From positions 369 through 64,368 of the forward strand of contig JAGGUN010000027.1 of NCBI GenBank assembly GCA_021158465.1: a DNA stretch of 64,000 nucleotides, written 5' to 3'. A model generated the notes under the pieces. That model was not told the DNA's origin. It made no database searches and saw only the letters and a program-made list of their open reading frames with translations. This DNA is from a bacterium (lineage in GTDB: Bacteria; UBP14; UBA6098; 4484-93). The position numbers and the translations under genes are program-made. Shown here in pieces: positions 1 through 64,000 of this stretch (within the stretch, counting starts at the first letter, position 1; every line of letters begins with the position of its first letter).

Positions 1-8
1 GTTCAATC

Positions 9-2288
9 ATGGGTGACATCGACACAACATTCCATTGTGTGATAGACACACCAACAACAGTCAACTGGCTGTGGGAACCGCTGCTTGAAACGGTGACCTT
101 AACGGTCTATTCCGACTACGGTTCACCATACCCGAGCGTAGGAGTCCACTACTTCACAGTGGGTACATATATCGCTGCATCCGTCGACCCATTCGTTGAG
201 ATAGATGACGGTGTTCGTCAGTTCAACACGGGTTGGAGCGGAACAGGCTCGGTCCCCGAAAGCGGAACAACCCATAGCGTAGAGTTCACGATCGAAGAGA
301 ATTCGACAATCACATGGAACTGGCAACTGCAGTATCGCTTCACCGTCACATCAGAGCATGGAACACCGTATCCATCCGTTGGCGAACACTGGTATGACGA
401 GGAAAGTGAGGTCCTGGGCTATATCAACAGATTTGCTATCGAAGGAACAGATACATTCGTCTGCACAGGATATACAGGGTACGGCTCCCTCGGGTCCGGC
501 ATCGATACAATGTTCAGCTTCACGATATACGAGCCGTCGGAGATAGTCTGGAATTGGGAGTACATCGGGGAAGCCCGCAGTCTGACAGTGATATCCGAGT
601 TTGATACACCAACACCAGCCGTCGGAACTCACTATTTCAGGGTCGGAACCGATGTAGGCTGCTCGATTGCTGATTCTATTGTAACATTCGGAACAGGAAG
701 AAGGGTTTCTCTCGGCTGGATAGGAACCGGCTCCGCTCCAGCAGAGGGTGACTCAACACACTTTAGCTTCATAATCGATGAGAATTCAACGGTAACCTGG
801 CTCTGGCAGAAACAGTTCTATATCTCGCTTGACTATTCCGGCTGCGGCTCTGCGATACCAGCTCAAGAGGGCGAAGGATGGTATGTCGATGGCGATACCG
901 CATACATCTCCACCGAGGAGAATGTCTCTGATGGAACAACAACTTTTGCATTCTATACCTGGGTACCTGACGATCCGAGAGCTGTGATCGACGATGTGTT
1001 CAACGACTCGACATTTGTCGTAGTTGACACCTCCTACATTATCACCGCCCAGTACCGCCACGGCGTCGAGGTAACGATCGAGAAGGAGCCCGCTGAACCG
1101 TGGGGGCATATTTACGCGGACGGTGTCGACTATGAGGGTGCAGCAAGTATAAGCTTCTGGTGGGCATTCGGAACATACCACGAGATAGGGGTCTCTGCCT
1201 ATGACACACTCGGCGACGAGAGATGGGTCTTCAACAACTGGTCAGACGAGAGAGGAATTGTCCACACCGTTGGTCCAATCGAGACAGATACCACATTTAC
1301 GGCATACTACCAGAAGCAGTACCGCTGTATCGTCGAAAAGGATCCGGATGCTGATACACTTGGATATCTTGTTGTAGATGGTGCAACTTACACAGGCACA
1401 GCATCAGTCTATCAGATGTTCTGGTGGGACGAGGGGAGCACTCATGAGTTGGAGGCAAGCGAGATTGATACCACAGAGGATGCAAGATTCGTCTTCAACA
1501 GTTGGTCTGACTTTGGTGAGCGGGCTCACACAACTGCACCGATCTTCGAGCCAACAGAGTTCATCGCATTCTACGATGGGGAGTATCCGATTGTCATTAA
1601 GAAATCGCCTCCGGAGAACTACGGCTGGATAATGGTTGATTCAACACTCTACCCAGATACATCGTTTGCCAAGCACTGGGCAATCGCAGGAGCCGTCCAT
1701 ACCGTAGGGGTCAGCGAGTATGATTACTCCGACTACCATACATTCACCTTCGACCACTGGTCAGACCTGTTGCCGAGAGAGCACAGCCTACCACCTCTCG
1801 TGGAGCCCGAAACGCTTATCGCTTACTATACCGTAGACACACTCATAGTTGAGGTTGCAATCAGCAGAAATAGCTGGTGGTTAGACTCTGTCGTCATCAA
1901 CGAAACAAGAACGATGGACGAGGATGAGGTAATCACTATCTCCAACTACGGCAACACACACATTACACTTGGACTGCAGATAATCTCAAGCGGAACTGTT
2001 TGGAGAGCTGGTATCATCAACGGTGAAGAGATGTATTCCTTAAGAGCGCGGTTCAACGACCTCGATACCCCTCCGTCTGCATTCGAGATGTTTGGAGACA
2101 ATGTGAAAACCAGCCCTGTATGGGCAGACGCAGAGACCTTCGGTCCCGGTGGATTCGGTATCCCTCCGTTCCCCGATCCAGACCATTCGGAAAACCTCTG
2201 GATGCAATTCAGAGCACCAACAAGAACATCTGTCTTCAGAACCCAGACCATATCTCTCAAGCTCTTGGTCAGACCGTGCTTACCGTAA
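9..2288 (+). CDS. Secreted repeat protein with multiple divergent InlB B-repeat-like domains. It is 5'-partial because the ORF is open to the window edge, and it has no T9SS CTD.
   Basis: A unit of about 95 aa recurs at least seven times (e.g. RWVFNNWSDERGIVHTVGPIETDTTFTAYYQKQY, ARFVFNSWSDFGERAHTTAPIFEPTEFIAFY, HTFTFDHWSDLLPREHSL...IAYY), with the F-x-x-W-S-D ... tA-Y pattern typical of Listeria-Bacteroides / InlB B-repeats. The frame is open from nt 9 upstream. Confidence 0.5.
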   Translation: MGDIDTTFHCVIDTPTTVNWLWEPLLETVTLTVYSDYGSPYPSVGVHYFTVGTYIAASVDPFVEIDDGVRQFNTGWSGTGSVPESGTTHSVEFTIEENSTITWNWQLQYRFTVTSEHGTPYPSVGEHWYDEESEVLGYINRFAIEGTDTFVCTGYTGYGSLGSGIDTMFSFTIYEPSEIVWNWEYIGEARSLTVISEFDTPTPAVGTHYFRVGTDVGCSIADSIVTFGTGRRVSLGWIGTGSAPAEGDSTHFSFIIDENSTVTWLWQKQFYISLDYSGCGSAIPAQEGEGWYVDGDTAYISTEENVSDGTTTFAFYTWVPDDPRAVIDDVFNDSTFVVVDTSYIITAQYRHGVEVTIEKEPAEPWGHIYADGVDYEGAASISFWWAFGTYHEIGVSAYDTLGDERWVFNNWSDERGIVHTVGPIETDTTFTAYYQKQYRCIVEKDPDADTLGYLVVDGATYTGTASVYQMFWWDEGSTHELEASEIDTTEDARFVFNSWSDFGERAHTTAPIFEPTEFIAFYDGEYPIVIKKSPPENYGWIMVDSTLYPDTSFAKHWAIAGAVHTVGVSEYDYSDYHTFTFDHWSDLLPREHSLPPLVEPETLIAYYTVDTLIVEVAISRNSWWLDSVVINETRTMDEDEVITISNYGNTHITLGLQIISSGTVWRAGIINGEEMYSLRARFNDLDTPPSAFEMFGDNVKTSPVWADAETFGPGGFGIPPFPDPDHSENLWMQFRAPTRTSVFRTQTISLKLLVRPCLP

Positions 2289-2297
2289 AAACAACAC

Positions 2298-2335
2298 GCC
2301 CTCCCTCAACACCAACGAGGGAGGGCTTCGTCCTT
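2298..2335 (+). terminator. Rho-independent terminator after the repeat-protein gene
   Basis: Perfect 10-bp inverted repeat GCCCTCCCTC(2298-2307) / GAGGGAGGGC(2317-2326) with a 9-nt loop, followed by a T-rich tract (ttcgtccttgactttcttc) 10 nt after the stop at 2288. Confidence 0.55.
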
Positions 2336-2361
2336 GACTTTCTTCGGTAATTTAGTATTAT
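2334..2361 (+). promoter_or_regulatory. Candidate sigma70-type promoter for the C25 protease gene
   Basis: TTGACT (2334-2339), a 16-nt spacer, then TATTAT (2356-2361). This puts the TSS about 35 nt upstream of ATG 2403, which is preceded by GGGAGAAAG (2392-2400). Confidence 0.35.
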
Positions 2362-2402
2362 AAAAAATAACGCAACTATTGATCCACCATCAGGGAGAAA
2401 GA

Positions 2403-5400
2403 ATGATGCGTATCCTTTCTATCACGCTGATTCTCTTCTTTGCCCTTACCCAAGGGATGGCTGCTGTGCCAAGCAATGGATACCACATATCAGGACTGAC
2501 ATTTGATGAAAAGTCTATTTCCTTTGAGCTTGAAACATATATGGATCTCTCCGAAGCGCAGATAGAACAGGAAACAATGACGGTCCCAACTGTTGAAGGG
2601 GCAGGTTTCACATACTCTGTTGGTGAACCTCGTCTCCCTGTTATAAGGCAACTCATCACCGTGCCACCGGACGGTAGAATCAGCGTTCGCACAGCAGTCG
2701 TAAAAGAAAACGATTTCCCTATCTCAAACCCTGTCATTCCTGCAATCCCTCCTGTAGAAAAGAACGGGGCAAAACCAGTCTACAAGCTCAATAAGAGTAG
2801 TTATTCCAGAAACAGCTTCATTATTGACAAGAATGAGATCGGTAGGATAAGCCGCCTCGGGAGGATAAGGGGAAGGAATATCGGCGTTCTCGAGGTTTTT
2901 CCTGTGAACTACAATCCAGCGCTAGGGGTTCTGCGACTGTATGAAACGGTTGAGGTGGAGATACAGTTTGAGAAGCCTGTTGAACCTCAGCGGAAAGGGC
3001 TTTCCTCTCCTGTATTCGATGAACTCTTAAACAAGAAGGTATTAAATCCGCTCGAGATAACCCCACATCAACCATATCCTGTGGAGTACCTCATCATCAC
3101 AGCGGACGAGTTCTTCGACAGAATCCAAGAACTTGCTAAGTGGAAAACAGAAAAAGGGTATAATGTCGATATCTACAGGATATCCGAGGTTGGAGCAGAT
3201 GACGAAGCAATCAGAAGGTTTGTCAACGAAGCTTACTCATCCTGGGAGATCGCTCCAACATACCTGCTACTCGTCGGCGATGTGGAGCAGATTCCATCAC
3301 ACAACACGGGAAGACATCTTTCGGATAAGTATTTCGTGACAGTTGACGGAGACGACTATATTCCCGACATCATTGTCGGGAGATTCCCGGTACAGACAGC
3401 GGAACACATAGACGCTGTTATTGAGAAAACTCTCGTATACGAGCAGTATAGTTTCCCAAACGAAAGCTGGCTCACCCATCCTGTGTTTCTTGCCTGTGGC
3501 ACCGATGGTGACTGGGAGCTTGCCGAAGGGACGCACAGATATGTATTCACAGAATATTTACATCCACCTGAGTTTCACCCAGATTCACTCTGGGCACACG
3601 ATGGAGCAACAACATCCGATGTTATAGCCGCAATAAATTCAGGAGCATTACTTGTCAACTACTCTGGACACGGCTACTCAGGTGGATGGGCTAATCCTGC
3701 GTTCAACTCAGGAAATATCTACACCGCCCTGGCGAACGAAGGCAACTATCCGTTCGTTATGAGTAACGCCTGTCAAACAGCTACATTTGGCGTAGATGAG
3801 TGCTTTGGTGAATCCTGGATAAGGGCACCCGAGAAGGGAGCGGTCGCATTCATCGGAGCAACAAACAGCACATACTGGATAGAAGACGATATCTACGAGA
3901 AACGGTTCTATGACGCCTTCTTCCTCAACGGATACACATCCCTTGGTGGCGCAAACTTCAACGGGTTGCTCGAGGTCATGCTCTACGGAACAAGCCTCGC
4001 AGAATACTATTTTCAGGTGTATCATGTTCTCGGCGATCCGTCGCTCGAAGCTTGGTGGGGAACAGCAGATGAATTCACAGCAAGCATACCATCGGTTTTC
4101 CCTTTGGGGAGCGTGATGTTCTCTTCCGAGATTTCTGTAGACAGCATACTCTTCACCATATCGAAAGGGACAGAGCTCTTGGGTCTTGAATTTTCATCAG
4201 GTGGAACCGCAACTGTTCATTTCGATGAGGTACCCGATGAGCCGGGAACGGTCACCTTCGCTTTCACAAAGGCTCCGGAATATAAGCCGCTCATCTCTGA
4301 CATACCTGCTGATTGGCTGGCAAGAACGGAGGTTATGCCAGGTTCCCTGCTCGTTAACACGCCCACAGAGGTATTTGTCTCCGTTGCTGACTCTCTTGGT
4401 AATCCTGTTCCTGATGCTCGGGTTTATATCCTCGGGTTTGGACTGACCGATTCAGCCCTCACAAACGATGAGGGAACAGCAACCGTTGTTGTTAACCCAC
4501 CGTATGTTGATCCGCTGAATGTCCAGATATTCAGAACGGGGGTATCGTATCCCATTTACTCAACCTTCATCACCGTGATAGGAGGAGAGGAGTTTGAGCC
4601 TCTGTGCATAGAATACTCATCGCCAGATGTTGGAGTTTACGGATTTCTGGCTATCGTATACGAGAGCAGGATAAGCGTCTCCACAGGAACAGACAGTTTC
4701 TATATCCAACTATCTGGTGATGGAGTTGATTCTGTCTACTTCTCACCCGACTCTACTCTTGAGATAACGCTTAACCTTTTGACCCGTGGAAGGGTCTTCC
4801 TTACCCTTTATAAGCTGGGGTACCCTGTCGTGAGAGACACGGTTGACGTTATTCTCCCTTACGGTCAACCTGATGGTTATGTCAGGAGCGCATCCGATGG
4901 AGAGGCAGTTCCACGGGCAACGGTCAGGTTCTATCCCCTTGGAGTGGATACATCCAGCTTCCCGCCGGTCATGACGCTTTCAACCGATTCCTCAGGGCAT
5001 TTTTTCTCGGAGGATTCCATACCCTGCAGCGAATATATGGTATGCTTGGACGCCTTTGGATACATCCCAGAGTGCGATACAATTATGCTCCGATGGCATG
5101 ATACTCAGGAATTCTCACTCTTACCGACGGAGAGGGGCAGAATAGCAGGTATGGTCCTCGATGCAACAACAGATGAGCCTGTGAGTGCCGAAATATTCCT
5201 TGTTCGGGACGACACGAGGGAGCTTATTCGATACACGGAGACAGATTTCATAACGGGAGAATTTGACCTCCGGAATACGCCATACTTTCTATACTGGCTT
5301 CACATCCGCGCCCGTGGATACAAAAACCTTGAACGGCTTATTACCCTTGACTCACCGGAGAACATAGAGAACTACTATCTCACTCCAAACTCAGGTGATA

Positions 5401-6593
5401 TACTTGTTGTGGATAACGATGGCGCATGGAACCTCGCCGATAATCTGCACTCGGATATATTAGAGATGGGATATAGATCCGATATTGTGGACTACAGGGA
5501 TATAACCGACGAGACCATCTCCTCCTACAATGCCGTCATCTGGAGCTGTGGAATGAATGAAGAGCCCGGAATGAAACCATACGCAGAGGTTCTACTGGAG
5601 TATATAAACTCTGGAGGGATACTCATAGTGGAAGGGGGCGAGCCAGGGTATTATTCGCTTTACGAGGATACATCTGCTCTGGTCACAGACTCCATCCTGC
5701 ACATCTACGACTGGGAAACAGATGATATAGACGGACTTGCTGTAAATATATCGCTTCTTGATAAAAAGATATTCTCGGCGCCGAACATCCTACCAGATAC
5801 CATCGAGACTGTCCCTATCAGCTGGGTGGACTACTACTATATGGACGCCATCAGACCAAAAGAGGAAACAACAACCATTTTATCATCCGCCAGTTCTGCC
5901 TCTATCGGTGGGCTGTTCCGATATTCAAACCCAAACTGGGGAAACCTGCCATCTGTCTACTACATATCCGCAGCATACAAAACAGCATTCATCGACACCA
6001 CCGACGCAACAAGGATATTCGAAAATATACTCTACGATTGCATCGGTCTACCGGACAGAAATTCATCTGCAATAGCCGGAAGGGTAATCCTATCCGATGT
6101 AGGAATGGGTGGCTCCGGTGTGCAGGTTACAGTGACAGATACAGCCGATATATCCGATACGACAGCCTACGACGGACGGTTCTTCGTTAACTCACTTACA
6201 CCCGGTGAGCATACTATTTCCTTCAGGAAGGAAGGCTATAGGGACACAACAATAACTGTTGTCTTAAATCCCGGGAAAGTAGCAGAAATCTCCGCAAGGC
6301 TCGTTCGCATCGAATTGGTGAGAACGAACCAGATACTGGAGGAGGTTTGCCTCGGGACACCAAAACCAAACCCGTTTAATTCTGCGGTACTTTTGACCTA
6401 CTCACTCCCGGAGAGAACAGGGGCTATCGAGATATACAATATCCTTGGGGAGAAGGTAAAGAGCATCCCAGTTAACGGGAAGGAGGGAACCTTTCTCTGG
6501 GATGCAAGCGGCTTCCCGACAGGGATATACCTTATCCAGCTGCGCTCGGCAGGAGAAAGCTCTAAGGTAAGAAAGGTAGTGCTGATAAAATAG
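2403..6593 (+). CDS. Gingipain-like cysteine peptidase (family C25) with CarboxypepD_reg-like domains and a T9SS C-terminal sorting domain
   Basis: Signal peptide MMRILSITLILFFALTQGMAA. C25 catalytic pattern SGHGYS ... SNACQTATF (His/Cys dyad spacing as in RgpB). Carboxypeptidase-regulatory-like segment AGRVILSDV...TAYDGRFFVNSLTPGEHTISFRKEGY. C-terminus NPFNSAVLLTYSLP...IYNILGEKV...LWDASGFPTGIYLIQLRSAGESSKVRKVVLIK is a type-A Por secretion tail. Start taken at ATG 2403 (SD GGGAGA); the ORF-track start at 2379 is a TTG. Confidence 0.8.
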   Translation: MMRILSITLILFFALTQGMAAVPSNGYHISGLTFDEKSISFELETYMDLSEAQIEQETMTVPTVEGAGFTYSVGEPRLPVIRQLITVPPDGRISVRTAVVKENDFPISNPVIPAIPPVEKNGAKPVYKLNKSSYSRNSFIIDKNEIGRISRLGRIRGRNIGVLEVFPVNYNPALGVLRLYETVEVEIQFEKPVEPQRKGLSSPVFDELLNKKVLNPLEITPHQPYPVEYLIITADEFFDRIQELAKWKTEKGYNVDIYRISEVGADDEAIRRFVNEAYSSWEIAPTYLLLVGDVEQIPSHNTGRHLSDKYFVTVDGDDYIPDIIVGRFPVQTAEHIDAVIEKTLVYEQYSFPNESWLTHPVFLACGTDGDWELAEGTHRYVFTEYLHPPEFHPDSLWAHDGATTSDVIAAINSGALLVNYSGHGYSGGWANPAFNSGNIYTALANEGNYPFVMSNACQTATFGVDECFGESWIRAPEKGAVAFIGATNSTYWIEDDIYEKRFYDAFFLNGYTSLGGANFNGLLEVMLYGTSLAEYYFQVYHVLGDPSLEAWWGTADEFTASIPSVFPLGSVMFSSEISVDSILFTISKGTELLGLEFSSGGTATVHFDEVPDEPGTVTFAFTKAPEYKPLISDIPADWLARTEVMPGSLLVNTPTEVFVSVADSLGNPVPDARVYILGFGLTDSALTNDEGTATVVVNPPYVDPLNVQIFRTGVSYPIYSTFITVIGGEEFEPLCIEYSSPDVGVYGFLAIVYESRISVSTGTDSFYIQLSGDGVDSVYFSPDSTLEITLNLLTRGRVFLTLYKLGYPVVRDTVDVILPYGQPDGYVRSASDGEAVPRATVRFYPLGVDTSSFPPVMTLSTDSSGHFFSEDSIPCSEYMVCLDAFGYIPECDTIMLRWHDTQEFSLLPTERGRIAGMVLDATTDEPVSAEIFLVRDDTRELIRYTETDFITGEFDLRNTPYFLYWLHIRARGYKNLERLITLDSPENIENYYLTPNSGDILVVDNDGAWNLADNLHSDILEMGYRSDIVDYRDITDETISSYNAVIWSCGMNEEPGMKPYAEVLLEYINSGGILIVEGGEPGYYSLYEDTSALVTDSILHIYDWETDDIDGLAVNISLLDKKIFSAPNILPDTIETVPISWVDYYYMDAIRPKEETTTILSSASSASIGGLFRYSNPNWGNLPSVYYISAAYKTAFIDTTDATRIFENILYDCIGLPDRNSSAIAGRVILSDVGMGGSGVQVTVTDTADISDTTAYDGRFFVNSLTPGEHTISFRKEGYRDTTITVVLNPGKVAEISARLVRIELVRTNQILEEVCLGTPKPNPFNSAVLLTYSLPERTGAIEIYNILGEKVKSIPVNGKEGTFLWDASGFPTGIYLIQLRSAGESSKVRKVVLIK

Positions 6594-6604
6594 GTGGAGT
6601 AGAT

Positions 6605-7531
6605 ATGGCACAAGAGAAGGTTCTGATAGTCGATGATGAGGTTGATAACCTCTCGCTTCTTCGGATGAGGCTCGAGGCAGAGAAGTTTGAGGTATTCACA
6701 GCAGAAAGCGGAAAAGAGGGGATAGAAAAAGCGAAGAGACTACGTCCCGATATCATTATTCTGGATGTGAATATGCCTGGTATGGACGGGTTTGAAACCT
6801 GCAGGAGGCTGAAGGAAAATATTGAGACAGCACATATACCTGTGGTTATGCTCACCTGCCTCGGTACATTGGACAACAAACTAAGAGGGCTTGACGGTGG
6901 AGCAGACGATTACCTCGTTCGAGACGAGATAGATTACCGTGAGATCTCAGCAAGGCTGAGAAGTATACTGAGGAGAGCATCGGCAACAATATCCGCCAAC
7001 CCACTCACGCACCTCCCAGGGAATGTCGTAATCGACAGGGAGATAAAAAACAGAATCGAGAAAGGAAAAAGCTTCACTGTCGGGTATACAGATATTGACA
7101 ACTTCAAGGCATACAACGACTACTACGGATTTAAGAACGGAGATCGCGTTATACTCTTTGTAGCAAGGGTTCTTTCCGAGGCGATCAGAATAGCTGGAAA
7201 CCCCAGCGATTTCCTGGGGCATATAGGCGGAGACGACTTCATCTTCATCACAACACCGGATAAGGGGGTCGACATTGCCAACGAGGCGCTTCTCGCCGTT
7301 AGAAACGGAATCGGAAGCTTCTACTCCCCAGAGGACAGGGAAAAGGGATATATCATTGGACACAACAGGGAAGGGAAAATCCAAAAGTTCCCCCTAATAT
7401 CTATATCGATTGTTCTCGTAACCCCGGATAAGTACATCTCTGACCTCGACGAGATATCCAGGGTAGCATCCATTCTAAAGAAGAAGGTAAAGGAAGCAGG
7501 GGGAGACGATTTCGCCGTTTACCCTACCTAA
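6605..7531 (+). CDS. Response regulator with a diguanylate-cyclase (GGDEF-family) output domain; active-site motif variant GGDDF
   Basis: REC domain: KVLIVDDEVDNLSLLRMRLE...PDIIILDVNMPGMDGFETCRRLK. GGDEF domain: NPLTHLPGN...YTDIDNFKAYNDYYGFKNGDRVILFVARVL...GHIGGDDFIFI. SD GGTGGAG lies 5 nt before the ATG. Confidence 0.8.
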   Translation: MAQEKVLIVDDEVDNLSLLRMRLEAEKFEVFTAESGKEGIEKAKRLRPDIIILDVNMPGMDGFETCRRLKENIETAHIPVVMLTCLGTLDNKLRGLDGGADDYLVRDEIDYREISARLRSILRRASATISANPLTHLPGNVVIDREIKNRIEKGKSFTVGYTDIDNFKAYNDYYGFKNGDRVILFVARVLSEAIRIAGNPSDFLGHIGGDDFIFITTPDKGVDIANEALLAVRNGIGSFYSPEDREKGYIIGHNREGKIQKFPLISISIVLVTPDKYISDLDEISRVASILKKKVKEAGGDDFAVYPT

Positions 7532-8075
7532 ACTCCGACTTTACATCTGCCCAGCTGACAGAAGAAGACGGAATGTCGGTCCAGCGGACAAGATACCACC
7601 AGTCATCATCCTCTTTACCAAGCTCAAACAACGCCATCCCCTCCGCAGGGGCAGACGATGTCGCAGAAGAACCCTCAACTATCAGGAGATACTCCCTGTA
7701 AAGGTTAGCAGTTTCCTCTCCTATGTAATCCTCGAAATCTTCCGGTATGGAAAGCTCAAGATAGATATACCCTGACTGGAACATCCTGCCAGTTACATCC
7801 TGTTCGACCGAGCAGTCCCAGAAAGCGAACAGCTCGGGATTGGCTAAACTATCCTCAGCCGATGCAGAAAAGGTAAACGAGTCCGATAAAACGGTCAAAA
7901 AGTTGGCAAGGTTCCTATCGGAATAAGACCAGTAGAGGTTACTCACAACCTTCTCCGGGCTGGTCGGCATCTCATAATGCCCAGAAGGTATAGAAGGCTG
8001 CTTAGGCTCCCGCGTAGAGAACGGGTCAACGCAGGATAGAAGAAAAAATACAAAGATTAAACTAACCCTCTTCAC
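7524..8075 (-). CDS. Hypothetical lipoprotein
   Basis: N-terminus MKRVSLIFVFFLLSC has a lipobox (LLSC). The start overlaps the stop of the upstream gene by 4 nt (ATGA), so it is likely co-transcribed with the Usp / pseudo-receiver genes. Confidence 0.45.
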   Translation of the reverse strand: MKRVSLIFVFFLLSCVDPFSTREPKQPSIPSGHYEMPTSPEKVVSNLYWSYSDRNLANFLTVLSDSFTFSASAEDSLANPELFAFWDCSVEQDVTGRMFQSGYIYLELSIPEDFEDYIGEETANLYREYLLIVEGSSATSSAPAEGMALFELGKEDDDWWYLVRWTDIPSSSVSWADVKSEFR

Positions 8076-8560
8076 TCGTCTTTATGCTTGCTAAGCTCCT
8101 CACTCAGCCGGAGCTTGAGGTCTCGAATGCTCTGCTTGAGGGCAGATATTATCCCACTCTTCTGGTTGTTGAAATGTATAAGCCTCGCTCTCGACATAAT
8201 TTCACCAAGGATGTCCAGTTTTAAAGGTCTCATAATGAATATGTCGAAGCCGTAAACAAGAGAATCAAACCCAAGAAGAATCTTCTCCTGCTCAACAATA
8301 GAGATAAAAACCGTACTCGGACAAATCGAAGGAAGTCTGGAGAAAACAGCCAATTCATCTGAACTCCTTATATAGACAAAGAGGAATGCATACTCATGGT
8401 CGAAGAAATGAGCCTTTACCTCCTTGCAAGAGCAGGGACCCAATACCCCATATCCTTCCTGCCTGAGATATTCACAAAGAAGGATAGTCTCAACCTCGTC
8501 ATTGCCGGCAACGAGCACCTGCTCTTTTATCACTCGGGATATTTCATTACCTGGAACCAT
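8072..8560 (-). CDS. Receiver-like (pseudo-receiver) domain protein
   Basis: REC-like topology (VLVAGNDEVETILLCEYLRQEGYGV...FLFVYI...) but the acidic pocket/phospho-acceptor positions are substituted (GND instead of DD). Coiled C-terminal tail. Confidence 0.35.
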   Translation of the reverse strand: MVPGNEISRVIKEQVLVAGNDEVETILLCEYLRQEGYGVLGPCSCKEVKAHFFDHEYAFLFVYIRSSDELAVFSRLPSICPSTVFISIVEQEKILLGFDSLVYGFDIFIMRPLKLDILGEIMSRARLIHFNNQKSGIISALKQSIRDLKLRLSEELSKHKDE

Positions 8561-8573
8561 CCATGCAACTGGG

Positions 8574-9032
8574 TTACTTTACCACAAGAACCGGGCAGGA
8601 GACTTTACGAATAACCTTCTCACTGGTACTTCCCAGAAGCATCCCTGCAACCCAGCTCTTACCATGAGAACCGAGAATAACAAGCTCTATACCTTCCTCT
8701 TTCACAAACCTGTTTATCTCCTCGAACGGGATGCCAATCTTCACCAACCCCACCGCCTTAACCAAACTGGACTCTGATTCTATCTCATTCGCCATCTCGA
8801 TAACACGGGCTTTTGCCTTCTCCTTCATCTTCCTTTCTATCTCGGCTTCAAGCTCGTCGTAGCGAAGGGATGAGAAACCTTCCATATTGGCTATCGTCGC
8901 TATCTCCCGAACATCAACAACATTCAGGATATATACCTCCTCGACCCCGTTCTTCACCATCTCTTTCAACACCTTGAACGCCTTATGTGAAGGCTCAGAA
9001 AAATCCGTCGGATGAAGTATCTTCCTGAACAT
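8574..9032 (-). CDS. Universal stress protein (UspA family)
   Basis: MFRKILHPTDFSEPSHKAF...VYILNVVD... and C-terminal ATP-binding motif LVILGSHGKSWVAGMLLGSTSEKVIRKVSCPVLVVK. Confidence 0.8.
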   Translation of the reverse strand: MFRKILHPTDFSEPSHKAFKVLKEMVKNGVEEVYILNVVDVREIATIANMEGFSSLRYDELEAEIERKMKEKAKARVIEMANEIESESSLVKAVGLVKIGIPFEEINRFVKEEGIELVILGSHGKSWVAGMLLGSTSEKVIRKVSCPVLVVK

Positions 9033-9040
9033 CTATCCCC

Positions 9041-10009
9041 CTATTTCAACAGAATAAAACATTTGGTAATGTTACCGTAGTTAGTTTCCATCCGGTAGGG
9101 ATATATCCCAGAGGAAAGAGAAGATGCATCAAAATTGAAACTGTATGTTCCTGGATTGTGGTAAGAGTTAACAGAAACAGAGATAAGCTCTCCCTTCACA
9201 TTGTAGATGGATATCTTAACATCGGTAGCAGCACCAACCGTATATGTAAAAGCGGTGCTTGAGTTGAACGGATTTGGATAGTTAGCAATAGAGAAGTTCA
9301 GTGGCTTGCTTGCTCTGGCAATCCCCGTTATAACAAAGTTCACTTCATCCTGCTCGATGCCACCGCCACAGAAAACCACACCGAGCGTATCGGCGCCAAT
9401 AGGTGCCGTCGGGGCTCCTCTATACCAATCTATAGGTTCCCCGTCATCCCATCTACTGTTTCCGTTGACATCGACGAAGGCAGCAACTGTCTTAGGACCA
9501 GCAGGAATATGCTCCGCCCTGTAATCAGGACCAGCAACAGGAACCGTCATCTCCAGTGAAGGCTCTCCACCCATTATAACACCGTAGGCATCATAGATTG
9601 CAAGATAGACATTGCTGAAATCGCCAGAATATTCTATTCTTCCGGAGAAAGCCCCCTCATCAGAGAGCGGGATGTCAATCCCCGTAGCACTACCACCGCT
9701 CGTATGGAACGGATTTCCGGGATACTGACCCGCCGGCGAGCCGGAAGTAGGCATCATCCCCTCAACAAGGACCGCTATGACATACATACTGTCCGCATCA
9801 TCAAATGTCCCCTCAATCGAGTAGGGACCCGGTGCCATCGCAGAGTTATAGAAAACAGATGAAACATCCAACTCTCCCGCAATGGCAATAACATAGGCTG
9901 GCCCTGAAACCCCCTCATCAGTGATAAGATTCCCCGATATCGTCCCAGCAAAGGCTGCAGAAACAAAGAGAAAAACAAAGAGCCCAACTGCTATCAAAAG
10001 CCTCGGCAT
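9041..10009 (-). CDS. Small secreted T9SS cargo protein, hypothetical
   Basis: Signal peptide MPRLLIAVGLFVFLFVSAAFA, with start ATG at 10009 preceded by GGGGGAGGAG. C-terminal Por secretion tail NPFNSSTAFTYTV...KISIYNVKGELI...SGIYPYRMETNYGNITKCFILLK. Confidence 0.6.
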   Translation of the reverse strand: MPRLLIAVGLFVFLFVSAAFAGTISGNLITDEGVSGPAYVIAIAGELDVSSVFYNSAMAPGPYSIEGTFDDADSMYVIAVLVEGMMPTSGSPAGQYPGNPFHTSGGSATGIDIPLSDEGAFSGRIEYSGDFSNVYLAIYDAYGVIMGGEPSLEMTVPVAGPDYRAEHIPAGPKTVAAFVDVNGNSRWDDGEPIDWYRGAPTAPIGADTLGVVFCGGGIEQDEVNFVITGIARASKPLNFSIANYPNPFNSSTAFTYTVGAATDVKISIYNVKGELISVSVNSYHNPGTYSFNFDASSLSSGIYPYRMETNYGNITKCFILLK

Positions 10010-10022
10010 CTCCTCCCCCTTT

Positions 10023-11840
10023 CTATTCATTTGTTATCCTTATTATCCCATCGTCGTTGCAGTATACCCAATATGCCCTTCCCGCGGAGAGCCCGGTATA
10101 CCTATCATAACCCCTGTGGTCAGGATTATACCAGAAAAAGCCCCAAGCTATAATCCCGGAAGGATACTGAGTAATATCCGTTATCCTGCCATACTTCTGC
10201 GGAGCGCCCACAATATTCAGCCCAGCTTTAACAGGGATATCGAGATTGTTCACAGGCGTTCCAGCAACTATGTAAAATGTATCGACAAGGGAAAGAACAA
10301 AGTAACCCTTACCAGGGACAATCTCTGTCTCGACCTTATATCGCCTCTCCTCAGGAGAAAACGAATATACCATACCAGAAGCACCGGGGAATATCGCATC
10401 GGCGGACATATCGGGAGCTATAACCGGAAGAGAAACCATATTCCAACCAGGCTTGAGATGAATCAAGGCTTCTCCTGTATTGTAGCGGAGGATTGCTCGG
10501 ATGAAGTAGTTTGTATCAGGAACAGCATTCCAACCCGTGGATACGGCGTTCTTATCGTAAGAAATATCCAGACCCGGTGCTACATCAAGACCAAGCGAGA
10601 GCGAGCGACTCTGAAATATCACCGCACCAACGAAGAAGGAGTCGACATAGATGCCGAAGCGGTCAACATTCTCAGTCAACCAACCAGGAACAGTCGCCTC
10701 CTCTGTTGGGATCTCAACAAACGGGTCACCCGGTAGCCCAGCCTCATAATCCCAGTCATACACCGCCGAACGATACTGACCAACAGTGTAAAAGTAGTAT
10801 TGCAAAGCATAAAGCTTTGCCATCTGAGGCGCGGTGAAACGAACGGCACTTTTGCTACCTGTCATCTCCCAAGCAACAGCACCAGAAGGATAACCATCAT
10901 CGTATAAGAGGGTATCGTAGAGTAAAACTCCTGGCGTAGTATCATAAATCGTAGCCCACACTGGTCCCGCAGGCTCGCTTTCCCCTCCAGGATAAATAGA
11001 TGAAACCTTATAGTAGTATGTCGCACCACGAGGAAGGTCGTAGTCAATGTATACGGTGGTATCAACATCCCCTATCCATTCATACCCTGAGGCAAAATTG
11101 TCCGAGCGGTATACACGATAACCGATCGGAGTATCCGACACATCCTTGGCAAAAGAAAGAACATCAGCCGGTAAAGCAACCATCCTGACAACAGGAAGCG
11201 ATAACTGTTCCGGTAGCCTAAACACAACCTTTTCCGAGCCTGGCGGATAGACCACCGTTGCCCTTATCATAAGGTCGCCATCGAGATAACCCCATCCACC
11301 AAGTGAGGCATCGTACATAAAGCTCCTCGGCGGAGAAGATGTATCAGCATCCAGAAATATATAGTTTATCAGCGTGTCCAGCTTGGTCACACCGACAAAG
11401 AAATCGCCTTCTATGTAAGGGTGAATGTCCAGTGCGACCTCATACCAGGAGGAGATACCATAGACATTGAGTGTCTCAGGAGGAACTATTAAATCATACA
11501 GGTTCGGGCGCCCGAACCCATCGGGACGAACAACCATAAACAGCATCTTGACAGGTCCCATCGGTGTGTAGACACGCATTCTGGCAGACAGAAGTGAGCA
11601 AGGAGAGGACGGCGTAAACCTTACTCCAACAAAATCGGCAAACTCACCCGGGTCACCCCCAACCGGAGAACCATCATCGTAGAAAAGCTCGGTCGGCTCA
11701 GGCGGAGAATACGGCTCCTCCCAGGTAAGTATCACATCGTCATCATCGGATACCGCTGTCAGATGAGCAGGCGGATACATCTGCCCAAAAAGAAAACAGG
11801 GAATAATAAAAATAAACCCCACACATACCAACACTCTCAT
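10023..11840 (-). CDS. Secreted hypothetical protein with internal duplication and a fibronectin-III-like segment; no T9SS CTD
   Basis: Signal peptide MRVLVCVGFIFIIPCFLFGQ, with start at 11840 preceded by GGGGGAG. Two related segments (DDDDVILTWEEPYSPPEPTELFYDDGSP... and TTPGVLLYDTLLYDDGYPSG...). FN3-like YRVYRSD...YYYKVSSIYPGGESEP. Confidence 0.5.
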   Translation of the reverse strand: MRVLVCVGFIFIIPCFLFGQMYPPAHLTAVSDDDDVILTWEEPYSPPEPTELFYDDGSPVGGDPGEFADFVGVRFTPSSPCSLLSARMRVYTPMGPVKMLFMVVRPDGFGRPNLYDLIVPPETLNVYGISSWYEVALDIHPYIEGDFFVGVTKLDTLINYIFLDADTSSPPRSFMYDASLGGWGYLDGDLMIRATVVYPPGSEKVVFRLPEQLSLPVVRMVALPADVLSFAKDVSDTPIGYRVYRSDNFASGYEWIGDVDTTVYIDYDLPRGATYYYKVSSIYPGGESEPAGPVWATIYDTTPGVLLYDTLLYDDGYPSGAVAWEMTGSKSAVRFTAPQMAKLYALQYYFYTVGQYRSAVYDWDYEAGLPGDPFVEIPTEEATVPGWLTENVDRFGIYVDSFFVGAVIFQSRSLSLGLDVAPGLDISYDKNAVSTGWNAVPDTNYFIRAILRYNTGEALIHLKPGWNMVSLPVIAPDMSADAIFPGASGMVYSFSPEERRYKVETEIVPGKGYFVLSLVDTFYIVAGTPVNNLDIPVKAGLNIVGAPQKYGRITDITQYPSGIIAWGFFWYNPDHRGYDRYTGLSAGRAYWVYCNDDGIIRITNE

Positions 11841-11978
11841 AATACTCCCCCATTTTTGGCTTCGCATCCGTTAAAATATAAACTAATCACCTTATATGTC
11901 AAGATAATATTTCTCTTGATTTTTATGCTGTTTTGATTAGGTTTTTATTGGATTTATAGCACAAAGGAGGACAAATCG

Positions 11979-14261
11979 ATGAAGAAAATAGCGATATTAA
12001 CTTTGGTGTTTCTGTCCTTTTGCTCAGTCATCCTTGCTCGCTCCGGGGGACCGGATGAGTTCGGATACTCATTCATCGACAACCATGAGCCGGGCGGTCC
12101 GACATTTTCATGGATTGAGATAATGGAGACAGGAACTCGGCTATCCCTTTCGGACGATAGCTACCGGAGGGTCCCGCTCGGTGGGACATTCAGGTACTAC
12201 GGCATCGAGTACGATAGCGTCTATGTTTGTTCCAACGGATGGATAAGCTTCACCACCAGTGGAAGCACAATCTGGATTGGGGGGATACCGAACACACGTT
12301 CTCCAAATGCGACCCTGGCGGTATATAACGCCGACCTATACCCATCAGGCGACCACACTGCATACTACGAAAGGCGAGGCGACCTGTTCATCATAGAATA
12401 CGATGTCTATTACTGCTGCACACCATCGGGACCCACGAACAAGTTCGAGGTTATCCTCAACATGAGAAACGGGACAATACTCTTTCAGTATCTCAGCGTG
12501 AATGTAACCCGTACCATCACCATAGGCATAGAGAATGAAACAGGAACAATCGGTTTGAACTATGGGACCGTTTCCTCACCCTCAGACCTACCTGACAGTA
12601 CAGTCATTATGTTCCGCGCCGTATCAATCATTGGACTACCGTTCTCCTATGATTTCCCAAGCACAGATGACATTGAAGGGTTTGAGGTACCAGATGAGAC
12701 AGGTGGCTGGGAGGTTGGAACACCAACCGGTGTTGGTCCAGCATCCGCTCACAGTAGTCCTTACTGTATGGGAACGAATATCTCTGGGTATTACGAGGAT
12801 TCCGCCGACTATTACCTCTACACGCCACGAATTATGCTTGGGGGGGCAAACCATCCATATTTCACATTCTGGCACTGGTATGAGACAGAGGAGGGAAGAG
12901 ATGGTGGCGTAGTGGAGATCTCAACCGACGATGGAGACACATGGGAGGTCTTGTTCCCCGAGGGTGGATACCCTATACCAGAAATGGGAACAGGCTCATC
13001 TATATCAGGGCTGCCTGGCTTCTCGGGGACAAGCGATGGCTGGGAAAAGGTAGAATGCAGTCTACTAGACTATGTAGACCAGACCGTTTACATCCGGTTC
13101 CACTTTGGGGCAACAGAAATCCTATCTGATTACGCTGGCTGGTATGTAGATGATGTCGGTGCCTCTGAGGCATTTGGGGTGATACACGGCAGGGTCGAGC
13201 TGAGATACTCTGACAACGACAGCGGGGTGGTCGTAAGCGTCGAGGGGCAGAATGTTGCCGATACAACGGACATCGACGGAACATTTTTCCTCGACTCAGT
13301 TATGATAGGAGTCTGGAGGGTAAATTTCTCCTGTTTGCACTACATACCGCATACATTAGATGGTGTAACGATCAGCAAAGATGACACACTTGAGATAAAT
13401 GTTTCACTTTCGCCAGAGCTTTACAATGTTGACCTCGAGATGGATGACGGCAGGCTATCCGCGACCCCGGACTCTGGCGAAACCTGGGGCTGGGGAGAAC
13501 CCGATACATCAGTTATCTCTCTGCCGGGGGCACATTCTGGAACACGCTGCTGGGGAACCGTCCTAAACGGGAATTACCCGAATCTCGCCGACCTTTCTCT
13601 CGACCTTCAACTCTTTACAGGAGACCTTACAAATCCCGTGCTTACCTTTTGGCAATGGTATCAGTTCGATGGTGAGTTCGAGAGCAGGTACTTTGATGGT
13701 GGCAATGTCAAGCTATCCACGGATGGAGGCGAGAGCTTTTCCGTGATAGAGCCAGTAGGCGGGTACCCTGGTGTTATATCATCCCATAATCCATTCATAG
13801 GCGGAGAGCCTGGCTTCGGTGGCATGGAAACGGGGAACTTCTGGCACCTCGTCATATTCGACCTCTCAGATGTTGACACAAATTTTATGACCATCCGCTG
13901 GGAGGTAGGCACAGACGGCGCAGGAAATGCAATAGGTTGGTATATCGATGATATAAAAATTGCCGAAAGAGAAAATATCACCGGAAGAATCAGATTGCCT
14001 GAGGTCTGCAGAATTGAAGCGTCCCCTAACCCGTTTAACTCAAACACAAAAATCGAGTTCACAATAAGCTACCCTGGTAGAACTGTCGTTTCCGTGTTCA
14101 ACATCCTCGGGAGAAGGGTCGAAACACTCATCGATGAGCAACTTCCCGCTGGACACCACAGCATCAACTGGGATGCAGGACAACTCACATCAGGCGTTTA
14201 TCTCGTCTCGCTCACCTGTAACGGAGAAAAGAAGGTTAGGAAGATTCTACTGTTGAGATGA
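11979..14261 (+). CDS. Secreted T9SS cargo protein with two MAM/jelly-roll-like domains
   Basis: SD AAAGGAGG before the ATG. Signal peptide MKKIAILTLVFLSFCSVILA. Two repeated modules that end GWYVDDV and GWYIDDIKIA. C-terminal Por secretion tail NPFNSNTKIEFTISYPGRTVVSVFNILGRRV...SGVYLVSLTCNGEKKVRKILLLR. Confidence 0.6.
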   Translation: MKKIAILTLVFLSFCSVILARSGGPDEFGYSFIDNHEPGGPTFSWIEIMETGTRLSLSDDSYRRVPLGGTFRYYGIEYDSVYVCSNGWISFTTSGSTIWIGGIPNTRSPNATLAVYNADLYPSGDHTAYYERRGDLFIIEYDVYYCCTPSGPTNKFEVILNMRNGTILFQYLSVNVTRTITIGIENETGTIGLNYGTVSSPSDLPDSTVIMFRAVSIIGLPFSYDFPSTDDIEGFEVPDETGGWEVGTPTGVGPASAHSSPYCMGTNISGYYEDSADYYLYTPRIMLGGANHPYFTFWHWYETEEGRDGGVVEISTDDGDTWEVLFPEGGYPIPEMGTGSSISGLPGFSGTSDGWEKVECSLLDYVDQTVYIRFHFGATEILSDYAGWYVDDVGASEAFGVIHGRVELRYSDNDSGVVVSVEGQNVADTTDIDGTFFLDSVMIGVWRVNFSCLHYIPHTLDGVTISKDDTLEINVSLSPELYNVDLEMDDGRLSATPDSGETWGWGEPDTSVISLPGAHSGTRCWGTVLNGNYPNLADLSLDLQLFTGDLTNPVLTFWQWYQFDGEFESRYFDGGNVKLSTDGGESFSVIEPVGGYPGVISSHNPFIGGEPGFGGMETGNFWHLVIFDLSDVDTNFMTIRWEVGTDGAGNAIGWYIDDIKIAERENITGRIRLPEVCRIEASPNPFNSNTKIEFTISYPGRTVVSVFNILGRRVETLIDEQLPAGHHSINWDAGQLTSGVYLVSLTCNGEKKVRKILLLR

Positions 14262-14318
14262 ACCGCTGGAGGTGATACACCCCCCTTATCCGTTCTTAGA
14301 ACAACATAGGAGTGGTAT

Positions 14319-15752
14319 ATGAAAAGGTTTTTGTGTGTTTTGTCTATCGTTTTCCTAACCGCAGGTGCCTCGAGCTTAACAGCGGAGTTTGCCGACACAC
14401 TTAACATCTACATTATGGACTGCTCCGGTCCTATGAATCTACTCGTCGTGCCAGACTCAATGGGAGTGGAATATGAAACTACGCCGGCATTTGAACTACT
14501 CAATTCGATATTAACATTAAACAGCTACTCCTCACCAGTAGCGGGTGAGTGGATGTTAGACTCTGTGTCAGTCGATGTAGGAACAGAACTACCATCACTC
14601 GATGCGTACGATATAATATTCCTAACGACAGGCTGGCCTTCCTCAGGTGGTAGGGTGCTTGCTGAGTGGGAGCTGGACAGTCTTATCTCATTCATAGACC
14701 CGCCTGAGGCACCGGTGCGCGGAAAACCGAGAGGACTTTTCATTGAGGGAAACGACTTTGCTTACAACCATGGAGACACATCCGCACTGCATTCCACATA
14801 TCACCCGATATTCGACTATCTTGCCTGTCTACTTCTGGACACGGCTGGTCCGCATTTCACGATTCTCCGTGGGGTTACAGGCTCACTCGCAGAGGGGCTG
14901 GATGACATTATATATTACGGCACAGAAGACACGGGACCAAGGGAATCGGTGGATGATATCGATATAAATCCGGAGTCTCCTGCTGCTCCCTATGCAAGCC
15001 TTGTGTTCACCGGAGTAGAGTCCAAATCCCCCGCCAGAGGGATGCAAAGACGCTCTTTCCCACCGTTGCACAAGGATACAGAGTTTATGGTCGGGGCAAC
15101 GGTCTACCTGCCGTTTATATTCGGGAACATCGATAACTCATCGCCATCAAATATAAAGCTCTACCTTATGGCAAGGATCCTTAACTTCCTTATTCCACCC
15201 AGGGTGAAGATGGACACGACATCCCTCCCCGATACATTCTACATAGGGGGAAGATATCCATTAACCTGCTTCAAACATGACAATTTCGAGGGTGCAACAT
15301 TCTTCCTCTCTGTCTCATACGATAGTATGTCAACCCTGGACACAATTGCCACCAGCTACTCAGGACCAGATGAAGCAGTATTTACCGTCGATTTTATACC
15401 GGATGCTACCACCGACAACCTATTCTTTCAGCTATCGGGAAGAGACATCGTTGGAAACAATGTAGAGAAGATATACGGACCATTCGTTGTTACCATTCCC
15501 ACTGGCATAGAAACACCCCAACCAGACAAGGTTGAGCTCTCTGCGTATCCCAACCCGTTCAATCAGACGGTGATCATCCGAACAGGGAACGGGGAGACAG
15601 TTTCTGTGTATAATGTTGAGGGGAAGCTCGTCGCCAAGATACCGACTGATGGGTCAACCGCAAGATGGACCCCGAAGGACCTCCCAGCTGGTGTGTATAT
15701 AGCAAGGATGGATGGCAACGGTAGAACACTAAAGCTGTTGTTCTTGAGGTGA
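14319..15752 (+). CDS. Secreted T9SS cargo protein, hypothetical
   Basis: Signal peptide MKRFLCVLSIVFLTAGASSLTA. C-terminal Por secretion tail YPNPFNQTVIIRTGNGETVSVYNVEGKLV...PAGVYIARMDGNGRTLKLLFLR. Confidence 0.6.
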   Translation: MKRFLCVLSIVFLTAGASSLTAEFADTLNIYIMDCSGPMNLLVVPDSMGVEYETTPAFELLNSILTLNSYSSPVAGEWMLDSVSVDVGTELPSLDAYDIIFLTTGWPSSGGRVLAEWELDSLISFIDPPEAPVRGKPRGLFIEGNDFAYNHGDTSALHSTYHPIFDYLACLLLDTAGPHFTILRGVTGSLAEGLDDIIYYGTEDTGPRESVDDIDINPESPAAPYASLVFTGVESKSPARGMQRRSFPPLHKDTEFMVGATVYLPFIFGNIDNSSPSNIKLYLMARILNFLIPPRVKMDTTSLPDTFYIGGRYPLTCFKHDNFEGATFFLSVSYDSMSTLDTIATSYSGPDEAVFTVDFIPDATTDNLFFQLSGRDIVGNNVEKIYGPFVVTIPTGIETPQPDKVELSAYPNPFNQTVIIRTGNGETVSVYNVEGKLVAKIPTDGSTARWTPKDLPAGVYIARMDGNGRTLKLLFLR

Positions 15753-15753
15753 A

Positions 15754-16830
15754 CTACTCGTTGTAGCGGAAAAAAACATATACCCCGCAGGCAAGAAAAA
15801 CAATATCCCCAAGAAAAGCAGCAACAACAGGTGGAAGGTCACCACTATATCCCAGAGCCTGCCCAAAGCGGAGAAGTAGATAGTATATGAACGAGAAGAA
15901 CACCCCCTCACCAACACCAAAGAGGAATCCACCACGGCGAAAGTGGAAAGAAAGTGGCAAAACAAGAAAAAGAATAATCAGATTTGTCATAGGGTAAGCT
16001 ACTTTGACCAGAAGGTCTACACGCTCCCTTGTGGCAGGAACACCGGAGGAACGAAGCCTCTTTATGTAAAGCGCAAGGTCACATATCCCCATCTCCTCCG
16101 GAGAGACCTCAACATACCGAAATTCATCAGGGGATTCGTCCATCGGTGCAACTAATGTGTCAAACGGGAAAGCTACTTCCTCCTCCCCCTGAAAAACACG
16201 ATCAACCCCGTTCACAAGGAACCAAACCCCATTCCTCCGAAACACCTTTTCCGCATCAATCCGGCGAATAACCTCACCCTTGTCAAAGAACTGAATAACA
16301 ACACGCTCTCCTCTCTCCTGATTCGGACGGTATATATGGAAATAATAAACTTTTCCGCCTTTGGATTGATAAAGATAGTTCACAAGAAGCTTGGGACTCC
16401 GCCGGTAGCGTCTCTTAAGGATTTTCTCACGCCGAATCTGGTTCTTAAGCAGGTTGGTCTTCGGAACAACAAACTCCGACAACAGAAAAACAAATACAAC
16501 AACAAGGAAACCGATAATCAATATCGGAAGAGAAACCCTAGCAGTACCTATCCCACAGGAACGGATAGCCACTATCTCATAGTTTCTATTCTTGATGGAA
16601 GCCAAGAACCCCCCAGCAAGAAGAACAGCAATCGGAGCAGTAAGAGCAAGGATATAAGGGACATAATAAATATAATACAGAACCACCGTCTTAACAGGGG
16701 TATGATTGTCGACAAATTTGTCGAGATTCTCTATGAGGTCAACCAAAACAAATACCAGAACAAACGCAACGAAGGCAAACGAAAGTATCTGTAAGAAATC
16801 TCCGGCAATATACCTATCGAGGAGCTTCAT
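15754..16830 (-). CDS. LptF/LptG-family LPS export permease
   Basis: N-terminus MKLLDRYIAGDFLQILSFAFVAFVLVFVLVDLIENLDKF and overall YjgP/YjgQ topology (three N-terminal TMs, a periplasmic domain, three C-terminal TMs). Confidence 0.7.
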   Translation of the reverse strand: MKLLDRYIAGDFLQILSFAFVAFVLVFVLVDLIENLDKFVDNHTPVKTVVLYYIYYVPYILALTAPIAVLLAGGFLASIKNRNYEIVAIRSCGIGTARVSLPILIIGFLVVVFVFLLSEFVVPKTNLLKNQIRREKILKRRYRRSPKLLVNYLYQSKGGKVYYFHIYRPNQERGERVVIQFFDKGEVIRRIDAEKVFRRNGVWFLVNGVDRVFQGEEEVAFPFDTLVAPMDESPDEFRYVEVSPEEMGICDLALYIKRLRSSGVPATRERVDLLVKVAYPMTNLIILFLVLPLSFHFRRGGFLFGVGEGVFFSFIYYLLLRFGQALGYSGDLPPVVAAFLGDIVFLACGVYVFFRYNE

Positions 16831-18110
16831 TATATATGAACCAGATACCTGAAATAGATGTATACTGAGCTTATCACAAGCGATTCAAACACAATCGGTA
16901 TCCCGAAACGAGCAAACTCAAGGAAACTTATAGGATGCTTGTATTTCTTTGATAAATCGACTACAAGGACATTGGCAGATGCGCCAACAGCGGTAGCATT
17001 CCCTCCAAGACAGGCTCCAAGAGCAAGCGACCACCAAAAGACATTCCCTACATGGACACCATGCAGACCACCGATTACCTGCTTGATGAGCGGGACCATT
17101 GCCGCAGTATACGGAATATTGTCAATTATTCCTGATATAACAGCGGAGAACCACAAGATGAGCATTGATGCGAAACCGACTCGACCACGAGTGAGAGCCA
17201 AAACAGCCCTACCGAGATGCTCTATCACCCCGACCTTCTCAAGCGCCCCAATAACCATAAAAAGCCCAATGAAGAAAAAGAGCGTGGTCCACCCCACACC
17301 GGAAAGCGCCTCCCCCACATCCTCACCGGAGATGATAAGAAGAAGCACCGCACCAAAAAGGGCAATAACAGAAGGGAGAACGCCCATAGCATCGTGAACC
17401 AGGAAACCAGCAAGAACCAGAGACAAAACAAAAAGCGACCTCCACATAAGCGGTCGGTCCTGAATTGCACGGGATGGCTCCATCGATAGGATGCGGGCTC
17501 GAATGTCCCTTGATGTCCTAAGCTGCTTTCTATACTTCACATAAAGATTGAAGGCAAAAACAGCGAGGATTATAAGGACCACAGGGGCAAGATTAAAAAT
17601 GAAACTAAGAAACGAGAGCCCTGCAGCACTCCCTATGATGATGTTCGGTGGGTCACCTATTAGTGTCGCTGTACCACCAATGTTCGATGCCACAACCTCC
17701 GATAAAAGATACGGAACATAACTTATCTCAAGCCTCTCCGCTATGAGGACAGATATAGGACACATCAAAAGAACTGTGGTCACATTGTCGAGGAACATCG
17801 AGATGAAAGCGGTGGCAAGGCTCAAAAATATCAATATCAAAAGCGGACGCCCACCAGCAAGCTTGGAAAGGGAAATAGCAATATACTCAAAAACTCCGCT
17901 CTTCGAGGTTATGTTGACTATTATCATCATACCAGCAAGTAGAAATATTACATTCCAGTCCACAAACTGGAACGGTTCATCCTCCTTCAGGACACCAATC
18001 ATCGCAAAGAGCGTGCCAACAAAAAGCGCTATTGTTGTCTTGTTCATCCGCTCCGTCGCGATGATAACATACATCGCGAGAAAAACCAGCAAAACAAGAA
18101 TTGCCACCAT
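16830..18110 (-). CDS. ArsB/NhaD-superfamily permease (anion/Na+ transporter family)
   Basis: Polytopic membrane protein with ...VTTVLLMCPISVLIAERL... and ...NIGGTATLIGDPPNIIIGS..., matching the ArsB_NhaD permease family. Confidence 0.65.
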   Translation of the reverse strand: MVAILVLLVFLAMYVIIATERMNKTTIALFVGTLFAMIGVLKEDEPFQFVDWNVIFLLAGMMIIVNITSKSGVFEYIAISLSKLAGGRPLLILIFLSLATAFISMFLDNVTTVLLMCPISVLIAERLEISYVPYLLSEVVASNIGGTATLIGDPPNIIIGSAAGLSFLSFIFNLAPVVLIILAVFAFNLYVKYRKQLRTSRDIRARILSMEPSRAIQDRPLMWRSLFVLSLVLAGFLVHDAMGVLPSVIALFGAVLLLIISGEDVGEALSGVGWTTLFFFIGLFMVIGALEKVGVIEHLGRAVLALTRGRVGFASMLILWFSAVISGIIDNIPYTAAMVPLIKQVIGGLHGVHVGNVFWWSLALGACLGGNATAVGASANVLVVDLSKKYKHPISFLEFARFGIPIVFESLVISSVYIYFRYLVHI

Positions 18111-18125
18111 AGATGTTTACCCTCT

Positions 18126-19031
18126 TTATCCGAAGACAATCTTCGAGATAAGGTCACGGCGAGACAGTATCCCCACAAGTTTGCCAGAGCCGTCCCTTAC
18201 ATAGACATATCGCCTGTGACGCTTTATCATAATAAATGCAACATGGGTTATTGGGACATCTTCCCTAACGATGGGAATATTACGGTTCATTATCTCGCCA
18301 GCGGGTGTGTCCTTGTCCTTCTCAAAAAAGGAAATAAACGGTTCAAACACGGTTAGAAAGGACATATCTTTTAGCATAAGTGTATAGTCAGGGAAGCCAA
18401 GCTTGAGAACTTCGTATCCGGTGACCTCACCAACTATCTTACCGTCAGCATCGAGAATAGGAATTGTATCTATCTTGTGCTTAAAAAACATCTCGACAAT
18501 CTCGCCAAGGGGGGTATCTTCTTTCGCGGAGATAACATCTCTCCTCATCACATTGCTGGCGAATACCACCTCGCCGACATCGATGCTGAGAGAGTTTATA
18601 TAGTCCACAACATCAGCCGGAACATTCGCAGATAGAAGGATTCTCCTTCTCCCCTTATCAGAGAGAAGCTCAGAAAATGCTGCATTGAGGTTTATCATAA
18701 GCGAGTTCTTACTCGGGGGAGCAAGCACAAGATAGATAAAATGCACTTTCTTCCCATCGATGGCATCCCAATCCACCCCGTCAGGGGAGATAGCGAGGAG
18801 AAGATAAATGTCGGAGAGGGAATCAAGCCTCGCATGTGGAAAAGCGACCTCACCTGCCCCTGTGCTCATATTCTCTTCACGCTCAAGAAGGGCAGAAAAC
18901 GCTCCCTCAGGGTCAGGGAGCGACTCACGTTCCGCAAGCTGATCAACGAGCATCTTTATAGCAGACTCCTTGTCACCAGCCGAGAAACCAAGCAGAACAA
19001 TATTTCGGGAGATAAGTGAAGATAGTTTCAT
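18126..19031 (-). CDS. PTS EIIA type-2 (EIIA-Ntr-like) domain fused to a CBS-pair domain; a predicted regulatory protein
   Basis: N-terminus MKLSSLISRNIVLLGFSAGDKESAIKMLVDQL...GAGEVAFPHARLD carries the conserved His context of PtsN-type EIIA. The C-terminus has two CBS motifs (VMRRDVISAKEDTPLGEIVEMFFKHKIDTIPILDADGKIVGEVT ... YVYVRDGSGKLVGILSRRDLI). Confidence 0.6.
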   Translation of the reverse strand: MKLSSLISRNIVLLGFSAGDKESAIKMLVDQLAERESLPDPEGAFSALLEREENMSTGAGEVAFPHARLDSLSDIYLLLAISPDGVDWDAIDGKKVHFIYLVLAPPSKNSLMINLNAAFSELLSDKGRRRILLSANVPADVVDYINSLSIDVGEVVFASNVMRRDVISAKEDTPLGEIVEMFFKHKIDTIPILDADGKIVGEVTGYEVLKLGFPDYTLMLKDMSFLTVFEPFISFFEKDKDTPAGEIMNRNIPIVREDVPITHVAFIMIKRHRRYVYVRDGSGKLVGILSRRDLISKIVFG

Positions 19032-19065
19032 TGCAGTAGAAATTTAGCAAATAGTTGTCATTTGT

Positions 19066-19103
19066 CAAACAAAAAAGGCTGCCCACCAAGCAACTGGTGG
19101 GCA
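19066..19103 (-). terminator. Rho-independent terminator downstream of ftsZ
   Basis: On the minus strand there is a 9-bp perfect hairpin TGCCCACCA(19080-19088) / TGGTGGGCA(19095-19103) with a 6-nt loop. It is followed, in minus-strand orientation, by TTTTTTGTTTG (complement of 19067-19077), and lies 28 nt after the ftsZ stop. Confidence 0.5.
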
Positions 19104-19130
19104 ACCCAAGCAGGGAGAGAAGAGAGAGAG

Positions 19131-20375
19131 TTATTTTTGTTCTGCTTTTCTCCGCCTCAAAAATGCTGGGACATCGAGGTCATCTGTGGGAATGTCCTTG
19201 AAATCGGATGCAAAAAGCAGGTCAATACCAACCGGCTCTTCCGGCTCCTGTTCAGCAGGAGCCACCTGTCCTGGCTCCCCAACGGGCTCCATTTCGATGG
19301 TCGCAGAAGGAGCAGGCTCCCGCTTTCTACTGGTGCTCAGCTCCGCCTCCCTTGGAAAACGAAGATAGCCTCCTTTCCCAAGTGTCTTGGATTTCTTCTT
19401 CTGGAACCCAGAAACAATCACTGTCACCTTTATCTCTTCGCTCATATCCTTGTTGATGATAAGCCCGGTCTTTGTCATCGTCTCTCCAACCTTATTCTGG
19501 ATAAACTCGCAGGCACTGTTGAACTCCGCAAACCGTATATCTCCTCCCATAACATTCACAAGAAGACCCTTTGCCCCTTCGATAGAAACATCCTCGAGCA
19601 GCGGATTGGTAATAGCCTTCTTCGCCGCTTCTATGGCGCGGTCCTCCCCGGAAGCGGTTCCTACACCGATAAGGGCATTTCCACCAGAGTTTTTGATCAC
19701 ATTCTTAACATCGCTGAAGTCGAGGTTAATGTCTCCGTTGAATGTTATCAGGTCGGCTATCCCACGGACAGCATCGCTCAAGACAGCATCAACCTTCCGA
19801 AAGGCTTCATCCACCATAACATCATCGCCGACGAGGGAAAGTAGCCTCTGGTTTGGAATCGGGATGAGCGCATCCACGGTCCCTTTAATCTCCTCAAGTC
19901 CGGAATCGGCGATCTGAGCCCTCTTTTTACCCTCGAACATGAACGGCTTGGTCACAATAGCAACTGTCAGAATACCAAGCTCCTTGGCAATCTTAGCAAT
20001 TATTGGAAGCGCACCAGTCCCAGTTCCTCCACCGAGACCAGCAGCTATAAAAGCCATATGATACCCCTGCAGCTCGTCCGCTATCTCATTCTTGCTCTCC
20101 TCAGCAGCCTTCCGACCGATCTCCGGATCGCCACCTGCACCAAGCCCCTGCGTGACAGCCTTCCCTATCTGAAGAGTTCTCGGCTCCTTATTGAGGCTCG
20201 CTCCAAACTCATACAAATGCCTCAGCGCCTGAAGGTCCGTGTTCACAGCAAGGTAATCCACTCCAGCGATGGAGTCCTGAAGCATCCGCTTTATTGCATT
20301 CCCTCCTGCACCGCCGATACCAACAACCAACAACTTGACAACCAGTTCCTCCGTTTTTGCTTCTTCAAATGTCAT
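19131..20375 (-). CDS. ftsZ: Cell division GTPase FtsZ
   Basis: LLVVGIGGAGGNAIKRM and the tubulin signature GGGTGTGALPIIAKIAKELG. Confidence 0.95.
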   Translation of the reverse strand: MTFEEAKTEELVVKLLVVGIGGAGGNAIKRMLQDSIAGVDYLAVNTDLQALRHLYEFGASLNKEPRTLQIGKAVTQGLGAGGDPEIGRKAAEESKNEIADELQGYHMAFIAAGLGGGTGTGALPIIAKIAKELGILTVAIVTKPFMFEGKKRAQIADSGLEEIKGTVDALIPIPNQRLLSLVGDDVMVDEAFRKVDAVLSDAVRGIADLITFNGDINLDFSDVKNVIKNSGGNALIGVGTASGEDRAIEAAKKAITNPLLEDVSIEGAKGLLVNVMGGDIRFAEFNSACEFIQNKVGETMTKTGLIINKDMSEEIKVTVIVSGFQKKKSKTLGKGGYLRFPREAELSTSRKREPAPSATIEMEPVGEPGQVAPAEQEPEEPVGIDLLFASDFKDIPTDDLDVPAFLRRRKAEQK

Positions 20376-20390
20376 ATTACACCTCCTATA

Positions 20391-21626
20391 TTAAAATTTC
20401 TTTTTCAGCCATCTTGTCAAAACACCGAGAAGCCCTCTTTCTTCCTTTCCTTTCTTTGACGCTGACTGTTTTTCCTCGGCAACCGAGGAACTGAGAAGAA
20501 CCGTCCCCACAGAGGAAGAGTAAGCAGGAGCATTGACAAGATTTGACATTCCACCAAGCCTCGTTGGGAAACCTATCCGCACAGGCAGTCCAAAGAACCT
20601 CTCGGCAAACGGAACAATACCGGGCATTTGGGAGCTTCCACCAGTGAGAACAACCCCCGTGACGAGCTTATTGTATAGATTCTGTTTCTCTAACGCCCCC
20701 CTCACAAATGAGAAGATTTCCTCGAATCGAGCCTCGATTATCTCACCGAGGAACGACTTCTTTACCCTTCTCGGCTCCCTCCCAGCAATACCCGGAATAT
20801 CAATGCTCTCCTGATTATCAGAAGGAATAAGAAGCTCTCCATGCTCAAGTTTCAGCCTCTCTGCTTGCTCGAAGGGCAGAACACATCCAGCAGCTATATC
20901 CCTGGTTACGCTATTCCCGGCGTAACCGAATATGTGAATAAATTTCATCTTTCCTCCGAGGAAGACAGCTGTTTGGGTAAGCCCAGCACCGATATCAACA
21001 ACCGCCACTCCCATATCACGCTCCTCAGGGGTCAGGGTTGCAACAGAGGATGCTTCTATCCCCACAAATGTATCCGAGAGACCAAGCTCCAACCTTGCCA
21101 CAGCATGCCTTATATTCTCCAGTTGCGTCTTCCCGGCGGCTATAACCGTTGCATCGACCTCAAGGCGAACAGCCGTCATCCCAACTGGGTCCTTTATTCC
21201 TTCCTGACCATCAACAACAAAGCTCTGGGCTACGCAGTCCACTATCTCACTATCCGCTGGAACAGCAACGGCTTGCGCCGCCTCGATAACCTTCCTAACA
21301 TCCTCATGGGTTATCTCCCCCTTCTCACCCGATGCAACAGGATGAACTCCCCTGCTCTGAACGCACCGGATATGCTCACCTGATACACATGTCGAAACAG
21401 AGTTAATCCTCACATCCGCCATCGTCTCAGCATCCAGAACTGCCTTCTGAACCGATTTCACCACCTTCTCCAGATTGACTATGTTCCCTTTCTCCACACC
21501 CTCTGTCTTCGACTCACCGAACCCTATGAGCGTAAGACTTCCGTCAACATTCCGCTCACAGATGAGCACCGCCGTTTTGGAAGAACCCACATCCAATGCA
21601 GCCAAGAGAAGCGGTTCCTGCTTCAT
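20391..21626 (-). CDS. ftsA: Cell division protein FtsA
   Basis: Actin-fold motifs LDVGSSKTAVLICE ... VVDIGAGLTQTAVF ... VVLTGGSSQMPGI. Confidence 0.9.
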   Translation of the reverse strand: MKQEPLLLAALDVGSSKTAVLICERNVDGSLTLIGFGESKTEGVEKGNIVNLEKVVKSVQKAVLDAETMADVRINSVSTCVSGEHIRCVQSRGVHPVASGEKGEITHEDVRKVIEAAQAVAVPADSEIVDCVAQSFVVDGQEGIKDPVGMTAVRLEVDATVIAAGKTQLENIRHAVARLELGLSDTFVGIEASSVATLTPEERDMGVAVVDIGAGLTQTAVFLGGKMKFIHIFGYAGNSVTRDIAAGCVLPFEQAERLKLEHGELLIPSDNQESIDIPGIAGREPRRVKKSFLGEIIEARFEEIFSFVRGALEKQNLYNKLVTGVVLTGGSSQMPGIVPFAERFFGLPVRIGFPTRLGGMSNLVNAPAYSSSVGTVLLSSSVAEEKQSASKKGKEERGLLGVLTRWLKKKF

Positions 21627-22375
21627 AATACACCTTCCTTACCAGGTTTATCTTTATACCTTACAATCAGTTGGTTATCAAACCTCGCATCTATGCACTT
21701 TATATCCGTTTCCCGCCTTATCTCCTCCATCACAGCGGAAATCCGCTCAACCCCATCCTCAATATCCGCCGGGTCAAGATAGACCGGACAGCGCATAGAG
21801 ATAAGGAAGAAAAACGGTCTGGTCGTATCAGAGACATTTACCTCCGAAACATCCTTTATCAGGCTTGCCCGCCTCAACTCGGAGATAATCGAACAGGCAA
21901 GCCGAAACGGGGATGAAGTAATCTTCCTATAGCACCAGGAACGGTCTATCCCTTCTATTCCCGTAATAAGCGGCACATCTGGCAATGTGCAGTTTCTGGC
22001 GAGAGGAAGAAGCTCACCATCCGCCGTTACACCGTAAAGCCGCTCGGAAAGGAGTAGGTATCTTGGACGTTTCTCCTCAATTATTATCCTTATCCCCCCT
22101 GGTAACCTCCTGTGAATGGAGACATCTTCAATCCGCCTATCCTCCAGGATACGGGAGCGAGAGCGCTCGAGTAACGGCTCAAGGAAAACATTCTCCCCAA
22201 CAGATAAGCCTGAGACGGAAATTATCATATCCTCATCGAGGGATAGAGAACCCACCACCTCCACAGAGGTTATATCGAAAAGAGGAGAAAGTCCGACTGC
22301 TACTCCCCCAGAAAGAAAGAGAAATACAAACAGGAGTGCTCGAAAAAACCTCTTTTTCCTCCTAAAACCTGCCAA
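21623..22375 (-). CDS. ftsQ: Cell division protein FtsQ/DivIB
   Basis: Single N-terminal TM followed by a POTRA-like segment (FDITSVEVVGSLSLDEDMIISVSGL). Position is between murB and ftsA. Confidence 0.7.
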   Translation of the reverse strand: MAGFRRKKRFFRALLFVFLFLSGGVAVGLSPLFDITSVEVVGSLSLDEDMIISVSGLSVGENVFLEPLLERSRSRILEDRRIEDVSIHRRLPGGIRIIIEEKRPRYLLLSERLYGVTADGELLPLARNCTLPDVPLITGIEGIDRSWCYRKITSSPFRLACSIISELRRASLIKDVSEVNVSDTTRPFFFLISMRCPVYLDPADIEDGVERISAVMEEIRRETDIKCIDARFDNQLIVRYKDKPGKEGVL

Positions 22376-23273
22376 CCGTCACCACCTCCAGCGAGAGAGC
22401 AATTTGGGTCTTTTCAAAGACCTTGTTCCTCACAAGATTTATGAGGTCATAAATGTCCGACGCGGTCGCATTGCCAGTGTTCACGATGAAGTTCGCATGG
22501 ACCGGCGACACCTGCGCACCACCGACCCTTTTCCCTTTTAAGCCAAGCCAGTCGATTATCCTACCTGCCGAATCCCCGGGAGGGTTCTTGAATACGCACC
22601 CAGCAGAACGCATATCGAGAGGCTGATTCTTCCTTCGCTTCTCAAGGATATCCGAAGCAACGGAGCTAAGAACCGTCTTGTCTCCCGGTGTAAGCTCCAG
22701 ATACACTCCCGTTATGATGAGTTTCTCCTTCCCCTCAAAGCCAGCACGATATGAGAACCTCGGATTATCAATCGTGAGCCTCTCTCCAGAAAACGAGACA
22801 ACCTCAACAGATGCAACCCTATCTCCGAAGAAGGCTCCATACGCTCCCGCATTCATCCAGACAGCTCCACCAACTGTTCCTGGGATACCGGCAAGCTTCT
22901 CGAGCCCAGACAAACTATGCTCTATTGCAAACTCAACCAGCTTGGAAAGTGAAGCACCCGACTGAGCAAAGAGAAGCTCACCATTCTGCTCGACCAGGGA
23001 AAGATTATCAGCAAGCTTTATTACAACACCTTCATACCCCCTGTCGGACACGAGAAGGTTCGTTCCTTTCCCTATAACGATAAACGGAGCCTCTTCCTCC
23101 GTAAGATATTGCACAAGAGAAACGATCTCATCGACATTCGATGGTAGAACAAGCGCGGAACATCTCCCTCCCACACCAAAAGAGGTATGACGGGAAAGAG
23201 GCTCATCAGGAAAGACCTTCCCCCGCGGAAGCAACCGAATTATCCTCTCAACATCTAATCTCAATTTCTGCAC
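22362..23273 (-). CDS. murB: UDP-N-acetylenolpyruvoylglucosamine reductase MurB
   Basis: FAD-binding N-terminus LSRHTSFGVGGRCSALVLPSNVDEIVSLVQ and GGAQVSPVHANFIVN. Confidence 0.85.
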   Translation of the reverse strand: MQKLRLDVERIIRLLPRGKVFPDEPLSRHTSFGVGGRCSALVLPSNVDEIVSLVQYLTEEEAPFIVIGKGTNLLVSDRGYEGVVIKLADNLSLVEQNGELLFAQSGASLSKLVEFAIEHSLSGLEKLAGIPGTVGGAVWMNAGAYGAFFGDRVASVEVVSFSGERLTIDNPRFSYRAGFEGKEKLIITGVYLELTPGDKTVLSSVASDILEKRRKNQPLDMRSAGCVFKNPPGDSAGRIIDWLGLKGKRVGGAQVSPVHANFIVNTGNATASDIYDLINLVRNKVFEKTQIALSLEVVTVGRF

Positions 23274-24661
23274 TTCCTTTTGAGTTCATCAACTATCTTG
23301 TTGCATATCTTCCAGACATCACCGGCACCGAGCGTTATTATCATATCCCCCGGTCGTGCAAGATTGAGAACAAAGCTGGGGATACGGTCTCTGTCCTCGA
23401 TATAGTAGACCTCCCTGTGTCCAAACCTTCTTGCAGCATCCGCAATGAGCTCACCCGTTACATCTTCAATCGGCTCCTCACGGGCAGCGTAAACATTGGT
23501 GACAATAAGCACATCACTCTGAAAGAAGGACTTCCCGAACTCGTTGTAGAACATCTGCGTTCGGCTGTAGAGATGCGGTTGAAAGACCGCTATAACTCTA
23601 CGGTTGTATCCGAGCTTTGCAGCTTGAAGTGTTGCTCGTATCTCCGTGGGATGGTGAGCAAAATCATCTACAACAAGGACACCTCCTATTTCTCCCTTCA
23701 GCTGAAAACGCCTGTAAACCCCGGCAAACCTCCTGACCGCATTCCTTATATCATCAATTGGGACATCAAGCTCAACCCCTACACCAACCGCTGCCAAGAT
23801 GTTCTTTACATTGTGAAGTCCAAGTAGCCGGGACTCAAATCCTGGTATCCTTTTTCCCCTTAACTCGATGTCGAAACGGCTTCCCTTCTCGGAGAAAAAT
23901 AACCTCGTTGCCCTTATGTCTGCCTGTGTGGAAAGCCCGTAGGTTATGATGTTCTTCTCTATCTGCGGGATTATCTCCTGGATGCTTCTCTCATCGAGGC
24001 AAAGAATAACCGAGCCGTAGAACGGGACCTTATTCGCAAACTCGACGAACGCTGCCTTAAGCTCGTCGAAGCTACCGTAACATTCAAGATGCTCAGCCTC
24101 GAGGGTCGTTATAACAGCAATGGTAGGACTAAGCTTCAGGAATGAGCGGTCAAACTCATCCGCCTCGGCGACAAAGTAGTCAGACATTCCAAGCTTCGCA
24201 CCGGAACGGAGATTAACAACCCGCCCCCCAACAACTATCGTCGGGTCAAGCCCTCCCTCCACAAGTATCTCACCAACGATGGATGTTGTGGTGCTTTTAC
24301 CGTGTGTTCCAGCTATGGCTATCCCGTATCTCATCCGCATAAGCTCAGCAAGCATCTCCGAACGAGGGATAATGGGAATACCCTTCTGCTTTGCACAGAT
24401 AACCTCGATATTTGTATCCTTAACAGCAGACGAAACAATCACAACATCGACATTATCACCTACATTATCCGGAGAATGACCGATATGAACAGTCGCTCCC
24501 AAGCTTCTCAATCTCCGCGTCAGATCGGTCTCAACGAGGTCAGAACCGGTTATCCGGTAGCCCATATTCAGAAGTATCTCTGCTATACCACTCATTCCGC
24601 TCCCGCCTATACCGACAAAGTGGAGCCTCTTAACCTTCCCAAACGGTCGAGCCGTTGTCAT
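23261..24661 (-). CDS. murC: UDP-N-acetylmuramate--L-alanine ligase MurC
   Basis: VKRLHFVGIGGSGMSGIAEILLNMGYRITGSD and AIAGTHGKSTTTSIV. Confidence 0.9.
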   Translation of the reverse strand: MTTARPFGKVKRLHFVGIGGSGMSGIAEILLNMGYRITGSDLVETDLTRRLRSLGATVHIGHSPDNVGDNVDVVIVSSAVKDTNIEVICAKQKGIPIIPRSEMLAELMRMRYGIAIAGTHGKSTTTSIVGEILVEGGLDPTIVVGGRVVNLRSGAKLGMSDYFVAEADEFDRSFLKLSPTIAVITTLEAEHLECYGSFDELKAAFVEFANKVPFYGSVILCLDERSIQEIIPQIEKNIITYGLSTQADIRATRLFFSEKGSRFDIELRGKRIPGFESRLLGLHNVKNILAAVGVGVELDVPIDDIRNAVRRFAGVYRRFQLKGEIGGVLVVDDFAHHPTEIRATLQAAKLGYNRRVIAVFQPHLYSRTQMFYNEFGKSFFQSDVLIVTNVYAAREEPIEDVTGELIADAARRFGHREVYYIEDRDRIPSFVLNLARPGDMIITLGAGDVWKICNKIVDELKRKCRN

Positions 24662-25779
24662 TCTATCTCCTCAAGTATGATGTTTGCTATCCTTTCAGCC
24701 GCGTCAGGATGAGCAAAGCTGCGTATCGCCTCCGACATACTATCAAGCCTTTCCTTGTCAAATAAGATTTCTGCAACCTTCTCTTTAAGGAGCTGTGGGG
24801 TCAGTTCTTCATCCCGTATCACGACCGCCCCACCTGATGAGGCAATAGCCTGGGCATTGAGAAGCTGGTGTCCACCTGTCGCATAAGGGTAAGGCACAAG
24901 AACCGCAGGCTTTCCGAGAGACGCAACCTCTGCAAGCGTCAGGGCACCTGCACGGGCAACAACCAGATCCGAGGCAAAGATAAAATCAGCTATCCGCTCG
25001 CTGAAATCGAACATATAGACCGACGACCGCTCCTGCCTCGAGAGAGGAAGATACCGCTCAAGATCAGTTCTCCCCGTCTGCCAGATGAACTGCCACTCTG
25101 TCTTTCCAACAAGCTGTGATACAACCCGGTTCAAAGATGATGCACCCTGACTTCCGCCTGTTACAAGCACGGTCTTTTTCTGGGGTGAGAGTCCAACAGA
25201 CGCAAGTATCTCCTCACGAGTCCCGCTAATCTCCCTCTTCGGTATAGGGTTCCCAGTGAATACTAACCTGCCACTGAGATATTTCGCAGAGTCAGGAAAA
25301 CCGATAAAAGTCATCCTCGCAAGCCTCGAAATCACCCTTGACGCCACACCAGGAATACTGTTCTGCTCTTGAAGAAAAACAGGTCTTCCCATAAGATACC
25401 CCGCAAGCCCGATAGGCACGGATGGATACCCTCCAGCAAGCACAACAACAGAGACCCTAAAACTCCTCAGCTTTTCCATTGCAAAGAGAACAGATAACAT
25501 AAGCCGGAATGGGAAGAGCAAGGTATCGGTTCCAACGCTTCTCGGTAATGGGTAGGAAAGAACAGGGATATATCTGTATCCGTGAGCCTGAATCAGCCTT
25601 CTATCGATTGGACGAGAGGTGGCAAAGAACAATATTTCACACGATGGCGAAAGCCTGACCATCGCATCAGCAATAGCGATAGCCGGGACAAGATGTCCAC
25701 CTGTCCCACCAGCAGCAAAACCTGCTACCCTATGTCCTGAACCTGACATTCCCCTCCCTACGGGCAAGCACCGAGTCAT
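24658..25779 (-). CDS. murG: Undecaprenyldiphospho-muramoylpentapeptide beta-N-acetylglucosaminyltransferase MurG
   Basis: GGTGGHLVPAIAIADAM; GT28 architecture. Start is uncertain (M1 at 25779 or M11 at 25749). Confidence 0.9.
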   Translation of the reverse strand: MTRCLPVGRGMSGSGHRVAGFAAGGTGGHLVPAIAIADAMVRLSPSCEILFFATSRPIDRRLIQAHGYRYIPVLSYPLPRSVGTDTLLFPFRLMLSVLFAMEKLRSFRVSVVVLAGGYPSVPIGLAGYLMGRPVFLQEQNSIPGVASRVISRLARMTFIGFPDSAKYLSGRLVFTGNPIPKREISGTREEILASVGLSPQKKTVLVTGGSQGASSLNRVVSQLVGKTEWQFIWQTGRTDLERYLPLSRQERSSVYMFDFSERIADFIFASDLVVARAGALTLAEVASLGKPAVLVPYPYATGGHQLLNAQAIASSGGAVVIRDEELTPQLLKEKVAEILFDKERLDSMSEAIRSFAHPDAAERIANIILEEIE

Positions 25780-26920
25780 TCAATGGAACCGATACTTGCG
25801 ATGATATGTTCAGAAGTATCCCAACAGATATAAAGTTCACCAAGAGAGCCGTTCCACCGTAGCTGAGAAACGGCAAAGGCAGTCCTGTTACAGGAAACAT
25901 CCCAAGGCTCACAGCCATGTTCAGAATCGCATAAAGCGTTATCATCACCGTCAGACCGAATCCAAGAAGCGTGCCGAAGTAATCCCTGGAGTGAAGCGAT
26001 ATCTTCAGACCTCGGTAGAAAACACACAGGAACAGAACAAGCACAAGGGTCGTTCCAACAAGACCAAACTCCTCACCTATAACCGAGAAGATAAAGTCTG
26101 TATGAGGTCTCGGTAAAAAATACATCTTCTGCTTGCCAAAACCGCTACCAAACAGTGCTCCAGAGGCAAACGCTATAAGTGACTGAAGAACGTTGGACGG
26201 TATCTTCCCCCCTATCAAAGCCTCTATCCTTTCAATAGCATAGGCTGACGACTTCGGAGTGAGAAACATCTTCGCCACAATCCCAAGAACACCAGCAAAA
26301 GCCACACCAGCTATCTTGAGCAGAGGAACATCACAAAGGTATAGCATCCCGAGGAAAAGAGCAAAAATAGCTACTGCTGTACCATAGTTCGGCTCAAGGA
26401 GAACAAGAACAATAATTGCTCCAGAAACAAGGCAGAGCGGCAAAAGGAATCTCCTAAACTCTGTTCGACGGTTGCGGTTCCTGGCAACAAAGTCCGCTAT
26501 GAACAGAACAAGCACAAGCCTGGCAAAATCGGACGGCTGAAACTGAAAAGAGCCTATCTTTATCCACCTGTGAACATCACTGTGCGGAGCAGTAAAAAGA
26601 ACCACAACAAGAGAAACAAGAACGAGAATAAGTCCAACCCATACATACCTGCGCAACTTGTGGTAATCATAGGTGGCAAAGAACAACATAGCAACAATCC
26701 CAATAGCCACCCGGATTAAATGCCCGAACAGATAAAAATGGGGATTACCCAGAGTATCCATCGCACGAACGGAACTGGCAGAATAGACCATAACTATTCC
26801 GATTGCAGTGAGGACAAGCACCACCCGGAGCAACAGATAGTCCATCCTGTTAAGAAAGAGTATCCTATCCTTCAACAATCTTTTGAACAATCTGCTTGAA
26901 CCTCCTACCTCTTTCCTCAT
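25730..26920 (-). CDS. ftsW: SEDS-family peptidoglycan polymerase FtsW
   Basis: Ten-TM SEDS protein (MDYLLLRVVLVLTAIGIVMVYSASS ... FIFSVIGEEFGLVGT...). The ORF-track start at 27082 overlaps murD by 218 nt; likely real starts are ATG 26920 or 26845. Confidence 0.85.
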   Translation of the reverse strand: MRKEVGGSSRLFKRLLKDRILFLNRMDYLLLRVVLVLTAIGIVMVYSASSVRAMDTLGNPHFYLFGHLIRVAIGIVAMLFFATYDYHKLRRYVWVGLILVLVSLVVVLFTAPHSDVHRWIKIGSFQFQPSDFARLVLVLFIADFVARNRNRRTEFRRFLLPLCLVSGAIIVLVLLEPNYGTAVAIFALFLGMLYLCDVPLLKIAGVAFAGVLGIVAKMFLTPKSSAYAIERIEALIGGKIPSNVLQSLIAFASGALFGSGFGKQKMYFLPRPHTDFIFSVIGEEFGLVGTTLVLVLFLCVFYRGLKISLHSRDYFGTLLGFGLTVMITLYAILNMAVSLGMFPVTGLPLPFLSYGGTALLVNFISVGILLNISSQVSVPLNDSVLARREGNVRFRT

Positions 26921-28214
26921 AGTTCTTAAACATATCGAAGCTAGCACACCCAGGCGATAACAGGACAGTATCCCCTGGATTTGCAATAGATACAGCCCTA
27001 AGGACGGCTCCCTCAAGACTATCAGCATACTCCCAGGGAACAAACCTACCAAGAGAAGAAGAGATAAGCTCCTTTGCCTCACCTATAAGTATCATATATC
27101 TTACCTTTTTCCTCGCTTCTTCTTCCAGGAGAAGGAAATTTCCACCCTTGTAGCGTCCACCAGCAATGAGTATAACGGGGGAAGAGAGGCTCTTTAAGGC
27201 AAAAAGCACAGAGTCAATATTTGTCCCTTTGGAATCGTTGATAAAGAGGATTCCGTCCTTCTCCGCCACCCTTTCCAGCCTATGCTCAAGTCCGGAAAAC
27301 CCTCGTAAGAATGAAACTATAACATCATTCGGTAACCCCAGAACGCTTCCTACAGACACAGCAGCAAGATAATCCTGGAGATCACCGGATTTCTCAATCT
27401 CCTTCTTCGAGGCAAACCGTCGGATATGACCAGCGGATGCAATGTAGATCTGATTCCCTTCGACAAAAACCCCCTCACCAACCGGTTCACGCTGGCTGAA
27501 GAAAACCCTTCTGGAACACACCCTACCTTCAATAAGCCGCATAATATTCTCATCATCCTTATTAAGTATCGCCCAGTCAGTTCCTGTTTGGTTTGCAAAT
27601 ATCCGCATCTTGGAGAGGTAGTAGTCCTCGACAGACGGGTAACGGTCAAGATGGTCAGGTGTCAAATTAAGCAGAACGGCAACATCCGGTGAAAATCCCC
27701 TCACCGTATCCAGTTGAAAACTTGACACTTCAAGAACGGATATCGAATCCTCTGTTGTCTGCTCCACAAACCGAGAAAACGGCGTTCCGATATTCCCACC
27801 AACAAAAACCTTCCTCCCTGCCGACTCAAGCATCCCTCCAATGAGTGCAACCGTTGTGCTCTTCCCGTTCGAACCCGTGACAGCAACAAGGGTCCCCTGA
27901 AGGAACTGATAAGCAAGCTCTACCTCGCCTATGATCGGTATCCGCTTGTCAGCGATTGAGGAGATGACCGGTGAATCGAGCGGAACTCCAGGGCTCACGA
28001 CAACAATATCCGCCAAAAGGACTGCCTCCGTGTGTCCTCCAAGTTCACATCTTACTCCGATCTCATCAAGTCGACGGCAAGCCGACTTCTTCTCTTCAGA
28101 CGAGGAAATCTCACTCACAAAAACCGAGGCTCCTCTTCTGGCAAGCAGTCTTGCCGCCGCTTCTCCACTCCTTCCAAGACCAAGAACCACCACCTTCTTC
28201 CCACGGAAATCCAT
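26865..28214 (-). CDS. murD: UDP-N-acetylmuramoylalanine--D-glutamate ligase MurD
   Basis: MDFRGKKVVVLGLGRSGEAAARLLARRGASVFVSE and VAVTGSNGKSTT. Confidence 0.9.
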   Translation of the reverse strand: MDFRGKKVVVLGLGRSGEAAARLLARRGASVFVSEISSSEEKKSACRRLDEIGVRCELGGHTEAVLLADIVVVSPGVPLDSPVISSIADKRIPIIGEVELAYQFLQGTLVAVTGSNGKSTTVALIGGMLESAGRKVFVGGNIGTPFSRFVEQTTEDSISVLEVSSFQLDTVRGFSPDVAVLLNLTPDHLDRYPSVEDYYLSKMRIFANQTGTDWAILNKDDENIMRLIEGRVCSRRVFFSQREPVGEGVFVEGNQIYIASAGHIRRFASKKEIEKSGDLQDYLAAVSVGSVLGLPNDVIVSFLRGFSGLEHRLERVAEKDGILFINDSKGTNIDSVLFALKSLSSPVILIAGGRYKGGNFLLLEEEARKKVRYMILIGEAKELISSSLGRFVPWEYADSLEGAVLRAVSIANPGDTVLLSPGCASFDMFKNYEERGRRFKQIVQKIVEG

Positions 28215-28217
28215 CGC

Positions 28218-29306
28218 CTACCTCACCTTGAATGTCAGAACCGCTAAAAGTGCGAAGATCACACCAACAAGCCAGAACCTAACGACTATCTTGGACTCCG
28301 GAATACCCCTTAGCTCGTAGTGATGGTGTAGAGGAGCCATCAGAAAGACACGCTTCCCACCCGTGAGCTTGAAGTAAGTAACCTGTATAATAACAGATAA
28401 CGCCTCCACCACAAAAACCCCTCCTGCAACCGCAAATGCAAGCTCCTTCTTTAAGAGGACCGCCATAACCCCGAACGCTCCACCAAGAGCAAGCGCACCA
28501 GTATCTCCCATAAAAACACTGGCAGGGAACGAGTTATACCACAAAAAGCCCAAACAGGCACCAGTCAGGGCGCTGGCAAATACCGCAACCTCACCTGCTC
28601 CCGGCAGATATGTTATGTGCAGGTACCTGCTGACATCGGAACGACCACTTATGTAAGCTGCAACAATGAAAAAAGAGGATGTTACAGCAGCAAGACCAAC
28701 AGCGAGACCATCAAGACCATCGGTCAGGTTGATTGCATTAGTAGAACCTGTTACTATAAACATTACCCACAGGATATAAAAGATACCAAAGTTTATTATA
28801 TACTCCTTGAAGAAGAGGACCTCCGTCGATGTGCGCATCGCTGGGTACGGGGGGCGGAAATAAAGGAAAAGCCCAATCATAAGTCCGAGCAGCAACTGCC
28901 ACATCAGCTTCTGTTTTCCCAGAAGCCCATGCCCGTTCCTTCCGAGCACCTTCACATAGTCATCGAGGAAACCAAGGACCCCCATCCAGACTGTGGAGAT
29001 AAGAACTATCAATACATAGACATTGGTAACGTCTGCCCATAGGAGACTGGAAAGAATCGTCGAGAAGAGTATCACAAGTCCGCCCATCGTTGGTGTTCCT
29101 TTCTTGGAGACATGGGAAGGCGGTCCCTCAGGACGGATATTCTCGCCTATGTGCCTCTTCTTCAAGAACCTTACAATCTTTTTCCCAATCCAGAAACTCA
29201 ACACAAGAGCAGTTATAAGTGCCATTATCGTCCGGAAGGTTATGTAGCGGAAGATGTTGAATACAAACATCCTCTTATACAAAGGAAATAACAGAAAATA
29301 CAGCAC
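28218..29306 (-). CDS. mraY: Phospho-N-acetylmuramoyl-pentapeptide transferase MraY
   Basis: Conserved MraY blocks (NAINLTDGLDGLA, HHHYELRGIPESKIVVRFW). The N-terminus LYFLLFPLYKRMFVFNIFRYITFRT aligns with E. coli [26 protein letters not shown]. Start proposed at GTG 29306 (after AAGGGAAG); the ORF-track start at 29420 is a TTG and gives a non-homologous 38-aa extension. Confidence 0.88.
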   Translation of the reverse strand: MLYFLLFPLYKRMFVFNIFRYITFRTIMALITALVLSFWIGKKIVRFLKKRHIGENIRPEGPPSHVSKKGTPTMGGLVILFSTILSSLLWADVTNVYVLIVLISTVWMGVLGFLDDYVKVLGRNGHGLLGKQKLMWQLLLGLMIGLFLYFRPPYPAMRTSTEVLFFKEYIINFGIFYILWVMFIVTGSTNAINLTDGLDGLAVGLAAVTSSFFIVAAYISGRSDVSRYLHITYLPGAGEVAVFASALTGACLGFLWYNSFPASVFMGDTGALALGGAFGVMAVLLKKELAFAVAGGVFVVEALSVIIQVTYFKLTGGKRVFLMAPLHHHYELRGIPESKIVVRFWLVGVIFALLAVLTFKVR

Positions 29307-29608
29307 TATCTTCCCTTTCTCTTTGTCCTCTTCCCAGGAGGTATCTTCGCTGGAAGAAGGTTCTTCGTTCTGAACCGCTGACGAGCCACCTTCAACCCGG
29401 GCTTTGGCGAATAGAAACAAAACATCTTTGGATAGAGCGGCTTGAGATGCATTCCACCTTTGAGGAGGGATGCATCAAATATCTCCACACGGGACATAAG
29501 CATAACCTTTATTGCCACCCCTTTCTTGGGCATAGGAACACCTTCACACAACAAAGCTTCAGAAACAAGTATTACCAGAAGCAACACCAAGCCAACTACC
29601 TTTGCCAT
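29306..29608 (-). CDS. Candidate small (100 aa) membrane-anchored, highly basic protein inserted between murF and mraY; hypothetical
   Basis: ATG at 29608 preceded by GGTGGAG. N-terminal TM MAKVVGLVLLLVILVSEALLC followed by a K/R/P-rich tail. Its start overlaps the murF stop by 13 nt and its TAG stop overlaps the proposed mraY GTG start (ATAGTG), exactly filling an otherwise unusually long murF-mraY gap of 290 nt. No homology recognised. Confidence 0.3.
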   Translation of the reverse strand: MAKVVGLVLLLVILVSEALLCEGVPMPKKGVAIKVMLMSRVEIFDASLLKGGMHLKPLYPKMFCFYSPKPGLKVARQRFRTKNLLPAKIPPGKRTKRKGR

Positions 29609-30981
29609 AGCTCCACCAAGCCTTCTACTATCTTCTCCATTCTCATCGCCCTGGAACCCTTGATTAAAACGATGTCCTGAGGCATAACAAACTTTTTAAG
29701 GAAAATTGCAAGCTCCTTTTTCGTCTCAAAATGGACACATGGAATCCCGATAGAAGAAGCCTTCTCATAGGTCTTCCTGGTCCTCTCTCCCACAGTTGCA
29801 AGGAAATCAATCCCGACCGCACAAGAGTAATCAGCTATCTTCTCGTGGTAGCTTGCCTCATTCTCCCCCGTCTCGAGCATATCCCCAATGACCGCTATCC
29901 GTCGTCCCTTCGTCTCCATACTGGCAAGGGTCTCAAGAGCTTCCCGAACGGAGAGCGGATTAGCATTGTATGCATCATCGAGAACCATTATCTCACCTAT
30001 CGTCAACAGCCTCATCCTACCCGGAAGTGGCTCAACCCCCTCAATGGCTTGAACAACCTTTTCACAAGGAACCCGAAACAACCTCGCCACAGCGTATGCA
30101 CAGAGTGCATTGTACACATTAAACCTACCTGGTATCCCAAGAGATATCCTCTGACCGTCTACTCTGAAGCTCGCTTTACCTTCAGCATCAAGGGCAATAT
30201 CATCAGCACGATAGTCGGCAGAAGAGTTTATACCGTAAGTCACCGTATGCGATGCCGGCACTGGATTGAAACGAACAAGGAGCGGGTCATCAGCATTTAT
30301 TATCACATACGAACCAGGATTGAAATATTTGACAAGAGCGAACTTCTCCCTCGCCACATTTTCCAGACTACCAAGCCCTTCAAGGTGAACAGGAGCAATA
30401 TTTGTGAAGGCTACAACATCCGGTAGGATTATCCTTGCAAGCCGTTCCATCTCGCCAGGAGCTGATATGCCCGCCTCAAACACCGCAACATCATGCATCC
30501 GCTCAATCTGGAAAACAGACAAGGGAACACCAAGAAGGTTGTTATAGTTCTTAATACTCTCGACCACAAGCATATTCTTACCGAGTGATGACGCTATCAT
30601 TCGCCGGGCTGTCGTTTTGCCAACAGAACCCGTCACGCCAACTACAGGAAGGTCGAATCTTCGCCTATAAGACGAGGCGAGCTCACCAAGAGCCAAGACA
30701 GTATCCTTAACCACAATATACGGAACAGTCGCAGAATACTCGGGTTTATCGTGGAGAACGAGGAGAGCCGCTCCTTTGTATTCCGCATCCTGGGAAAACC
30801 TCTGTCCGTCTGTCCTTCTACCCTTCACAGCAAAGAACGCTTCACCTGGACTAATACTTCTCGAATCTATCGAGACCCCATAAATAACACCAGAGAGCCT
30901 ACCAGACACCTCGCCTTCCATCACAGCTACAGCATCCTTTATCTCTATTGGCTCCATTCCCCTCTCTGCTCCTTTGCCCAC
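29596..30981 (-). CDS. murF: UDP-N-acetylmuramoyl-tripeptide--D-alanyl-D-alanine ligase MurF
   Basis: Mur ligase motifs VVGVTGSVGKTTARRM, DDAYNANPLS. Confidence 0.85.
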   Translation of the reverse strand: MGKGAERGMEPIEIKDAVAVMEGEVSGRLSGVIYGVSIDSRSISPGEAFFAVKGRRTDGQRFSQDAEYKGAALLVLHDKPEYSATVPYIVVKDTVLALGELASSYRRRFDLPVVGVTGSVGKTTARRMIASSLGKNMLVVESIKNYNNLLGVPLSVFQIERMHDVAVFEAGISAPGEMERLARIILPDVVAFTNIAPVHLEGLGSLENVAREKFALVKYFNPGSYVIINADDPLLVRFNPVPASHTVTYGINSSADYRADDIALDAEGKASFRVDGQRISLGIPGRFNVYNALCAYAVARLFRVPCEKVVQAIEGVEPLPGRMRLLTIGEIMVLDDAYNANPLSVREALETLASMETKGRRIAVIGDMLETGENEASYHEKIADYSCAVGIDFLATVGERTRKTYEKASSIGIPCVHFETKKELAIFLKKFVMPQDIVLIKGSRAMRMEKIVEGLVELWQR

Positions 30982-32420
30982 TCTATAACCACCTCTTTAT
31001 CGCTAAAGTGGATAGTCTTGTCGGCAAATATCTGATAATCTTCGTGCCCCTTCCCTGCTATGACAACGGTATCGTTCGGAGAAGCAGTTGACAGGGCATA
31101 CCGAATCGCATCTCGCCTATCTACAATTGCCACATAGGAGAACTTCGGTGGGATACCAGATGCTATCTCCTCCACTATACTTTCTGGAGGTTCACTCCTT
31201 GGGTTATCCGATGTAATAACCACAAGGTCAGCGATCTCAGCCGCAATCTTCCCCATAATCGGGCGCTTCTCCTTTTCCCTGTCTCCACCACAACCAAACA
31301 CAATTATCAGTCTCCCTTCTGTGATCTCCCTTAGTGTCAGAAGAAGGTTCTTCAGTGCATCAGGTGTATGTGCATAATCGATGAATACCTTCGTCCCTCT
31401 TACCTCCTTTACCCTTTCCAGCCTTCCTGGAGGAGAGACAAATGTTGGAACAGCACGGCACACTGCCTCCCTGTCGAGCCCGAGGGCAAAACAAGTTGCT
31501 ACTGCAGAGATCGTGTTGTAGACATTGAACTTACCCAGAAGCTGTGTCCCTATCGAACAATACATATCCTTGTGTCTGATAAGAAGGCTTGTTCCATCGC
31601 CGGTTAAGGAAAACTTAGGAACAAAGAAATCTGCAGCAGGGTCTTCGAGCGAATATGTCCAGACCCTATCACTGACAATATTAACAATGCGTCTACCATA
31701 AGGGTCATCTATGTTGGCAATAGCAATGCTATCGGATGGCAGCTCGGAAAAGAGCCTCTTCTTCGCCTCAAAGTAGCTCTCCATATCGCCGTGGTAATCA
31801 AGGTGATCCTCCGATAGATTCGTGAAAACTGCAACCTGAAACCCTATTCCCGTTACCCGACTTTGAGCCATCGAATGGGAAGATACCTCCATAGCCACAA
31901 CCTCTACCCCGGATGACACCATATCATACAGAATTCTAAACAGGGTCACAGGGTCAGGGGTTGTTAGGTCCGTCTTGACAAACTTACCCCCTATGTTATA
32001 TCCGAGCGTCCCTATCGCCGACGCTCTAACACCAGACGATTCGCATATATGTCTTACAAAGCTGGCAACGGTCGTCTTACCGTTCGTACCAGTAACAGCT
32101 ACCATCCGAAGCTTTTTATCCGGCATATCGAAAAGACCGCGGGCAAGCAGTGCAAGAGCTTTTCTGGCATCCGGAACAATAACCCTGACAGGAAGCTCGG
32201 GAACATCCCTCTCAAGAACAAACAGTCGGCATCCTCTTCTCAGCGCATCTTGAACGAATGTATGTCCATCCTTCTTCTCACCACGAATCGCAACAAACAG
32301 GGAATTATTCTTCGCCTTGCGGGAGTCACAGACAATATTCTCAATACTCACCCCTTCTATCTCGCCAATAATCTGCTTCTCTGGAAGAAGCTCAAGTAGA
32401 GGCTTCAAACTCTTCATCAA
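30945..32420 (-). CDS. murE: UDP-N-acetylmuramoyl-L-alanyl-D-glutamate--2,6-diaminopimelate ligase MurE
   Basis: VAVTGTNGKTTVASF, DYAHTPDAL, and the DNPR motif (TSDNPRSEPP) typical of meso-DAP-adding MurE. Confidence 0.9.
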   Translation of the reverse strand: MMKSLKPLLELLPEKQIIGEIEGVSIENIVCDSRKAKNNSLFVAIRGEKKDGHTFVQDALRRGCRLFVLERDVPELPVRVIVPDARKALALLARGLFDMPDKKLRMVAVTGTNGKTTVASFVRHICESSGVRASAIGTLGYNIGGKFVKTDLTTPDPVTLFRILYDMVSSGVEVVAMEVSSHSMAQSRVTGIGFQVAVFTNLSEDHLDYHGDMESYFEAKKRLFSELPSDSIAIANIDDPYGRRIVNIVSDRVWTYSLEDPAADFFVPKFSLTGDGTSLLIRHKDMYCSIGTQLLGKFNVYNTISAVATCFALGLDREAVCRAVPTFVSPPGRLERVKEVRGTKVFIDYAHTPDALKNLLLTLREITEGRLIIVFGCGGDREKEKRPIMGKIAAEIADLVVITSDNPRSEPPESIVEEIASGIPPKFSYVAIVDRRDAIRYALSTASPNDTVVIAGKGHEDYQIFADKTIHFSDKEVVIEWAKEQRGEWSQ

Positions 32421-34519
32421 GGCACCTCACAGATGATAAGACAACTGTTTTTCCTATCCACAAGAACACCGGGTTTTGGTATCTGCTGCCTGACAATCCC
32501 GGAACCTTCTACCCTGATCGGTATCCCGAAGATGTCAGCTACCCTTATTGCCTCGCGAAGCGTAAGCCCTTCAAGCATCGGCATCTCCAACCGCCTCCCA
32601 TCGCCCCTCCCAGCACCAAGATAGAGAAAAACAGTATCCGCATCGCCAGAGACGGGGTTCTGGTTGAGAACAATATCTCCCTTCCCAAGAAAGACCACGG
32701 GAAGCTCAAGGTTCTTCGAAAGTTCTATCGCCTGGAATCTTGTAAGCCCAATAAAGTTTGGGGTATTCCTACGCTCCGGAGGGGTAGCTGTGTCTGCAAA
32801 AGCACAACTCTTTATCATTCCAGATGCTACTGCACGACAAAATATCCGCCGAACGATCGGAGCAGCCACCGTCCCTCCAAAATACCTCCCTTTGGGACGC
32901 CTTACAACCACATAGGCAACCATCTCAGGAGAGTCAGCAGGAATCATCCCAACAAACGAGGCAGTGTAGCCACCAGAAATCTTGTCATACCCCATCTTCC
33001 CCTCGGCGATCTGCGCAGTTCCCGTCTTACCTGCAACAGGAATACCAGGAACCTTTGCTCCCGTCCCTGTCCCCCTTTCAACCACTTCAGTTAATATCTG
33101 ACGGACTGAATCCGCCGTCTGCTCATCTATCACCCTCCTGATAGCATGTGGCGAGTTCTCAAAGATCACTTTATCACCCGAACTGATCTGGCTAACTATA
33201 TAGGGTCTCCATAGAATTCCCCCATTCGCAATTGCACAGTAGGCGCAGGCTACCTGAAGGGCGGTTACATCCACCTCATATCCAATGGAGATATAGCTCA
33301 TAGAAACACCAGTCCAGTTCTTCGGCATCTCAAGATGACCGGAAACCTCCCCAGGAAGATCAATGCCCGTTTCCGAACCGAAACCATACGCACGAGCCAT
33401 ATCGTAAAACTTGTCTTTCGGAATAGATGAGGAAATCTTTACCGTTCCAACATTTATCGACTTTACGAAGCAGTCATATCCTATCTCTTTGTGATACCTA
33501 TGGTGATCAGTTATCTTGCAGTCGTATATCTGCATCACACCATCTCCACAATCGACTGTGTCAGTCAAGTCAAATGTGGAATACTGTATCACAGATGAAG
33601 CAGATACCAGCTTAAAAACGGAGCCTGGCTCGAACCTATCCATTATTACTCGATTCCTTAGACTGGTACTGTCTTTATACATTATCCTGTTTGGGTCGAA
33701 TGTAGGGTAGGTCGCCATCGCCAACACCTGGCCAGTCCTCGGGTCCAGTACAACCGCCCGAGCATCCTCCGGGTGCCACTTCTCGTACGCGCGCTCGAGC
33801 TCATCCTCAACTATCTCCTGGAGCTGAACATCAATGGTTAGCCGCACATCCGCCCCAGAAATAGGCAAAGAAAGCTCCTTCCGAAAGACAGTATGAGGAC
33901 GCCTCAAGGCATCCATAAGGATCTCAACCTTACCATCAGTCCCAGCAAGAAAATTATCATACTGCTTCTCTACCCCATCTCTACCCTGCCTCTCCTCGTC
34001 GGTGTAGCCTATAACCTGTGAAAGGAAAGCCCCATACGGGTAGTGACGCTTGTAGCTTACCTGCCTGTGGATTCCAGAGTAAAGATACTTCTTCTCGATC
34101 CGCTCCTTAAGCTCCAGAATTGCCCTGGAGGTCTCAGGAGAAGCGTCCTTAACCAGAGGGTAGCAACCTTTATACCTTTTCATCAACCCTGCCACAGAAT
34201 CAGAAGGAATGGAGAGAATCTTCGCCAGCCCGCAGGCAACAGAGTCAAAGGCATCCTCATCCTGTATCTCCATAGCAGAGATGTAGAATGATTCGACTGT
34301 TTTATCCTCCGCCAGAACCTCTCCTTTGCTGCCAAGTATCCTGCCACGGCGAGCAGGGATAACCCTTGTCTGACTCTGTTGCCTATGCGCATGCTCACGC
34401 AAACCCTTCTTATCGATTATCTGAATGCAAAAAAGCCTTATCCAGAGTGCAATAATCAGAAGAACCATCAATAGGAAGAATAGAATGAATCTTCCACTAT
34501 CCGCCCCACCAGAAATCAT
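32417..34519 (-). CDS. ftsI: Class B penicillin-binding protein (FtsI/PBP3-like transpeptidase) with two C-terminal PASTA domains
   Basis: N-terminal TM, dimerisation domain, and transpeptidase motifs SVFK (PGSVFKLVS), SxN, KTGT (AGKTGTAQI). The C-terminal about 130 aa contain two PASTA-like repeats (PNFIGLTRFQAIELSKNLELPVVFLGKGDIV... and MPMLEGLTLREAIRVADIFGIPIRVEGSGIVRQQIPKPG). Confidence 0.85.
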   Translation of the reverse strand: MISGGADSGRFILFFLLMVLLIIALWIRLFCIQIIDKKGLREHAHRQQSQTRVIPARRGRILGSKGEVLAEDKTVESFYISAMEIQDEDAFDSVACGLAKILSIPSDSVAGLMKRYKGCYPLVKDASPETSRAILELKERIEKKYLYSGIHRQVSYKRHYPYGAFLSQVIGYTDEERQGRDGVEKQYDNFLAGTDGKVEILMDALRRPHTVFRKELSLPISGADVRLTIDVQLQEIVEDELERAYEKWHPEDARAVVLDPRTGQVLAMATYPTFDPNRIMYKDSTSLRNRVIMDRFEPGSVFKLVSASSVIQYSTFDLTDTVDCGDGVMQIYDCKITDHHRYHKEIGYDCFVKSINVGTVKISSSIPKDKFYDMARAYGFGSETGIDLPGEVSGHLEMPKNWTGVSMSYISIGYEVDVTALQVACAYCAIANGGILWRPYIVSQISSGDKVIFENSPHAIRRVIDEQTADSVRQILTEVVERGTGTGAKVPGIPVAGKTGTAQIAEGKMGYDKISGGYTASFVGMIPADSPEMVAYVVVRRPKGRYFGGTVAAPIVRRIFCRAVASGMIKSCAFADTATPPERRNTPNFIGLTRFQAIELSKNLELPVVFLGKGDIVLNQNPVSGDADTVFLYLGAGRGDGRRLEMPMLEGLTLREAIRVADIFGIPIRVEGSGIVRQQIPKPGVLVDRKNSCLIICEVP

Positions 34520-34520
34520 C

Positions 34521-34922
34521 CTAAATCTCCCAAATCTCCCTCAACTTCCTTCGCTCAAAGACAAAGCCCGCTATCTTCTTAAAGCTTAGCTTTATCCTGG
34601 CAAGAAGAGAAGGCTTACCCTTTGGAGGCGTCACCTCCCTCTCCCTGTAAACAATCTGGTCTATTCTCGCATCACTCAAACGGAAATTGTTCTCGGCGAT
34701 CCTCCTGATACGCTCCCTCGACTTGAGCCGCTCAACCGTCTCCTCAAGACTGGACCTAACCTTACAAAGCTTAGGCAAACGGCGGCTCCTACGAACAATT
34801 ACCTCCTCCTGGGAAAGAAGATACACACGCTCGGCAGTATACAGCAGTCCCACTATCACCAGAAGAAAAAAGTAGATGAAACTCCGAAGCAGCTTATTTA
34901 ATCCAGGGTAACTACACCTCAT
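34521..34922 (-). CDS. ftsL: Cell division protein FtsL-like (small bitopic protein)
   Basis: Position between rsmH and ftsI. Single TM FIYFFLLVIVGLLY followed by a coiled-coil-like periplasmic segment. Confidence 0.5.
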   Translation of the reverse strand: MRCSYPGLNKLLRSFIYFFLLVIVGLLYTAERVYLLSQEEVIVRRSRRLPKLCKVRSSLEETVERLKSRERIRRIAENNFRLSDARIDQIVYREREVTPPKGKPSLLARIKLSFKKIAGFVFERRKLREIWEI

Positions 34923-34964
34923 TTGTACACCTTTGTCTTTCCGAAAGCAGGGTACTTGAACCGC

Positions 34965-35852
34965 TCACTCTTTGCGGAGGATACAACGCAGCTTGGCAGA
35001 GCGAGAACGCCTGTTCGCTTGAACCTCAAATATCCCAGGGGAAACGGGCTTCTTCGTCAGAGCCAAGAACATACCAGATGAAATAAGCTCCTTAAACCTA
35101 TTCTTCACTATCCTATCCTCAAGAGAATGATAGGAAATGACACATATCCGCCCGTTCGGGTTCAAAAGGTCAGGTAGAACAGAAAGAGCAACCGAAAGGT
35201 TCTCAAGCTCGTTGTTGACGAATATCCTCAAAGCCTGAAATACACGAGACAGGCTCTTCACCGCCACTCGCCCAGGGACACACGAGACAACAACCTTCGC
35301 AAGCTCATCGGAAGTCTCAATGGGAGCTTTTTCCCTTCTCGTAACAATCTCTTTCGCTATCCGCCGGGAAAAACGCTCCTCTCCAAAGCGATAAAATATA
35401 TCCGATAGCTCCCTCTCCCCGAACCGGTTAACAACATCATACGCCGAATATCTCGCTCCACCACCGAACCTCATATCAAGCCGAGAACTCGATCGGTAAG
35501 AGAACCCCCTGCCAGAAGCAAGTTGAAAACTGGATAACCCAAGGTCGAATAAGATACCGTCAACCTTCTCTATACCAAACCGAGAAAGTATCTCCGGAAT
35601 GTCTACAAAATTTCCCTCAACAAGCGTGACCCTCTCTCCATACTCCCTAAGCTTCTCCCTCGCAAATTCAAGAGCATCTCCGTCGAGGTCTATTCCCAGC
35701 ACCCTGCTTTCACTTGTCAATGAACCAAGAATCGCCCCCGTATGCCCCCCCAAACCAACAGTAGCATCCACATAGACCCCGGGATCGTTCCCGATGAGGT
35801 AAAACAACACCTCATTGACCATCACTGGCTGGTGCCGTATGCTCTTTTTCAT
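34965..35852 (-). CDS. rsmH: 16S rRNA (cytosine1402-N4)-methyltransferase RsmH (MraW)
   Basis: MKKSIRHQPVMVNEVL...YVDATVGLGGHTGAIL (SAM-binding motif). Start taken at ATG 35852, by alignment with RsmH N-termini. Confidence 0.85.
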   Translation of the reverse strand: MKKSIRHQPVMVNEVLFYLIGNDPGVYVDATVGLGGHTGAILGSLTSESRVLGIDLDGDALEFAREKLREYGERVTLVEGNFVDIPEILSRFGIEKVDGILFDLGLSSFQLASGRGFSYRSSSRLDMRFGGGARYSAYDVVNRFGERELSDIFYRFGEERFSRRIAKEIVTRREKAPIETSDELAKVVVSCVPGRVAVKSLSRVFQALRIFVNNELENLSVALSVLPDLLNPNGRICVISYHSLEDRIVKNRFKELISSGMFLALTKKPVSPGIFEVQANRRSRSAKLRCILRKE

Positions 35853-36318
35853 CCGAATCAAAACCGAGCAAACTGCCAAAGAAAAGCTTGGCTACCCTGT
35901 CAAAATCACCTCCGTAACCCTTGACATACTCATCGTATCTATCAGGATTCCAAAGCTCAATCCACCTGCCAACACCGATTATCAGCACAGGAGACCCCTT
36001 CGAGAGCCCAGCCTTATCTAACAGCTTGCTTGGTATAGTGATACGGTTCTTGTTTTGATATTCTACATTAACAGGATGAATGTTCGATATAAGCTCCCTG
36101 AAAAGATACAACCTATCCTCCATCCCAAGCCTCGATGTGGAGAACCCCAAAAGAAACTTCTCAAGATCACCAGCCGGAAACATCGCCAAACAACCGTTCA
36201 CACCAACGGTTATGTTGAACCTAAACTGCAGTTGCCCCGGGAACATCTCAAGCATCTTGGCAGGAATACTCGTCCGCCCCTTGTCATCCAAAGTATGCTC
36301 AGCCCTACCGATAAACAT
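35812..36318 (-). CDS. mraZ: Transcriptional regulator MraZ
   Basis: MFIGRAEHTLDDKGRTSIPAKMLEMF..., with a second repeat ...HPVNVEYQNKNRITIPSKLL (duplicated MraZ domain). First gene of the dcw cluster. Confidence 0.85.
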   Translation of the reverse strand: MFIGRAEHTLDDKGRTSIPAKMLEMFPGQLQFRFNITVGVNGCLAMFPAGDLEKFLLGFSTSRLGMEDRLYLFRELISNIHPVNVEYQNKNRITIPSKLLDKAGLSKGSPVLIIGVGRWIELWNPDRYDEYVKGYGGDFDRVAKLFFGSLLGFDSDEKEHTAPASDGQ

Positions 36319-36659
36319 CTATACTCTTCTCCATTTTGTTAAATTTTTTCTCCATTTCTACCCACAAAGAAATTTAAGTGCTCTCTTCCCAAAAGTCAAG
36401 AGTTTTCTCTCTTTTTTCCTCGGTTTTTTCATACGGAGTTATTCTGGAGAATTACTTATAACTTATTGTCCTATAGAGAGATAACAGGTATTATCAATCG
36501 AATAATCTAAAAAAAGAGAAGAAACTCTGCTGGACACCATCCCCTTAGCGGAAACCTACTACACCAGGTTTCAAAAAACATTTGACTTGCTGAAGGAAAA
36601 ATATAAATTAGATTTTTCAAGGAATGTGAATTCTGGAACATAGTTGAAAGGAGTAAGGT
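36319..36659. promoter_or_regulatory. Intergenic region of 341 bp with divergent promoters for mraZ (dcw cluster) and the por operon
   Basis: The only long non-coding gap in the region. Candidate plus-strand promoter TTGACT (36582-36587), 16 nt, TAAATT (36604-36609), about 50 nt before the porG ATG with SD AAAGGAG. Confidence 0.35.
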
Positions 36660-37229
36660 ATGGGAATGTTGGAGATACGTTGGCACGGGAGAGGTGGTCA
36701 GGGTGCAAAGACTGCATCCACCCTACTTGCTGCCGTTGCCATCGAGGAGGGGAAATATGGTCAAGGTTTCCCAGAATACGGTCCTGAAAGGGGTGGCGCT
36801 CCGATGAAGGGGTTCACAAGAATATCCGATGAACCTATAAGATACCATTGCGGCATCTATCATCCCGACATAGTGGTTGTGCTTGACCCAACCCTCTTGC
36901 TGCTCGTCAATGTTACTGAAGGGCTGAAGGAGGGCGGCTCTTTGCTTGTCAACACTCCCCTATCACCAGATGAGGTAAGAAAAAGGTATGGGGTGAAGGT
37001 GGAAAAACTTTACACAATCGATGCAACAAAGATATCTCTCGAGGAGATAGGTAAACCCATTCCCAATACACCGATGCTTGGTGCATTAATCAGGGCTATG
37101 GGTGGGATGATTTCATTAGAGACCGTTCTCAGTAATATAAGAAAGAAGTTTGCGAGGAAGTTCCCCGAGAAGGTTATTCAGGGGAACCTCAACGCCGTTA
37201 AGCGTGCTTACGAGGAGGTGAAGGGATAA
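36660..37229 (+). CDS. porG: Pyruvate/2-oxoacid:ferredoxin oxidoreductase, gamma subunit
   Basis: MLEIRWHGRGGQGAKTASTLLAAVAIEEGKYGQGFPEYGPERGGAPM matches POR gamma. Confidence 0.85.
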   Translation: MGMLEIRWHGRGGQGAKTASTLLAAVAIEEGKYGQGFPEYGPERGGAPMKGFTRISDEPIRYHCGIYHPDIVVVLDPTLLLLVNVTEGLKEGGSLLVNTPLSPDEVRKRYGVKVEKLYTIDATKISLEEIGKPIPNTPMLGALIRAMGGMISLETVLSNIRKKFARKFPEKVIQGNLNAVKRAYEEVKG

Positions 37230-37534
37230 TGGAAAACAAGAAAGGCTGGAAAGATGTTCCAATAGCGGGGCTCATTGTTGAACCGGGGAACTCCGTAGAA
37301 TATAAGACGGGAAGTTGGAGGAGCTACCGTCCTGTCTGGCATCCGGAAAACTGCATCCATTGTCTATTCTGCTTCTATTACTGTCCTGATTCGGCAATTA
37401 TGGTCAAGGATGGGAAGATGACAGGGATAAACTATGATTTCTGCAAGGGGTGTGGAATCTGCGTTACTGAGTGCCCTACAAAGCCAGAGAAGCGAGCACT
37501 TGAGCTAAAACTTGAATCGGAATTTATCGAATGA
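37229..37534 (+). CDS. porD: Pyruvate/2-oxoacid:ferredoxin oxidoreductase, delta subunit (2x[4Fe-4S] ferredoxin)
   Basis: Two cysteine motifs CIHCLFCFYYCP and CKGCGICVTECP. Confidence 0.85.
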   Translation: MENKKGWKDVPIAGLIVEPGNSVEYKTGSWRSYRPVWHPENCIHCLFCFYYCPDSAIMVKDGKMTGINYDFCKGCGICVTECPTKPEKRALELKLESEFIE

Positions 37535-37547
37535 AAGGAGAGAACAA

Positions 37548-38732
37548 GTGGCTAAAAATCTTTTAGCACTGACAGGGAACGATGCGGGGGCATACGCTGT
37601 AAAGCAGGTACAGCCAGATGTCGCCGCTGTCTTCCCAATTACCCCGCAGACAGAGCTTATGCACAAGGTAGCTGAATATGTTGCCGATGGGGTAATAGAC
37701 ACGGAGCTTATAACCGTTGAGTCGGAGCATTCTGCAATGAGTGCAACCGTCGGAGCAGCCGCCGGGGGAGCGAGAACATTCACAGCAACAGCAGCAAACG
37801 GGTTCGCTCTTATGTGGGAGATTGTCTACATCGCATCGTCGCTGAGACTACCCATCGTTATGGCTCTCATCAACAGGGCACTATCCGCTCCCATCAATAT
37901 CCATGGAGACCATTCCGACAGTATGGGCGGTCGAGATACCGGTTGGGTCCAACTTTACTCCGAGGGGGCACAGGAGGTCTACGATAACATCATTCAGGCA
38001 TACAGAATTGCCGAGCACAAGGATGTTCTGCTCCCTGTTATGGCAACATTCGACGGTTTCATCATCTCACACACAACAGAGATTGTGGACACATTAACCG
38101 ACGAGGTGGTAAGAAAATTTGTAGGCGAGTATAAGCCAGCATACAGTCTATTGGATATAGACCATCCCATAACAGTTGGACCACTCGATCTATACGACTG
38201 GTACTTCGAGCATAAGCGTAGCCAAATAGAAGCCACCAAACATGCCAAGAGAGTTATCCTCGAAGTGGCAGATGAGTTCTACAAGCTGACAGGAAGAAGA
38301 TATGGATACTTCGATGACTACAGGGTAGATGATGCGGAAGCGGTTATCGTCGTGCTTGGAAGCGCAGCAGGGACAACAAAATGCGTTGTCGACAAGATGA
38401 GAAAAGATGGGAAGAAGGTTGGTGTTCTGAAACTCCGCGTCTTCAGACCATTCCCAGCGGAAGAACTCGCCGATGCACTCAAAGATGTTCCCGTCGTTGG
38501 AGTGCTGGACAGAGCGGTATCGTTCGGGGGCTGGGGCGGTCCAGTGTTTAACGAACTGCGCTCCGCTATGTATAACCTGGAGAGGAGACCCGAGGTCGTC
38601 AACTACTATTACGGACTCGGTGGACGGGACATCAACACGGAACAGATAGAAGAGACATTCAACACACTCCTGGAAATCGCCGAAACAGGAAAGGTCAAAG
38701 AACGGTTCGGATACATCGGACTGAGAGAATAG
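37548..38732 (+). CDS. porA: Pyruvate/2-oxoacid:ferredoxin oxidoreductase, alpha subunit
   Basis: LTGNDAGAYAVKQV...VFPITPQTELMHKVAEYV...ESEHSAMSATVGAAAGGARTFTATAANG. Start at GTG 37548 with SD AAAGGAG (37534-37540); the ORF-track ATG at 37512 lies inside porD. Confidence 0.85.
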   Translation: MAKNLLALTGNDAGAYAVKQVQPDVAAVFPITPQTELMHKVAEYVADGVIDTELITVESEHSAMSATVGAAAGGARTFTATAANGFALMWEIVYIASSLRLPIVMALINRALSAPINIHGDHSDSMGGRDTGWVQLYSEGAQEVYDNIIQAYRIAEHKDVLLPVMATFDGFIISHTTEIVDTLTDEVVRKFVGEYKPAYSLLDIDHPITVGPLDLYDWYFEHKRSQIEATKHAKRVILEVADEFYKLTGRRYGYFDDYRVDDAEAVIVVLGSAAGTTKCVVDKMRKDGKKVGVLKLRVFRPFPAEELADALKDVPVVGVLDRAVSFGGWGGPVFNELRSAMYNLERRPEVVNYYYGLGGRDINTEQIEETFNTLLEIAETGKVKERFGYIGLRE

Positions 38733-38740
38733 GAGGGAAA

Positions 38741-39667
38741 ATGGCAATAAATATTAAGAAGCTCGCCAATGAGCCAGAACTCTTAGCAAGTGGTCATAGA
38801 GCCTGCGTTGGATGCACCGGGACAACAATCCTAAGACAGGTTCTAAGAGCATCTGGACCCAATACCGTAGTCTCCTTTGCAACAGGATGTATGGAGGTTG
38901 TAACAACTATATACCCATACACCGCCTGGCGCGTTCCATACATCCACAATGCGTTTGAGAACTCAGCAGCGACAATATCCGGCGTCGAAACCGCATACAG
39001 GGCACTACTGAAGAAAGGAAAGATAAACAAGAAGATAAACTTCATCGCATTCGGTGGAGACGGTGGAACATACGACATCGGACTGCAATCGCTGTCGGGC
39101 GCACTGGAACGAGGACACAATTTCCTGTACATCTGCTACGACAACGAGGCATATATGAACACCGGCATCCAGCGCTCAGGAGCAACACCGAGAGGAGCCG
39201 CAACATCAACAACACCAGCCGGAAAGGTTATCCCAGGTAAGCCACAGAAAAGAAAAGACCTAACAGCAATCATTGCAGGACATCATATCCCTTATGTTGC
39301 GCAGGCGTCTCCACACAATTTCATCGACCTGATGAAGAAGGTCCAGAAGGCGCTATCCATTGACGGACCCGCATTTATGAATGTTCTTATGCCGTGTCCT
39401 CGTGGATGGCGTTTCCCTGAGCCCGAAGGGATAGATATAGCTCGTCACGCTGTCGAGACCTGCTTCTGGCCGTTATACGAAGTAGAAAACGGAGTCTACA
39501 AGATAAACTACATCCCGAAGAAGAAAGAGCCTCTCGAGAACTGGCTCAAGCGCCAGGGACGGTTTAAACATCTATTCACAACCCAAAACAGGCATATCAT
39601 TGACGAGCTGCAGGCAGAAGTTGACAAGGACTGGGAAGAACTAAAAAATAGAGCAGGCGTGGAGTAA
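38741..39667 (+). CDS. porB: Pyruvate/2-oxoacid:ferredoxin oxidoreductase, beta subunit (TPP-binding)
   Basis: GHRACVGCTG..., TPP-binding motif FGGDGGTYDIGLQSLSGALERGHNFLYICYDNEAYMNTG. Confidence 0.85.
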   Translation: MAINIKKLANEPELLASGHRACVGCTGTTILRQVLRASGPNTVVSFATGCMEVVTTIYPYTAWRVPYIHNAFENSAATISGVETAYRALLKKGKINKKINFIAFGGDGGTYDIGLQSLSGALERGHNFLYICYDNEAYMNTGIQRSGATPRGAATSTTPAGKVIPGKPQKRKDLTAIIAGHHIPYVAQASPHNFIDLMKKVQKALSIDGPAFMNVLMPCPRGWRFPEPEGIDIARHAVETCFWPLYEVENGVYKINYIPKKKEPLENWLKRQGRFKHLFTTQNRHIIDELQAEVDKDWEELKNRAGVE

Positions 39668-39691
39668 AGTCACACCTCACCCCACAGCCGC

Positions 39692-41242
39692 CTATATCTT
39701 CTCGGAGATCGCCTTCGCCTGCAGGAAGAGGAGAAGATAGTCCCTTCCGCCCGCCTTGGAGTCCGTGCCAGACATATTGAACCCGCCGAACGGATGAACA
39801 CCAACCAAAGCAGCAGTGCACTTGCGATTGATATATAGATTCCCCGCAAATAGCCTCTTCTTTGCGTCGTATATCCGGAACCGGTCCTTGGAATAGAACG
39901 CACCTGTGAGTCCATAATCCGTCCCGTTGGCAATTCGGACTATATCCTCATAATCGTTCGCCTTTATCACCGAGACGACGGGTCCAAATATCTCCTCTTG
40001 CGCAATCCTTGCTGTATCAGGAACATCAACAAATACGGTAGGAGCAATGAAGTATCCCGTATCAGAAAGCCTTTCACCGCCGATAGCAAGCTTCGCTTCA
40101 GACTTACCTATATCGATGTAGTGCATTATCTTCTCCTCAGCCGCCGCGTTGACCACAGGTCCCATATGGTAGTTGTCTTTGTGAACAGGACCAACAGTGA
40201 GCTCCCGAGTAAGCCCCAGAACCTTATCAACGACCTCATCATATATATCCTTATGGATAATTGCTCTTGAGCCGGCAGAACACTTCTGCCCCTGAAATCC
40301 GAAGGCTGATACCACTATCCCCTTAGCAACGGATTCAGTATCTGCTGTCTCATCGGCAGCAACAAAGTCCTTGCCCCCCATCTCAAGAACCACACGCTTT
40401 ATCCATTTCTGACCAGGGGAAATCTTTGCGGCAAGCTCATTTATGCGACATCCAACCTCTTTGGAACCCGTGAACGAGATGAACCGTATCTTGGGATGGG
40501 AAACAAGAGCATCACCTATCTTGCCACCGGGACCAGGGATAAAGTTTATCGCCTCCGGTGGCAACCCAGCTTCAAGGAGAATCTTAACGAACTGATACCC
40601 TATTGTAGGTGAATCCGATGCCGGCTTCAGGACAACAGTGTTCCCAGTAACCAGTGCAGAAGTTGTCATACCAACGAGTATCGCTCCTGGGAAGTTCCAC
40701 GGCGGAATAATCGCACCTACACCAAGCGGGATGTAGCGAAGCTCATTATACTCACCAGGGAGGGGAGTTAACCCCTTGGAAGATTCGCTATATCTTATCA
40801 TCTCCCTGCCATAGAACTCCATGAAGTCGATTGCCTCGCAGACATCGGCATACCCCTCTATCCAAGGCTTCCCGACCTCAAAAACCTCCCAGGCGGTAAG
40901 CTCAAATATCTTCTTCCGAGCGAGCTCCGCTGCTTTGAAAAGAACGATTGCTCTATCCTCTGGACTATGATTAGCCCAAACAGGAAAATATCTGTTCGCT
41001 GCCTCGACAGCATCGTTCACTATATCGGCTGTCGCTCTGTTGAAAACTCCGACAACCTGCTCCTTCTCGGATGGGTTCCTGCTCTCGAATTTCTCGCTCG
41101 ATTCTATCCACTTCCCTCCAACAAGCAGCTTATATTCTTTCCCTAACTGACCTGCAACATTCTCGAGCGCCAGCCTCATCCTCTTTGCTACATCGGGGTC
41201 AGCAAAATCAACATAAGGCTGGTTTCTAAATGGTGGATACAT
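39692..41242 (-). CDS. rocA: L-glutamate gamma-semialdehyde (1-pyrroline-5-carboxylate) dehydrogenase, RocA/PruA type
   Basis: ALDH superfamily with catalytic Cys context FGFQGQKCSAGSRAIIHKD and N-terminal region (KPWIEGYADVCEAIDFMEFYGREM) characteristic of Bacillus-type P5CDH. SD AAAGGAGG lies 6 nt before the ATG. Confidence 0.8.
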   Translation of the reverse strand: MYPPFRNQPYVDFADPDVAKRMRLALENVAGQLGKEYKLLVGGKWIESSEKFESRNPSEKEQVVGVFNRATADIVNDAVEAANRYFPVWANHSPEDRAIVLFKAAELARKKIFELTAWEVFEVGKPWIEGYADVCEAIDFMEFYGREMIRYSESSKGLTPLPGEYNELRYIPLGVGAIIPPWNFPGAILVGMTTSALVTGNTVVLKPASDSPTIGYQFVKILLEAGLPPEAINFIPGPGGKIGDALVSHPKIRFISFTGSKEVGCRINELAAKISPGQKWIKRVVLEMGGKDFVAADETADTESVAKGIVVSAFGFQGQKCSAGSRAIIHKDIYDEVVDKVLGLTRELTVGPVHKDNYHMGPVVNAAAEEKIMHYIDIGKSEAKLAIGGERLSDTGYFIAPTVFVDVPDTARIAQEEIFGPVVSVIKANDYEDIVRIANGTDYGLTGAFYSKDRFRIYDAKKRLFAGNLYINRKCTAALVGVHPFGGFNMSGTDSKAGGRDYLLLFLQAKAISEKI

Positions 41243-41375
41243 ACCGCGCCTCCTTTTTACACTTATTTAACACTTGCCTTGCACCAAAGGTTAATTAATA
41301 TAAATCTTAGCAGGATAAAAGCAAGGTTTTTCGGGTTGACTTTTTAAGAAAACTGCCTTAAGTTATACCAAAAGT

Positions 41376-43526
41376 ATGGGTAAATCAAAGAGTATTTTGT
41401 TCATTTCGTCAATCGTCTTCGTTCTTCCTGTAATTGTCGTTTCCGGTGCCTTTGCTGATACGGTAATAGTCGAGGAGAGCGGATATTTCTGTGTGGTGCT
41501 CAATTCCACTGGAGCCAGCACCTGTTATCATGCCTTTGGAATCTTTGCCCCTGACAGCTTCGATATTGCTGACACCGTTAGAAACCATCTTGGAGACACG
41601 CTTTTTATAGGCTATTTCCCTGCGGGGACAGAGCTTGTTTTCTTCATTCGGACAATGGGGGGTGTCTGCGGATTTCATCAGTACTTTTCCAATGACCCGT
41701 CAAGATGCCATATACTCTATCTGGGAACAAATCGATGGCAACTTCGCTTCGAGGACTGGACAGACGGCTCCTTCGACGATGTGGTCGCTGACATATTCCA
41801 ATGTTCTGGGATACATGAGATTCGCGCAACAATAATTGAACCTCTGTCCACCAGCTGGACAAGTTGCTCCGACCAGGGGATAATAATGCATATAAGCTCT
41901 ATGATTACCGAATGTTCCGGGGAGTTTCTCTCAGACAGCGGAGAGGTGCCTGATGTTCTGCTTCTGGGATACTGGGATGGTGACGGCGACCCACTGGGAG
42001 ATGCCGGATTGTCGGGCATAAACCCATCCGAAGGGGATGTAACCCTTGGAAATGTCTGGACAATGGGTTCCACACATCTTATGCCACATCCCGAGATGCC
42101 CAATGTTGGTGGTATTGACTTCACAGACATCTGGCCAGGTAGCAACCGTATGGCTTATCTCCATTTCTATATATGCTCTCCAGATGAAAGGGATATCTAC
42201 CTGGTGCTGATGACGGACGATGACCTGATGGTCTGGCTGGACGGAGATTCTATCTATGCAGAACACTCTCATGTCATAGACGATCCGGACACGATCACAG
42301 TTCACCTGAGTGCAGGTTATCACTCATTTCTTTTCTGGGTCTGCAACTACCTTACCCATTACTGGTGGGTCAAGTGGCGCTTCGTGGACGAGCTCGGAGC
42401 TCCTATTACCGACCTCTACTATGCCGTGGATTCATTGGAAGCAACGGCAACAGCCTCATCCTGCCCCATCGATACCACATCCATAGATTTCACGGTCGAA
42501 GGGGTTCACTATTCCGTCGGTGAGGGTTACCTCACATTCACCGATGATTCAGTGCTCACCTGGACGCCCATCCCTCCGGACACATTCGAGGATGGCGACA
42601 CGGTCTCTGTCTGCCTTATGTCTGCAGACGATACCTGCGGTGGAACTCTCGAGCTACCTGTCTGCTGGAATTTCTATGTCGATTTGACCCCACCTGCTAT
42701 ATGGGGAATCTCTCCTCCACCAGATTCTGTTGTCTTCGACTCTCTTTCTTCTGTTCGGTTCTGCATATTCGATTCTCTATCCGGTCTCGACACCTCGACT
42801 ATCGAGGTATCATTCGACGGGACTCTGGCAGAGAGGAGCATTACCTGGGTAAGAGACCACTGGGTAGTTGTCGCCGTTCCGGAGAGTTCACTGACAGGAG
42901 ATAGCGTCCGCATCTGTATCAGTGCAACCGACACGACCGACTACTGCGAAGACAATATACTGGATACCTGTTTCACAATCTATATAGAGCCCTGTCCACC
43001 GGCGGATGCCTGGGTTATATGCCCACTCCCCTGCGAGTCATTCTCATCCTGCTCGACACAGGTGATAATATTCGGCTTCAAGGATACGATGGGAGGACAA
43101 ATAGACACGATGAGGGTCTACTTCACCGTCCGTGTGGTCAATCGAACAGGAGGCACAGATTCCTCCTATATCCTCTCTGAGCCGACAGAGTTTATTGAGT
43201 TTACGGATGACACAATCGCTGCTGTCTGGGGGAACTGGTCGGACAGAGATAGCGTTATCATATCGCTCGATTCGCTCTACACAACCTCGGGCTGCCTGAC
43301 AGTATTCCGTGGCTGCCACCTCAATTCGGATTGTGACGAGCCAGATGAGTTTTGCAGGAAAGCCACAGGGAATTGCGATGGACCAGGGATATGTGTCGAG
43401 CGACCGACTGTTTGCCCGAGCGTATGGGACCCTGTCTGTGGCTGCGATGGCAGAACCTACGCAAACGAATGCGTCGCCCACTCAAGCGGTGTCAATGTCC
43501 TGCATTGGGGCGAATGCTCAAAATAA
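41376..43526 (+). CDS. Secreted protein with a PA14-like domain and a C-terminal Kazal-type protease-inhibitor domain
   Basis: Signal peptide MGKSKSILFISSIVFVLPVIVVSGAFA. PA14-like segment (YLVLMTDDDLMVWLDGDSIYAE...GYHSFLFWVCNYLTHYWWVKWRF). C-terminus CVERPTVCPSVWDPVCGCDGRTYANECVAHSSGVNVLHWGEC has the Kazal cysteine spacing around PVCGxDGxTYxNxC. Confidence 0.6.
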   Translation: MGKSKSILFISSIVFVLPVIVVSGAFADTVIVEESGYFCVVLNSTGASTCYHAFGIFAPDSFDIADTVRNHLGDTLFIGYFPAGTELVFFIRTMGGVCGFHQYFSNDPSRCHILYLGTNRWQLRFEDWTDGSFDDVVADIFQCSGIHEIRATIIEPLSTSWTSCSDQGIIMHISSMITECSGEFLSDSGEVPDVLLLGYWDGDGDPLGDAGLSGINPSEGDVTLGNVWTMGSTHLMPHPEMPNVGGIDFTDIWPGSNRMAYLHFYICSPDERDIYLVLMTDDDLMVWLDGDSIYAEHSHVIDDPDTITVHLSAGYHSFLFWVCNYLTHYWWVKWRFVDELGAPITDLYYAVDSLEATATASSCPIDTTSIDFTVEGVHYSVGEGYLTFTDDSVLTWTPIPPDTFEDGDTVSVCLMSADDTCGGTLELPVCWNFYVDLTPPAIWGISPPPDSVVFDSLSSVRFCIFDSLSGLDTSTIEVSFDGTLAERSITWVRDHWVVVAVPESSLTGDSVRICISATDTTDYCEDNILDTCFTIYIEPCPPADAWVICPLPCESFSSCSTQVIIFGFKDTMGGQIDTMRVYFTVRVVNRTGGTDSSYILSEPTEFIEFTDDTIAAVWGNWSDRDSVIISLDSLYTTSGCLTVFRGCHLNSDCDEPDEFCRKATGNCDGPGICVERPTVCPSVWDPVCGCDGRTYANECVAHSSGVNVLHWGECSK

Positions 43527-43527
43527 A

Positions 43528-45375
43528 TCACCTAAGAAGAACAAGCTTCTTGCTTATTTCTTTTCCACCTGAGGATGCCTTGAGGAAATAAACACCGCTC
43601 GGAGTGTCCTCTGCATCCCAGGTGAAACGATGAGAACCAGAAGGCAGATTGCCTGAAAATACATTCGTAACCTTCTCACCTTTCAGATTGTAGACAGAAA
43701 CATCCACAAAAGCAGGCTCACCCAGAGCAAATACCAAAGTTGCAGACGAGTTGAACGGATTGGGGAAACAGGATAGAGCAAACCTCTTGATTCCGTTTAT
43801 TATGGCATCGGAGATACCTGTCCCAGAAAGGACAAAATCCTGGTCGGGGTAAGTCTCTCCCAGCCCTGCCCACAGGTCGATATGGTCAGGGGTGCGCTCA
43901 CGATAGAGCGGATGATACGCCCCAATATGCCAATCTCCAAAGAAAACATTGTCGAAAGAATAGCCACCCGAAGCATCGCTTCTAACATAACGCCACCCAT
44001 CCTCACTTGGGAGGTCATCTGCTTTGATTATCACATACGCCCCCTCAATAGGCGTCATATCGGACAGGGTAACCCTGCCAGAGATAGAAGGAAGGGTCGC
44101 GGTGACAGCAAAATCATAGCCCGTAAGCGAATCCCCATCGGATACAGAGATAGAATAACTCTCCGGGTCAATCCCAGACTCGCCATCTATGCCAGTCACC
44201 CGAAGAATATAAGAACCAGGAGCAAGACGCAGCTTGTAACTGCCTTCTACATCCGTAGATGTCGAAAAGAATTCTCCACCCGCACCAGATTCCGCCTCGA
44301 TATCCACACCGTAGATACCACTGTCATCCATCAGAGCAACACGCCCAGAGACCACACAGGGAAGTAGACTAACGGTAAAATCATAACCGAACAGGTCCGA
44401 GCCGGCAACAGTAACCATATAATACTCTGGATCAGTAGTATACCCCTCTCCAACATTCAGGAAAAGATACTCCGACGCCTCCGATGGAACCCCTATGGAA
44501 TATTCTCCACCAGACTCGATAAAACAAAAACTAATTGTTCCAGACACCATAGCAACACCCATAAGGAACATCGATGGCTCACCAAAAGAGGAGGTGTAAT
44601 CCGGAGGAACTGTTATGTTCCCGTGAATGAATGTAGTGAAACGAGCAATTTCGACATCGCAGGTTATAACGCTATCGGTGCCGAGGTGAACTGAATCAAC
44701 CTCGAAACTGCTCTCGTGAGTGCCCGTGGGGTCCAGCACACCCACAGTATAATCTCCGGGCTCATCGAGGTTCACCACATAAACACCATCCTCGTTGGTT
44801 ACACCAATGTTCTCGGAACCATCCTCACCCTCAACTGGCTCAACCAACACAAAGACATCTGGTATAGGCTCTCCTGTGCCTTCCTCTGAGACCCTGCCTC
44901 TGATACAGGGCGGTTCCGGCTCCTCCATTACAGGCTCTCCCTCATTCACCCTAAGGCTCGCCGTAGCAGAGGATGCATCCTCGTCCGTACCACGAATGAT
45001 AAAATTGACCCCCCCCACAAAGGACGGAAAGACCTCCATAAAGAATGTATGCTCAAGCCTGCCGTTCACAGTAGAATCATCATCACCTGGGATAAGCCAG
45101 TCACCATCATCCCAGCCGATAGATGGAACCCCATCGATTATGCCGAAATAGTCAAGAGGTTCATCGGCATCATCAATCGTTCCAGAACCGTTCACATCGA
45201 GATAAACCTCAATAAGCACAGTATTCCCCGGAGACGAGAGATCAGCCTCCAGGAGCACATCACAAGGCGGTGTCACCTCGAGATGCGAGGCTCCATCAAG
45301 ATGAATATAACTTATCGCAAAAGCAGGCACCACAAGAAACAGCATCATCGGAAGAACAAAAAACAGCTTCCTCAT
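43528..45375 (-). CDS. Secreted T9SS cargo protein with carboxypeptidase-regulatory-like beta-sandwich repeats
   Basis: Signal peptide MRKLFFVLPMMLFLVVPAFA with SD GGGAGG. CarboxypepD_reg-like repeats (GRVALMDDSGIYGVDIEAES..., GRVTLSDMTPIEGAYVIIKADD...). C-terminal Por secretion tail FPNPFNSSATLVFALGEPAFVDVSVYNLKGEKV...SGVYFLKASSGGKEISKKLVLLR. Confidence 0.65.
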   Translation of the reverse strand: MRKLFFVLPMMLFLVVPAFAISYIHLDGASHLEVTPPCDVLLEADLSSPGNTVLIEVYLDVNGSGTIDDADEPLDYFGIIDGVPSIGWDDGDWLIPGDDDSTVNGRLEHTFFMEVFPSFVGGVNFIIRGTDEDASSATASLRVNEGEPVMEEPEPPCIRGRVSEEGTGEPIPDVFVLVEPVEGEDGSENIGVTNEDGVYVVNLDEPGDYTVGVLDPTGTHESSFEVDSVHLGTDSVITCDVEIARFTTFIHGNITVPPDYTSSFGEPSMFLMGVAMVSGTISFCFIESGGEYSIGVPSEASEYLFLNVGEGYTTDPEYYMVTVAGSDLFGYDFTVSLLPCVVSGRVALMDDSGIYGVDIEAESGAGGEFFSTSTDVEGSYKLRLAPGSYILRVTGIDGESGIDPESYSISVSDGDSLTGYDFAVTATLPSISGRVTLSDMTPIEGAYVIIKADDLPSEDGWRYVRSDASGGYSFDNVFFGDWHIGAYHPLYRERTPDHIDLWAGLGETYPDQDFVLSGTGISDAIINGIKRFALSCFPNPFNSSATLVFALGEPAFVDVSVYNLKGEKVTNVFSGNLPSGSHRFTWDAEDTPSGVYFLKASSGGKEISKKLVLLR

Positions 45376-45461
45376 AACTCTACCTCCCTTTTATCCCAAA
45401 TCAATGTTTTTAGGTAAGCAAAATAAGGACAGAAACCAGAGAAGTCAAGCAATTAATTGTC

Positions 45462-45902
45462 TCAAGACCATACTATCGCCTTTATGTTCTTCAGCTTATT
45501 TTTATGCGTATGCTCAAGTCTTCCCAGCTCATTGAAGAGAAGTTGCAAGCGACGACGAGAAACAGTCTTCGCAATATCAAAGAGCAGGAGCTCTGTCTCC
45601 TCCTGCCAGCGAAGGCATTCTGAGAGAGCCTCATTTATTGCTACCCTGTCGTTCTTCTTAATCACAACAACTGGCAAGTCACCCTTAACATCGAGCTTGG
45701 CAGCTATTCGTATATCACCTATGGCTGATGCAATCCGCTCGGTAAAAGCCTTTATCCCGTTTGCTTCCTCAGCAAGTGCAAGAAAAGCCTTCCGCTGAAC
45801 CTGGCTCTCACTGCTTAAGGCAATCCTCACATAAAGCTTATGCCTTGCCTTCTGAAACTCAACTATCCCAGACAGAAGTTTCTTTACACTGTAGCTTGAC
45901 AT
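45462..45902 (-). CDS. Hypothetical helical protein (possibly ferritin-like four-helix bundle)
   Basis: 146 aa, predicted all-helical, no signal peptide. No confident family assignment by eye. Confidence 0.35.
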   Translation of the reverse strand: MSSYSVKKLLSGIVEFQKARHKLYVRIALSSESQVQRKAFLALAEEANGIKAFTERIASAIGDIRIAAKLDVKGDLPVVVIKKNDRVAINEALSECLRWQEETELLLFDIAKTVSRRRLQLLFNELGRLEHTHKNKLKNIKAIVWS

Positions 45903-45945
45903 CTATACCCTTATCGGATGCTGGCTACACAATCTTAAGGTAATC

Positions 45946-48024
45946 TCACGGTGCAATATCAAGTGGGAAGCGCCACCTATTAAGCAATGCTGAGCGGATG
46001 AATCTGCTCTGAGGGAGAGAAAACTTTGGGTCTCTCTCAACAAGTTTTTCTGCAAGCTCCCGTCCTGATTGGATGAGTGACGAGAACTGCTTATGCGACA
46101 GCAAGTCGAAACCCAACCTTCCTGACTGCTCCTCTCCCCAGATATTACCGACACCACGGGAAAGCATATCGAACTCGGAAATCTCGAACCCGTCGGTTGA
46201 ACGAGCAAGAAATTCAAGCCTCTCGCGAGCCTCTGACCCCTCCGGAGCATCGGTCAGCAGGATACAGATAGCCTCATCTCCTCCCCTCCCTATCCTACCT
46301 CGCATCTGATGAAGCTGTGACAAGCCGAAACGCTCCGCTGACTCAATCAGCATAAGGTTCGCCGAATGTACATCAAGTCCAACCTCGATAATATTCGTGG
46401 AGACAAGTATCCTTACCTTCCCTGACCTGAAATCATCGAGAACAGATGCTCTCTCTGAAGCCGGCATCTTCCCGTGAATCTCCGCAGATGGAACATCTGG
46501 AAAACGCCTCCTTATCCTTCTTATCCCTTCCTTCAATGAGGAGACCTCATCGGTCTTCTGGATAACCGGATGAATGATGAACAGCCGTTCACCTTCCTCC
46601 AGCCTCTTCTCGAGGTAGTCAAACACCCTCTCCCGCGCGGAGAAATCCCTAACATATGTTCTCACCCTAACAGGGTTTGGGCGGTGCCTCAGAGTGGATA
46701 CATCAAGGTCACCAAAGTAGGCTAAAGCAAGGGTTCTTGGTATAGGAGTTGCCGTCATCATCAAAAGATGACCACGCTCCATTCTCGAGAGGAGCTTCAT
46801 CCTCTGGGAGACCCCAAATCGCTGCTGTTCGTCTATTACCAGAAGCGCAAGTCGGGAGAACTCAAGACGCTCATCAAACATTGCATGCGTGCCAACAAGG
46901 ATGTCAATGTCACCTGATGCAATACCAAGCATAATACGAGAACGTTCGATCGGATCGGTTGCACCAGTCAAAAGGGCAATACTTGCCCTGTTCCCAAGAA
47001 TTCTTACAAGATTCCTGTAGTGCTGGTGCGCAAGGACAAAAGTCGGAACAAGAAAAACCACCTGATACCCTCGCTCGACGAACGCCAACATAAGAACCAC
47101 CGCACAGGCAGTCTTTCCACTCCCCACCTCACCCTGGAGAAGACGCGACATACCACACCCAGACGATACATCCCAGGCAAACTCACCAAGGACACGCCTC
47201 TGCTCAGAAGTAAACCTAAACGGAAAGACCTCACGGGCAACTCGGAGAAGCTCATCTACAGAAACAGGTAATCTAATAGCGGACCGCCTCCTCCTCCTTA
47301 TAACAAACGCTATCTGATTCATCAGCACCTCAAAGGAAAGAAGAGCTCGCATAGCACCTCTTGCCTCATCTAAATTCGCCGGGAAATGGGCAGAAAGATA
47401 GGCGGACTTCGGAGAAAATCTATATCCCTCAAACTCAAATCTATCATCCGGGAGCAGAGCGAGCGCAGATTTTACTATGGACACAAACCGCTTTCTCCCA
47501 ACAGAAGATAACCCGTGAGGAAGAAAATATACCGGCTTAAGCCCTGCTTTTCTATCCTCTGGCGAGACAAGCGTTGGATGAGCAAAGCTCGGCTTGCCAC
47601 GGACAATCTTCGCTCTACCCAGGATACACACATTCTTCCCTTTACCAAAGATAGCCGAAAGATACGGTGCCCACCAAAAGAAGAGGATCTCCGCGGTCCC
47701 AGTATTATCCCTCAAACGGGCGCGAAAGAATTTCCTGCCAAAAAAGCTTGTGCCAACTATCTCACCGCAGACAAGGTATCGACCGTCAGCCTTTATATTT
47801 CCTATCGGTGTCTGTCGCGGAACCTCCTCATACCGAGCAGGAAGAATATCGATTATATCACCGATTGTCTCTATCCCCGCGGAGGCAAACCGCTTCTGAA
47901 GCTTCGGTCCCACACCTTTAACCTTTATCGTGGAAAGGGATGCTGCTTGCCAGAAATCCATCCTATAAATATAATCCACAGCAAGAAATTTCAAAATGGG
48001 TTTCTTCTTGCTAACAGAACACAT
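45946..48024 (-). CDS. recG: ATP-dependent DNA helicase RecG
   Basis: Wedge-domain N-terminus (LSTIKVKGVGPKLQKRFASAGIETIGDIIDILPARYEEV), Walker A (GEVGSGKTACAVVLM), DEQQRFG box, and helicase C-terminal domain. Start is probably internal (ATG 47961). Confidence 0.85.
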   Translation of the reverse strand: MCSVSKKKPILKFLAVDYIYRMDFWQAASLSTIKVKGVGPKLQKRFASAGIETIGDIIDILPARYEEVPRQTPIGNIKADGRYLVCGEIVGTSFFGRKFFRARLRDNTGTAEILFFWWAPYLSAIFGKGKNVCILGRAKIVRGKPSFAHPTLVSPEDRKAGLKPVYFLPHGLSSVGRKRFVSIVKSALALLPDDRFEFEGYRFSPKSAYLSAHFPANLDEARGAMRALLSFEVLMNQIAFVIRRRRRSAIRLPVSVDELLRVAREVFPFRFTSEQRRVLGEFAWDVSSGCGMSRLLQGEVGSGKTACAVVLMLAFVERGYQVVFLVPTFVLAHQHYRNLVRILGNRASIALLTGATDPIERSRIMLGIASGDIDILVGTHAMFDERLEFSRLALLVIDEQQRFGVSQRMKLLSRMERGHLLMMTATPIPRTLALAYFGDLDVSTLRHRPNPVRVRTYVRDFSARERVFDYLEKRLEEGERLFIIHPVIQKTDEVSSLKEGIRRIRRRFPDVPSAEIHGKMPASERASVLDDFRSGKVRILVSTNIIEVGLDVHSANLMLIESAERFGLSQLHQMRGRIGRGGDEAICILLTDAPEGSEARERLEFLARSTDGFEISEFDMLSRGVGNIWGEEQSGRLGFDLLSHKQFSSLIQSGRELAEKLVERDPKFSLPQSRFIRSALLNRWRFPLDIAP

Positions 48025-48049
48025 TTTTGTATCTTATCTTCACTTAAGT

Positions 48050-49069
48050 ATGCGGGGAATAAGCCTCTTATCAATCCTCTCTTTTGCCCTTCTTGCGATC
48101 GGGTGCAGCGGGTATAAGCCCGACGCAATAGGGAGCTATAACGAACTTATAACCTTCGGCGACAGGGCAACGGTCGATTCTGTTAAGCCAGCCCTTATAG
48201 ATGTCTGGTGCAGAACCATCCGAACACCGCAGGAGGAGAAGCTATACCGAATAATCTGCAAGAAGCCGGAGGAATTCAAACATTACAAGAAATATCGGAA
48301 CCTGCTTTTAATAGGAAGAATTGGAGCTTATGACCCAATCTCCAGGATGGTGACAGAGGCACTTGATTCGGCAGCTCTCGAGGAGGCAAGGCTCGGCATC
48401 TCGTATATCTTCACCAAACAGGATATCTGGGCAAGGGGTCAGTTGGTTATATTTCTTGTCTCACCAGACGCAAATCTCCTGTCAGCAAACCTGATACACG
48501 ATAGAAGAGAACTATTCAGATATTTAGACCAATCGGTCAACGAGAGGCTGTCGGAATGGCTATACGACAAGGTCCAGGGAATGGGTGAGCAGTTTGAAAT
48601 CGAGGACTCGTTGAAAAAACTTTTCGGCTACTCCATCCGCATACCGAGAAACTTCTACATAGAGACGCTGTCGGACAACTTTGTCTGGCTACGAGCACTA
48701 TCCCCAGACAGGTGGGTGTTCATTTGGTTCACAGAGAAACCACCGGATAGCATGTCTATCAAGTGGTGGAGAGAAACAAGGGACAGCCTTTGTGCACTCT
48801 ATTATGAGGGGGACATCGTCGTTGCTGGAACAGAACAGCTGGAACAAACGGAGGGGTTAGGCGATAATCCTGTCTACAAGATAAGGTCGCTCTGGAAGAA
48901 CCCGCATTCCCTTCTGGGAGGACCAATACTTTCTTACATCCTCCACGATGAGAGAACAGGTAGACTGTATATAATCGATTGTGCTTTATTCGCTGCCGGC
49001 ACAAGGAAAGAACCGTACCTCAGGCATTTGCAGATAATAGCGGAAAGTTTCAGACCAGTTTCAGAATAG
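48050..49069 (+). CDS. Hypothetical lipoprotein
   Basis: Start at ATG 48050 gives MRGISLLSILSFALLAIGCSG with a lipobox (AIGC). Resembles Bacteroidota-type DUF lipoproteins, but with no confident assignment. Confidence 0.45.
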   Translation: MRGISLLSILSFALLAIGCSGYKPDAIGSYNELITFGDRATVDSVKPALIDVWCRTIRTPQEEKLYRIICKKPEEFKHYKKYRNLLLIGRIGAYDPISRMVTEALDSAALEEARLGISYIFTKQDIWARGQLVIFLVSPDANLLSANLIHDRRELFRYLDQSVNERLSEWLYDKVQGMGEQFEIEDSLKKLFGYSIRIPRNFYIETLSDNFVWLRALSPDRWVFIWFTEKPPDSMSIKWWRETRDSLCALYYEGDIVVAGTEQLEQTEGLGDNPVYKIRSLWKNPHSLLGGPILSYILHDERTGRLYIIDCALFAAGTRKEPYLRHLQIIAESFRPVSE

Positions 49070-49864
49070 CCTATTCGGGAGCTTACCTGTCGCCTGACCG
49101 AGAAGACGCTTGAACCTTAGCGCATCACCCGCCGCTTGACCATTGGTGCAGTTGTTGAAAAAAACAAAAAACTTCTCCGCCTTTTCCTCCAATCCGCCGA
49201 TATCGGAGACAAAGACAGCAAGCTCACTATCTGAGTATGAATAGTCATACCGCGCCTTTTCACCATCATACCAGTGGTTGCTTCTGCCGTGCAGTCTGAG
49301 GTACCCAAGATTCGATGCTACCTTCGGTATGTACGGGAAAAGCCTTGGAAGCGGCGGCTCATCAACAATGCAGTAGCCTATGCCCTTATCCCTTAAAAAT
49401 TCGAACGACCGCTCCTGCGCCCAGCTCGGGTTCCTGAACTCAACAACGAGAGGAAAAGGAGATAGTTTCTCTTTCAGAAGCTCGAGATAATCGAGCGACT
49501 TCTGCGAGAAGAAGAAATCCGGCGGCATCTGGGCAAGAAAGGCAGCGAGGCGTCCCGTCCCACCAAACGGCGAGAAAGAATCCTTGAACCTGTCAAGCTT
49601 CGGCTGAAGAGGACCAACAGTCCGCTCGTGTGTGAGACCCCTGTGGAGCTTGACAGTGAAGACAAAATCATCCGATGTCCGAGAAAGCATCGCCTCAAAC
49701 GAACGAGGCGAGGGAACAGAGTAGAACGTAAAGTTCAACTCCACACAGTCAAAACCAAGCACCTGCTCGTAATAGGTGAGAGCATCTTCACCCTTAATAT
49801 CTGGTGGATAAACTATCCCCTTCCAATCGGGGAACAGGAAACCGCTTGTGCCAACCCTTATCAT
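49061..49864 (-). CDS. DUF72 (UPF0759/YecE) family protein
   Basis: MIRVGTSGFLFPDWKGIVYP...LTYYEQVLGFDCVELNFTFYSVPS is the typical DUF72 N-terminus. The ATG overlaps the stop of the upstream cargo gene (ATGA). Confidence 0.75.
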   Translation of the reverse strand: MIRVGTSGFLFPDWKGIVYPPDIKGEDALTYYEQVLGFDCVELNFTFYSVPSPRSFEAMLSRTSDDFVFTVKLHRGLTHERTVGPLQPKLDRFKDSFSPFGGTGRLAAFLAQMPPDFFFSQKSLDYLELLKEKLSPFPLVVEFRNPSWAQERSFEFLRDKGIGYCIVDEPPLPRLFPYIPKVASNLGYLRLHGRSNHWYDGEKARYDYSYSDSELAVFVSDIGGLEEKAEKFFVFFNNCTNGQAAGDALRFKRLLGQATGKLPNRLF

Positions 49865-52557
49865 TTGAGAAGGAGAAGCCTCTTCACATCGGAAAAAGAT
49901 CCTGCCCTCATACGGCAGAAATAGACCCCAGAAGGCAGATTACCTGCATCCCATAGAACGGCATATCTCCCCGGTGCGGAGGGAGTCTGTCTGATGTCGG
50001 CAACCTTCTTACCCAGAATATCGAATATCTCAAGATGAACAGGAACAGCACCGGCAACCGTATACTCAATCCTGCAGACGGAGTTAAACGGATTCGGGAA
50101 AGCATCTTTCAGAGCAAATTCATAAGGTATACTCTCACCTACACCAAGCAATCTAAAATCGAGAAGAATTGCCGCAGTATCATACGGTTGAACAAGCTCG
50201 GTCTCACTGAGATAGACAAGCAGCGTCTCCGGCTCTGTATCTTCAACATAGACAACGGCACGCCCATCGGAGAACTCCGGGTCAGATGGAGTAAATCTTG
50301 CTGAACCGTCGGGGTTCCCCTCAAGCCAGTAAAGGTCAACAACACCATCATAAGGGAGAACCTCCTCACAGGATATATCCCTGATAGAGAAAACCAGAGA
50401 ATCGAGTGTGCTGTCAACCGAACAGACAGCTGGAACCTCATCCGGATAGACGAGTCCCAAAGAGATAAGCTCTGCATCATAGAAGATAGGCGATGGCTCA
50501 CCGTCAACAAGCGAGAAACTGATAGCGAGCGTCTCGGCATCGAGATTGGTGAACGCTATATGCCCGAAACCGGCTGTTATCGGAATGTAAGCCGTATCCA
50601 TATACGGCACAAAGGAGCCGTTCGGGTTCGATTCTGTAACAGAGAGAGCAACCGCTCCGCTCCAGAAGCTGTTTATTCCATCGTAAGTCATAAGTGCAAG
50701 CGTCCCCTCGACAGTCTCCCCCGCGATAAACCGCCCAGGGAGATCAAATGACACAAGAACCCCAGCACTCTCAAGACCCAAAAATGTCAGGGTCACCGGA
50801 GAGCTTGGCAGAAGAGAGCCTGTGGCACAAACATCTACCTCCTCCGCGACATCGTCGGAGATATAGAACAGTCCCATCCCGTTGGTAAGTGCAACCACTC
50901 CATCAGGCGGGATGACCTCGGCAGAGCCGGAAGCAGAGATGTTCACCAGCCCGGAGTAGGAGGTGTCTATCTCACCGGTCAGATTATTCACCGCACCAAC
51001 GGCAAGAGTAACGTCATCACCGACACGGAAGATACCCATACCGGACGAGAAAATCTTGTACTGATTCCCAGGCGACGACGACACACCGAAGAACTCAACC
51101 TCCCTCTCAACGGACTCATTGATATATCCACCCCCGAATATTCCGACCTCTCTTCTGTCCTTCGCAACAAGCGTCACACTTTGGGGGGTATCGGTTGTTA
51201 TGCCTACAAGACACTGCCCGTCCTCAAGCCAGATATATCCATCCGTCTCCTCATCGGAGTTGTGGTCGTAAAGTGTCAGGTCCACACCGTTCGCCTCGAG
51301 ATAATACCAGCCGGAGGCAGAAGCATCTACATTCCCCGCATAGTCTAAAATTCTCACTGTTGCAGGCAATTCACCTCCCACATACCAGCCAGCAGGAACA
51401 GATAGTCCGAGCCTTATTCCCCTTCCCTCAGGATAGAATGGTGAGCAGAAGATAAAAGGCGGGGCAAATGTTGAGTCGGAAAGCTCTATATCTACTATAA
51501 CACCGGCTGAATCGGGTTCTGTATCCTCGACGGCAAAACCACCAAAACCGCCTTCAAGCGTGAGCCAGCCGGCAGGTGAAACGGTCGCCGACTCCGAACC
51601 GGTTATATCAGTAATATGTGGGAGGAAATCGAGCTCACCATCAAAATGAACAGGCTCATACTCGCCCGACACAGTGAAAACAACGAATCTGTTCGGATAA
51701 CCGACTGTGCTCTGTGCACCGTAAGGAGAATATGCTGTAACGAGACACGGCTCATCGGGGGCGACGACGAGAACGGTAAACTCAGGAGAAGGAAGAAGCA
51801 TATCCTCCGAATCAGATACTGTCGAGTAAGCTTGAAGCCAGAGCGTCTCCGGTTCGCTGTCGGATATGGTAAAATAACCTGCACCTCCGAGCACCGTAAC
51901 ATCGACAGAATCACCAGACTCCCCGGAAAACAGGCTGGAAACAGCAGCAGAACCATCAGGATTGCTTTCCCTGAGAATCTTCACGGAGAAGATACCAGAA
52001 GCAAACCCCATCTCGCCCTCACGATAAGACGATGTAGGAACTCCCATAGCATCGACAGGCAAAACCCGATAGAAGGCAAAAGGCGAACCAGAAACAGGAT
52101 ACCTGTGTGAGCCATCGATTACAAGAGAAGTGGCATCTCCACCAGATGATAAGAACCTAAACGGGAAATAAGTTGATGGGGTAATCCTACCCCTCAAGTC
52201 GTAAACACGCACAAGGATATACTCTGCCTCCGTGTCGCCCATAAAGAGAAACGCTTCTCCTTCATCGAGTGTAACCTCATCAACAGGCGTGGAGAAATCC
52301 GGTGGAACAAAGAACTCAACACTGCCGTCAGGGTTCTCCTCTACTACATCGAAGGCAACACTGCCGGAGAAACTCGTATCCGTCTCTCCAGACAACCCCC
52401 TCGCAGAGACAATAATTATCGCCATATCACCACAGACAACCCGCTGTGTGAGGCTCGTAAGCGTCAAGTAACTCGCAGAAACAGTATCCGGCGGAGCGGA
52501 AAAGGCAGAGGAAAGATAAAAAAGCGACACAGAAAAAACCAGAAATACCTTCATCAT
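49861..52557 (-). CDS. Large secreted T9SS cargo protein (about 898 aa), hypothetical
   Basis: Start at ATG 52557 with a perfect SD (TAGGAGG, 7 nt, ATGATG). Signal peptide MMKVFLVFSVSLFYLSSAFSA. C-terminal Por secretion tail FPNPFNSVCRIEYTVAGAVPVHLEIFDILGKKV...SGVYFCRMRAGSFSDVKRLLLLK. Confidence 0.65.
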   Translation of the reverse strand: MMKVFLVFSVSLFYLSSAFSAPPDTVSASYLTLTSLTQRVVCGDMAIIIVSARGLSGETDTSFSGSVAFDVVEENPDGSVEFFVPPDFSTPVDEVTLDEGEAFLFMGDTEAEYILVRVYDLRGRITPSTYFPFRFLSSGGDATSLVIDGSHRYPVSGSPFAFYRVLPVDAMGVPTSSYREGEMGFASGIFSVKILRESNPDGSAAVSSLFSGESGDSVDVTVLGGAGYFTISDSEPETLWLQAYSTVSDSEDMLLPSPEFTVLVVAPDEPCLVTAYSPYGAQSTVGYPNRFVVFTVSGEYEPVHFDGELDFLPHITDITGSESATVSPAGWLTLEGGFGGFAVEDTEPDSAGVIVDIELSDSTFAPPFIFCSPFYPEGRGIRLGLSVPAGWYVGGELPATVRILDYAGNVDASASGWYYLEANGVDLTLYDHNSDEETDGYIWLEDGQCLVGITTDTPQSVTLVAKDRREVGIFGGGYINESVEREVEFFGVSSSPGNQYKIFSSGMGIFRVGDDVTLAVGAVNNLTGEIDTSYSGLVNISASGSAEVIPPDGVVALTNGMGLFYISDDVAEEVDVCATGSLLPSSPVTLTFLGLESAGVLVSFDLPGRFIAGETVEGTLALMTYDGINSFWSGAVALSVTESNPNGSFVPYMDTAYIPITAGFGHIAFTNLDAETLAISFSLVDGEPSPIFYDAELISLGLVYPDEVPAVCSVDSTLDSLVFSIRDISCEEVLPYDGVVDLYWLEGNPDGSARFTPSDPEFSDGRAVVYVEDTEPETLLVYLSETELVQPYDTAAILLDFRLLGVGESIPYEFALKDAFPNPFNSVCRIEYTVAGAVPVHLEIFDILGKKVADIRQTPSAPGRYAVLWDAGNLPSGVYFCRMRAGSFSDVKRLLLLK

Positions 52558-52567
52558 AATATACCTC

Positions 52568-53692
52568 CTATCCATAGATTCTTGAGTACTCCTCGAGCGA
52601 ATTTTCAACAAATAAGCGAACATTCTCGATGAAGTTTTTCTTGTCAAAACGGAGGACAGAGTTCCGCAAAAGCTCTGGCTCAAAGCTATACGGGTCAAAA
52701 TTCCTTATAACATCAACAATATCCTCTGTTCTTTGATGTGCAAAAAACTTGCCTGTTTTGCCAGGGAGAACGGTCTCAAGGACGCCTCCCTTCCCATATG
52801 CTATAACCGGTCTACCAGTAGCCAACGCCTCCACAGCCGTTATCCCAAAGTCCTCCTCCTGCGGAAAGATAAGCGCCTTCGCACGAGAGATCACCCTATA
52901 TTTCCCCTCATCAGAAAGCCAACCGGTGAACTCAACATTCGATGGCGCACAACGCCTAAGTTTCTTTTCCTCCTGACCCGAACCTATTATAACAAGCTTC
53001 TCATCAGGAAGATACCGAAAAGCATCCAACACAAGGTCAACCTTCTTGTAAGGAACAAGCCTCGACACAAGCACATAATAGTCGTCGATACCATCGGAGA
53101 GAGGAATCCCGTCAATATTCACAGGCGGATATATTACCTTGCTCTCCCTATTGTAGTATTTTTTTATCCTCCTTCTGACATTTTCGGAGTTTGCAATAAA
53201 GTAGTCGACCCGCTGGGCGGACAGATAGTCCCACATACGAAGATAATGAAATATATATGAGTAAGCAAGCTTCCTCGGAATATTCTTTGCATAAAACCCC
53301 TTATACTGGTAATAGAGTTCCCACGCCTGTCTCATAGGTGTATGGCAATAGCAGATATGGCAGGTCTCCTTCCGTGTCAAGACGCCCTTCGCCCAAAGGT
53401 ATGAAGATGATATGACAAGGTCATACTGCTCCAAGCGGAACTGTTCCACAGCAGCCGGATAAAGCAAAAGAAAATACTTATAGAGCCTTTTCTTGAACGG
53501 GATATACCTTGACCAACCAAGCTCAGTTATCTTCCAACTCTTGAACTCATCTGGCAGATTCTCCGGAATATAGATTATGCTGTACACATCACTGTCTGGG
53601 AATATGTCGTGCAGAGCGAGAAGAACCCTCTCAGCTCCGCCATACTCAGTCAGAAAATCGTGTATTAAAGCAACCCTCATCGCGCTAAACAT
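52568..53692 (-). CDS. Glycosyltransferase family 4
   Basis: MRVALIHDFLTEYGGAERV... N-terminus and GT4 E-x7-E motif EDFGITAVEALATGRPVIAY. Start at ATG 53692 overlaps the upstream stop (TAATG). Confidence 0.75.
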   Translation of the reverse strand: MFSAMRVALIHDFLTEYGGAERVLLALHDIFPDSDVYSIIYIPENLPDEFKSWKITELGWSRYIPFKKRLYKYFLLLYPAAVEQFRLEQYDLVISSSYLWAKGVLTRKETCHICYCHTPMRQAWELYYQYKGFYAKNIPRKLAYSYIFHYLRMWDYLSAQRVDYFIANSENVRRRIKKYYNRESKVIYPPVNIDGIPLSDGIDDYYVLVSRLVPYKKVDLVLDAFRYLPDEKLVIIGSGQEEKKLRRCAPSNVEFTGWLSDEGKYRVISRAKALIFPQEEDFGITAVEALATGRPVIAYGKGGVLETVLPGKTGKFFAHQRTEDIVDVIRNFDPYSFEPELLRNSVLRFDKKNFIENVRLFVENSLEEYSRIYG

Positions 53693-54876
53693 TAAATATA
53701 ATTCATCCGTCTTTCCTGTAAAGCATTTTCTATGACCTTGGAAATCTCTTCCAGACGCACTTCCCAAGAGTTCGCCTTTGCAAGAGCAATTCTCTTATTA
53801 CTCTTATCGGGCAACCTCTCCACAAGCGCTTCTCTTATATTCTCAACAAACTCATCGGAAGATCTACTTATATACACCAGATCCTGATAACCCTCAAGCG
53901 ACGGCAGGGAAGTCGCCACCACAGGCTTACCAGACGAAAGATACTCGAAGAGCTTCATAGGAAAAACAGAGAGCGTGTAATTATTCACGAGAAACGGAAT
54001 AAGACAAACATCAAACAGGCGAAGATAGGATGGAAGAACAGAATAATCCCTTTTGCCCAGAAGATAGATGTTGGAGAGATTAAGCATTGTTCTTCCTTTT
54101 CCCTCATCTGTCAACCCGACGGGTCCGATGAGGACAAAACTGACATCTGGGAGCCTCTCTGCCGCATACCGGACAAGAGAAAAATCGAATTTGTAGTCGT
54201 CCATTGCACCGAAGAAGCCTGCAATCGGGCGAGGAATACTCTTCATATCATCGGGTAGAGGCAAATCCTCCCGCGAACGCGAGAAATGGTGGTAATCCGC
54301 AACATTTGTCATAAGATAGATCCTTGGAGAGTATCTCTTCTTTGCATCCAAAAGAGACGAGGATGTAACAATGGTTATATCCGCGGACGAGAGAAATTTC
54401 CTCTCCATTTCTGTTATTCTATCCGATACTCCCGGGAATTGAGAGATGTCATCGACACAGTGGTAGAGCGTCAGCTTCTCGCCGAGCTTGCCACAGAGGA
54501 AGCAGCCGTTGGGCAGATAGCTCCAGAGGATCGGTGAAGAGAAGCGGAGCATTTGCTGGAGCAATTTTATATACATCATCAACAGCCAGTGATTTATCCG
54601 GTTTATCGCCGGACTATCATAGTAAGGAAGAATAACAGGAGAAAAGACATATACATTCCTCTGTGGCTTTTGGACAACGCCAAAAAACCTAAGTAGCCTC
54701 CGTATTATTCTCCTTATATCCCTTGAGGATGGAACAGGTCTCCTCAGACCAAGCGATTCGATATAGAGAACCCTGTTGCACTCAGCCAGCCGAGATGCAA
54801 TATGCTGCTTGTTTGTCCACAATGTCGCATCCCAGTCCGCAGAGGAAAGGATAATTATGTTCTCTCCTCGTATCAT
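53692..54876 (-). CDS. Glycosyltransferase (GT4-like, TuaH-like architecture)
   Basis: C-terminal GT-B motif VFPMKLFEYLSSGKPVVATSLPSL. N-terminal non-catalytic domain MIRGENIIILSSADWDATLW. Confidence 0.6.
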   Translation of the reverse strand: MIRGENIIILSSADWDATLWTNKQHIASRLAECNRVLYIESLGLRRPVPSSRDIRRIIRRLLRFFGVVQKPQRNVYVFSPVILPYYDSPAINRINHWLLMMYIKLLQQMLRFSSPILWSYLPNGCFLCGKLGEKLTLYHCVDDISQFPGVSDRITEMERKFLSSADITIVTSSSLLDAKKRYSPRIYLMTNVADYHHFSRSREDLPLPDDMKSIPRPIAGFFGAMDDYKFDFSLVRYAAERLPDVSFVLIGPVGLTDEGKGRTMLNLSNIYLLGKRDYSVLPSYLRLFDVCLIPFLVNNYTLSVFPMKLFEYLSSGKPVVATSLPSLEGYQDLVYISRSSDEFVENIREALVERLPDKSNKRIALAKANSWEVRLEEISKVIENALQERRMNYI

Positions 54877-55955
54877 TGTAGCACCTTCCCCCAGAAATAA
54901 GGGAAACTCTTCTCCGGCAGGAACTTCTCCTGATAGATCCTCCTCGCCCTGATGGAAAACTGCCGCCTTAAATAAGGATTACTTAGAAGAAGATATATCT
55001 TATTGTAAAGAGCTTCCTTATCCCCTACTGGGACAAGAAAACCTGACTTACCATCCACGACGACCTCGGATATTCCTCCAACATCCGTGGCAACAACCGG
55101 GATACCATATCCTGCTGCCTCAACAAGCGAAAGCGGGATCCCCTCCTGCAACGAGGGAAGCACCACAATCGTTGCAATAGCGTAAACATTTTGTATGTCT
55201 TCTACAAATCCAAGAAACTCGACATTCCTATCGAGATTAAGCTGGTTTACATACAGTTCAAGGAAATCTCTCCTGTCACCATCACCTGCAATAATAAGTT
55301 TTGTATCGGGGAAAGAGCGTATAATCAGTGGCAGAATATCAAGAACTACCTCTATGTTCTTTTCCTTCGACAGACGAGAAACAACTGCAATCGTTGGAAA
55401 CCGCTCCTTCCTTTCAATCGGATGAAGTGCAACACCAACTGATGCAAGGGAAATCTTACCTCTCGATAGACCCAACGCTATAAACCTTCTCCTACTCCTG
55501 TCCGAGAAGGTTATAACCCTCTTTGCTCGTGAAGCAGCTTTCCTATAAAGCATCATCGCAAAAGGGTTCTTTACGAATGCAGCAGGAGGAGGCGCATGCT
55601 CAACCCAGATAACCGGTACTCCAAGAGAAAAGGCGGGCAAAGATGCAAGAAGTTGCTCCTTCTTGTACTGCAAGATAACAATGTCAAACCCTTCTTCAAG
55701 CAGTCTCTTTATCCTCTTTTGGTAAAATCTCCACCCGATGATAAGGTCGAGAATTGTCTTTCTGCCAAGCTTCGGACCTATATCGAATATCCGCTTCTCA
55801 ACAGGCACATTATCCGGGATAAGCGAAAGCAGATGCGGCTTTGCAGCAATGGTCAGTTTTCCTTTTTCCTGCGGGAAGAATCCGATAGATTCAATGACAA
55901 ATTTCTCTGCCCCGCCAACGGTATCTGTATTCAATATCCAGATGATTCGTCTCAT
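54873..55955 (-). CDS. Glycosyltransferase family 4
   Basis: MRRIIWILNTDTVGGAEKF... and LPSLQEGIPLSLVEAAGYGIPVVATDVGGISEVV. Confidence 0.75.
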   Translation of the reverse strand: MRRIIWILNTDTVGGAEKFVIESIGFFPQEKGKLTIAAKPHLLSLIPDNVPVEKRIFDIGPKLGRKTILDLIIGWRFYQKRIKRLLEEGFDIVILQYKKEQLLASLPAFSLGVPVIWVEHAPPPAAFVKNPFAMMLYRKAASRAKRVITFSDRSRRRFIALGLSRGKISLASVGVALHPIERKERFPTIAVVSRLSKEKNIEVVLDILPLIIRSFPDTKLIIAGDGDRRDFLELYVNQLNLDRNVEFLGFVEDIQNVYAIATIVVLPSLQEGIPLSLVEAAGYGIPVVATDVGGISEVVVDGKSGFLVPVGDKEALYNKIYLLLSNPYLRRQFSIRARRIYQEKFLPEKSFPYFWGKVLQ

Positions 55956-57163
55956 CTACCGCCCTCGATAAGGTAGCCCAATATATCGGCAAGACGCTTA
56001 GCCTGATTTTTCCTGTTAAATCTCTCGTATACTTTTGGGTCAGGGGAAAACTCACAGGATTCTATCATCTTTGATAACTTATCCGCAATATCGGCTACAT
56101 CGCTACATCTTGCTACGATGCCGAGGTTGTATCTCTCAATCAATTCCTTTGCCTCATTCTTTTCTGGCAAGAGAGCGAATATCGGTCGGCGTGCACCGAT
56201 ATACTCGAAGAGCTTCGATGGCAAGAGTTGACCACAGGACTGACAATCGGGCACCATAAGTAAAAAAGCGGAGGCTTGTTCCATCACACGGTATATTTCA
56301 CTGTGCGGACGAGGAGAAAGCGATTTCACTATCTCTCCAAGATCTTCTTTCTTAACCAGCCTGCTAAATTCATCTGTTGTCTGCCCGACAAACAGAGCCT
56401 CAAAGTTATCTTTCGTTAATATTCCTTTTCTCTTGAGCTTGCTTACAGCAAGCAGGAGATTATCCGCTCTCATCGTCCGGGAAATTGTGCCTGTATAGAG
56501 CATAGAAAACTTACCCGATTGACCAAGCCTCTTATCGCCGAAATCATCGGGGTCAAACCCGTTCGGGATAAAGACAACCTTCTCAGCAATATTATACTTC
56601 GAGATAAAATAGTCCGCTATACCCCTCATCGCAGTCAGGATGACATCTGCATTCTCCGCGATAGATTGCTCGAGCCTGGCATCATATCTTCTCCTCCAGA
56701 ACGGGGCAGAATAAAAAGGATGCGATAAGAACCCATCACGGAAGTCAGCTACCCAAGGAATACCAAACCTCTGTTTTAATTGTAGAGCGACCCAGTGAGC
56801 AGTCGGGAGTGGGTGAGTTGAAAAGATTATATCGATTCGGTTCTCCCTGAACGCCTTCTTCGCCAGACGAAGATATCTTAGGTTACGCAGGGGTTTCCCA
56901 ATTGAGCTAATATTATCAATCGATGGGGATAATCGATAAATTGTTGCCTCCCTCACGTCGTCAAGGAGGGATTCGTCGATATAGGCTCTCTTGAAGTAGC
57001 CCTTATCGAGTGAGACAATAACAGGTTGGTAGCCGAACTCTGGCAGGTACTTTACGAACTTTGCCATCCTGATTGTTCCAGCACCTCCAACAGGCGGAGC
57101 AGAAGCAGATATAACAAGTAGACCAAGCATTTCCCACCTCAGCCGAAATACTGCCTCATCCAC
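55952..57163 (-). CDS. Glycosyltransferase (GT4-like)
   Basis: VISASAPPVGGAGTIRMAKFVKYL (N-terminal GT4 Gly-rich loop) and C-terminal LPSKLFEYIGARRPIFALL. Confidence 0.6.
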   Translation of the reverse strand: MDEAVFRLRWEMLGLLVISASAPPVGGAGTIRMAKFVKYLPEFGYQPVIVSLDKGYFKRAYIDESLLDDVREATIYRLSPSIDNISSIGKPLRNLRYLRLAKKAFRENRIDIIFSTHPLPTAHWVALQLKQRFGIPWVADFRDGFLSHPFYSAPFWRRRYDARLEQSIAENADVILTAMRGIADYFISKYNIAEKVVFIPNGFDPDDFGDKRLGQSGKFSMLYTGTISRTMRADNLLLAVSKLKRKGILTKDNFEALFVGQTTDEFSRLVKKEDLGEIVKSLSPRPHSEIYRVMEQASAFLLMVPDCQSCGQLLPSKLFEYIGARRPIFALLPEKNEAKELIERYNLGIVARCSDVADIADKLSKMIESCEFSPDPKVYERFNRKNQAKRLADILGYLIEGGR

Positions 57164-59052
57164 AGCTCAAGGTTGAACAGTCTCCAGATATTCCCGGAGG
57201 GAATGCGAGACCGCCCTTCAACAAACGCCTCATAATACCCTCTCAGCTCGTCCGGATACACAAATTCCGAAATCCTCAGGTTCTTATCCGAGAAGATGTC
57301 CCGTATCCAGTCCCTCAGCTCGTCCTTGAGCCATATCTCTTGGGGCGTAACAAACCCCATCTTGTCCTTTCTATTCCTTATAATATCGGGTAATATTCCT
57401 CTCATCGCCTCACGCAGGACATACTTCGTCCAGCCGTTGTTTATCTTGAATACTGCCGGGAGCGAAAACACAAACTCGACAAGCCTGTAGTCGAGGAAAG
57501 GGAGGCGGGATTCAATAGAGTATGCCATCGAGCTTCTGTCCTCGAAACGGAGAAGTCTTGGCAAACTGTAAAAAAGTGTATCCTGCATAAGCTTCGTCTG
57601 AAGATTTCTTCTGTTCACCTGCTCGAGATAATGTCGGAAACGGATACTGTGCTTTCTTGCAAAATCCTCTCTGATGACCCCCGTAAGGCTTATCGGATTG
57701 AAGGCATCTCGTAGAAGGTTCTTCAGGGAGCTCGGCAGGAGGGTAAATCCTATAAATGCGAACTCGATATGAAGTTTCTTTTTGTTATTTTTTATATGTT
57801 CATAATAAAACGGGAACTCGTGCAGAAACTTCCCTATATGGGCTTCCCTGATGAGCTGTATTATAAATGTTCGGTAGTATGGTGCATATCCTGCGAGCAT
57901 CTCGTCGGAGCCCTGCCCATCGAGGACCACCTTGACGCCACATCTTCTGGCGAGCTTGAACACATTCCACTGGGCATACATACTCGTTCCACCTATCGGC
58001 TCATCCTGATGATAAATAAGACGGTCCATTTCTTCCAGCAGTTCATCAGATTTCGGGAATATCCAGTTTCGCTCAGCCCCTGTTATCTTGATTACAACAT
58101 TTGAGTATCTCCTCTCATCGAAGCGTGGGTCATCGAAGCAGGAGGAAAATGTTTTCAGATGTTCACCGACAAGCGATCTGTCGAGCAGATGCTCATCTAT
58201 GAGCAGTTTGTTTGCCACCATAACTACCGTCGATGAGTCAACTCCACCGGAGAGGCAAGCACCAACAGGCACATCAGAGCGCAGACGAAGCCTGACAGAA
58301 TCAAAAAAGAGCTCCCGCAACCGCTCGAATATCTCATCAGCATCAAGACCACCACAGATGGAACGAGAATTGTAGTCAAGCTCCCAGTATCTGTCAAAAC
58401 TTATACCACTCGAGTCCAGCAGAAGGTTTGTCCCAGGAGAAAGCTTTTTTATCCCCTTAAAGAATGTCTCATCGTTGTAGTCCAATCCCGCCCAGACGAG
58501 ATAGTCATATACTATTCCACTGTTTATAACCTTCGGAACATTCGGATGAACGATAAGAGACTTAATCTCCGAGGCGAAGAGAAAAATCTTACCATCTCTA
58601 AAGAAATAGAAAAGCGGTTTTATCCCGAGGCGGTCTCTCGAGAGGAAAAGCGTTTTCGCATCCTTATCCCATATAGCAAAAGCCCACATACCGTTGAAAC
58701 GCTTGACACAGTCCCTCCCCCACCTATCATATGCGGCAAGTATAACCTCTGTATCGGTTCTCGAGCGGAACTTATACCCCTCTTTCTCAAGCTCTTCCCG
58801 AAGCTCGATATAGTTGTATACCTCACCGTTGAGCACGATCGTGTATCTTCCATCGAGATACTGCATCGGCTGATGCCCGGCATCTGTCAGGTCGAGGATG
58901 GAAAGCCTCCTGTGTGCAAGACCGAGATTCTCGTCTATAAATATTCCGGCATCATCTGGTCCCCTGTGTATCAGGGTATCACGCATCCTGATAAGGAGCC
59001 TCCTGTCAACAGGAGAACCATCAAGATTAAATATACCTACTATTCCGCACAT
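57139..59052 (-). CDS. asnB: Asparagine synthase (glutamine-hydrolysing) family amidotransferase
   Basis: N-terminal nucleophile MCGIVGIF, GATase-2 domain, and PP-loop synthetase domain (ACLSGGVDSSTVV). In polysaccharide loci this class often amidates sugar uronates. Confidence 0.85.
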   Translation of the reverse strand: MCGIVGIFNLDGSPVDRRLLIRMRDTLIHRGPDDAGIFIDENLGLAHRRLSILDLTDAGHQPMQYLDGRYTIVLNGEVYNYIELREELEKEGYKFRSRTDTEVILAAYDRWGRDCVKRFNGMWAFAIWDKDAKTLFLSRDRLGIKPLFYFFRDGKIFLFASEIKSLIVHPNVPKVINSGIVYDYLVWAGLDYNDETFFKGIKKLSPGTNLLLDSSGISFDRYWELDYNSRSICGGLDADEIFERLRELFFDSVRLRLRSDVPVGACLSGGVDSSTVVMVANKLLIDEHLLDRSLVGEHLKTFSSCFDDPRFDERRYSNVVIKITGAERNWIFPKSDELLEEMDRLIYHQDEPIGGTSMYAQWNVFKLARRCGVKVVLDGQGSDEMLAGYAPYYRTFIIQLIREAHIGKFLHEFPFYYEHIKNNKKKLHIEFAFIGFTLLPSSLKNLLRDAFNPISLTGVIREDFARKHSIRFRHYLEQVNRRNLQTKLMQDTLFYSLPRLLRFEDRSSMAYSIESRLPFLDYRLVEFVFSLPAVFKINNGWTKYVLREAMRGILPDIIRNRKDKMGFVTPQEIWLKDELRDWIRDIFSDKNLRISEFVYPDELRGYYEAFVEGRSRIPSGNIWRLFNLELWMRQYFG

Positions 59053-60167
59053 CCGAGAACCCTTTCATATAGTTCAAGTAATTTCTTCTCCTCATTTTCC
59101 CAGCAGAAAAGATGCTTCTTCTCGTGCATATTCCTCTTAACAAGATTGTAGAAATTCCTATCGAAGGCAAGACGCTTTACAGCGGAGACGACAGCATCCG
59201 TATCGTTCGGGTCAACGGCTGCTCCAAAGCCATATTTCTCAACAAATTTCTTCATCTCAGGGGCATCGGAAACGACCATAGGCAGTTCCGCAAGTATGAA
59301 ATCGAAGAACTTGTTGGGCAGGCTAAAGTGTATATCAACATCGTTTGTATCGGGTAGATAAAATCCGATGTCCGCAGATGCTGTCGCCTCGAGAAGCTCA
59401 TATTCCGGCTCGAGGAAACCGAGGTAAAACACATTTCCACCGGCAAACCTCTCAAGCATAGCAGGTCCAGCAAGAGCCAGAACAAAAGGCTTGCCAACAA
59501 GATGGGCAATCTTTACCATCCTTTCAATCCCACGGGATGGGCTATATCCTCCCTGATGGAAGAGGATTATACTTTCATCCGGCAAGCCGAGTTGCTCCCT
59601 TATAAAGTCGCATTTCTTGACCTCCGTATATTCCCTCGTGTTCAAAATGGAAAGAGGAGTCCTCTCGAGACGATGCACCCTTTTTAGTTCCTGTGCCAGA
59701 AGACCGCTAACGGTAATAACAGCATCTGCTTTCCCAATGTATTTTCTCTCACCCATTCTGGCGAAGGTATACGCAATATTGTATTTTAAGCTACGCTTTG
59801 TCCTCGGCTTGAAGAATACATCGTGTGCATCGTAAATAAGCTTCGCATTATCCCTTTTTGCAAGCCTATATCCAAACGGCAGTGTCGGGGCGTCGTGGCA
59901 ATGATACAAATCAAAATGCTTATCCTTGAAAAAACGATACAATGTTTTTATCGCTGCAATCCTCTTGTGTGGATAAAGCGATGTTGGAAACGCGTCATCG
60001 AATATCCTGTATACTATGAAATTTCCCTTATCCTCAAAACTCGATTGACTCTCCCTTTTACCCATAACAATCGTAACATCATATCTCTTCGAAAGGCTTC
60101 TTGCCTCCTTCCAGACACGATAGTCTACATCCTCTCTGGAGAAAAGTAGCATAGCAACAGTCTTCAT
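59040..60167 (-). CDS. Glycosyltransferase family 4
   Basis: Start at ATG 60167, immediately after the upstream stop, gives MKTVAMLLFSREDVDYRVWKEARSL.... C-terminal GT-B motifs are present. The ORF-track 58-aa Cys-rich N-terminal extension overlaps the PHP gene and is rejected. Confidence 0.65.
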   Translation of the reverse strand: MKTVAMLLFSREDVDYRVWKEARSLSKRYDVTIVMGKRESQSSFEDKGNFIVYRIFDDAFPTSLYPHKRIAAIKTLYRFFKDKHFDLYHCHDAPTLPFGYRLAKRDNAKLIYDAHDVFFKPRTKRSLKYNIAYTFARMGERKYIGKADAVITVSGLLAQELKRVHRLERTPLSILNTREYTEVKKCDFIREQLGLPDESIILFHQGGYSPSRGIERMVKIAHLVGKPFVLALAGPAMLERFAGGNVFYLGFLEPEYELLEATASADIGFYLPDTNDVDIHFSLPNKFFDFILAELPMVVSDAPEMKKFVEKYGFGAAVDPNDTDAVVSAVKRLAFDRNFYNLVKRNMHEKKHLFCWENEEKKLLELYERVLGCAE

Positions 60168-60865
60168 AAGTGCGACCTCTCCGCCGTCCTCATAACGGTT
60201 CGGGCAAACTTGAACGGTGCCAGAATATCCCCTGTTTTCGCAATCTTGACAACAGCAGATAACGGAACATAAACCATTGAAGAACCCCTTGGTGTCAATA
60301 TCCTCCTCGGAGAACTCATAAGAGCATTTTTCAGGTTGCACTCGGTCATATCCCCGTCAAAATCAAGCTCAACAATTGTCCTGAATAACTCGCATTCGAA
60401 GTGAGCATCTATCCCGGAGAGCGCAGGTTTGCCAAACCTTCTTGCAAGATTATATGCCTTCCTGTTATCCGAGGGTAATACCCTTGCATTGTAAGTCTCG
60501 ATCATATCGCAAGACCTTACCAAATCTTCCGTCAAGATGTGCGCCCTATACGGGTGAGCAAGAAGCGTTATCCCACCCTGCTTATGCACCTCACAGATAA
60601 AATCCTCCCACCTCCGGCTCTTTATCTCATCCCTTATGAAGATCGCTATGATGTCACCCGCATCGGTCAGGTATTCCGCTGCAATCGGAATGATAATACC
60701 TGTGTCATTTATCTTGTTTGCCATAACGGAACCCGCTATCGTGTCGTGGTCGGAGATTATGAGTAGGTCAATCCGCTCTTCCTTTGCCCTTTTAAGAACC
60801 TCAACAATCGAGAGATACGAGTCGTAGGAGAAATGCGTATGTATGTGCGATGCAACCCTTATCAT
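60164..60865 (-). CDS. PHP-domain metal-dependent phosphoesterase (CpsB/YwqE-like)
   Basis: MIRVASHIHTHFSYDS...LLIISDHDTIAG (PHP H-x-H and DHD motifs). Confidence 0.6.
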   Translation of the reverse strand: MIRVASHIHTHFSYDSYLSIVEVLKRAKEERIDLLIISDHDTIAGSVMANKINDTGIIIPIAAEYLTDAGDIIAIFIRDEIKSRRWEDFICEVHKQGGITLLAHPYRAHILTEDLVRSCDMIETYNARVLPSDNRKAYNLARRFGKPALSGIDAHFECELFRTIVELDFDGDMTECNLKNALMSSPRRILTPRGSSMVYVPLSAVVKIAKTGDILAPFKFARTVMRTAERSHL

Positions 60866-62142
60866 CTTCCGATAAAGAACGAGAGTTTAACCTTATTTAT
60901 CTTCAGAAATCCTATAAAATATATAATAAATGTCGGGATAAATGAGATGCTCGATGCAACACCTGCACCGACGATGCCATATCTCGGTATCAAGAAAAAG
61001 TTCAAAGGGATGTTGAGAGCCAGCCCGACAACTGTTCCAACAGGATGATACCAAGGATACCCCTTCCCAGCGAGGTTCTCGGCAAGTGGTGATGTAACAG
61101 TCTGCAGTATCACCCTCGGTGTGAGCGCAAGTAGCGCAGGATAAGAGGCAATGAACCTCTCTCCAAACAGACCACCGATTAACCACTTAAAGAACCAAGG
61201 CAAAGCAAAGACGAGCATTCCAGTGACAACAGAGATAGAACCAAATACCCAGAAAAGCTTGCGGACAAGGAAAAGCGTCTTTCCCGTTTTATCCGATGAT
61301 ACCTTGGGGAAGAGAACAATCCCTGCGTATTTGGGCAATCGTCCTGCCATCTCGATAAGGTTCACGGCAAGAGCATACAGTCCGACATCGTATGCCCCAC
61401 CACCGAGATATGCGATAAGATAAAAATCTGAACGGAGAAGCAGTAGACCAGCTAAGTTGGAGACGAGTGACCGTGAACCGGTGGAAAGCAACTGCCCAAC
61501 AAACCATCTCGCTTCCCTGCCAAAATCCAAGACAATCTTGAACCCCTTCTGAAAAAGATAGAGGTTCGCAACAAAAACAACCACGAACGAGAGGACAGCA
61601 GAAGAAAGAGCGGTCGTCACGGTAAGCCTACCCGTGAAGTAGAGCAGAACTATCGCCGGAACATAGACAAAAAGAAGCCTAAACAGAGCAGAAAGGTTAT
61701 ATACAACAAACTCTTGCAAGCCGAGAAAGATTGTCCTTATGTTCGTATTCCAGATGGTAAGAAGCGTAAAGAAGAAAAGCAAAATCCGCCAGTAGGGGTG
61801 GATGACAATATCGCTTTTGGGGAAAAGAAGCCTGACAATTCCATTCCCCCAGAAACCGACGAGAAACGCCAAAACAGCAGCAGATACCAAACCTATCAAA
61901 ACCGAAGCAGAGAATATCTGGGAGAGCTTCTCCCTATGTCCTCCGATGTGGACGACAAGCGAGCCCGAGAGCCCAAACCCCAAAACCAGCGCAAGAATTC
62001 CACCGGTCGAAAGTATAAGCGACAACGCTCCCTTCCCGGCAGGACCGAGTGCACGAGCAACGAGAATAGATGCTACAAAGTTTAAGGCGAGTATCGCTAC
62101 CTGCGTGCCGGTCGTCAAAAGAAAGGCATGGCGAAACCTCAA
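60862..62142 (-). CDS. Polysaccharide biosynthesis protein / Wzx-like oligosaccharide flippase (MOP superfamily)
   Basis: About 12 TM helices. N-terminus MRFRHAFLLTTGTQVAILALNFVASILVARALGPAGKGALSLI is typical of Wzx/RfbX. Confidence 0.7.
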   Translation of the reverse strand: MRFRHAFLLTTGTQVAILALNFVASILVARALGPAGKGALSLILSTGGILALVLGFGLSGSLVVHIGGHREKLSQIFSASVLIGLVSAAVLAFLVGFWGNGIVRLLFPKSDIVIHPYWRILLFFFTLLTIWNTNIRTIFLGLQEFVVYNLSALFRLLFVYVPAIVLLYFTGRLTVTTALSSAVLSFVVVFVANLYLFQKGFKIVLDFGREARWFVGQLLSTGSRSLVSNLAGLLLLRSDFYLIAYLGGGAYDVGLYALAVNLIEMAGRLPKYAGIVLFPKVSSDKTGKTLFLVRKLFWVFGSISVVTGMLVFALPWFFKWLIGGLFGERFIASYPALLALTPRVILQTVTSPLAENLAGKGYPWYHPVGTVVGLALNIPLNFFLIPRYGIVGAGVASSISFIPTFIIYFIGFLKINKVKLSFFIGR

Positions 62143-62855
62143 ACCTGCCCCCCAATAAGGTCATCCATAGTGTAATACCCCGGTGGCTTGCCTGCCAGAA
62201 ACCGAACCGCACGGAGCGCACCATCGGCGAATACCCTCCGCGAAATAGCACGATGCGAAAGAGAAAGTAGCTCATTCCCGCAACCGAATATCACCCTGTG
62301 GTCACCAGGAACCTCACCCAATCTGAGCGAGTGAACGGGAATCTGCTCTTTTTTCTTCTCCTCTATAACCTGCGCAAGCATCTTTGCCGTCCCACTCGGA
62401 GCATCCTTCTTGTGGATATGATGAACCTCTTCTATCTCAATCTGAGAACCGGGAAGAAGTTCAGCCGCAACAGCAACCAACCTCATCAAGACCGCCACTC
62501 CAATGCTAAAATTAAACGATTGAAAAACAGGAATCTCCTTTCCAGCCGTCCTAAACCGCTCAACTTCTTTATCCGTCAAGGATGTGGAACCCGACACAAT
62601 CGGAAGATGGTTCCTCTCACAAAACGACAGCGCATACAATGCTCCCTCTCTGCCCGAAAAGTCGATAACCACATCAACATTAGGAACACTCAAGACATCA
62701 GGCAGGAAAACAGAGACTCTCTCCCCAAGGAAAAAGACTGGAGAAGGCTTCCTGTCAATACCTGCAACAGGTTTTATATCCTGCGTAGCTTCCATCGCCC
62801 GCAATAGCTCATTCCCCATCCTACCAGATATCCCCCAGATTGCAACTCTTATCAT
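62139..62855 (-). CDS. dapB: 4-hydroxy-tetrahydrodipicolinate reductase DapB
   Basis: MIRVAIWGISGRMG (NAD(P)-binding) and E-x-H-H-x-x-K-x-D-x-PSGTA motif (EEVHHIHKKDAPSGTA). Start at ATG 62855. Confidence 0.85.
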   Translation of the reverse strand: MIRVAIWGISGRMGNELLRAMEATQDIKPVAGIDRKPSPVFFLGERVSVFLPDVLSVPNVDVVIDFSGREGALYALSFCERNHLPIVSGSTSLTDKEVERFRTAGKEIPVFQSFNFSIGVAVLMRLVAVAAELLPGSQIEIEEVHHIHKKDAPSGTAKMLAQVIEEKKKEQIPVHSLRLGEVPGDHRVIFGCGNELLSLSHRAISRRVFADGALRAVRFLAGKPPGYYTMDDLIGGQV

Positions 62856-62859
62856 ACCT

Positions 62860-64000
62860 TTACCCTCCATACCTATAAAGCCATCTCGAGGCATATCTTC
62901 TCCTTATGTCATCCTCCGGTGCAAGCTCCAGGAAACGCTGGAAGCTTCTTCTCGTCTTATCCAGCTCACCCAGCCTCGCATACACAACACCAAGGTAGAA
63001 GTGGCTCTCGGGGAAGTCAGGAGAGATACTCACAAGCTTAAGATAGATATTCCTCGCTGATTCGTAATCACCAAGAGCAGCATAGCAAGCTCCAAGAGCA
63101 GATAAGAACTCAGGTGATTTCCTGCCCTCAGATGCAAGCCTTTCCAGCAGTTTCTTCGCCTCGATATAGTTCCCGTTGTTAAAAAAATTTAGTCCTTTAA
63201 CCCAGATATCTTCCAAGGTAACCTTCCGAGAGGCAACCTGCTGCTTCATAGAGTCAATCTTTTCAAGCAAACTATCGGAGCAAATCCTCTCTGCAGTGTC
63301 GATGAGGGCAATCTCCCTCTCTGGATAAACTTTCATACTGTCGAGGCATTCAATCAAGAGCAGAAGGTTATCGCAGTAAGGATTTTCAGTATACGATTTC
63401 TCAGCAAATACGGATGCAAGGTAGAAATCCTTTCTGAAGAAGTATTCCTGCGCAAGCCCGAGATAAAGCGTATCAACAGGTGCTCCGATAAGAGTGAGCC
63501 TTTCAATCTGCCTTTCGGCAAGCCCAAGCTCACCACTGACAAGATGACGCCAGAAGAGATTGTTCAAAAACCGAACGACACCATTCTTATCAGAAAGATT
63601 ATCGACGAGATGATACATCCTGCACCAGGTCCAGTCGGAGGAAAATTCAGTCGACTTCAGCATCTGAGTATCGGGGGATTCACCAAGAAGCACAAGCGAA
63701 GAATAGAGCAGACAAGCAGCAGAATCGGAGGATGGAGAAAGAAAACAGACAAGCGAATCAAGCTTCCCCTGCCGGAAAAGGTTCTTCGCCCGCACAAACT
63801 CCGCATCCTTCTGAGGAACATAAGCAAGCAGATTCTCGGATGCCTCATACGAGCCAAGAACAGAATATATATCCGCCTTCTGGACAGCTACGAGAGAGGA
63901 ATCCTCTGCCTCGGATTCAATCTCAGAAAGCGAAGAGAGCGCCTTAAAATATTCACCACGGATGAGATAATCCCTCACAAGCAGGCGATGCAAACCAATA
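62860..64000 (-). CDS. TPR-repeat protein (5' end beyond window)
   Basis: Multiple TPR units (e.g. SALGACYAALGDYESARNIYLKLVSISPDFPESHFYLGVVYARLGELDKTRRSFQRFLELAPED). The frame is still open at the window edge. Confidence 0.55.
   Translation of the reverse strand, partial: IGLHRLLVRDYLIRGEYFKALSSLSEIESEAEDSSLVAVQKADIYSVLGSYEASENLLAYVPQKDAEFVRAKNLFRQGKLDSLVCFLSPSSDSAACLLYSSLVLLGESPDTQMLKSTEFSSDWTWCRMYHLVDNLSDKNGVVRFLNNLFWRHLVSGELGLAERQIERLTLIGAPVDTLYLGLAQEYFFRKDFYLASVFAEKSYTENPYCDNLLLLIECLDSMKVYPEREIALIDTAERICSDSLLEKIDSMKQQVASRKVTLEDIWVKGLNFFNNGNYIEAKKLLERLASEGRKSPEFLSALGACYAALGDYESARNIYLKLVSISPDFPESHFYLGVVYARLGELDKTRRSFQRFLELAPEDDIRRRYASRWLYRYGG

What the first reader, a model, noticed from the sequence alone, without database searches (positions are those of the whole stretch)
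29306..29608. Unannotated 100-aa basic membrane-protein ORF inserted exactly between murF and mraY in the dcw cluster
The murF-mraY junction is normally overlapping or nearly contiguous. Here, judging the MraY N-terminus by homology (LYFLLFPLYKRMFVFNIF aligns with E. coli [19 protein letters not shown]) leaves a 290-nt gap, unusually long for a dcw cluster. A 100-codon ORF fills that gap exactly. Its ATG at 29608 has an SD (GGTGGAG) and overlaps the murF stop by 13 nt. Its TAG stop overlaps the homology-supported mraY GTG start (ATAGTG). This stop/start overlap, suggestive of translational coupling, is hard to explain by chance. The product has one N-terminal TM helix and a Lys/Arg/Pro-rich tail, and no family was recognised. 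A small conserved accessory gene inside the divisome/cell-wall operon would be new biology, although a chance ORF cannot be excluded.
Basis: partly seen in the sequence, partly recalled or inferred. Interest (0 to 1): 0.55.

Follow-up and report, generated by a model that had tools for sequence, protein, structure and literature searches.

The report
Orphan small gene between murF and mraY
A real, strongly conserved 100-codon gene for a small, very basic protein with a hydrophobic N-terminus sits exactly between two cell-wall genes that are normally contiguous, but it is known from only two closely related uncultured species and its function is still a guess.

Summary
The ORF at 29306..29608 (-) is there as described. 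It overlaps the murF stop by 13 nt, and its TAG shares one base with the mraY GTG start.

It is a real gene. The only diverged relative, contig L001 (GenBank names it Zixibacteria bacterium 4484_93; about 85% DNA identity), has the same 100-codon ORF in the same place with no indels. Differences fall 9/10/32 by codon position. dN/dS is 0.12 overall and 0.03 for residues 25-88, lower than for mraY. Codon usage matches the genome, and no other frame is open in both species.

It is not unannotated: GenBank lists both copies as hypothetical proteins.

It is an orphan. Exhaustive protein and DNA searches, Pfam, NCBIfam, PHROGs, PDB, phage and plasmid collections found nothing else. The nearest MraY relatives (59% identity) have murF and mraY 0-8 nt apart, so this is a lineage-specific insertion.

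AlphaFold gave no usable fold, and no docking onto MraY.

Best reading, by inference only: a membrane-anchored or exported basic protein, co-translated with MurF and MraY, acting as an accessory to membrane-step peptidoglycan synthesis or division. Modest interest.

The parts
29306..29608 (-). 100-codon ORF, stop included, encoding the orphan small basic protein (GenBank MCD6098021.1)
   Evidence: ORF listing. An identical protein occurs on 19 contigs. An orthologue lies at the same position in L001. dN/dS is 0.116. In-frame codon log-likelihood is 0.144 per codon, within the range of this genome's genes.
29611..29617 (-). Shine-Dalgarno-like GGTGGAG, 2 nt upstream of the ORF's ATG, lying inside the murF coding sequence
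   Evidence: Read from the sequence. GTGGAG followed by CT and ATG is conserved in L001. Other genes of the operon carry GGAG-type motifs, mostly with 3-7 nt spacing.
29546..29599 (-). Codons 4-21: N-terminal hydrophobic segment (VVGLVLLLVILVSEALLC), either a signal peptide or a membrane anchor
   Evidence: Kyte-Doolittle 2.4-2.5. AlphaFold predicts a helix at 2-19. Substitutions against L001 are conservative and hydrophobic; dN/dS for residues 1-24 is 0.44.
29345..29536 (-). Codons 25-88: strongly constrained basic core (PMPKKGV...NLLPAK)
   Evidence: 60 of 64 residues identical to L001, with 22 synonymous and 4 non-synonymous differences; dN/dS 0.033.
29309..29344 (-). Codons 89-100: Lys/Arg/Pro/Gly tail. 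Its purine-rich DNA also lies just upstream of the mraY start.
   Evidence: 8 of 12 residues identical, with basic character kept; dN/dS 0.22. The sequence upstream of the mraY GTG is shown.
29304..29308 (-). TAGTG: the ORF stop overlaps the mraY GTG start by one base
   Evidence: The same TAGTG is at L001:6280-6284.
29596..30981 (-). murF, the upstream neighbour. Its last 13 nt overlap the ORF. Its true start is probably the ATG at codon 9 (about 30957).
   Evidence: Pfam Mur_ligase, Mur_ligase_M and Mur_ligase_C. The L001 MurF starts at MEPLEIK.
28218..29306 (-). mraY, the downstream neighbour: 362 aa from the GTG
   Evidence: Pfam Glycos_transf_4 and MraY_sig1. The NCBI model is 362 aa, and homologues cover residues 1-362.

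Best explanation
A lineage-specific orphan gene was inserted into the otherwise contiguous murF-mraY junction of the dcw operon and is kept by strong purifying selection.

Shown:
- It is transcriptionally embedded: no promoter-like site on its own strand and no terminator-like site inside.
- Its start overlaps the end of murF, and its stop overlaps the start of mraY, in both species that have it. Ribosomes finishing murF can therefore start on it, and ribosomes finishing it can start on mraY.

Inferred from sequence:
- The product is an envelope-targeted protein. Its N-terminal hydrophobic segment takes it to the cytoplasmic membrane, where it stays as an anchor or is cleaved as a signal peptide.
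- A 64-residue, very basic, highly constrained core follows, then a Lys/Arg tail.

Inferred from position only:
- It most likely acts at the membrane as a small accessory of the membrane step of peptidoglycan precursor synthesis or of division. It could bind or modulate MraY, or link it to a partner. It is less likely to do something unrelated.
For: Reality as a gene:
- The ORF is open, 100 codons long and free of indels in both species.
- 51 nucleotide differences fall 9/10/32 by codon position (p=1.6e-5).
- Nei-Gojobori dN/dS is 0.116 overall and 0.033 for residues 25-88, against 0.076-0.24 for the flanking dcw genes.
- All other frames have stops in at least one species, or dN/dS of about 1 or more.
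- Two further differences in L002 are both synonymous.
- Codon usage and GC by codon position match the genome.

Embedding and coupling:
- There is a 13-nt (window) or 22-nt (L001) overlap with murF, from a conserved ATG preceded by GTGGAG.
- TAGTG at the mraY start occurs in both species.
- No promoter-like site on the gene's strand and no terminator-like site on either strand; the one promoter-like match is on the opposite strand and within shuffle expectation.
- There is no RNA structure signal (z = -0.25 and -0.31) and no Rfam hit.

Insertion:
- The closest other MraY loci (59% identity) have murF-mraY gaps of 0-8 nt.
- 49 of 56 loci from other phyla have gaps of 37 nt or less.

Envelope targeting: hydrophobic residues 4-21, predicted helix 2-19, and 20 K+R against 3 D+E after residue 21.
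Against: - Nothing links the protein to MraY, MurF or the divisome except its position.
- There is no homologue outside the two species, and no family, solved-structure, phage or plasmid match.
- AlphaFold gives pLDDT 43 for the protein alone. In an artificial fusion to MraY the ORF part scores 23-34 while MraY scores about 90, so no docking was predicted. With only two sequences this is uninformative rather than negative.
- Topology is unresolved. The n-h-c layout with acidic residues after Cys21 looks like a Sec signal. The very basic C-terminal part would instead be cytoplasmic by the positive-inside rule.
- Unrelated genes have also landed at this junction in other lineages (L053, L068), so the site tolerates hitch-hikers.
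- The selection evidence comes from a single species pair.
Confidence: 0.45

Rival explanations
1. Functional hitch-hiker. This would be a real, selected small envelope protein whose function has nothing to do with peptidoglycan synthesis or division. It landed in, or arose at, a tolerated site and simply uses the strong constitutive expression of the dcw operon.
For: - The same junction carries unrelated inserted ORFs in two of 56 other lineages: an ORF of about 270 aa with a signal-peptide-like N-terminus in L053, and two ORFs of unassigned function in L068.
- No homology or predicted contact ties the protein to cell-wall enzymes.
Against: - The junctions are exact at both ends with no spacer, and they are kept in both species. 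Any change in its translation would therefore affect mraY.
- Constraint on the core is stronger than on MraY itself.
- Neither point excludes an unrelated function.
Confidence: 0.3
2. Cleaved secreted protein. Residues 1-21 would be a Sec signal peptide removed after Cys21 or Ala18. The 79-aa basic mature protein would act in the periplasm, for example by binding peptidoglycan or an anionic envelope polymer, rather than at the membrane.
For: From the sequence:
- an n-region MAK;
- a 12-residue h-region;
- a helix-breaking S-E (window) or P-G (L001) at positions 16-17;
- small or allowed residues at -3/-1 (L19/C21 in both species);
- acidic residues at +1/+2 and no positive charge until +7.

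The signal-like segment evolves faster than the rest (dN/dS 0.44 against 0.03), as signal peptides typically do.
Against: - No signal-peptide predictor could be run.
- There is no A-x-A site conserved in both species.
- The lipobox rule is not met, since position -1 is Leu.
- A domain with 20 K+R in 79 residues is atypical for exported proteins and fits the positive-inside rule for a cytoplasmic location.
Confidence: 0.2
3. Not a separate gene. It would be a chance ORF in a spacer, an N-terminal extension of MraY, a frameshifted C-terminal extension of MurF, an assembly artefact, or a conserved RNA element.
For: - In the window alone the mraY frame is open up to a TTG at 29420.
- The ORF lies in the -1 frame relative to murF.
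- Gene callers disagree on the mraY start: 335, 350 or 362 aa.
Against: - The codon-position pattern and dN/dS fit only the ORF's frame.
- In L001 the mraY frame upstream of the GTG has a stop and no start codon.
- The conserved MraY N-terminal residues begin at the GTG.
- No slippery sequence is conserved at the end of murF: window CAA AGG TAG, L001 CAA AAG CGA.
- The same sequence occurs on 19 independently assembled contigs from ENA, JGI and Logan.
- RNA folding z-scores are about -0.3 and there is no Rfam hit.
Confidence: 0.03

Closest known systems
FtsL / FtsB (DivIC): small bitopic divisome proteins encoded in or near dcw clusters
   Same: About 100 aa, with a single N-terminal hydrophobic segment. 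Encoded inside the dcw operon with overlapping or abutting gene junctions. Sequences diverge quickly between lineages.
   Different: There is no Pfam DivIC/FtsL match even at E<=1, and no long helix or coiled coil beyond the hydrophobic segment in the low-confidence model. This operon already has a 133-aa gene at the ftsL position, between rsmH and ftsI. The position between murF and mraY is not one where such genes are known.
Phage phiX174 lysis protein E, a 91-aa single-pass protein that binds and inhibits MraY (PMC11812184)
   Same: By my own knowledge of protein E: similar size, an N-terminal transmembrane helix followed by a basic C-terminal part. The only functional clue for the ORF here is likewise an association with MraY, through its position.
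   Different: There is no sequence relationship: PHROGs found nothing and tblastn against 50,697 phage records found nothing. The Arg-Trp-x-x-Trp motif of protein E (PMC11812184) is absent from the sequence. This is a chromosomal gene with host codon usage under purifying selection, so a lethal inhibitor is unlikely. Any resemblance is in architecture only.
Unrelated genes inserted at the murF-mraY junction in other lineages (L053, an Alphaproteobacteria MAG; L068, a Cytophagaceae MAG)
   Same: A rare break of an otherwise contiguous junction by extra coding sequence, seen in 2 of 56 loci with gaps over 200 nt.
   Different: Those inserts are longer (760-850 nt), leave spacers and show no similarity to this ORF (tblastn E>0.5). 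Here the insert abuts both neighbours exactly.
Taxonomically restricted (orphan) genes in general
   Same: No homologue in 1.84 billion representative proteins. It is confined to one narrow clade, and is short, basic and predicted with low confidence.
   Different: Unlike many orphans, it is under very strong constraint (core dN/dS 0.03) and sits in one of the most conserved operons in bacteria.

Membership tests
FtsL/FtsB (DivIC) divisome proteins | Match to the FtsL or DivIC/FtsB Pfam models | tested here: not met
   hmmscan against Pfam-A at E<=1 returned no family.
FtsL/FtsB (DivIC) divisome proteins | A long periplasmic helix or coiled coil directly after the transmembrane segment | tested here: inconclusive
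   AlphaFold shows only short strands after helix 2-19, but pLDDT is 43, so the model is unreliable.
phiX174 protein E-like MraY inhibitors | Sequence homology to protein E families | tested here: not met
   No PHROGs family at E<=10. No tblastn match in the phage collection at E<=10.
phiX174 protein E-like MraY inhibitors | Physical binding to MraY | not testable with these tools
   A single-chain AlphaFold fusion of the ORF to MraY left the ORF at pLDDT 23-34. With two sequences and no multimer model, this neither shows nor excludes binding.
Bacterial lipoproteins | Lipobox [LVI][ASTVI][GAS]C at the end of the signal peptide | tested here: not met
   Both species read A-L-L-C (residues 18-21), so position -1 is Leu rather than Gly, Ala or Ser. 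The lipobox pattern itself is from my own knowledge.
Sec-type cleavable signal peptide | Positive n-region, h-region of 7-15 residues, polar c-region with small residues at -3 and -1 | tested here: inconclusive
   The n-region MAK, the 12-residue h-region and the S-E or P-G breaker are present. L19/C21 is an allowed but uncommon -3/-1 pair, and S-E-A is not conserved (P-G-A in L001). No dedicated predictor was available.
Type IV pilin-like / DUF2509 (NF008569) | Score above the curated cut-off, and the prepilin motif G|(F/M)xxxE | tested here: not met
   12.8 bits against a cut-off of 159, E=0.09, for one of the two proteins only. There is no Glu five residues after Gly6 in either species.
N-terminal extension of MraY, or C-terminal extension of MurF | A continuous open frame with the neighbouring gene, conserved across species | tested here: not met
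   The mraY frame has a stop 21 codons upstream of the GTG in L001. The murF frame stops at 29596 in the window and at L001:6001. The ORF is in a different frame from both.
Structured RNA element or leader | An Rfam match, or folding energy beyond shuffled controls | tested here: not met
   No Rfam hit at E<=1. z = -0.25 (window) and -0.31 (L001).

The most novel reading that the evidence does not exclude
The protein is a previously unrecognised, clade-specific small subunit or regulator of the lipid I synthase MraY, or of the hand-over from MurF to MraY. It would be a host-encoded counterpart to the way phage single-pass proteins dock onto MraY, born recently by insertion into the murF-mraY junction and already indispensable.
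Probability: 0.15. Interest if true: 0.6.

Novelty: new variant of a known kind. Interest (0 to 1): 0.33.

Why it matters
The murF-mraY junction is among the most stable gene adjacencies in bacteria. A gene that entered it, became translationally interlocked with both neighbours and is now more constrained than MraY itself is a clean natural example of an orphan gene being fixed inside an essential operon.

If the protein does touch MraY or the divisome, it would show that the membrane step of cell-wall precursor synthesis can acquire lineage-specific partners. It could also point to a new handle on MraY, which is an antibiotic target.

The practical reach is limited. The gene is known from only two uncultured species, one of them assembled from hydrothermal sediment by my own recollection, and no function can yet be assigned.

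Tried and rejected
1. Distant homologues.
- The word-indexed search found only the protein itself and P0002.
- The exhaustive HMM search of 1.84 billion representatives found only P0002.
- The back-translated DNA scan of JGI metagenome contigs found only L097, which is the same species as L001.
- tblastn against phages and plasmids found nothing.
- tblastn against 83 dcw loci of other phyla (L014-L096) found nothing below E=0.5.

2. Family and structure libraries. Pfam, NCBIfam, PHROGs and PDB sequences gave nothing usable. The only hit was DUF2509 at E=0.09, attributed to the hydrophobic helix.

3. Structure. AlphaFold on the two-sequence alignment gave pLDDT 43, so no fold search was run, because it would be meaningless.

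4. Interaction. An artificial ORF-MraY single-chain prediction, with 55 MraY homologues and P0002 in the alignment, folded MraY well but left the ORF unplaced.

5. Origin by local duplication.
- The match LKPLYPKMFCF against MraY LFPLYKRMFVF is not significant: 229 of 2000 shuffles score as well.
- There is no DNA or protein similarity to the rest of the window.
- A 20-nt direct repeat between the murF 3' end and the ORF 5' end (16/20) is seen only in the window. By my own count from the sequence it is 8/20 in L001. It is therefore not evidence of an ancestral duplication.

6. RNA element. No Rfam hit and no folding signal.

7. Programmed -1 frameshift fusing MurF to the ORF. No slippery site is conserved between the two species.

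8. Taxonomic placement.
- A literature search for the MAG name returned noise.
Full report
**1. What is in the sequence**

On the minus strand the window carries a complete, canonical dcw cluster. The gene order is:
- mraZ, rsmH, a 133-aa gene at the ftsL position, ftsI, murE, murF;
- then the ORF;
- then mraY, murD, ftsW, murG, murC, murB, ftsQ, ftsA, ftsZ.

The ORF is the only non-canonical member.
- ATG lies at 29608 and TAG at 29308-29306, giving 100 codons.
- It overlaps the murF stop (29596) by 13 nt.
- Its TAG shares one base with a GTG (29306-29304) that is in frame with mraY.
- GGTGGAG sits 2 nt before the ATG. Genes of this operon do use GGAG-type ribosome-binding motifs, usually with 3-7 nt spacing, so this one is plausible but short-spaced.

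**2. Where MraY starts**

Three lines of evidence place the start at the GTG.
- NCBI's own model for this genome is 362 aa from the GTG (P0003).
- The 120 best homologues are 361-375 aa long and cover 100% of that model.
- Residues 3, 5, 6, 8 and 9 lie upstream of the ATG starts that other gene callers picked (335 or 350 aa). They are at least 90% conserved among 55 homologues.

In the window the mraY frame happens to stay open up to a TTG at 29420. In the relative L001 that frame has a stop 21 codons upstream of the GTG and no possible start in between. The region is therefore not MraY coding sequence, and the 289-nt distance from murF to mraY is real.

**3. Is such a gap unusual?**

Yes. I fetched 80 mraY loci from other phyla, and 56 of them have murF directly upstream.
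- 49 have a distance of 37 nt or less from the murF stop to the position aligned with MraY residue 1; most are -1 to +3.
- Only two exceed 200 nt: L053 (848 nt) and L068 (760 nt).
- Those two hold unrelated ORFs.
- The other 24 loci, 23 of them labelled Bacteroidota-group MAGs or isolates plus one Cellvibrionales MAG, have no murF there at all.

**4. Is it a gene?**

The identical protein occurs on 19 near-identical contigs from ENA, JGI and Logan assemblies, so it is not an assembly accident.

One diverged relative exists, on contigs L001, L002, L003 and L097. These are about 85% identical to the window in DNA. GenBank names that genome 'candidate division Zixibacteria bacterium 4484_93'.
- There the ORF lies in the same place.
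- JGI called 93 codons, but an in-frame ATG preceded by GTGGAG lies 21 nt upstream. This gives MAKAIGLM..., again 100 codons with no indel, and that is how GenBank annotates it (OQX89518.1).
- The TAGTG junction with mraY is identical. The overlap with murF is 22 nt.

Between the two species there are 51 nucleotide differences in the 303-nt ORF.
- They fall 9, 10 and 32 by codon position (binomial p=1.6e-5).
- Nei-Gojobori dN/dS is 0.116 (33 synonymous against 18 non-synonymous differences; p=7e-10 against neutrality).
- For comparison, murF is 0.127, murE 0.140, murD 0.146, ftsW 0.238 and mraY 0.076.

| Part of the protein | Residues | Identity | dN/dS |
|---|---|---|---|
| Hydrophobic N-terminus | 1-24 | 15/24, changes conservative | 0.44 |
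| Core | 25-88 | 60/64 | 0.033 |
| Basic tail | 89-100 | 8/12 | 0.22 |

- Every other frame either has stops in one or both species or shows dN/dS of about 1 or more.
- Two extra differences in L002 are both synonymous.
- The in-frame codon log-likelihood is 0.144 per codon. This genome's genes average 0.18 +/- 0.05, and off-frame windows fall below -0.25 at the 95th percentile.
- GC by codon position (0.52/0.38/0.51) matches the genome (0.54/0.41/0.50).

A chance ORF, an RNA element and an extension of either neighbour are all excluded (Rfam none, folding z about -0.3). No promoter-like site on the gene's strand and no terminator-like site on either strand lies inside.

**5. How widely is it found?**

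Only in those two species. None of the following found another copy.
- The word-indexed search of 5.8 billion proteins.
- The exhaustive HMM search of 1.84 billion representatives.
- A back-translated DNA scan of metagenome contigs.
- tblastn against the phage and plasmid collections.

MraY shows how isolated the clade is. After the 92%-identical L001 protein, the next best of 7,818 hits is 59% identical; the named ones among these hits are mostly labelled Zixibacteria, one Fidelibacterota and a few simply 'bacterium'. Three of those nearest loci (L094-L096) have murF and mraY 8, 0 and 6 nt apart with nothing between. The ORF is therefore a clade-specific insertion into an ancestrally contiguous junction. 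Its native codon usage argues against a very recent foreign origin. Its source is unknown.

**6. What the protein looks like**

- Mass 11.1 kDa, pI 10.8-11.6, 21 K+R against 4 D+E, and 9-10 Pro.
- Residues 1-21 read MAK, then 12 hydrophobic residues, then S-E (window) or P-G (L001), then A-L-L-C.
- Cys21 and Cys64 are conserved.
- The core, PMPKKGV(A/S)I(K/R)VMLMSRVEIFDASLLKGGMHLKPLYP(K/R)MFCFYSPKPGL(K/R)VARQRFRTKNLLPAK, is almost invariant.
- AlphaFold gives helix 2-19 and a few short strands, but at pLDDT 43, so no fold can be named.
- Pfam, NCBIfam, PHROGs and PDB sequences give nothing. The one weak hit (DUF2509, 12.8 bits against a cut-off of 159) is attributable to the hydrophobic helix.

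Topology is unresolved, because two rules of thumb (both from general knowledge) point in opposite directions.
- The n-h-c layout, the helix breaker at positions 16-17 and the acidic residues just after Cys21 look like a Sec signal or an N-in signal anchor. That would place the C-terminus outside the cytoplasm.
- The very high K/R content after the segment would place the C-terminus in the cytoplasm by the positive-inside rule. To my knowledge phiX174 protein E adopts that orientation.

The canonical lipobox is not met, because position -1 is Leu.

**7. How it most likely works**

Shown: the gene is co-transcribed with its neighbours, and its translation is physically interlocked with both murF and mraY. 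This geometry is kept across about 15% DNA divergence.

Inferred: the product goes to the cytoplasmic membrane or beyond through its N-terminal segment, and the constrained basic core is the working part.

Inferred from position alone: it serves the membrane step of peptidoglycan precursor synthesis or division, most simply by binding MraY or a partner of MraY.

I give about 0.95 to 'real selected gene' and about 0.8 to 'envelope-targeted'. I give about 0.3-0.35 to a cell-wall or division role and about 0.15 to a direct MraY partner.

The one test I could run was an ORF-MraY single-chain AlphaFold prediction. It left the ORF unplaced (pLDDT 23-34) next to a well-folded MraY (about 90). With two sequences this is uninformative.

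The main rival is a selected but unrelated hitch-hiker. Other lineages show that this junction can accept unrelated genes.

**8. Comparison with what is known**

- In architecture it resembles the small bitopic proteins of dcw clusters (FtsL, FtsB). More loosely, it resembles single-pass proteins that bind MraY, such as phiX174 protein E, which targets MraY near helix 9 (PMC11812184).
- Membership in either family fails on every testable criterion: no model match, no phage homologue, and none of protein E's Arg-Trp-x-x-Trp motif.
- The dcw cluster is described as up to 17 genes with highly conserved synteny (PMC8871954), and none of them lies between murF and mraY.

**9. Verdict**

- The claim 'unannotated' is wrong, since GenBank has both copies as hypothetical proteins.
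- 'Conserved accessory gene of the divisome' overstates what is shown. Conservation is limited to one narrow clade and the function is unknown.
- It is a tidy case of an orphan gene fixed inside an essential operon.
- Interest is modest (0.33). It would rise to about 0.6 if a link to MraY were demonstrated.

Noticed in passing
window 29580-29599 and 29609-29628 (minus strand): A 20-nt direct repeat, 16/20 identical and 29 nt apart. The murF 3' end (GTAGAAGGCTTGGTGGAGCT, reading VEGLVEL) matches the ORF 5' end (GTAGTTGGCTTGGTGTTGCT, reading VVGLVLL), each read in codon phase in its own frame. By my own count from the sequence, the corresponding L001 segments match only 8/20. It is either chance or a window-lineage event, not evidence of how the ORF arose.
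   Followed up: partly
window 29446-29476: A 14-nt inverted repeat (86% complementary, 3-nt loop) lies inside the most conserved part of the ORF (FDASLLKGGMHL). By my reading of the sequence it is partly kept in L001 through G-U pairs. Folding of the whole region shows no signal above shuffled controls.
   Followed up: partly
window 28218-29306 (mraY); loci L004-L013: Different pipelines call three different mraY starts for the same sequence: 335, 350 and 362 aa. Only the 362-aa GTG model keeps the conserved N-terminal residues.
   Followed up: yes
window 30957-30981 (murF 5' end): The longest murF ORF starts at GTG 30981 (MGKGAERGMEPIEIK). The L001 orthologue starts at the Met aligned with codon 9 (MEPLEIK), which has a GGAG-rich upstream sequence. 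The true start is therefore probably the ATG near 30957, and the overlap with murE would be about 13 nt rather than 37.
   Followed up: partly
L008:9860-10949 (corresponds to window 24660-25749, murG): On one JGI contig of the same population, murG is called as two genes (151 and 218 aa), and the contig has a gap in its alignment to the window. This is either a frameshifted strain variant or an assembly error.
   Followed up: no
window 34521-34922 (minus strand): A 133-aa gene sits at the ftsL position between rsmH and ftsI and has no Pfam hit on record. It is conserved in position in L001 (133 aa).
   Followed up: no
L053:3152-4001 and L068:3240-4001: Two unrelated lineages also carry inserts between murF and mraY. 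An Alphaproteobacteria MAG has an ORF of about 270 aa with a signal-peptide-like N-terminus. A Cytophagaceae MAG has two ORFs of unassigned function. Neither resembles the ORF studied here.
   Followed up: partly
window 36660-39608 (plus strand): A four-gene 2-oxoacid:ferredoxin oxidoreductase operon (POR gamma, 4Fe-4S ferredoxin, POR_N/PFOR_II, TPP_enzyme_C) is transcribed divergently from mraZ. This is consistent with an anaerobic lifestyle.
   Followed up: no
whole window: No Rfam family reaches its gathering score anywhere in the 64 kb, so there is no rRNA or riboswitch in this stretch.
   Followed up: no

Follow-up and report, generated by a model that had tools for sequence, protein, structure and literature searches.

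In this study, we analysed a 64-kb window (the whole stretch of DNA examined) from a deep-branching FCB-like bacterium and found that its glycan genes form a real and fairly ordinary flippase and glycosyltransferase sugar-chain locus, which, apart from its last transferase gene, GT4e, nothing ties specifically to the adjoining T9SS cargo gene. The locus encodes one flippase, five GT4 enzymes of the cytoplasm, an amidotransferase resembling WbpS and a PHP-domain hydrolase; together they would assemble an undecaprenyl-linked oligosaccharide by a Wzx-dependent route. Our preferred reading, which we hold tentatively and at a little short of an even chance, is that the glycan is flipped unpolymerised and then serves the general O-glycosylation of proteins in the periplasm and at the surface, the cargo protein being one client of many. 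The original prediction had implied a dedicated pathway for one T9SS substrate, and for this the evidence is insufficient.

Searches with Pfam and NCBIfam, together with a junction listing, bore out the order, coordinates, families and tight junctions of the twelve minus-strand genes that had been predicted. All 11 same-strand junctions of the run overlap or leave 13 nt or less, and the run is tighter than the remaining window, in which 63% of same-strand junctions (17 of 27) are within 13 nt. The predicted 10-nt gap between GT4e and the cargo gene, with an SD, was found (GGAGG lies 6 nt before the cargo ATG at 52557, within the 3′ end of GT4e), and so was the ATGA junction of the cargo gene with DUF72. 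The junction of the PHP gene with GT4a, which had been given as TAA/ATG, is actually an ATGA overlap. The 25-nt overlap claimed for GT4b holds with a GTG start at 57163 but is replaced by an 8-nt gap with the more likely start, ATG 57130, which has the SD-like GAGGTGGG. The gene placed first was assigned to the right family, TPR, but it is only the C-terminal half (62860..64000, minus strand; TPR Pfam matches) of an 811-aa membrane and TPR protein whose gene runs off the window end. Nor does the string begin there: beyond the window end, on the source contig, the genes for BacA/UppP, DnaE (1136 aa), the membrane-TPR protein and dapB overlap one another. The dapB gene (dihydrodipicolinate reductase; 62139..62855, minus strand, alternative start 62894) matched DapB_N (E 1e-19) and DapB_C (E 3e-40). 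The overlapping string is at least 20 kb long and includes BacA/UppP, DnaE, the membrane-TPR protein, dapB and DUF72 besides the glycan genes and the cargo gene. Its last gene is DUF72 (YecE-like; 49061..49864, minus strand; PF01904, E 2e-59), which has an ATGA overlap with the cargo stop, and it is bounded by a convergent DUF4837 lipoprotein gene (47996..49069, plus strand; PF16125) that overlaps the 3′ end of DUF72 by 9 nt.

Because the junctions have neither intergenic space nor a terminator-like site, co-transcription of the glycan genes, the cargo gene and DUF72 is plausible, and the whole string of at least 20 kb would probably be transcribed as one. The consensus scans were uninformative: promoter-like and terminator-like sites numbered 24 each, where 17.6 and 16.3, respectively, were expected, and none lay at a junction. 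An internal promoter or terminator between GT4e and the cargo gene was considered, and these same uninformative scans placed no site at that junction; a hairpin at 49920-49900 falls within the cargo coding region. Since DnaE, dapB and DUF72 lie in the same overlapping string, tight spacing is no sign of shared function here, and co-transcription in a compact genome says little about common function. The predicted operon of cargo and glycan genes thus stands as plausible co-transcription, with GT4e-cargo adjacency also seen in one other locus (L092), but not as a functional sign read from spacing. A horizontally transferred island was rejected, GC3 being uniform (0.45-0.57) over the locus and its flanks and the lower GC of the transferase genes being confined to codon positions 1 and 2. 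Scans of the window for tRNA and Rfam families gave no matches.

The glycan genes all lie on the minus strand. First, the Wzx-type flippase of the MOP family (60862..62142) matched Polysacc_synt at 55.7 bits against a cutoff of 28.2 and has 9 predicted TM segments, and its TTG start overlaps the dapB stop. It is followed by a PHP-domain metallohydrolase (60164..60865) with weak PHP and PHP_C matches and a CehA/McbA-like match under the cutoff. Second, an AsnB-family glutamine amidotransferase (57139..59052), two genes from the flippase, has the Asn_synthase and GATase domains of Pfam, with a TIGR01536 score of 484.7 bits, over the cutoff, and 440 bits against the 816.9-bit cutoff of TIGR03108 (eps_aminotran_1). 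This WbpS-like enzyme probably amidates a uronic acid to a uronamide; its best genome matches, at 47% identity or less, are spread across Patescibacteria, archaea, Chloroflexi and others. Third, all five transferases are GT4 enzymes (Glyco_transf_4 / Glycos_transf_1): GT4a (59040..60167; Glyco_transf_4, Glyco_trans_4_4), GT4b (55952..57130; Pfam GT4 domains), GT4c (54873..55955; Glycos_transf_1, E 2.5e-43), GT4d (53692..54876; Glyco_trans_1_4, with a TuaH-like C-terminal half at E 5e-32, under the cutoff) and GT4e (52568..53692; GT4 by Pfam and WbaZ-like, with a match to PDB 2f9f, WbaZ-1, at E 1e-23). No locus protein matched Glycos_transf_2 in Pfam or NCBIfam, and the only polytopic proteins of the locus are Wzx and the membrane-TPR protein. 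The window had been said to contain no Wzy, Wzz or initiating phosphoglycosyltransferase, and we found none of these, nor a PCP or export gene or a match of Bac_transf or WecA type, in the 64-kb window or, beyond its end, in the ~6.9 kb of upstream source contig covered by L084. The pathway had for this reason been called incomplete; the locus is better read as one for an unpolymerised oligosaccharide than as a fragment.

The cargo gene (49861..52557, minus strand) encodes 898 aa, and its predicted type-A sorting domain was upheld by scores above cutoff for both PF18962 (32.5 bits, cutoff 27) and TIGR04183 (30.8 bits, cutoff 23). The protein comprises a signal peptide (MMKVFLVFSVSLFYLSSAFSAPP, called by a hydrophobicity rule only), approximately seven tandem Ig/macroglobulin-like beta-sandwich domains and the C-terminal sorting domain (TIGR04183, Por_Secre_tail; residues 820-895). 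Its AlphaFold model is all-beta (pLDDT 82, pTM 0.72), residues 1-25 being helical with low pLDDT, and comparison with the PDB gave generic tandem-Ig matches only. Self-BLAST of the protein showed no off-diagonal matches, the repeats showing up solely in motifs and in the predicted structure, and an exact look-up of its sequence found it not on record. By these predicted features, the cargo protein is exported to the surface by the T9SS and is built of about seven Ig-like domains. At least 6 of the ~48 genes in the window (~12%) carry a type-A sorting domain, and with cargo genes so abundant, one beside a gene cluster is to be expected often.

Exported proteins of the window were enriched in the sequon D[ST][AILVMT], with 85 observed against 31.9 expected (O/E 2.66, z 9.9), a statistic drawn from 11 exported proteins of one window under a home-made signal-peptide rule; the O/E was 1.05 in cytoplasmic proteins, and control motifs were at ~1. 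An automated repeat with controls gave 2.80 for the window, 2.06 for cargo-family loci, 1.69 for Ignavibacteria/Chlorobi and 3.4 for Bacteroidota (only 2 proteins), as against 1.01 for Chloroflexi, 0.79 for Archaea and 0.62 for other phyla. Non-FCB controls ranged from ~0.4 to 1.3, and larger control sets from 0.6 to 1.0. The cargo family overall reached 2.73, and the window cargo alone was modestly sequon-rich (8 observed, 4.3 expected, z ~2). Enrichment of this sequon has been reported mainly in Bacteroidota (PMC12871550, PMC8698959). RecG of the present bacterium shares 88% identity with that of a sister strain and otherwise at most 38%, across many phyla. As a lead, these data suggest that the Bacteroidota sequon is under selection in the exported proteins of a lineage far from cultured Bacteroidota. 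The sequon enrichment in exported proteins, together with the lack of a polymerase and a chain-length regulator, makes O-glycosylation the likeliest destination of the glycan. Against this reading, nothing links this particular locus to protein glycosylation.

The layout of the locus is LFG-like. Bacteroides LFG loci run from a housekeeping gene to wzx and then to glycosyltransferase genes, without a polymerase (PMC12871550, PMC8698959). Here, too, a housekeeping gene leads straight into wzx and a run of glycosyltransferases; neither locus holds a polymerase, chain-length regulator or initiating transferase, and the exported proteins of both hosts are enriched in the same D-(S/T)-(A/I/L/V/M/T) sequon (PMC12871550). 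However, LFG loci are defined by a transcriptionally linked metG as first gene and a BF4306-type GT2 fucosyltransferase as last (PMC8698959), and the present locus lacks these two defining features: its lead gene is dapB, its transferases are five GT4 enzymes, and at its end the conserved GT2 fucosyltransferase of the BF4306 family (PMC8698959) is missing. It also adds the AsnB-like amidotransferase, the PHP hydrolase and an appended T9SS cargo gene with DUF72, and its host is not a member of the Bacteroidota.

An ordinary O-antigen or EPS repeat-unit locus, with Wzy and a WbaP/WecA-type initiator elsewhere in the genome and with the cargo gene and DUF72 as unrelated neighbours, seems to us rather unlikely, although Wzx, GT4 and AsnB genes would fit it equally well. 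The gene content is generic, and NCBIfam matches of the locus to EPS, teichuronic-acid and PEP-CTERM transferases are sub-threshold only. Modules of the locus are common to many phyla: in several, a GT4a homologue immediately precedes an AsnB homologue, and GT4a-AsnB, AsnB-GT4b and AsnB-GT4d modules recur in Patescibacteria, archaea and Chloroflexi, in hosts without a T9SS label. Wzx/Wzy loci such as Salmonella rfb likewise combine Wzx with several GT4 enzymes, and the best solved relative of GT4e is a WbaZ-type O-antigen mannosyltransferase; moreover, cargo genes are so frequent that one could adjoin the locus by chance. Unlike such loci, the present one has no sugar-nucleotide synthesis genes, and the search for Wzy, Wzz/PCP, export and initiating genes, described above, was empty. 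This explanation also leaves the strong sequon signal unused and does not account for the recurrence of GT4e-cargo adjacency in L092.

It is distinctly unlikely, in our judgement, that the product is a T9SS anchor glycan, that is, an unpolymerised A-LS-like linker attached sortase-fashion to the cargo C-terminus after removal of the sorting domain and tethering it to LPS. In P. gingivalis, the porS flippase gene adjoins the AsnB-like wbpS, whose product forms the uronamide in the linking sugar (PMC7468200); the linker consists of one pentasaccharide, not polymerised, which an initiator and three glycosyltransferases build (PMC13086638). The present locus resembles that system (porR-porS-wbpS, Wbp-Vim) in joining a flippase to a TIGR03108-related AsnB, with five glycosyltransferases and no Wzy, so that its gene content would likewise yield an unpolymerised oligosaccharide, and the numerous type-A cargo proteins of its host would require an anchor. 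In addition, a C25 peptidase that is related to PorU and bears a sorting domain is encoded in the window, but its score of 92.6 bits is far under the PorU cutoff of 420. No homologue of WbpA/B/D/E, VimA/E/F or WbaP was found among the locus and window proteins scanned, the amidotransferase falls below the TIGR03108 cutoff with its nearest relatives in Patescibacteria, archaea and Chloroflexi, and in Porphyromonas the pathway genes are scattered rather than adjoining cargo genes. With the anchor-sugar genes missing from the locus and the modules recurring in hosts without a T9SS label, the parallel to a Porphyromonas-type anchor that had been drawn is not supported.

The contexts of the cargo family bear on whether GT4e alone serves the cargo. 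A word-indexed homology search returned only the 92% sister and sorting-domain-only matches, which suggested an orphan; this was overturned by an exhaustive HMMER search, which found ~28 distant full-length homologues and thus a small family of ~30. The metagenome scan was made with an alignment of the GT4e pair; the 25-member cargo alignment has no conserved stretches. Seven independent contexts were obtained, one with a GT4e orthologue, three without an adjacent glycosyltransferase and three cut by contig ends. The original prediction of a cargo-specific glycan is not supported, because cargo homologues without adjacent glycosyltransferases stand beside a divergent mgsA (L142/L143), tsaD/metE (L144) and a toxin-antitoxin pair (L089) upstream. 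Wzx, AsnB, PHP, GT4a-d and DUF72 never occur alongside the cargo family in the contexts examined, and this unlinking in other genomes, which the original prediction had itself named as grounds for refutation, counts against a cargo-glycan link for the whole locus. Downstream of cargo homologues, pdxA or comEC takes the place of DUF72, whose own nearest non-sister homologues (52%, 49%) lie beside alpha-amylase and his genes with no cargo or glycosyltransferase neighbours.

Among the glycan genes, only GT4e was again found adjacent to a cargo-family gene elsewhere, and the pairing is weakly supported. In L092, just 1 nt separates a GT4e orthologue (48% identity, E 4e-130) from the downstream gene for a cargo homologue of 27% identity, and the cargo SD again falls within the 3′ end of the transferase gene; the flanks are different, and no further glycan gene lies upstream. 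A specific transferase-cargo link may therefore exist, contrary to our preferred reading. We regard as improbable a dedicated two-gene module in which GT4e would serve the Ig-repeat cargo specifically, for example by adding a marking or anchoring sugar; if true, the original idea of a substrate made with its glycan would hold for the last transferase only. L092 is a single independent replicate, the pair is absent from L142/143, L144 and L089, and cargo-pdxA adjacency is retained equally well in L088, L090 and L092, which shows that neutral synteny persists in these lineages. Homologues of GT4e (35-44% identity) also occur singly, with housekeeping genes as neighbours, in contigs that carry no cargo gene, and GT4e is a soluble cytoplasmic enzyme whereas the cargo is Sec-exported. 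Under general O-glycosylation, the cargo would be exported by the T9SS and would not be a substrate to which the whole pathway is dedicated; the position of its gene would reflect abundant cargo genes, tight packing and an older pairing with GT4e. The recurrence of a WbaZ-like GT4 gene beside genes of a small family of T9SS surface proteins with seven Ig domains remains of interest.

The other remaining lead is a candidate periplasm-facing enzyme in the flippase's gene string, the 811-aa membrane-TPR protein (L084:5571-8006). In the Bacteroidota system, neither the oligosaccharyltransferase nor the ligase has yet been discovered (PMC12871550, 2025). It is conceivable, though very improbable, that this one string encodes much of a sequon-directed O-glycosylation system in an FCB-like lineage: UppP would recycle the carrier lipid, the transferases and flippase would build and flip the glycan, the membrane-TPR protein, with a periplasmic, sequon-rich TPR half, would be the transferring or ligating enzyme, and the Ig-repeat cargo would be a heavily glycosylated surface client. 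If so, the membrane-TPR protein would offer a concrete candidate family for the missing oligosaccharyltransferase or ligase. The sequon signal and this candidate bear on the origin and the transferase of the system as leads, not results. In the N-terminal polytopic membrane domain, at least 9-10 TM segments are predicted within residues 1-373; the first loop is 59 aa long and contains an FDD motif (residues 31-33). Residues 1-440 had no Pfam, NCBIfam or PDB sequence match even at E ≤10, and neither the GT-C profiles PMT_2, DUF1736 and DUF2723 nor solved GT-C enzymes matched the protein. TMTC1-4 and TMEM260 are protein O-mannosyltransferases that join a GT-C module to TPRs (PMC10214176). Despite the lack of a GT-C profile match, the 811-aa protein resembles them, in sequence features alone, in its ~400-aa N-terminal multi-spanning domain with an acidic motif in a long first loop and in its ~400-aa C-terminal TPR domain, probably extracytoplasmic (PMC10214176). 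With 7 sequons where 1.07 are expected, its TPR half seems to be periplasmic.

On the minus strand, from position 49061 to the window end, the genes are packed without real intergenic space and their co-directional order is as the original prediction described. A TPR gene, cut by the window end, is the first of the string inside the window, followed by dapB, a Polysacc_synt/Wzx flippase, a PHP hydrolase, a GT4 glycosyltransferase (GT4a), an AsnB-family amidotransferase, four further GT4 transferases (GT4b, GT4c, GT4d and GT4e), the gene for the cargo (49861-52557), 898 aa long and bearing a type-A sorting domain of the T9SS, and lastly a DUF72 gene, from 49061. At each junction the genes either overlap or stand no more than 13 nt apart. 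The cargo ATG, at 52557, lies 10 nt past the GT4e stop, across a gap at 52558-52567, with a GGAGG 6 nt 5' of it that overlaps the GT4e stop codon, and the cargo stop overlaps the DUF72 start as ATGA at 49861-49864; the 10-nt gap with a strong SD sequence and the ATGA had both been predicted correctly. Two other junctions needed correction: the PHP hydrolase and GT4a genes meet in ATGA instead of TAA/ATG, and the claimed 25-nt overlap of GT4b, from a GTG start, is probably an 8-nt gap, ATG 57130 being the likelier start. A terminator-like hairpin with a T-run was also seen at 49900-49920 (minus strand), inside the sorting-domain coding region of the cargo and about 36 nt 5' of the start of DUF72; its presence falls within the number of such sites that chance would give.

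The string continues on the 103.8-kb source contig, where the TPR protein is a full 811-aa gene and where BacA/UppP and DnaE (1136 aa), upstream of the window end (L084:1421-5583), overlap each other and this membrane-TPR gene. Counting the source contig, the coupled string extends over at least 20 kb and at least 14 genes, mixing replication (DnaE), lysine synthesis (dapB), DUF72 and envelope-glycan functions. Tight spacing is a property of this genome and no mark of a pathway, since 63% of the same-strand junctions in the rest of the window are also 13 nt or less and convergent genes abut by 1 nt or overlap by 8-9 nt. A type-A sorting domain that scores above cutoff is present in at least six genes of the window, about one in eight (2379-6593, 9041-10030, 11979-14261, 14319-15752, 43528-45375 and 49861-52557), and other cargo genes are joined just as closely to unrelated genes, the C25 peptidase gene (2379-6593) being an example. 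Scans of the window for tRNAs, Rfam families and compositional islands found none.

The host is a deep, almost unsampled lineage, which makes ordinary synteny comparison impossible. RecG (45946-47946), searched against 5.8 billion proteins, had a 100% match on the source contig, an 88% match in the sister strain and then matches of 38% or less, and DUF72 identity falls from 96 to 52% after the sister. The PHP protein is identical in 13 contigs, and the host was seen in several samples. The sister strain (L001), about 88-92% identical, keeps the same gene order and is too close to inform on linkage; comparison of the two strains gives 92% identity for the cargo, RecG (88%) and GT4c-e (86-90%) being less conserved.

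A word-indexed homology search with the cargo returned the sister and sorting-domain matches only. Exhaustive HMMER searching of 1.84 billion representatives, using the cargo part without the sorting domain as query, gave about 28 colinear homologues (880-950 aa, 25-32% identical), all with a sorting domain and labelled "[bacterium]" or, once, Zixibacteria. Members of the family are present in assemblies GCA_016930435.1, GCA_016935765.1, GCA_030642425.1, GCA_030628695.1 and GCA_964485885.1 and in a Zixibacteria MAG, as protein MFP4459677.1. The AlphaFold model built on their alignment was confident (pLDDT 82, pTM 0.72) and predicted an all-beta protein, with the sorting domain added to some seven Ig/macroglobulin-like sandwiches, for which Foldseek returned generic tandem-Ig matches only. 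Five separate contigs (L087, L088, L090, L091 and L093) break off within the 5' part of a cargo-family gene or shortly before it, those of L088, L090/L091 and L093 being cut at the 5' end of the cargo itself, and two contigs from sample 3300017593 carry the same cargo-family locus; such ends may come from strain variation or an assembly-breaking upstream repeat.

In another cargo-family locus, L092, only 1 nt separates the end of a GT4 gene from the cargo homologue, and the SD sequence of the cargo again lies within the last codons of the transferase, as in the window. Aligned over its full length, this transferase shares 48% identity with GT4e (E 4e-130), the two cargos being 27% identical; it is preceded by divergent genes, with no further glycan gene on that side, and pdxA lies downstream of the cargo. 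The cargo-pdxA pair, with a 4-nt overlap, is kept in L088, L090 and L092, therefore functionally meaningless adjacency persists in these lineages. Elsewhere the neighbors of the cargo homologue were a divergent mgsA on the 5' side and comEC on the 3' side (L142/L143), an upstream HEPN/MNT pair (L089), or tsaD, a hypothetical gene and metE upstream, with a non-homologous WecA/epimerase/GT2/GT4 cluster at a distance of 4-10 kb (L144). The cargo homologues of L088 and L090 are also a few genes upstream of mraZ, and the window carries a long dcw (division/cell-wall) cluster on the minus strand at 15754-36318, from mraZ and rsmH to ftsA and ftsZ, assigned by ORF sizes and N-terminal sequences only; this hints at distant large-scale synteny.

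Other GT4e homologues in metagenome contigs (35-44% identity) are solitary, and none is followed by a cargo-family or sorting-domain gene. They lie beside housekeeping genes (a polA-type exonuclease, ftsH, dnaA and hrcA). Solitary GT4e-type transferases with an N-terminal HDxLxxxGGAExVLxALHDIFPDAP have these neighbors in small-genome-looking contigs (L096-L105), so the subfamily may have a housekeeping glycolipid role. GT4a homologues lie directly 5' of AsnB homologues in Patescibacteria, Nanoarchaeia and Chloroflexi, and GT4b or GT4d homologues directly 3' of AsnB homologues in other lineages; both pairs are generic two-gene glycan modules of wide distribution, and they recur at L002, L003, L004, L011 and other AsnB loci, also in Bacteroidota and Ignavibacteria. 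The claim of a cargo-dedicated or anchor glycan encoded together with its substrate has at most partial support: GT4e alone shows a conserved link to the cargo, seen in a single independent replicate (L092), and the other locus genes and DUF72 show none. The recurrent GT4-cargo pair merits a proper comparative survey, and two side results are modestly interesting.

The locus belongs to the known Wzx-dependent oligosaccharide loci. It has a flippase and, as predicted, no polymerase, chain-length regulator or initiating transferase, which is how loci for one unpolymerised oligosaccharide are laid out. The FCB group has two known systems of this kind, the Bacteroides locus for glycosylation (LFG) and the Porphyromonas A-LPS linker pentasaccharide, A-LS (PMC12871550; PMC8698959; PMC7468200; PMC13086638). 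The LFG, which serves general protein O-glycosylation by an OTase and ligase still undiscovered, has the order metG, wzx, variable glycosyltransferases and a terminal GT2 fucosyltransferase (PMC12871550; PMC8698959). The window locus, with five transferases that are all GT4, is not an LFG member because it lacks metG and GT2.

The published proteome signature of LFG-type O-glycosylation, the sequon D[ST][AILVMT], was counted against expectations from shuffles. Eleven exported window proteins (9-2288, 2379-6593, 7524-8075, 9041-10030, 10023-11867, 11979-14261, 14319-15752, 41376-43526, 43528-45375, 47996-49069 and 49861-52557) held 85 sequons vs. 31.9 expected (observed/expected, O/E, 2.66; z 9.9), the Kazal-domain protein at 41376-43526 being the richest (19 vs. 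4.6). The O/E was 1.05 in 29 cytoplasmic window proteins, and six control motifs gave 0.7-1.35. An automated repeat gave 2.80 for the window, 2.06 for cargo-family loci, 1.69 for Ignavibacteria/Chlorobi loci, 3.4 for Bacteroidota (two proteins only), 1.01 for Chloroflexi, 0.79 for Archaea and 0.62 for mixed other phyla, so that enrichment was absent from cytoplasmic proteins and non-FCB control loci. The cargo family overall is enriched 2.73-fold, with some sites conserved, the window cargo (1.7) lying at the low end. The host thus very probably glycosylates exported proteins at this sequon and would need a glycan locus of this type, for which reason general protein O-glycosylation is the most economical reading of the glycan; either this locus or another in the rest of the genome would be the supplier.

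An anchor glycan keeps some weight because the locus, like that of A-LS, pairs Wzx with a WbpS-like AsnB. In Porphyromonas the A-LS pentasaccharide tethers T9SS cargo to LPS, and its linking sugar requires Wbp/Vim enzymes and the AsnB-like WbpS, encoded beside the flippase porS (PMC7468200; PMC13086638). However, no Wbp or Vim gene is present among the locus and window proteins scanned, and the AsnB falls under the TIGR03108 cutoff, with its nearest relatives in phyla without T9SS. An O-antigen or EPS repeat unit with partner genes elsewhere in the genome is conceivable, the best solved relative of GT4e being a WbaZ mannosyltransferase.

For general O-glycosylation, the 811-aa protein (L084:5571-8006; window 62860-64000 and beyond) is a candidate, no more, for the missing periplasmic transferase. 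At least 9-10 transmembrane segments are predicted within residues 1-373, and the first loop, of 59 aa, carries FLTFDDPDLILNNP; an acidic FDD motif was seen in this loop. The TPR repeats occupy the C-terminal half only, which has seven sequons vs. 1.07 expected (P < 0.001), the membrane half having none; this half is probably periplasmic, since sequon richness marks extracytoplasmic proteins in this organism. Profile and PDB sequence searches gave no match placing the protein among GT-C/TPR transferases. By architecture alone, as a multi-spanning module with an acidic first loop and a predicted periplasmic TPR domain, it resembles TMTC1-4 and TMEM260, which are GT-C/TPR protein O-mannosyltransferases (PMC10214176).

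Among the other sorting-domain genes of the window, that at 2379-6593 codes for a C25 peptidase of 1404 aa with a propeptide, CarboxypepD_reg domains and the type-A sorting domain, related to the PorU sortase with a score far under cutoff. A response-regulator/GGDEF gene (6605-7531) lies 11 nt after it.
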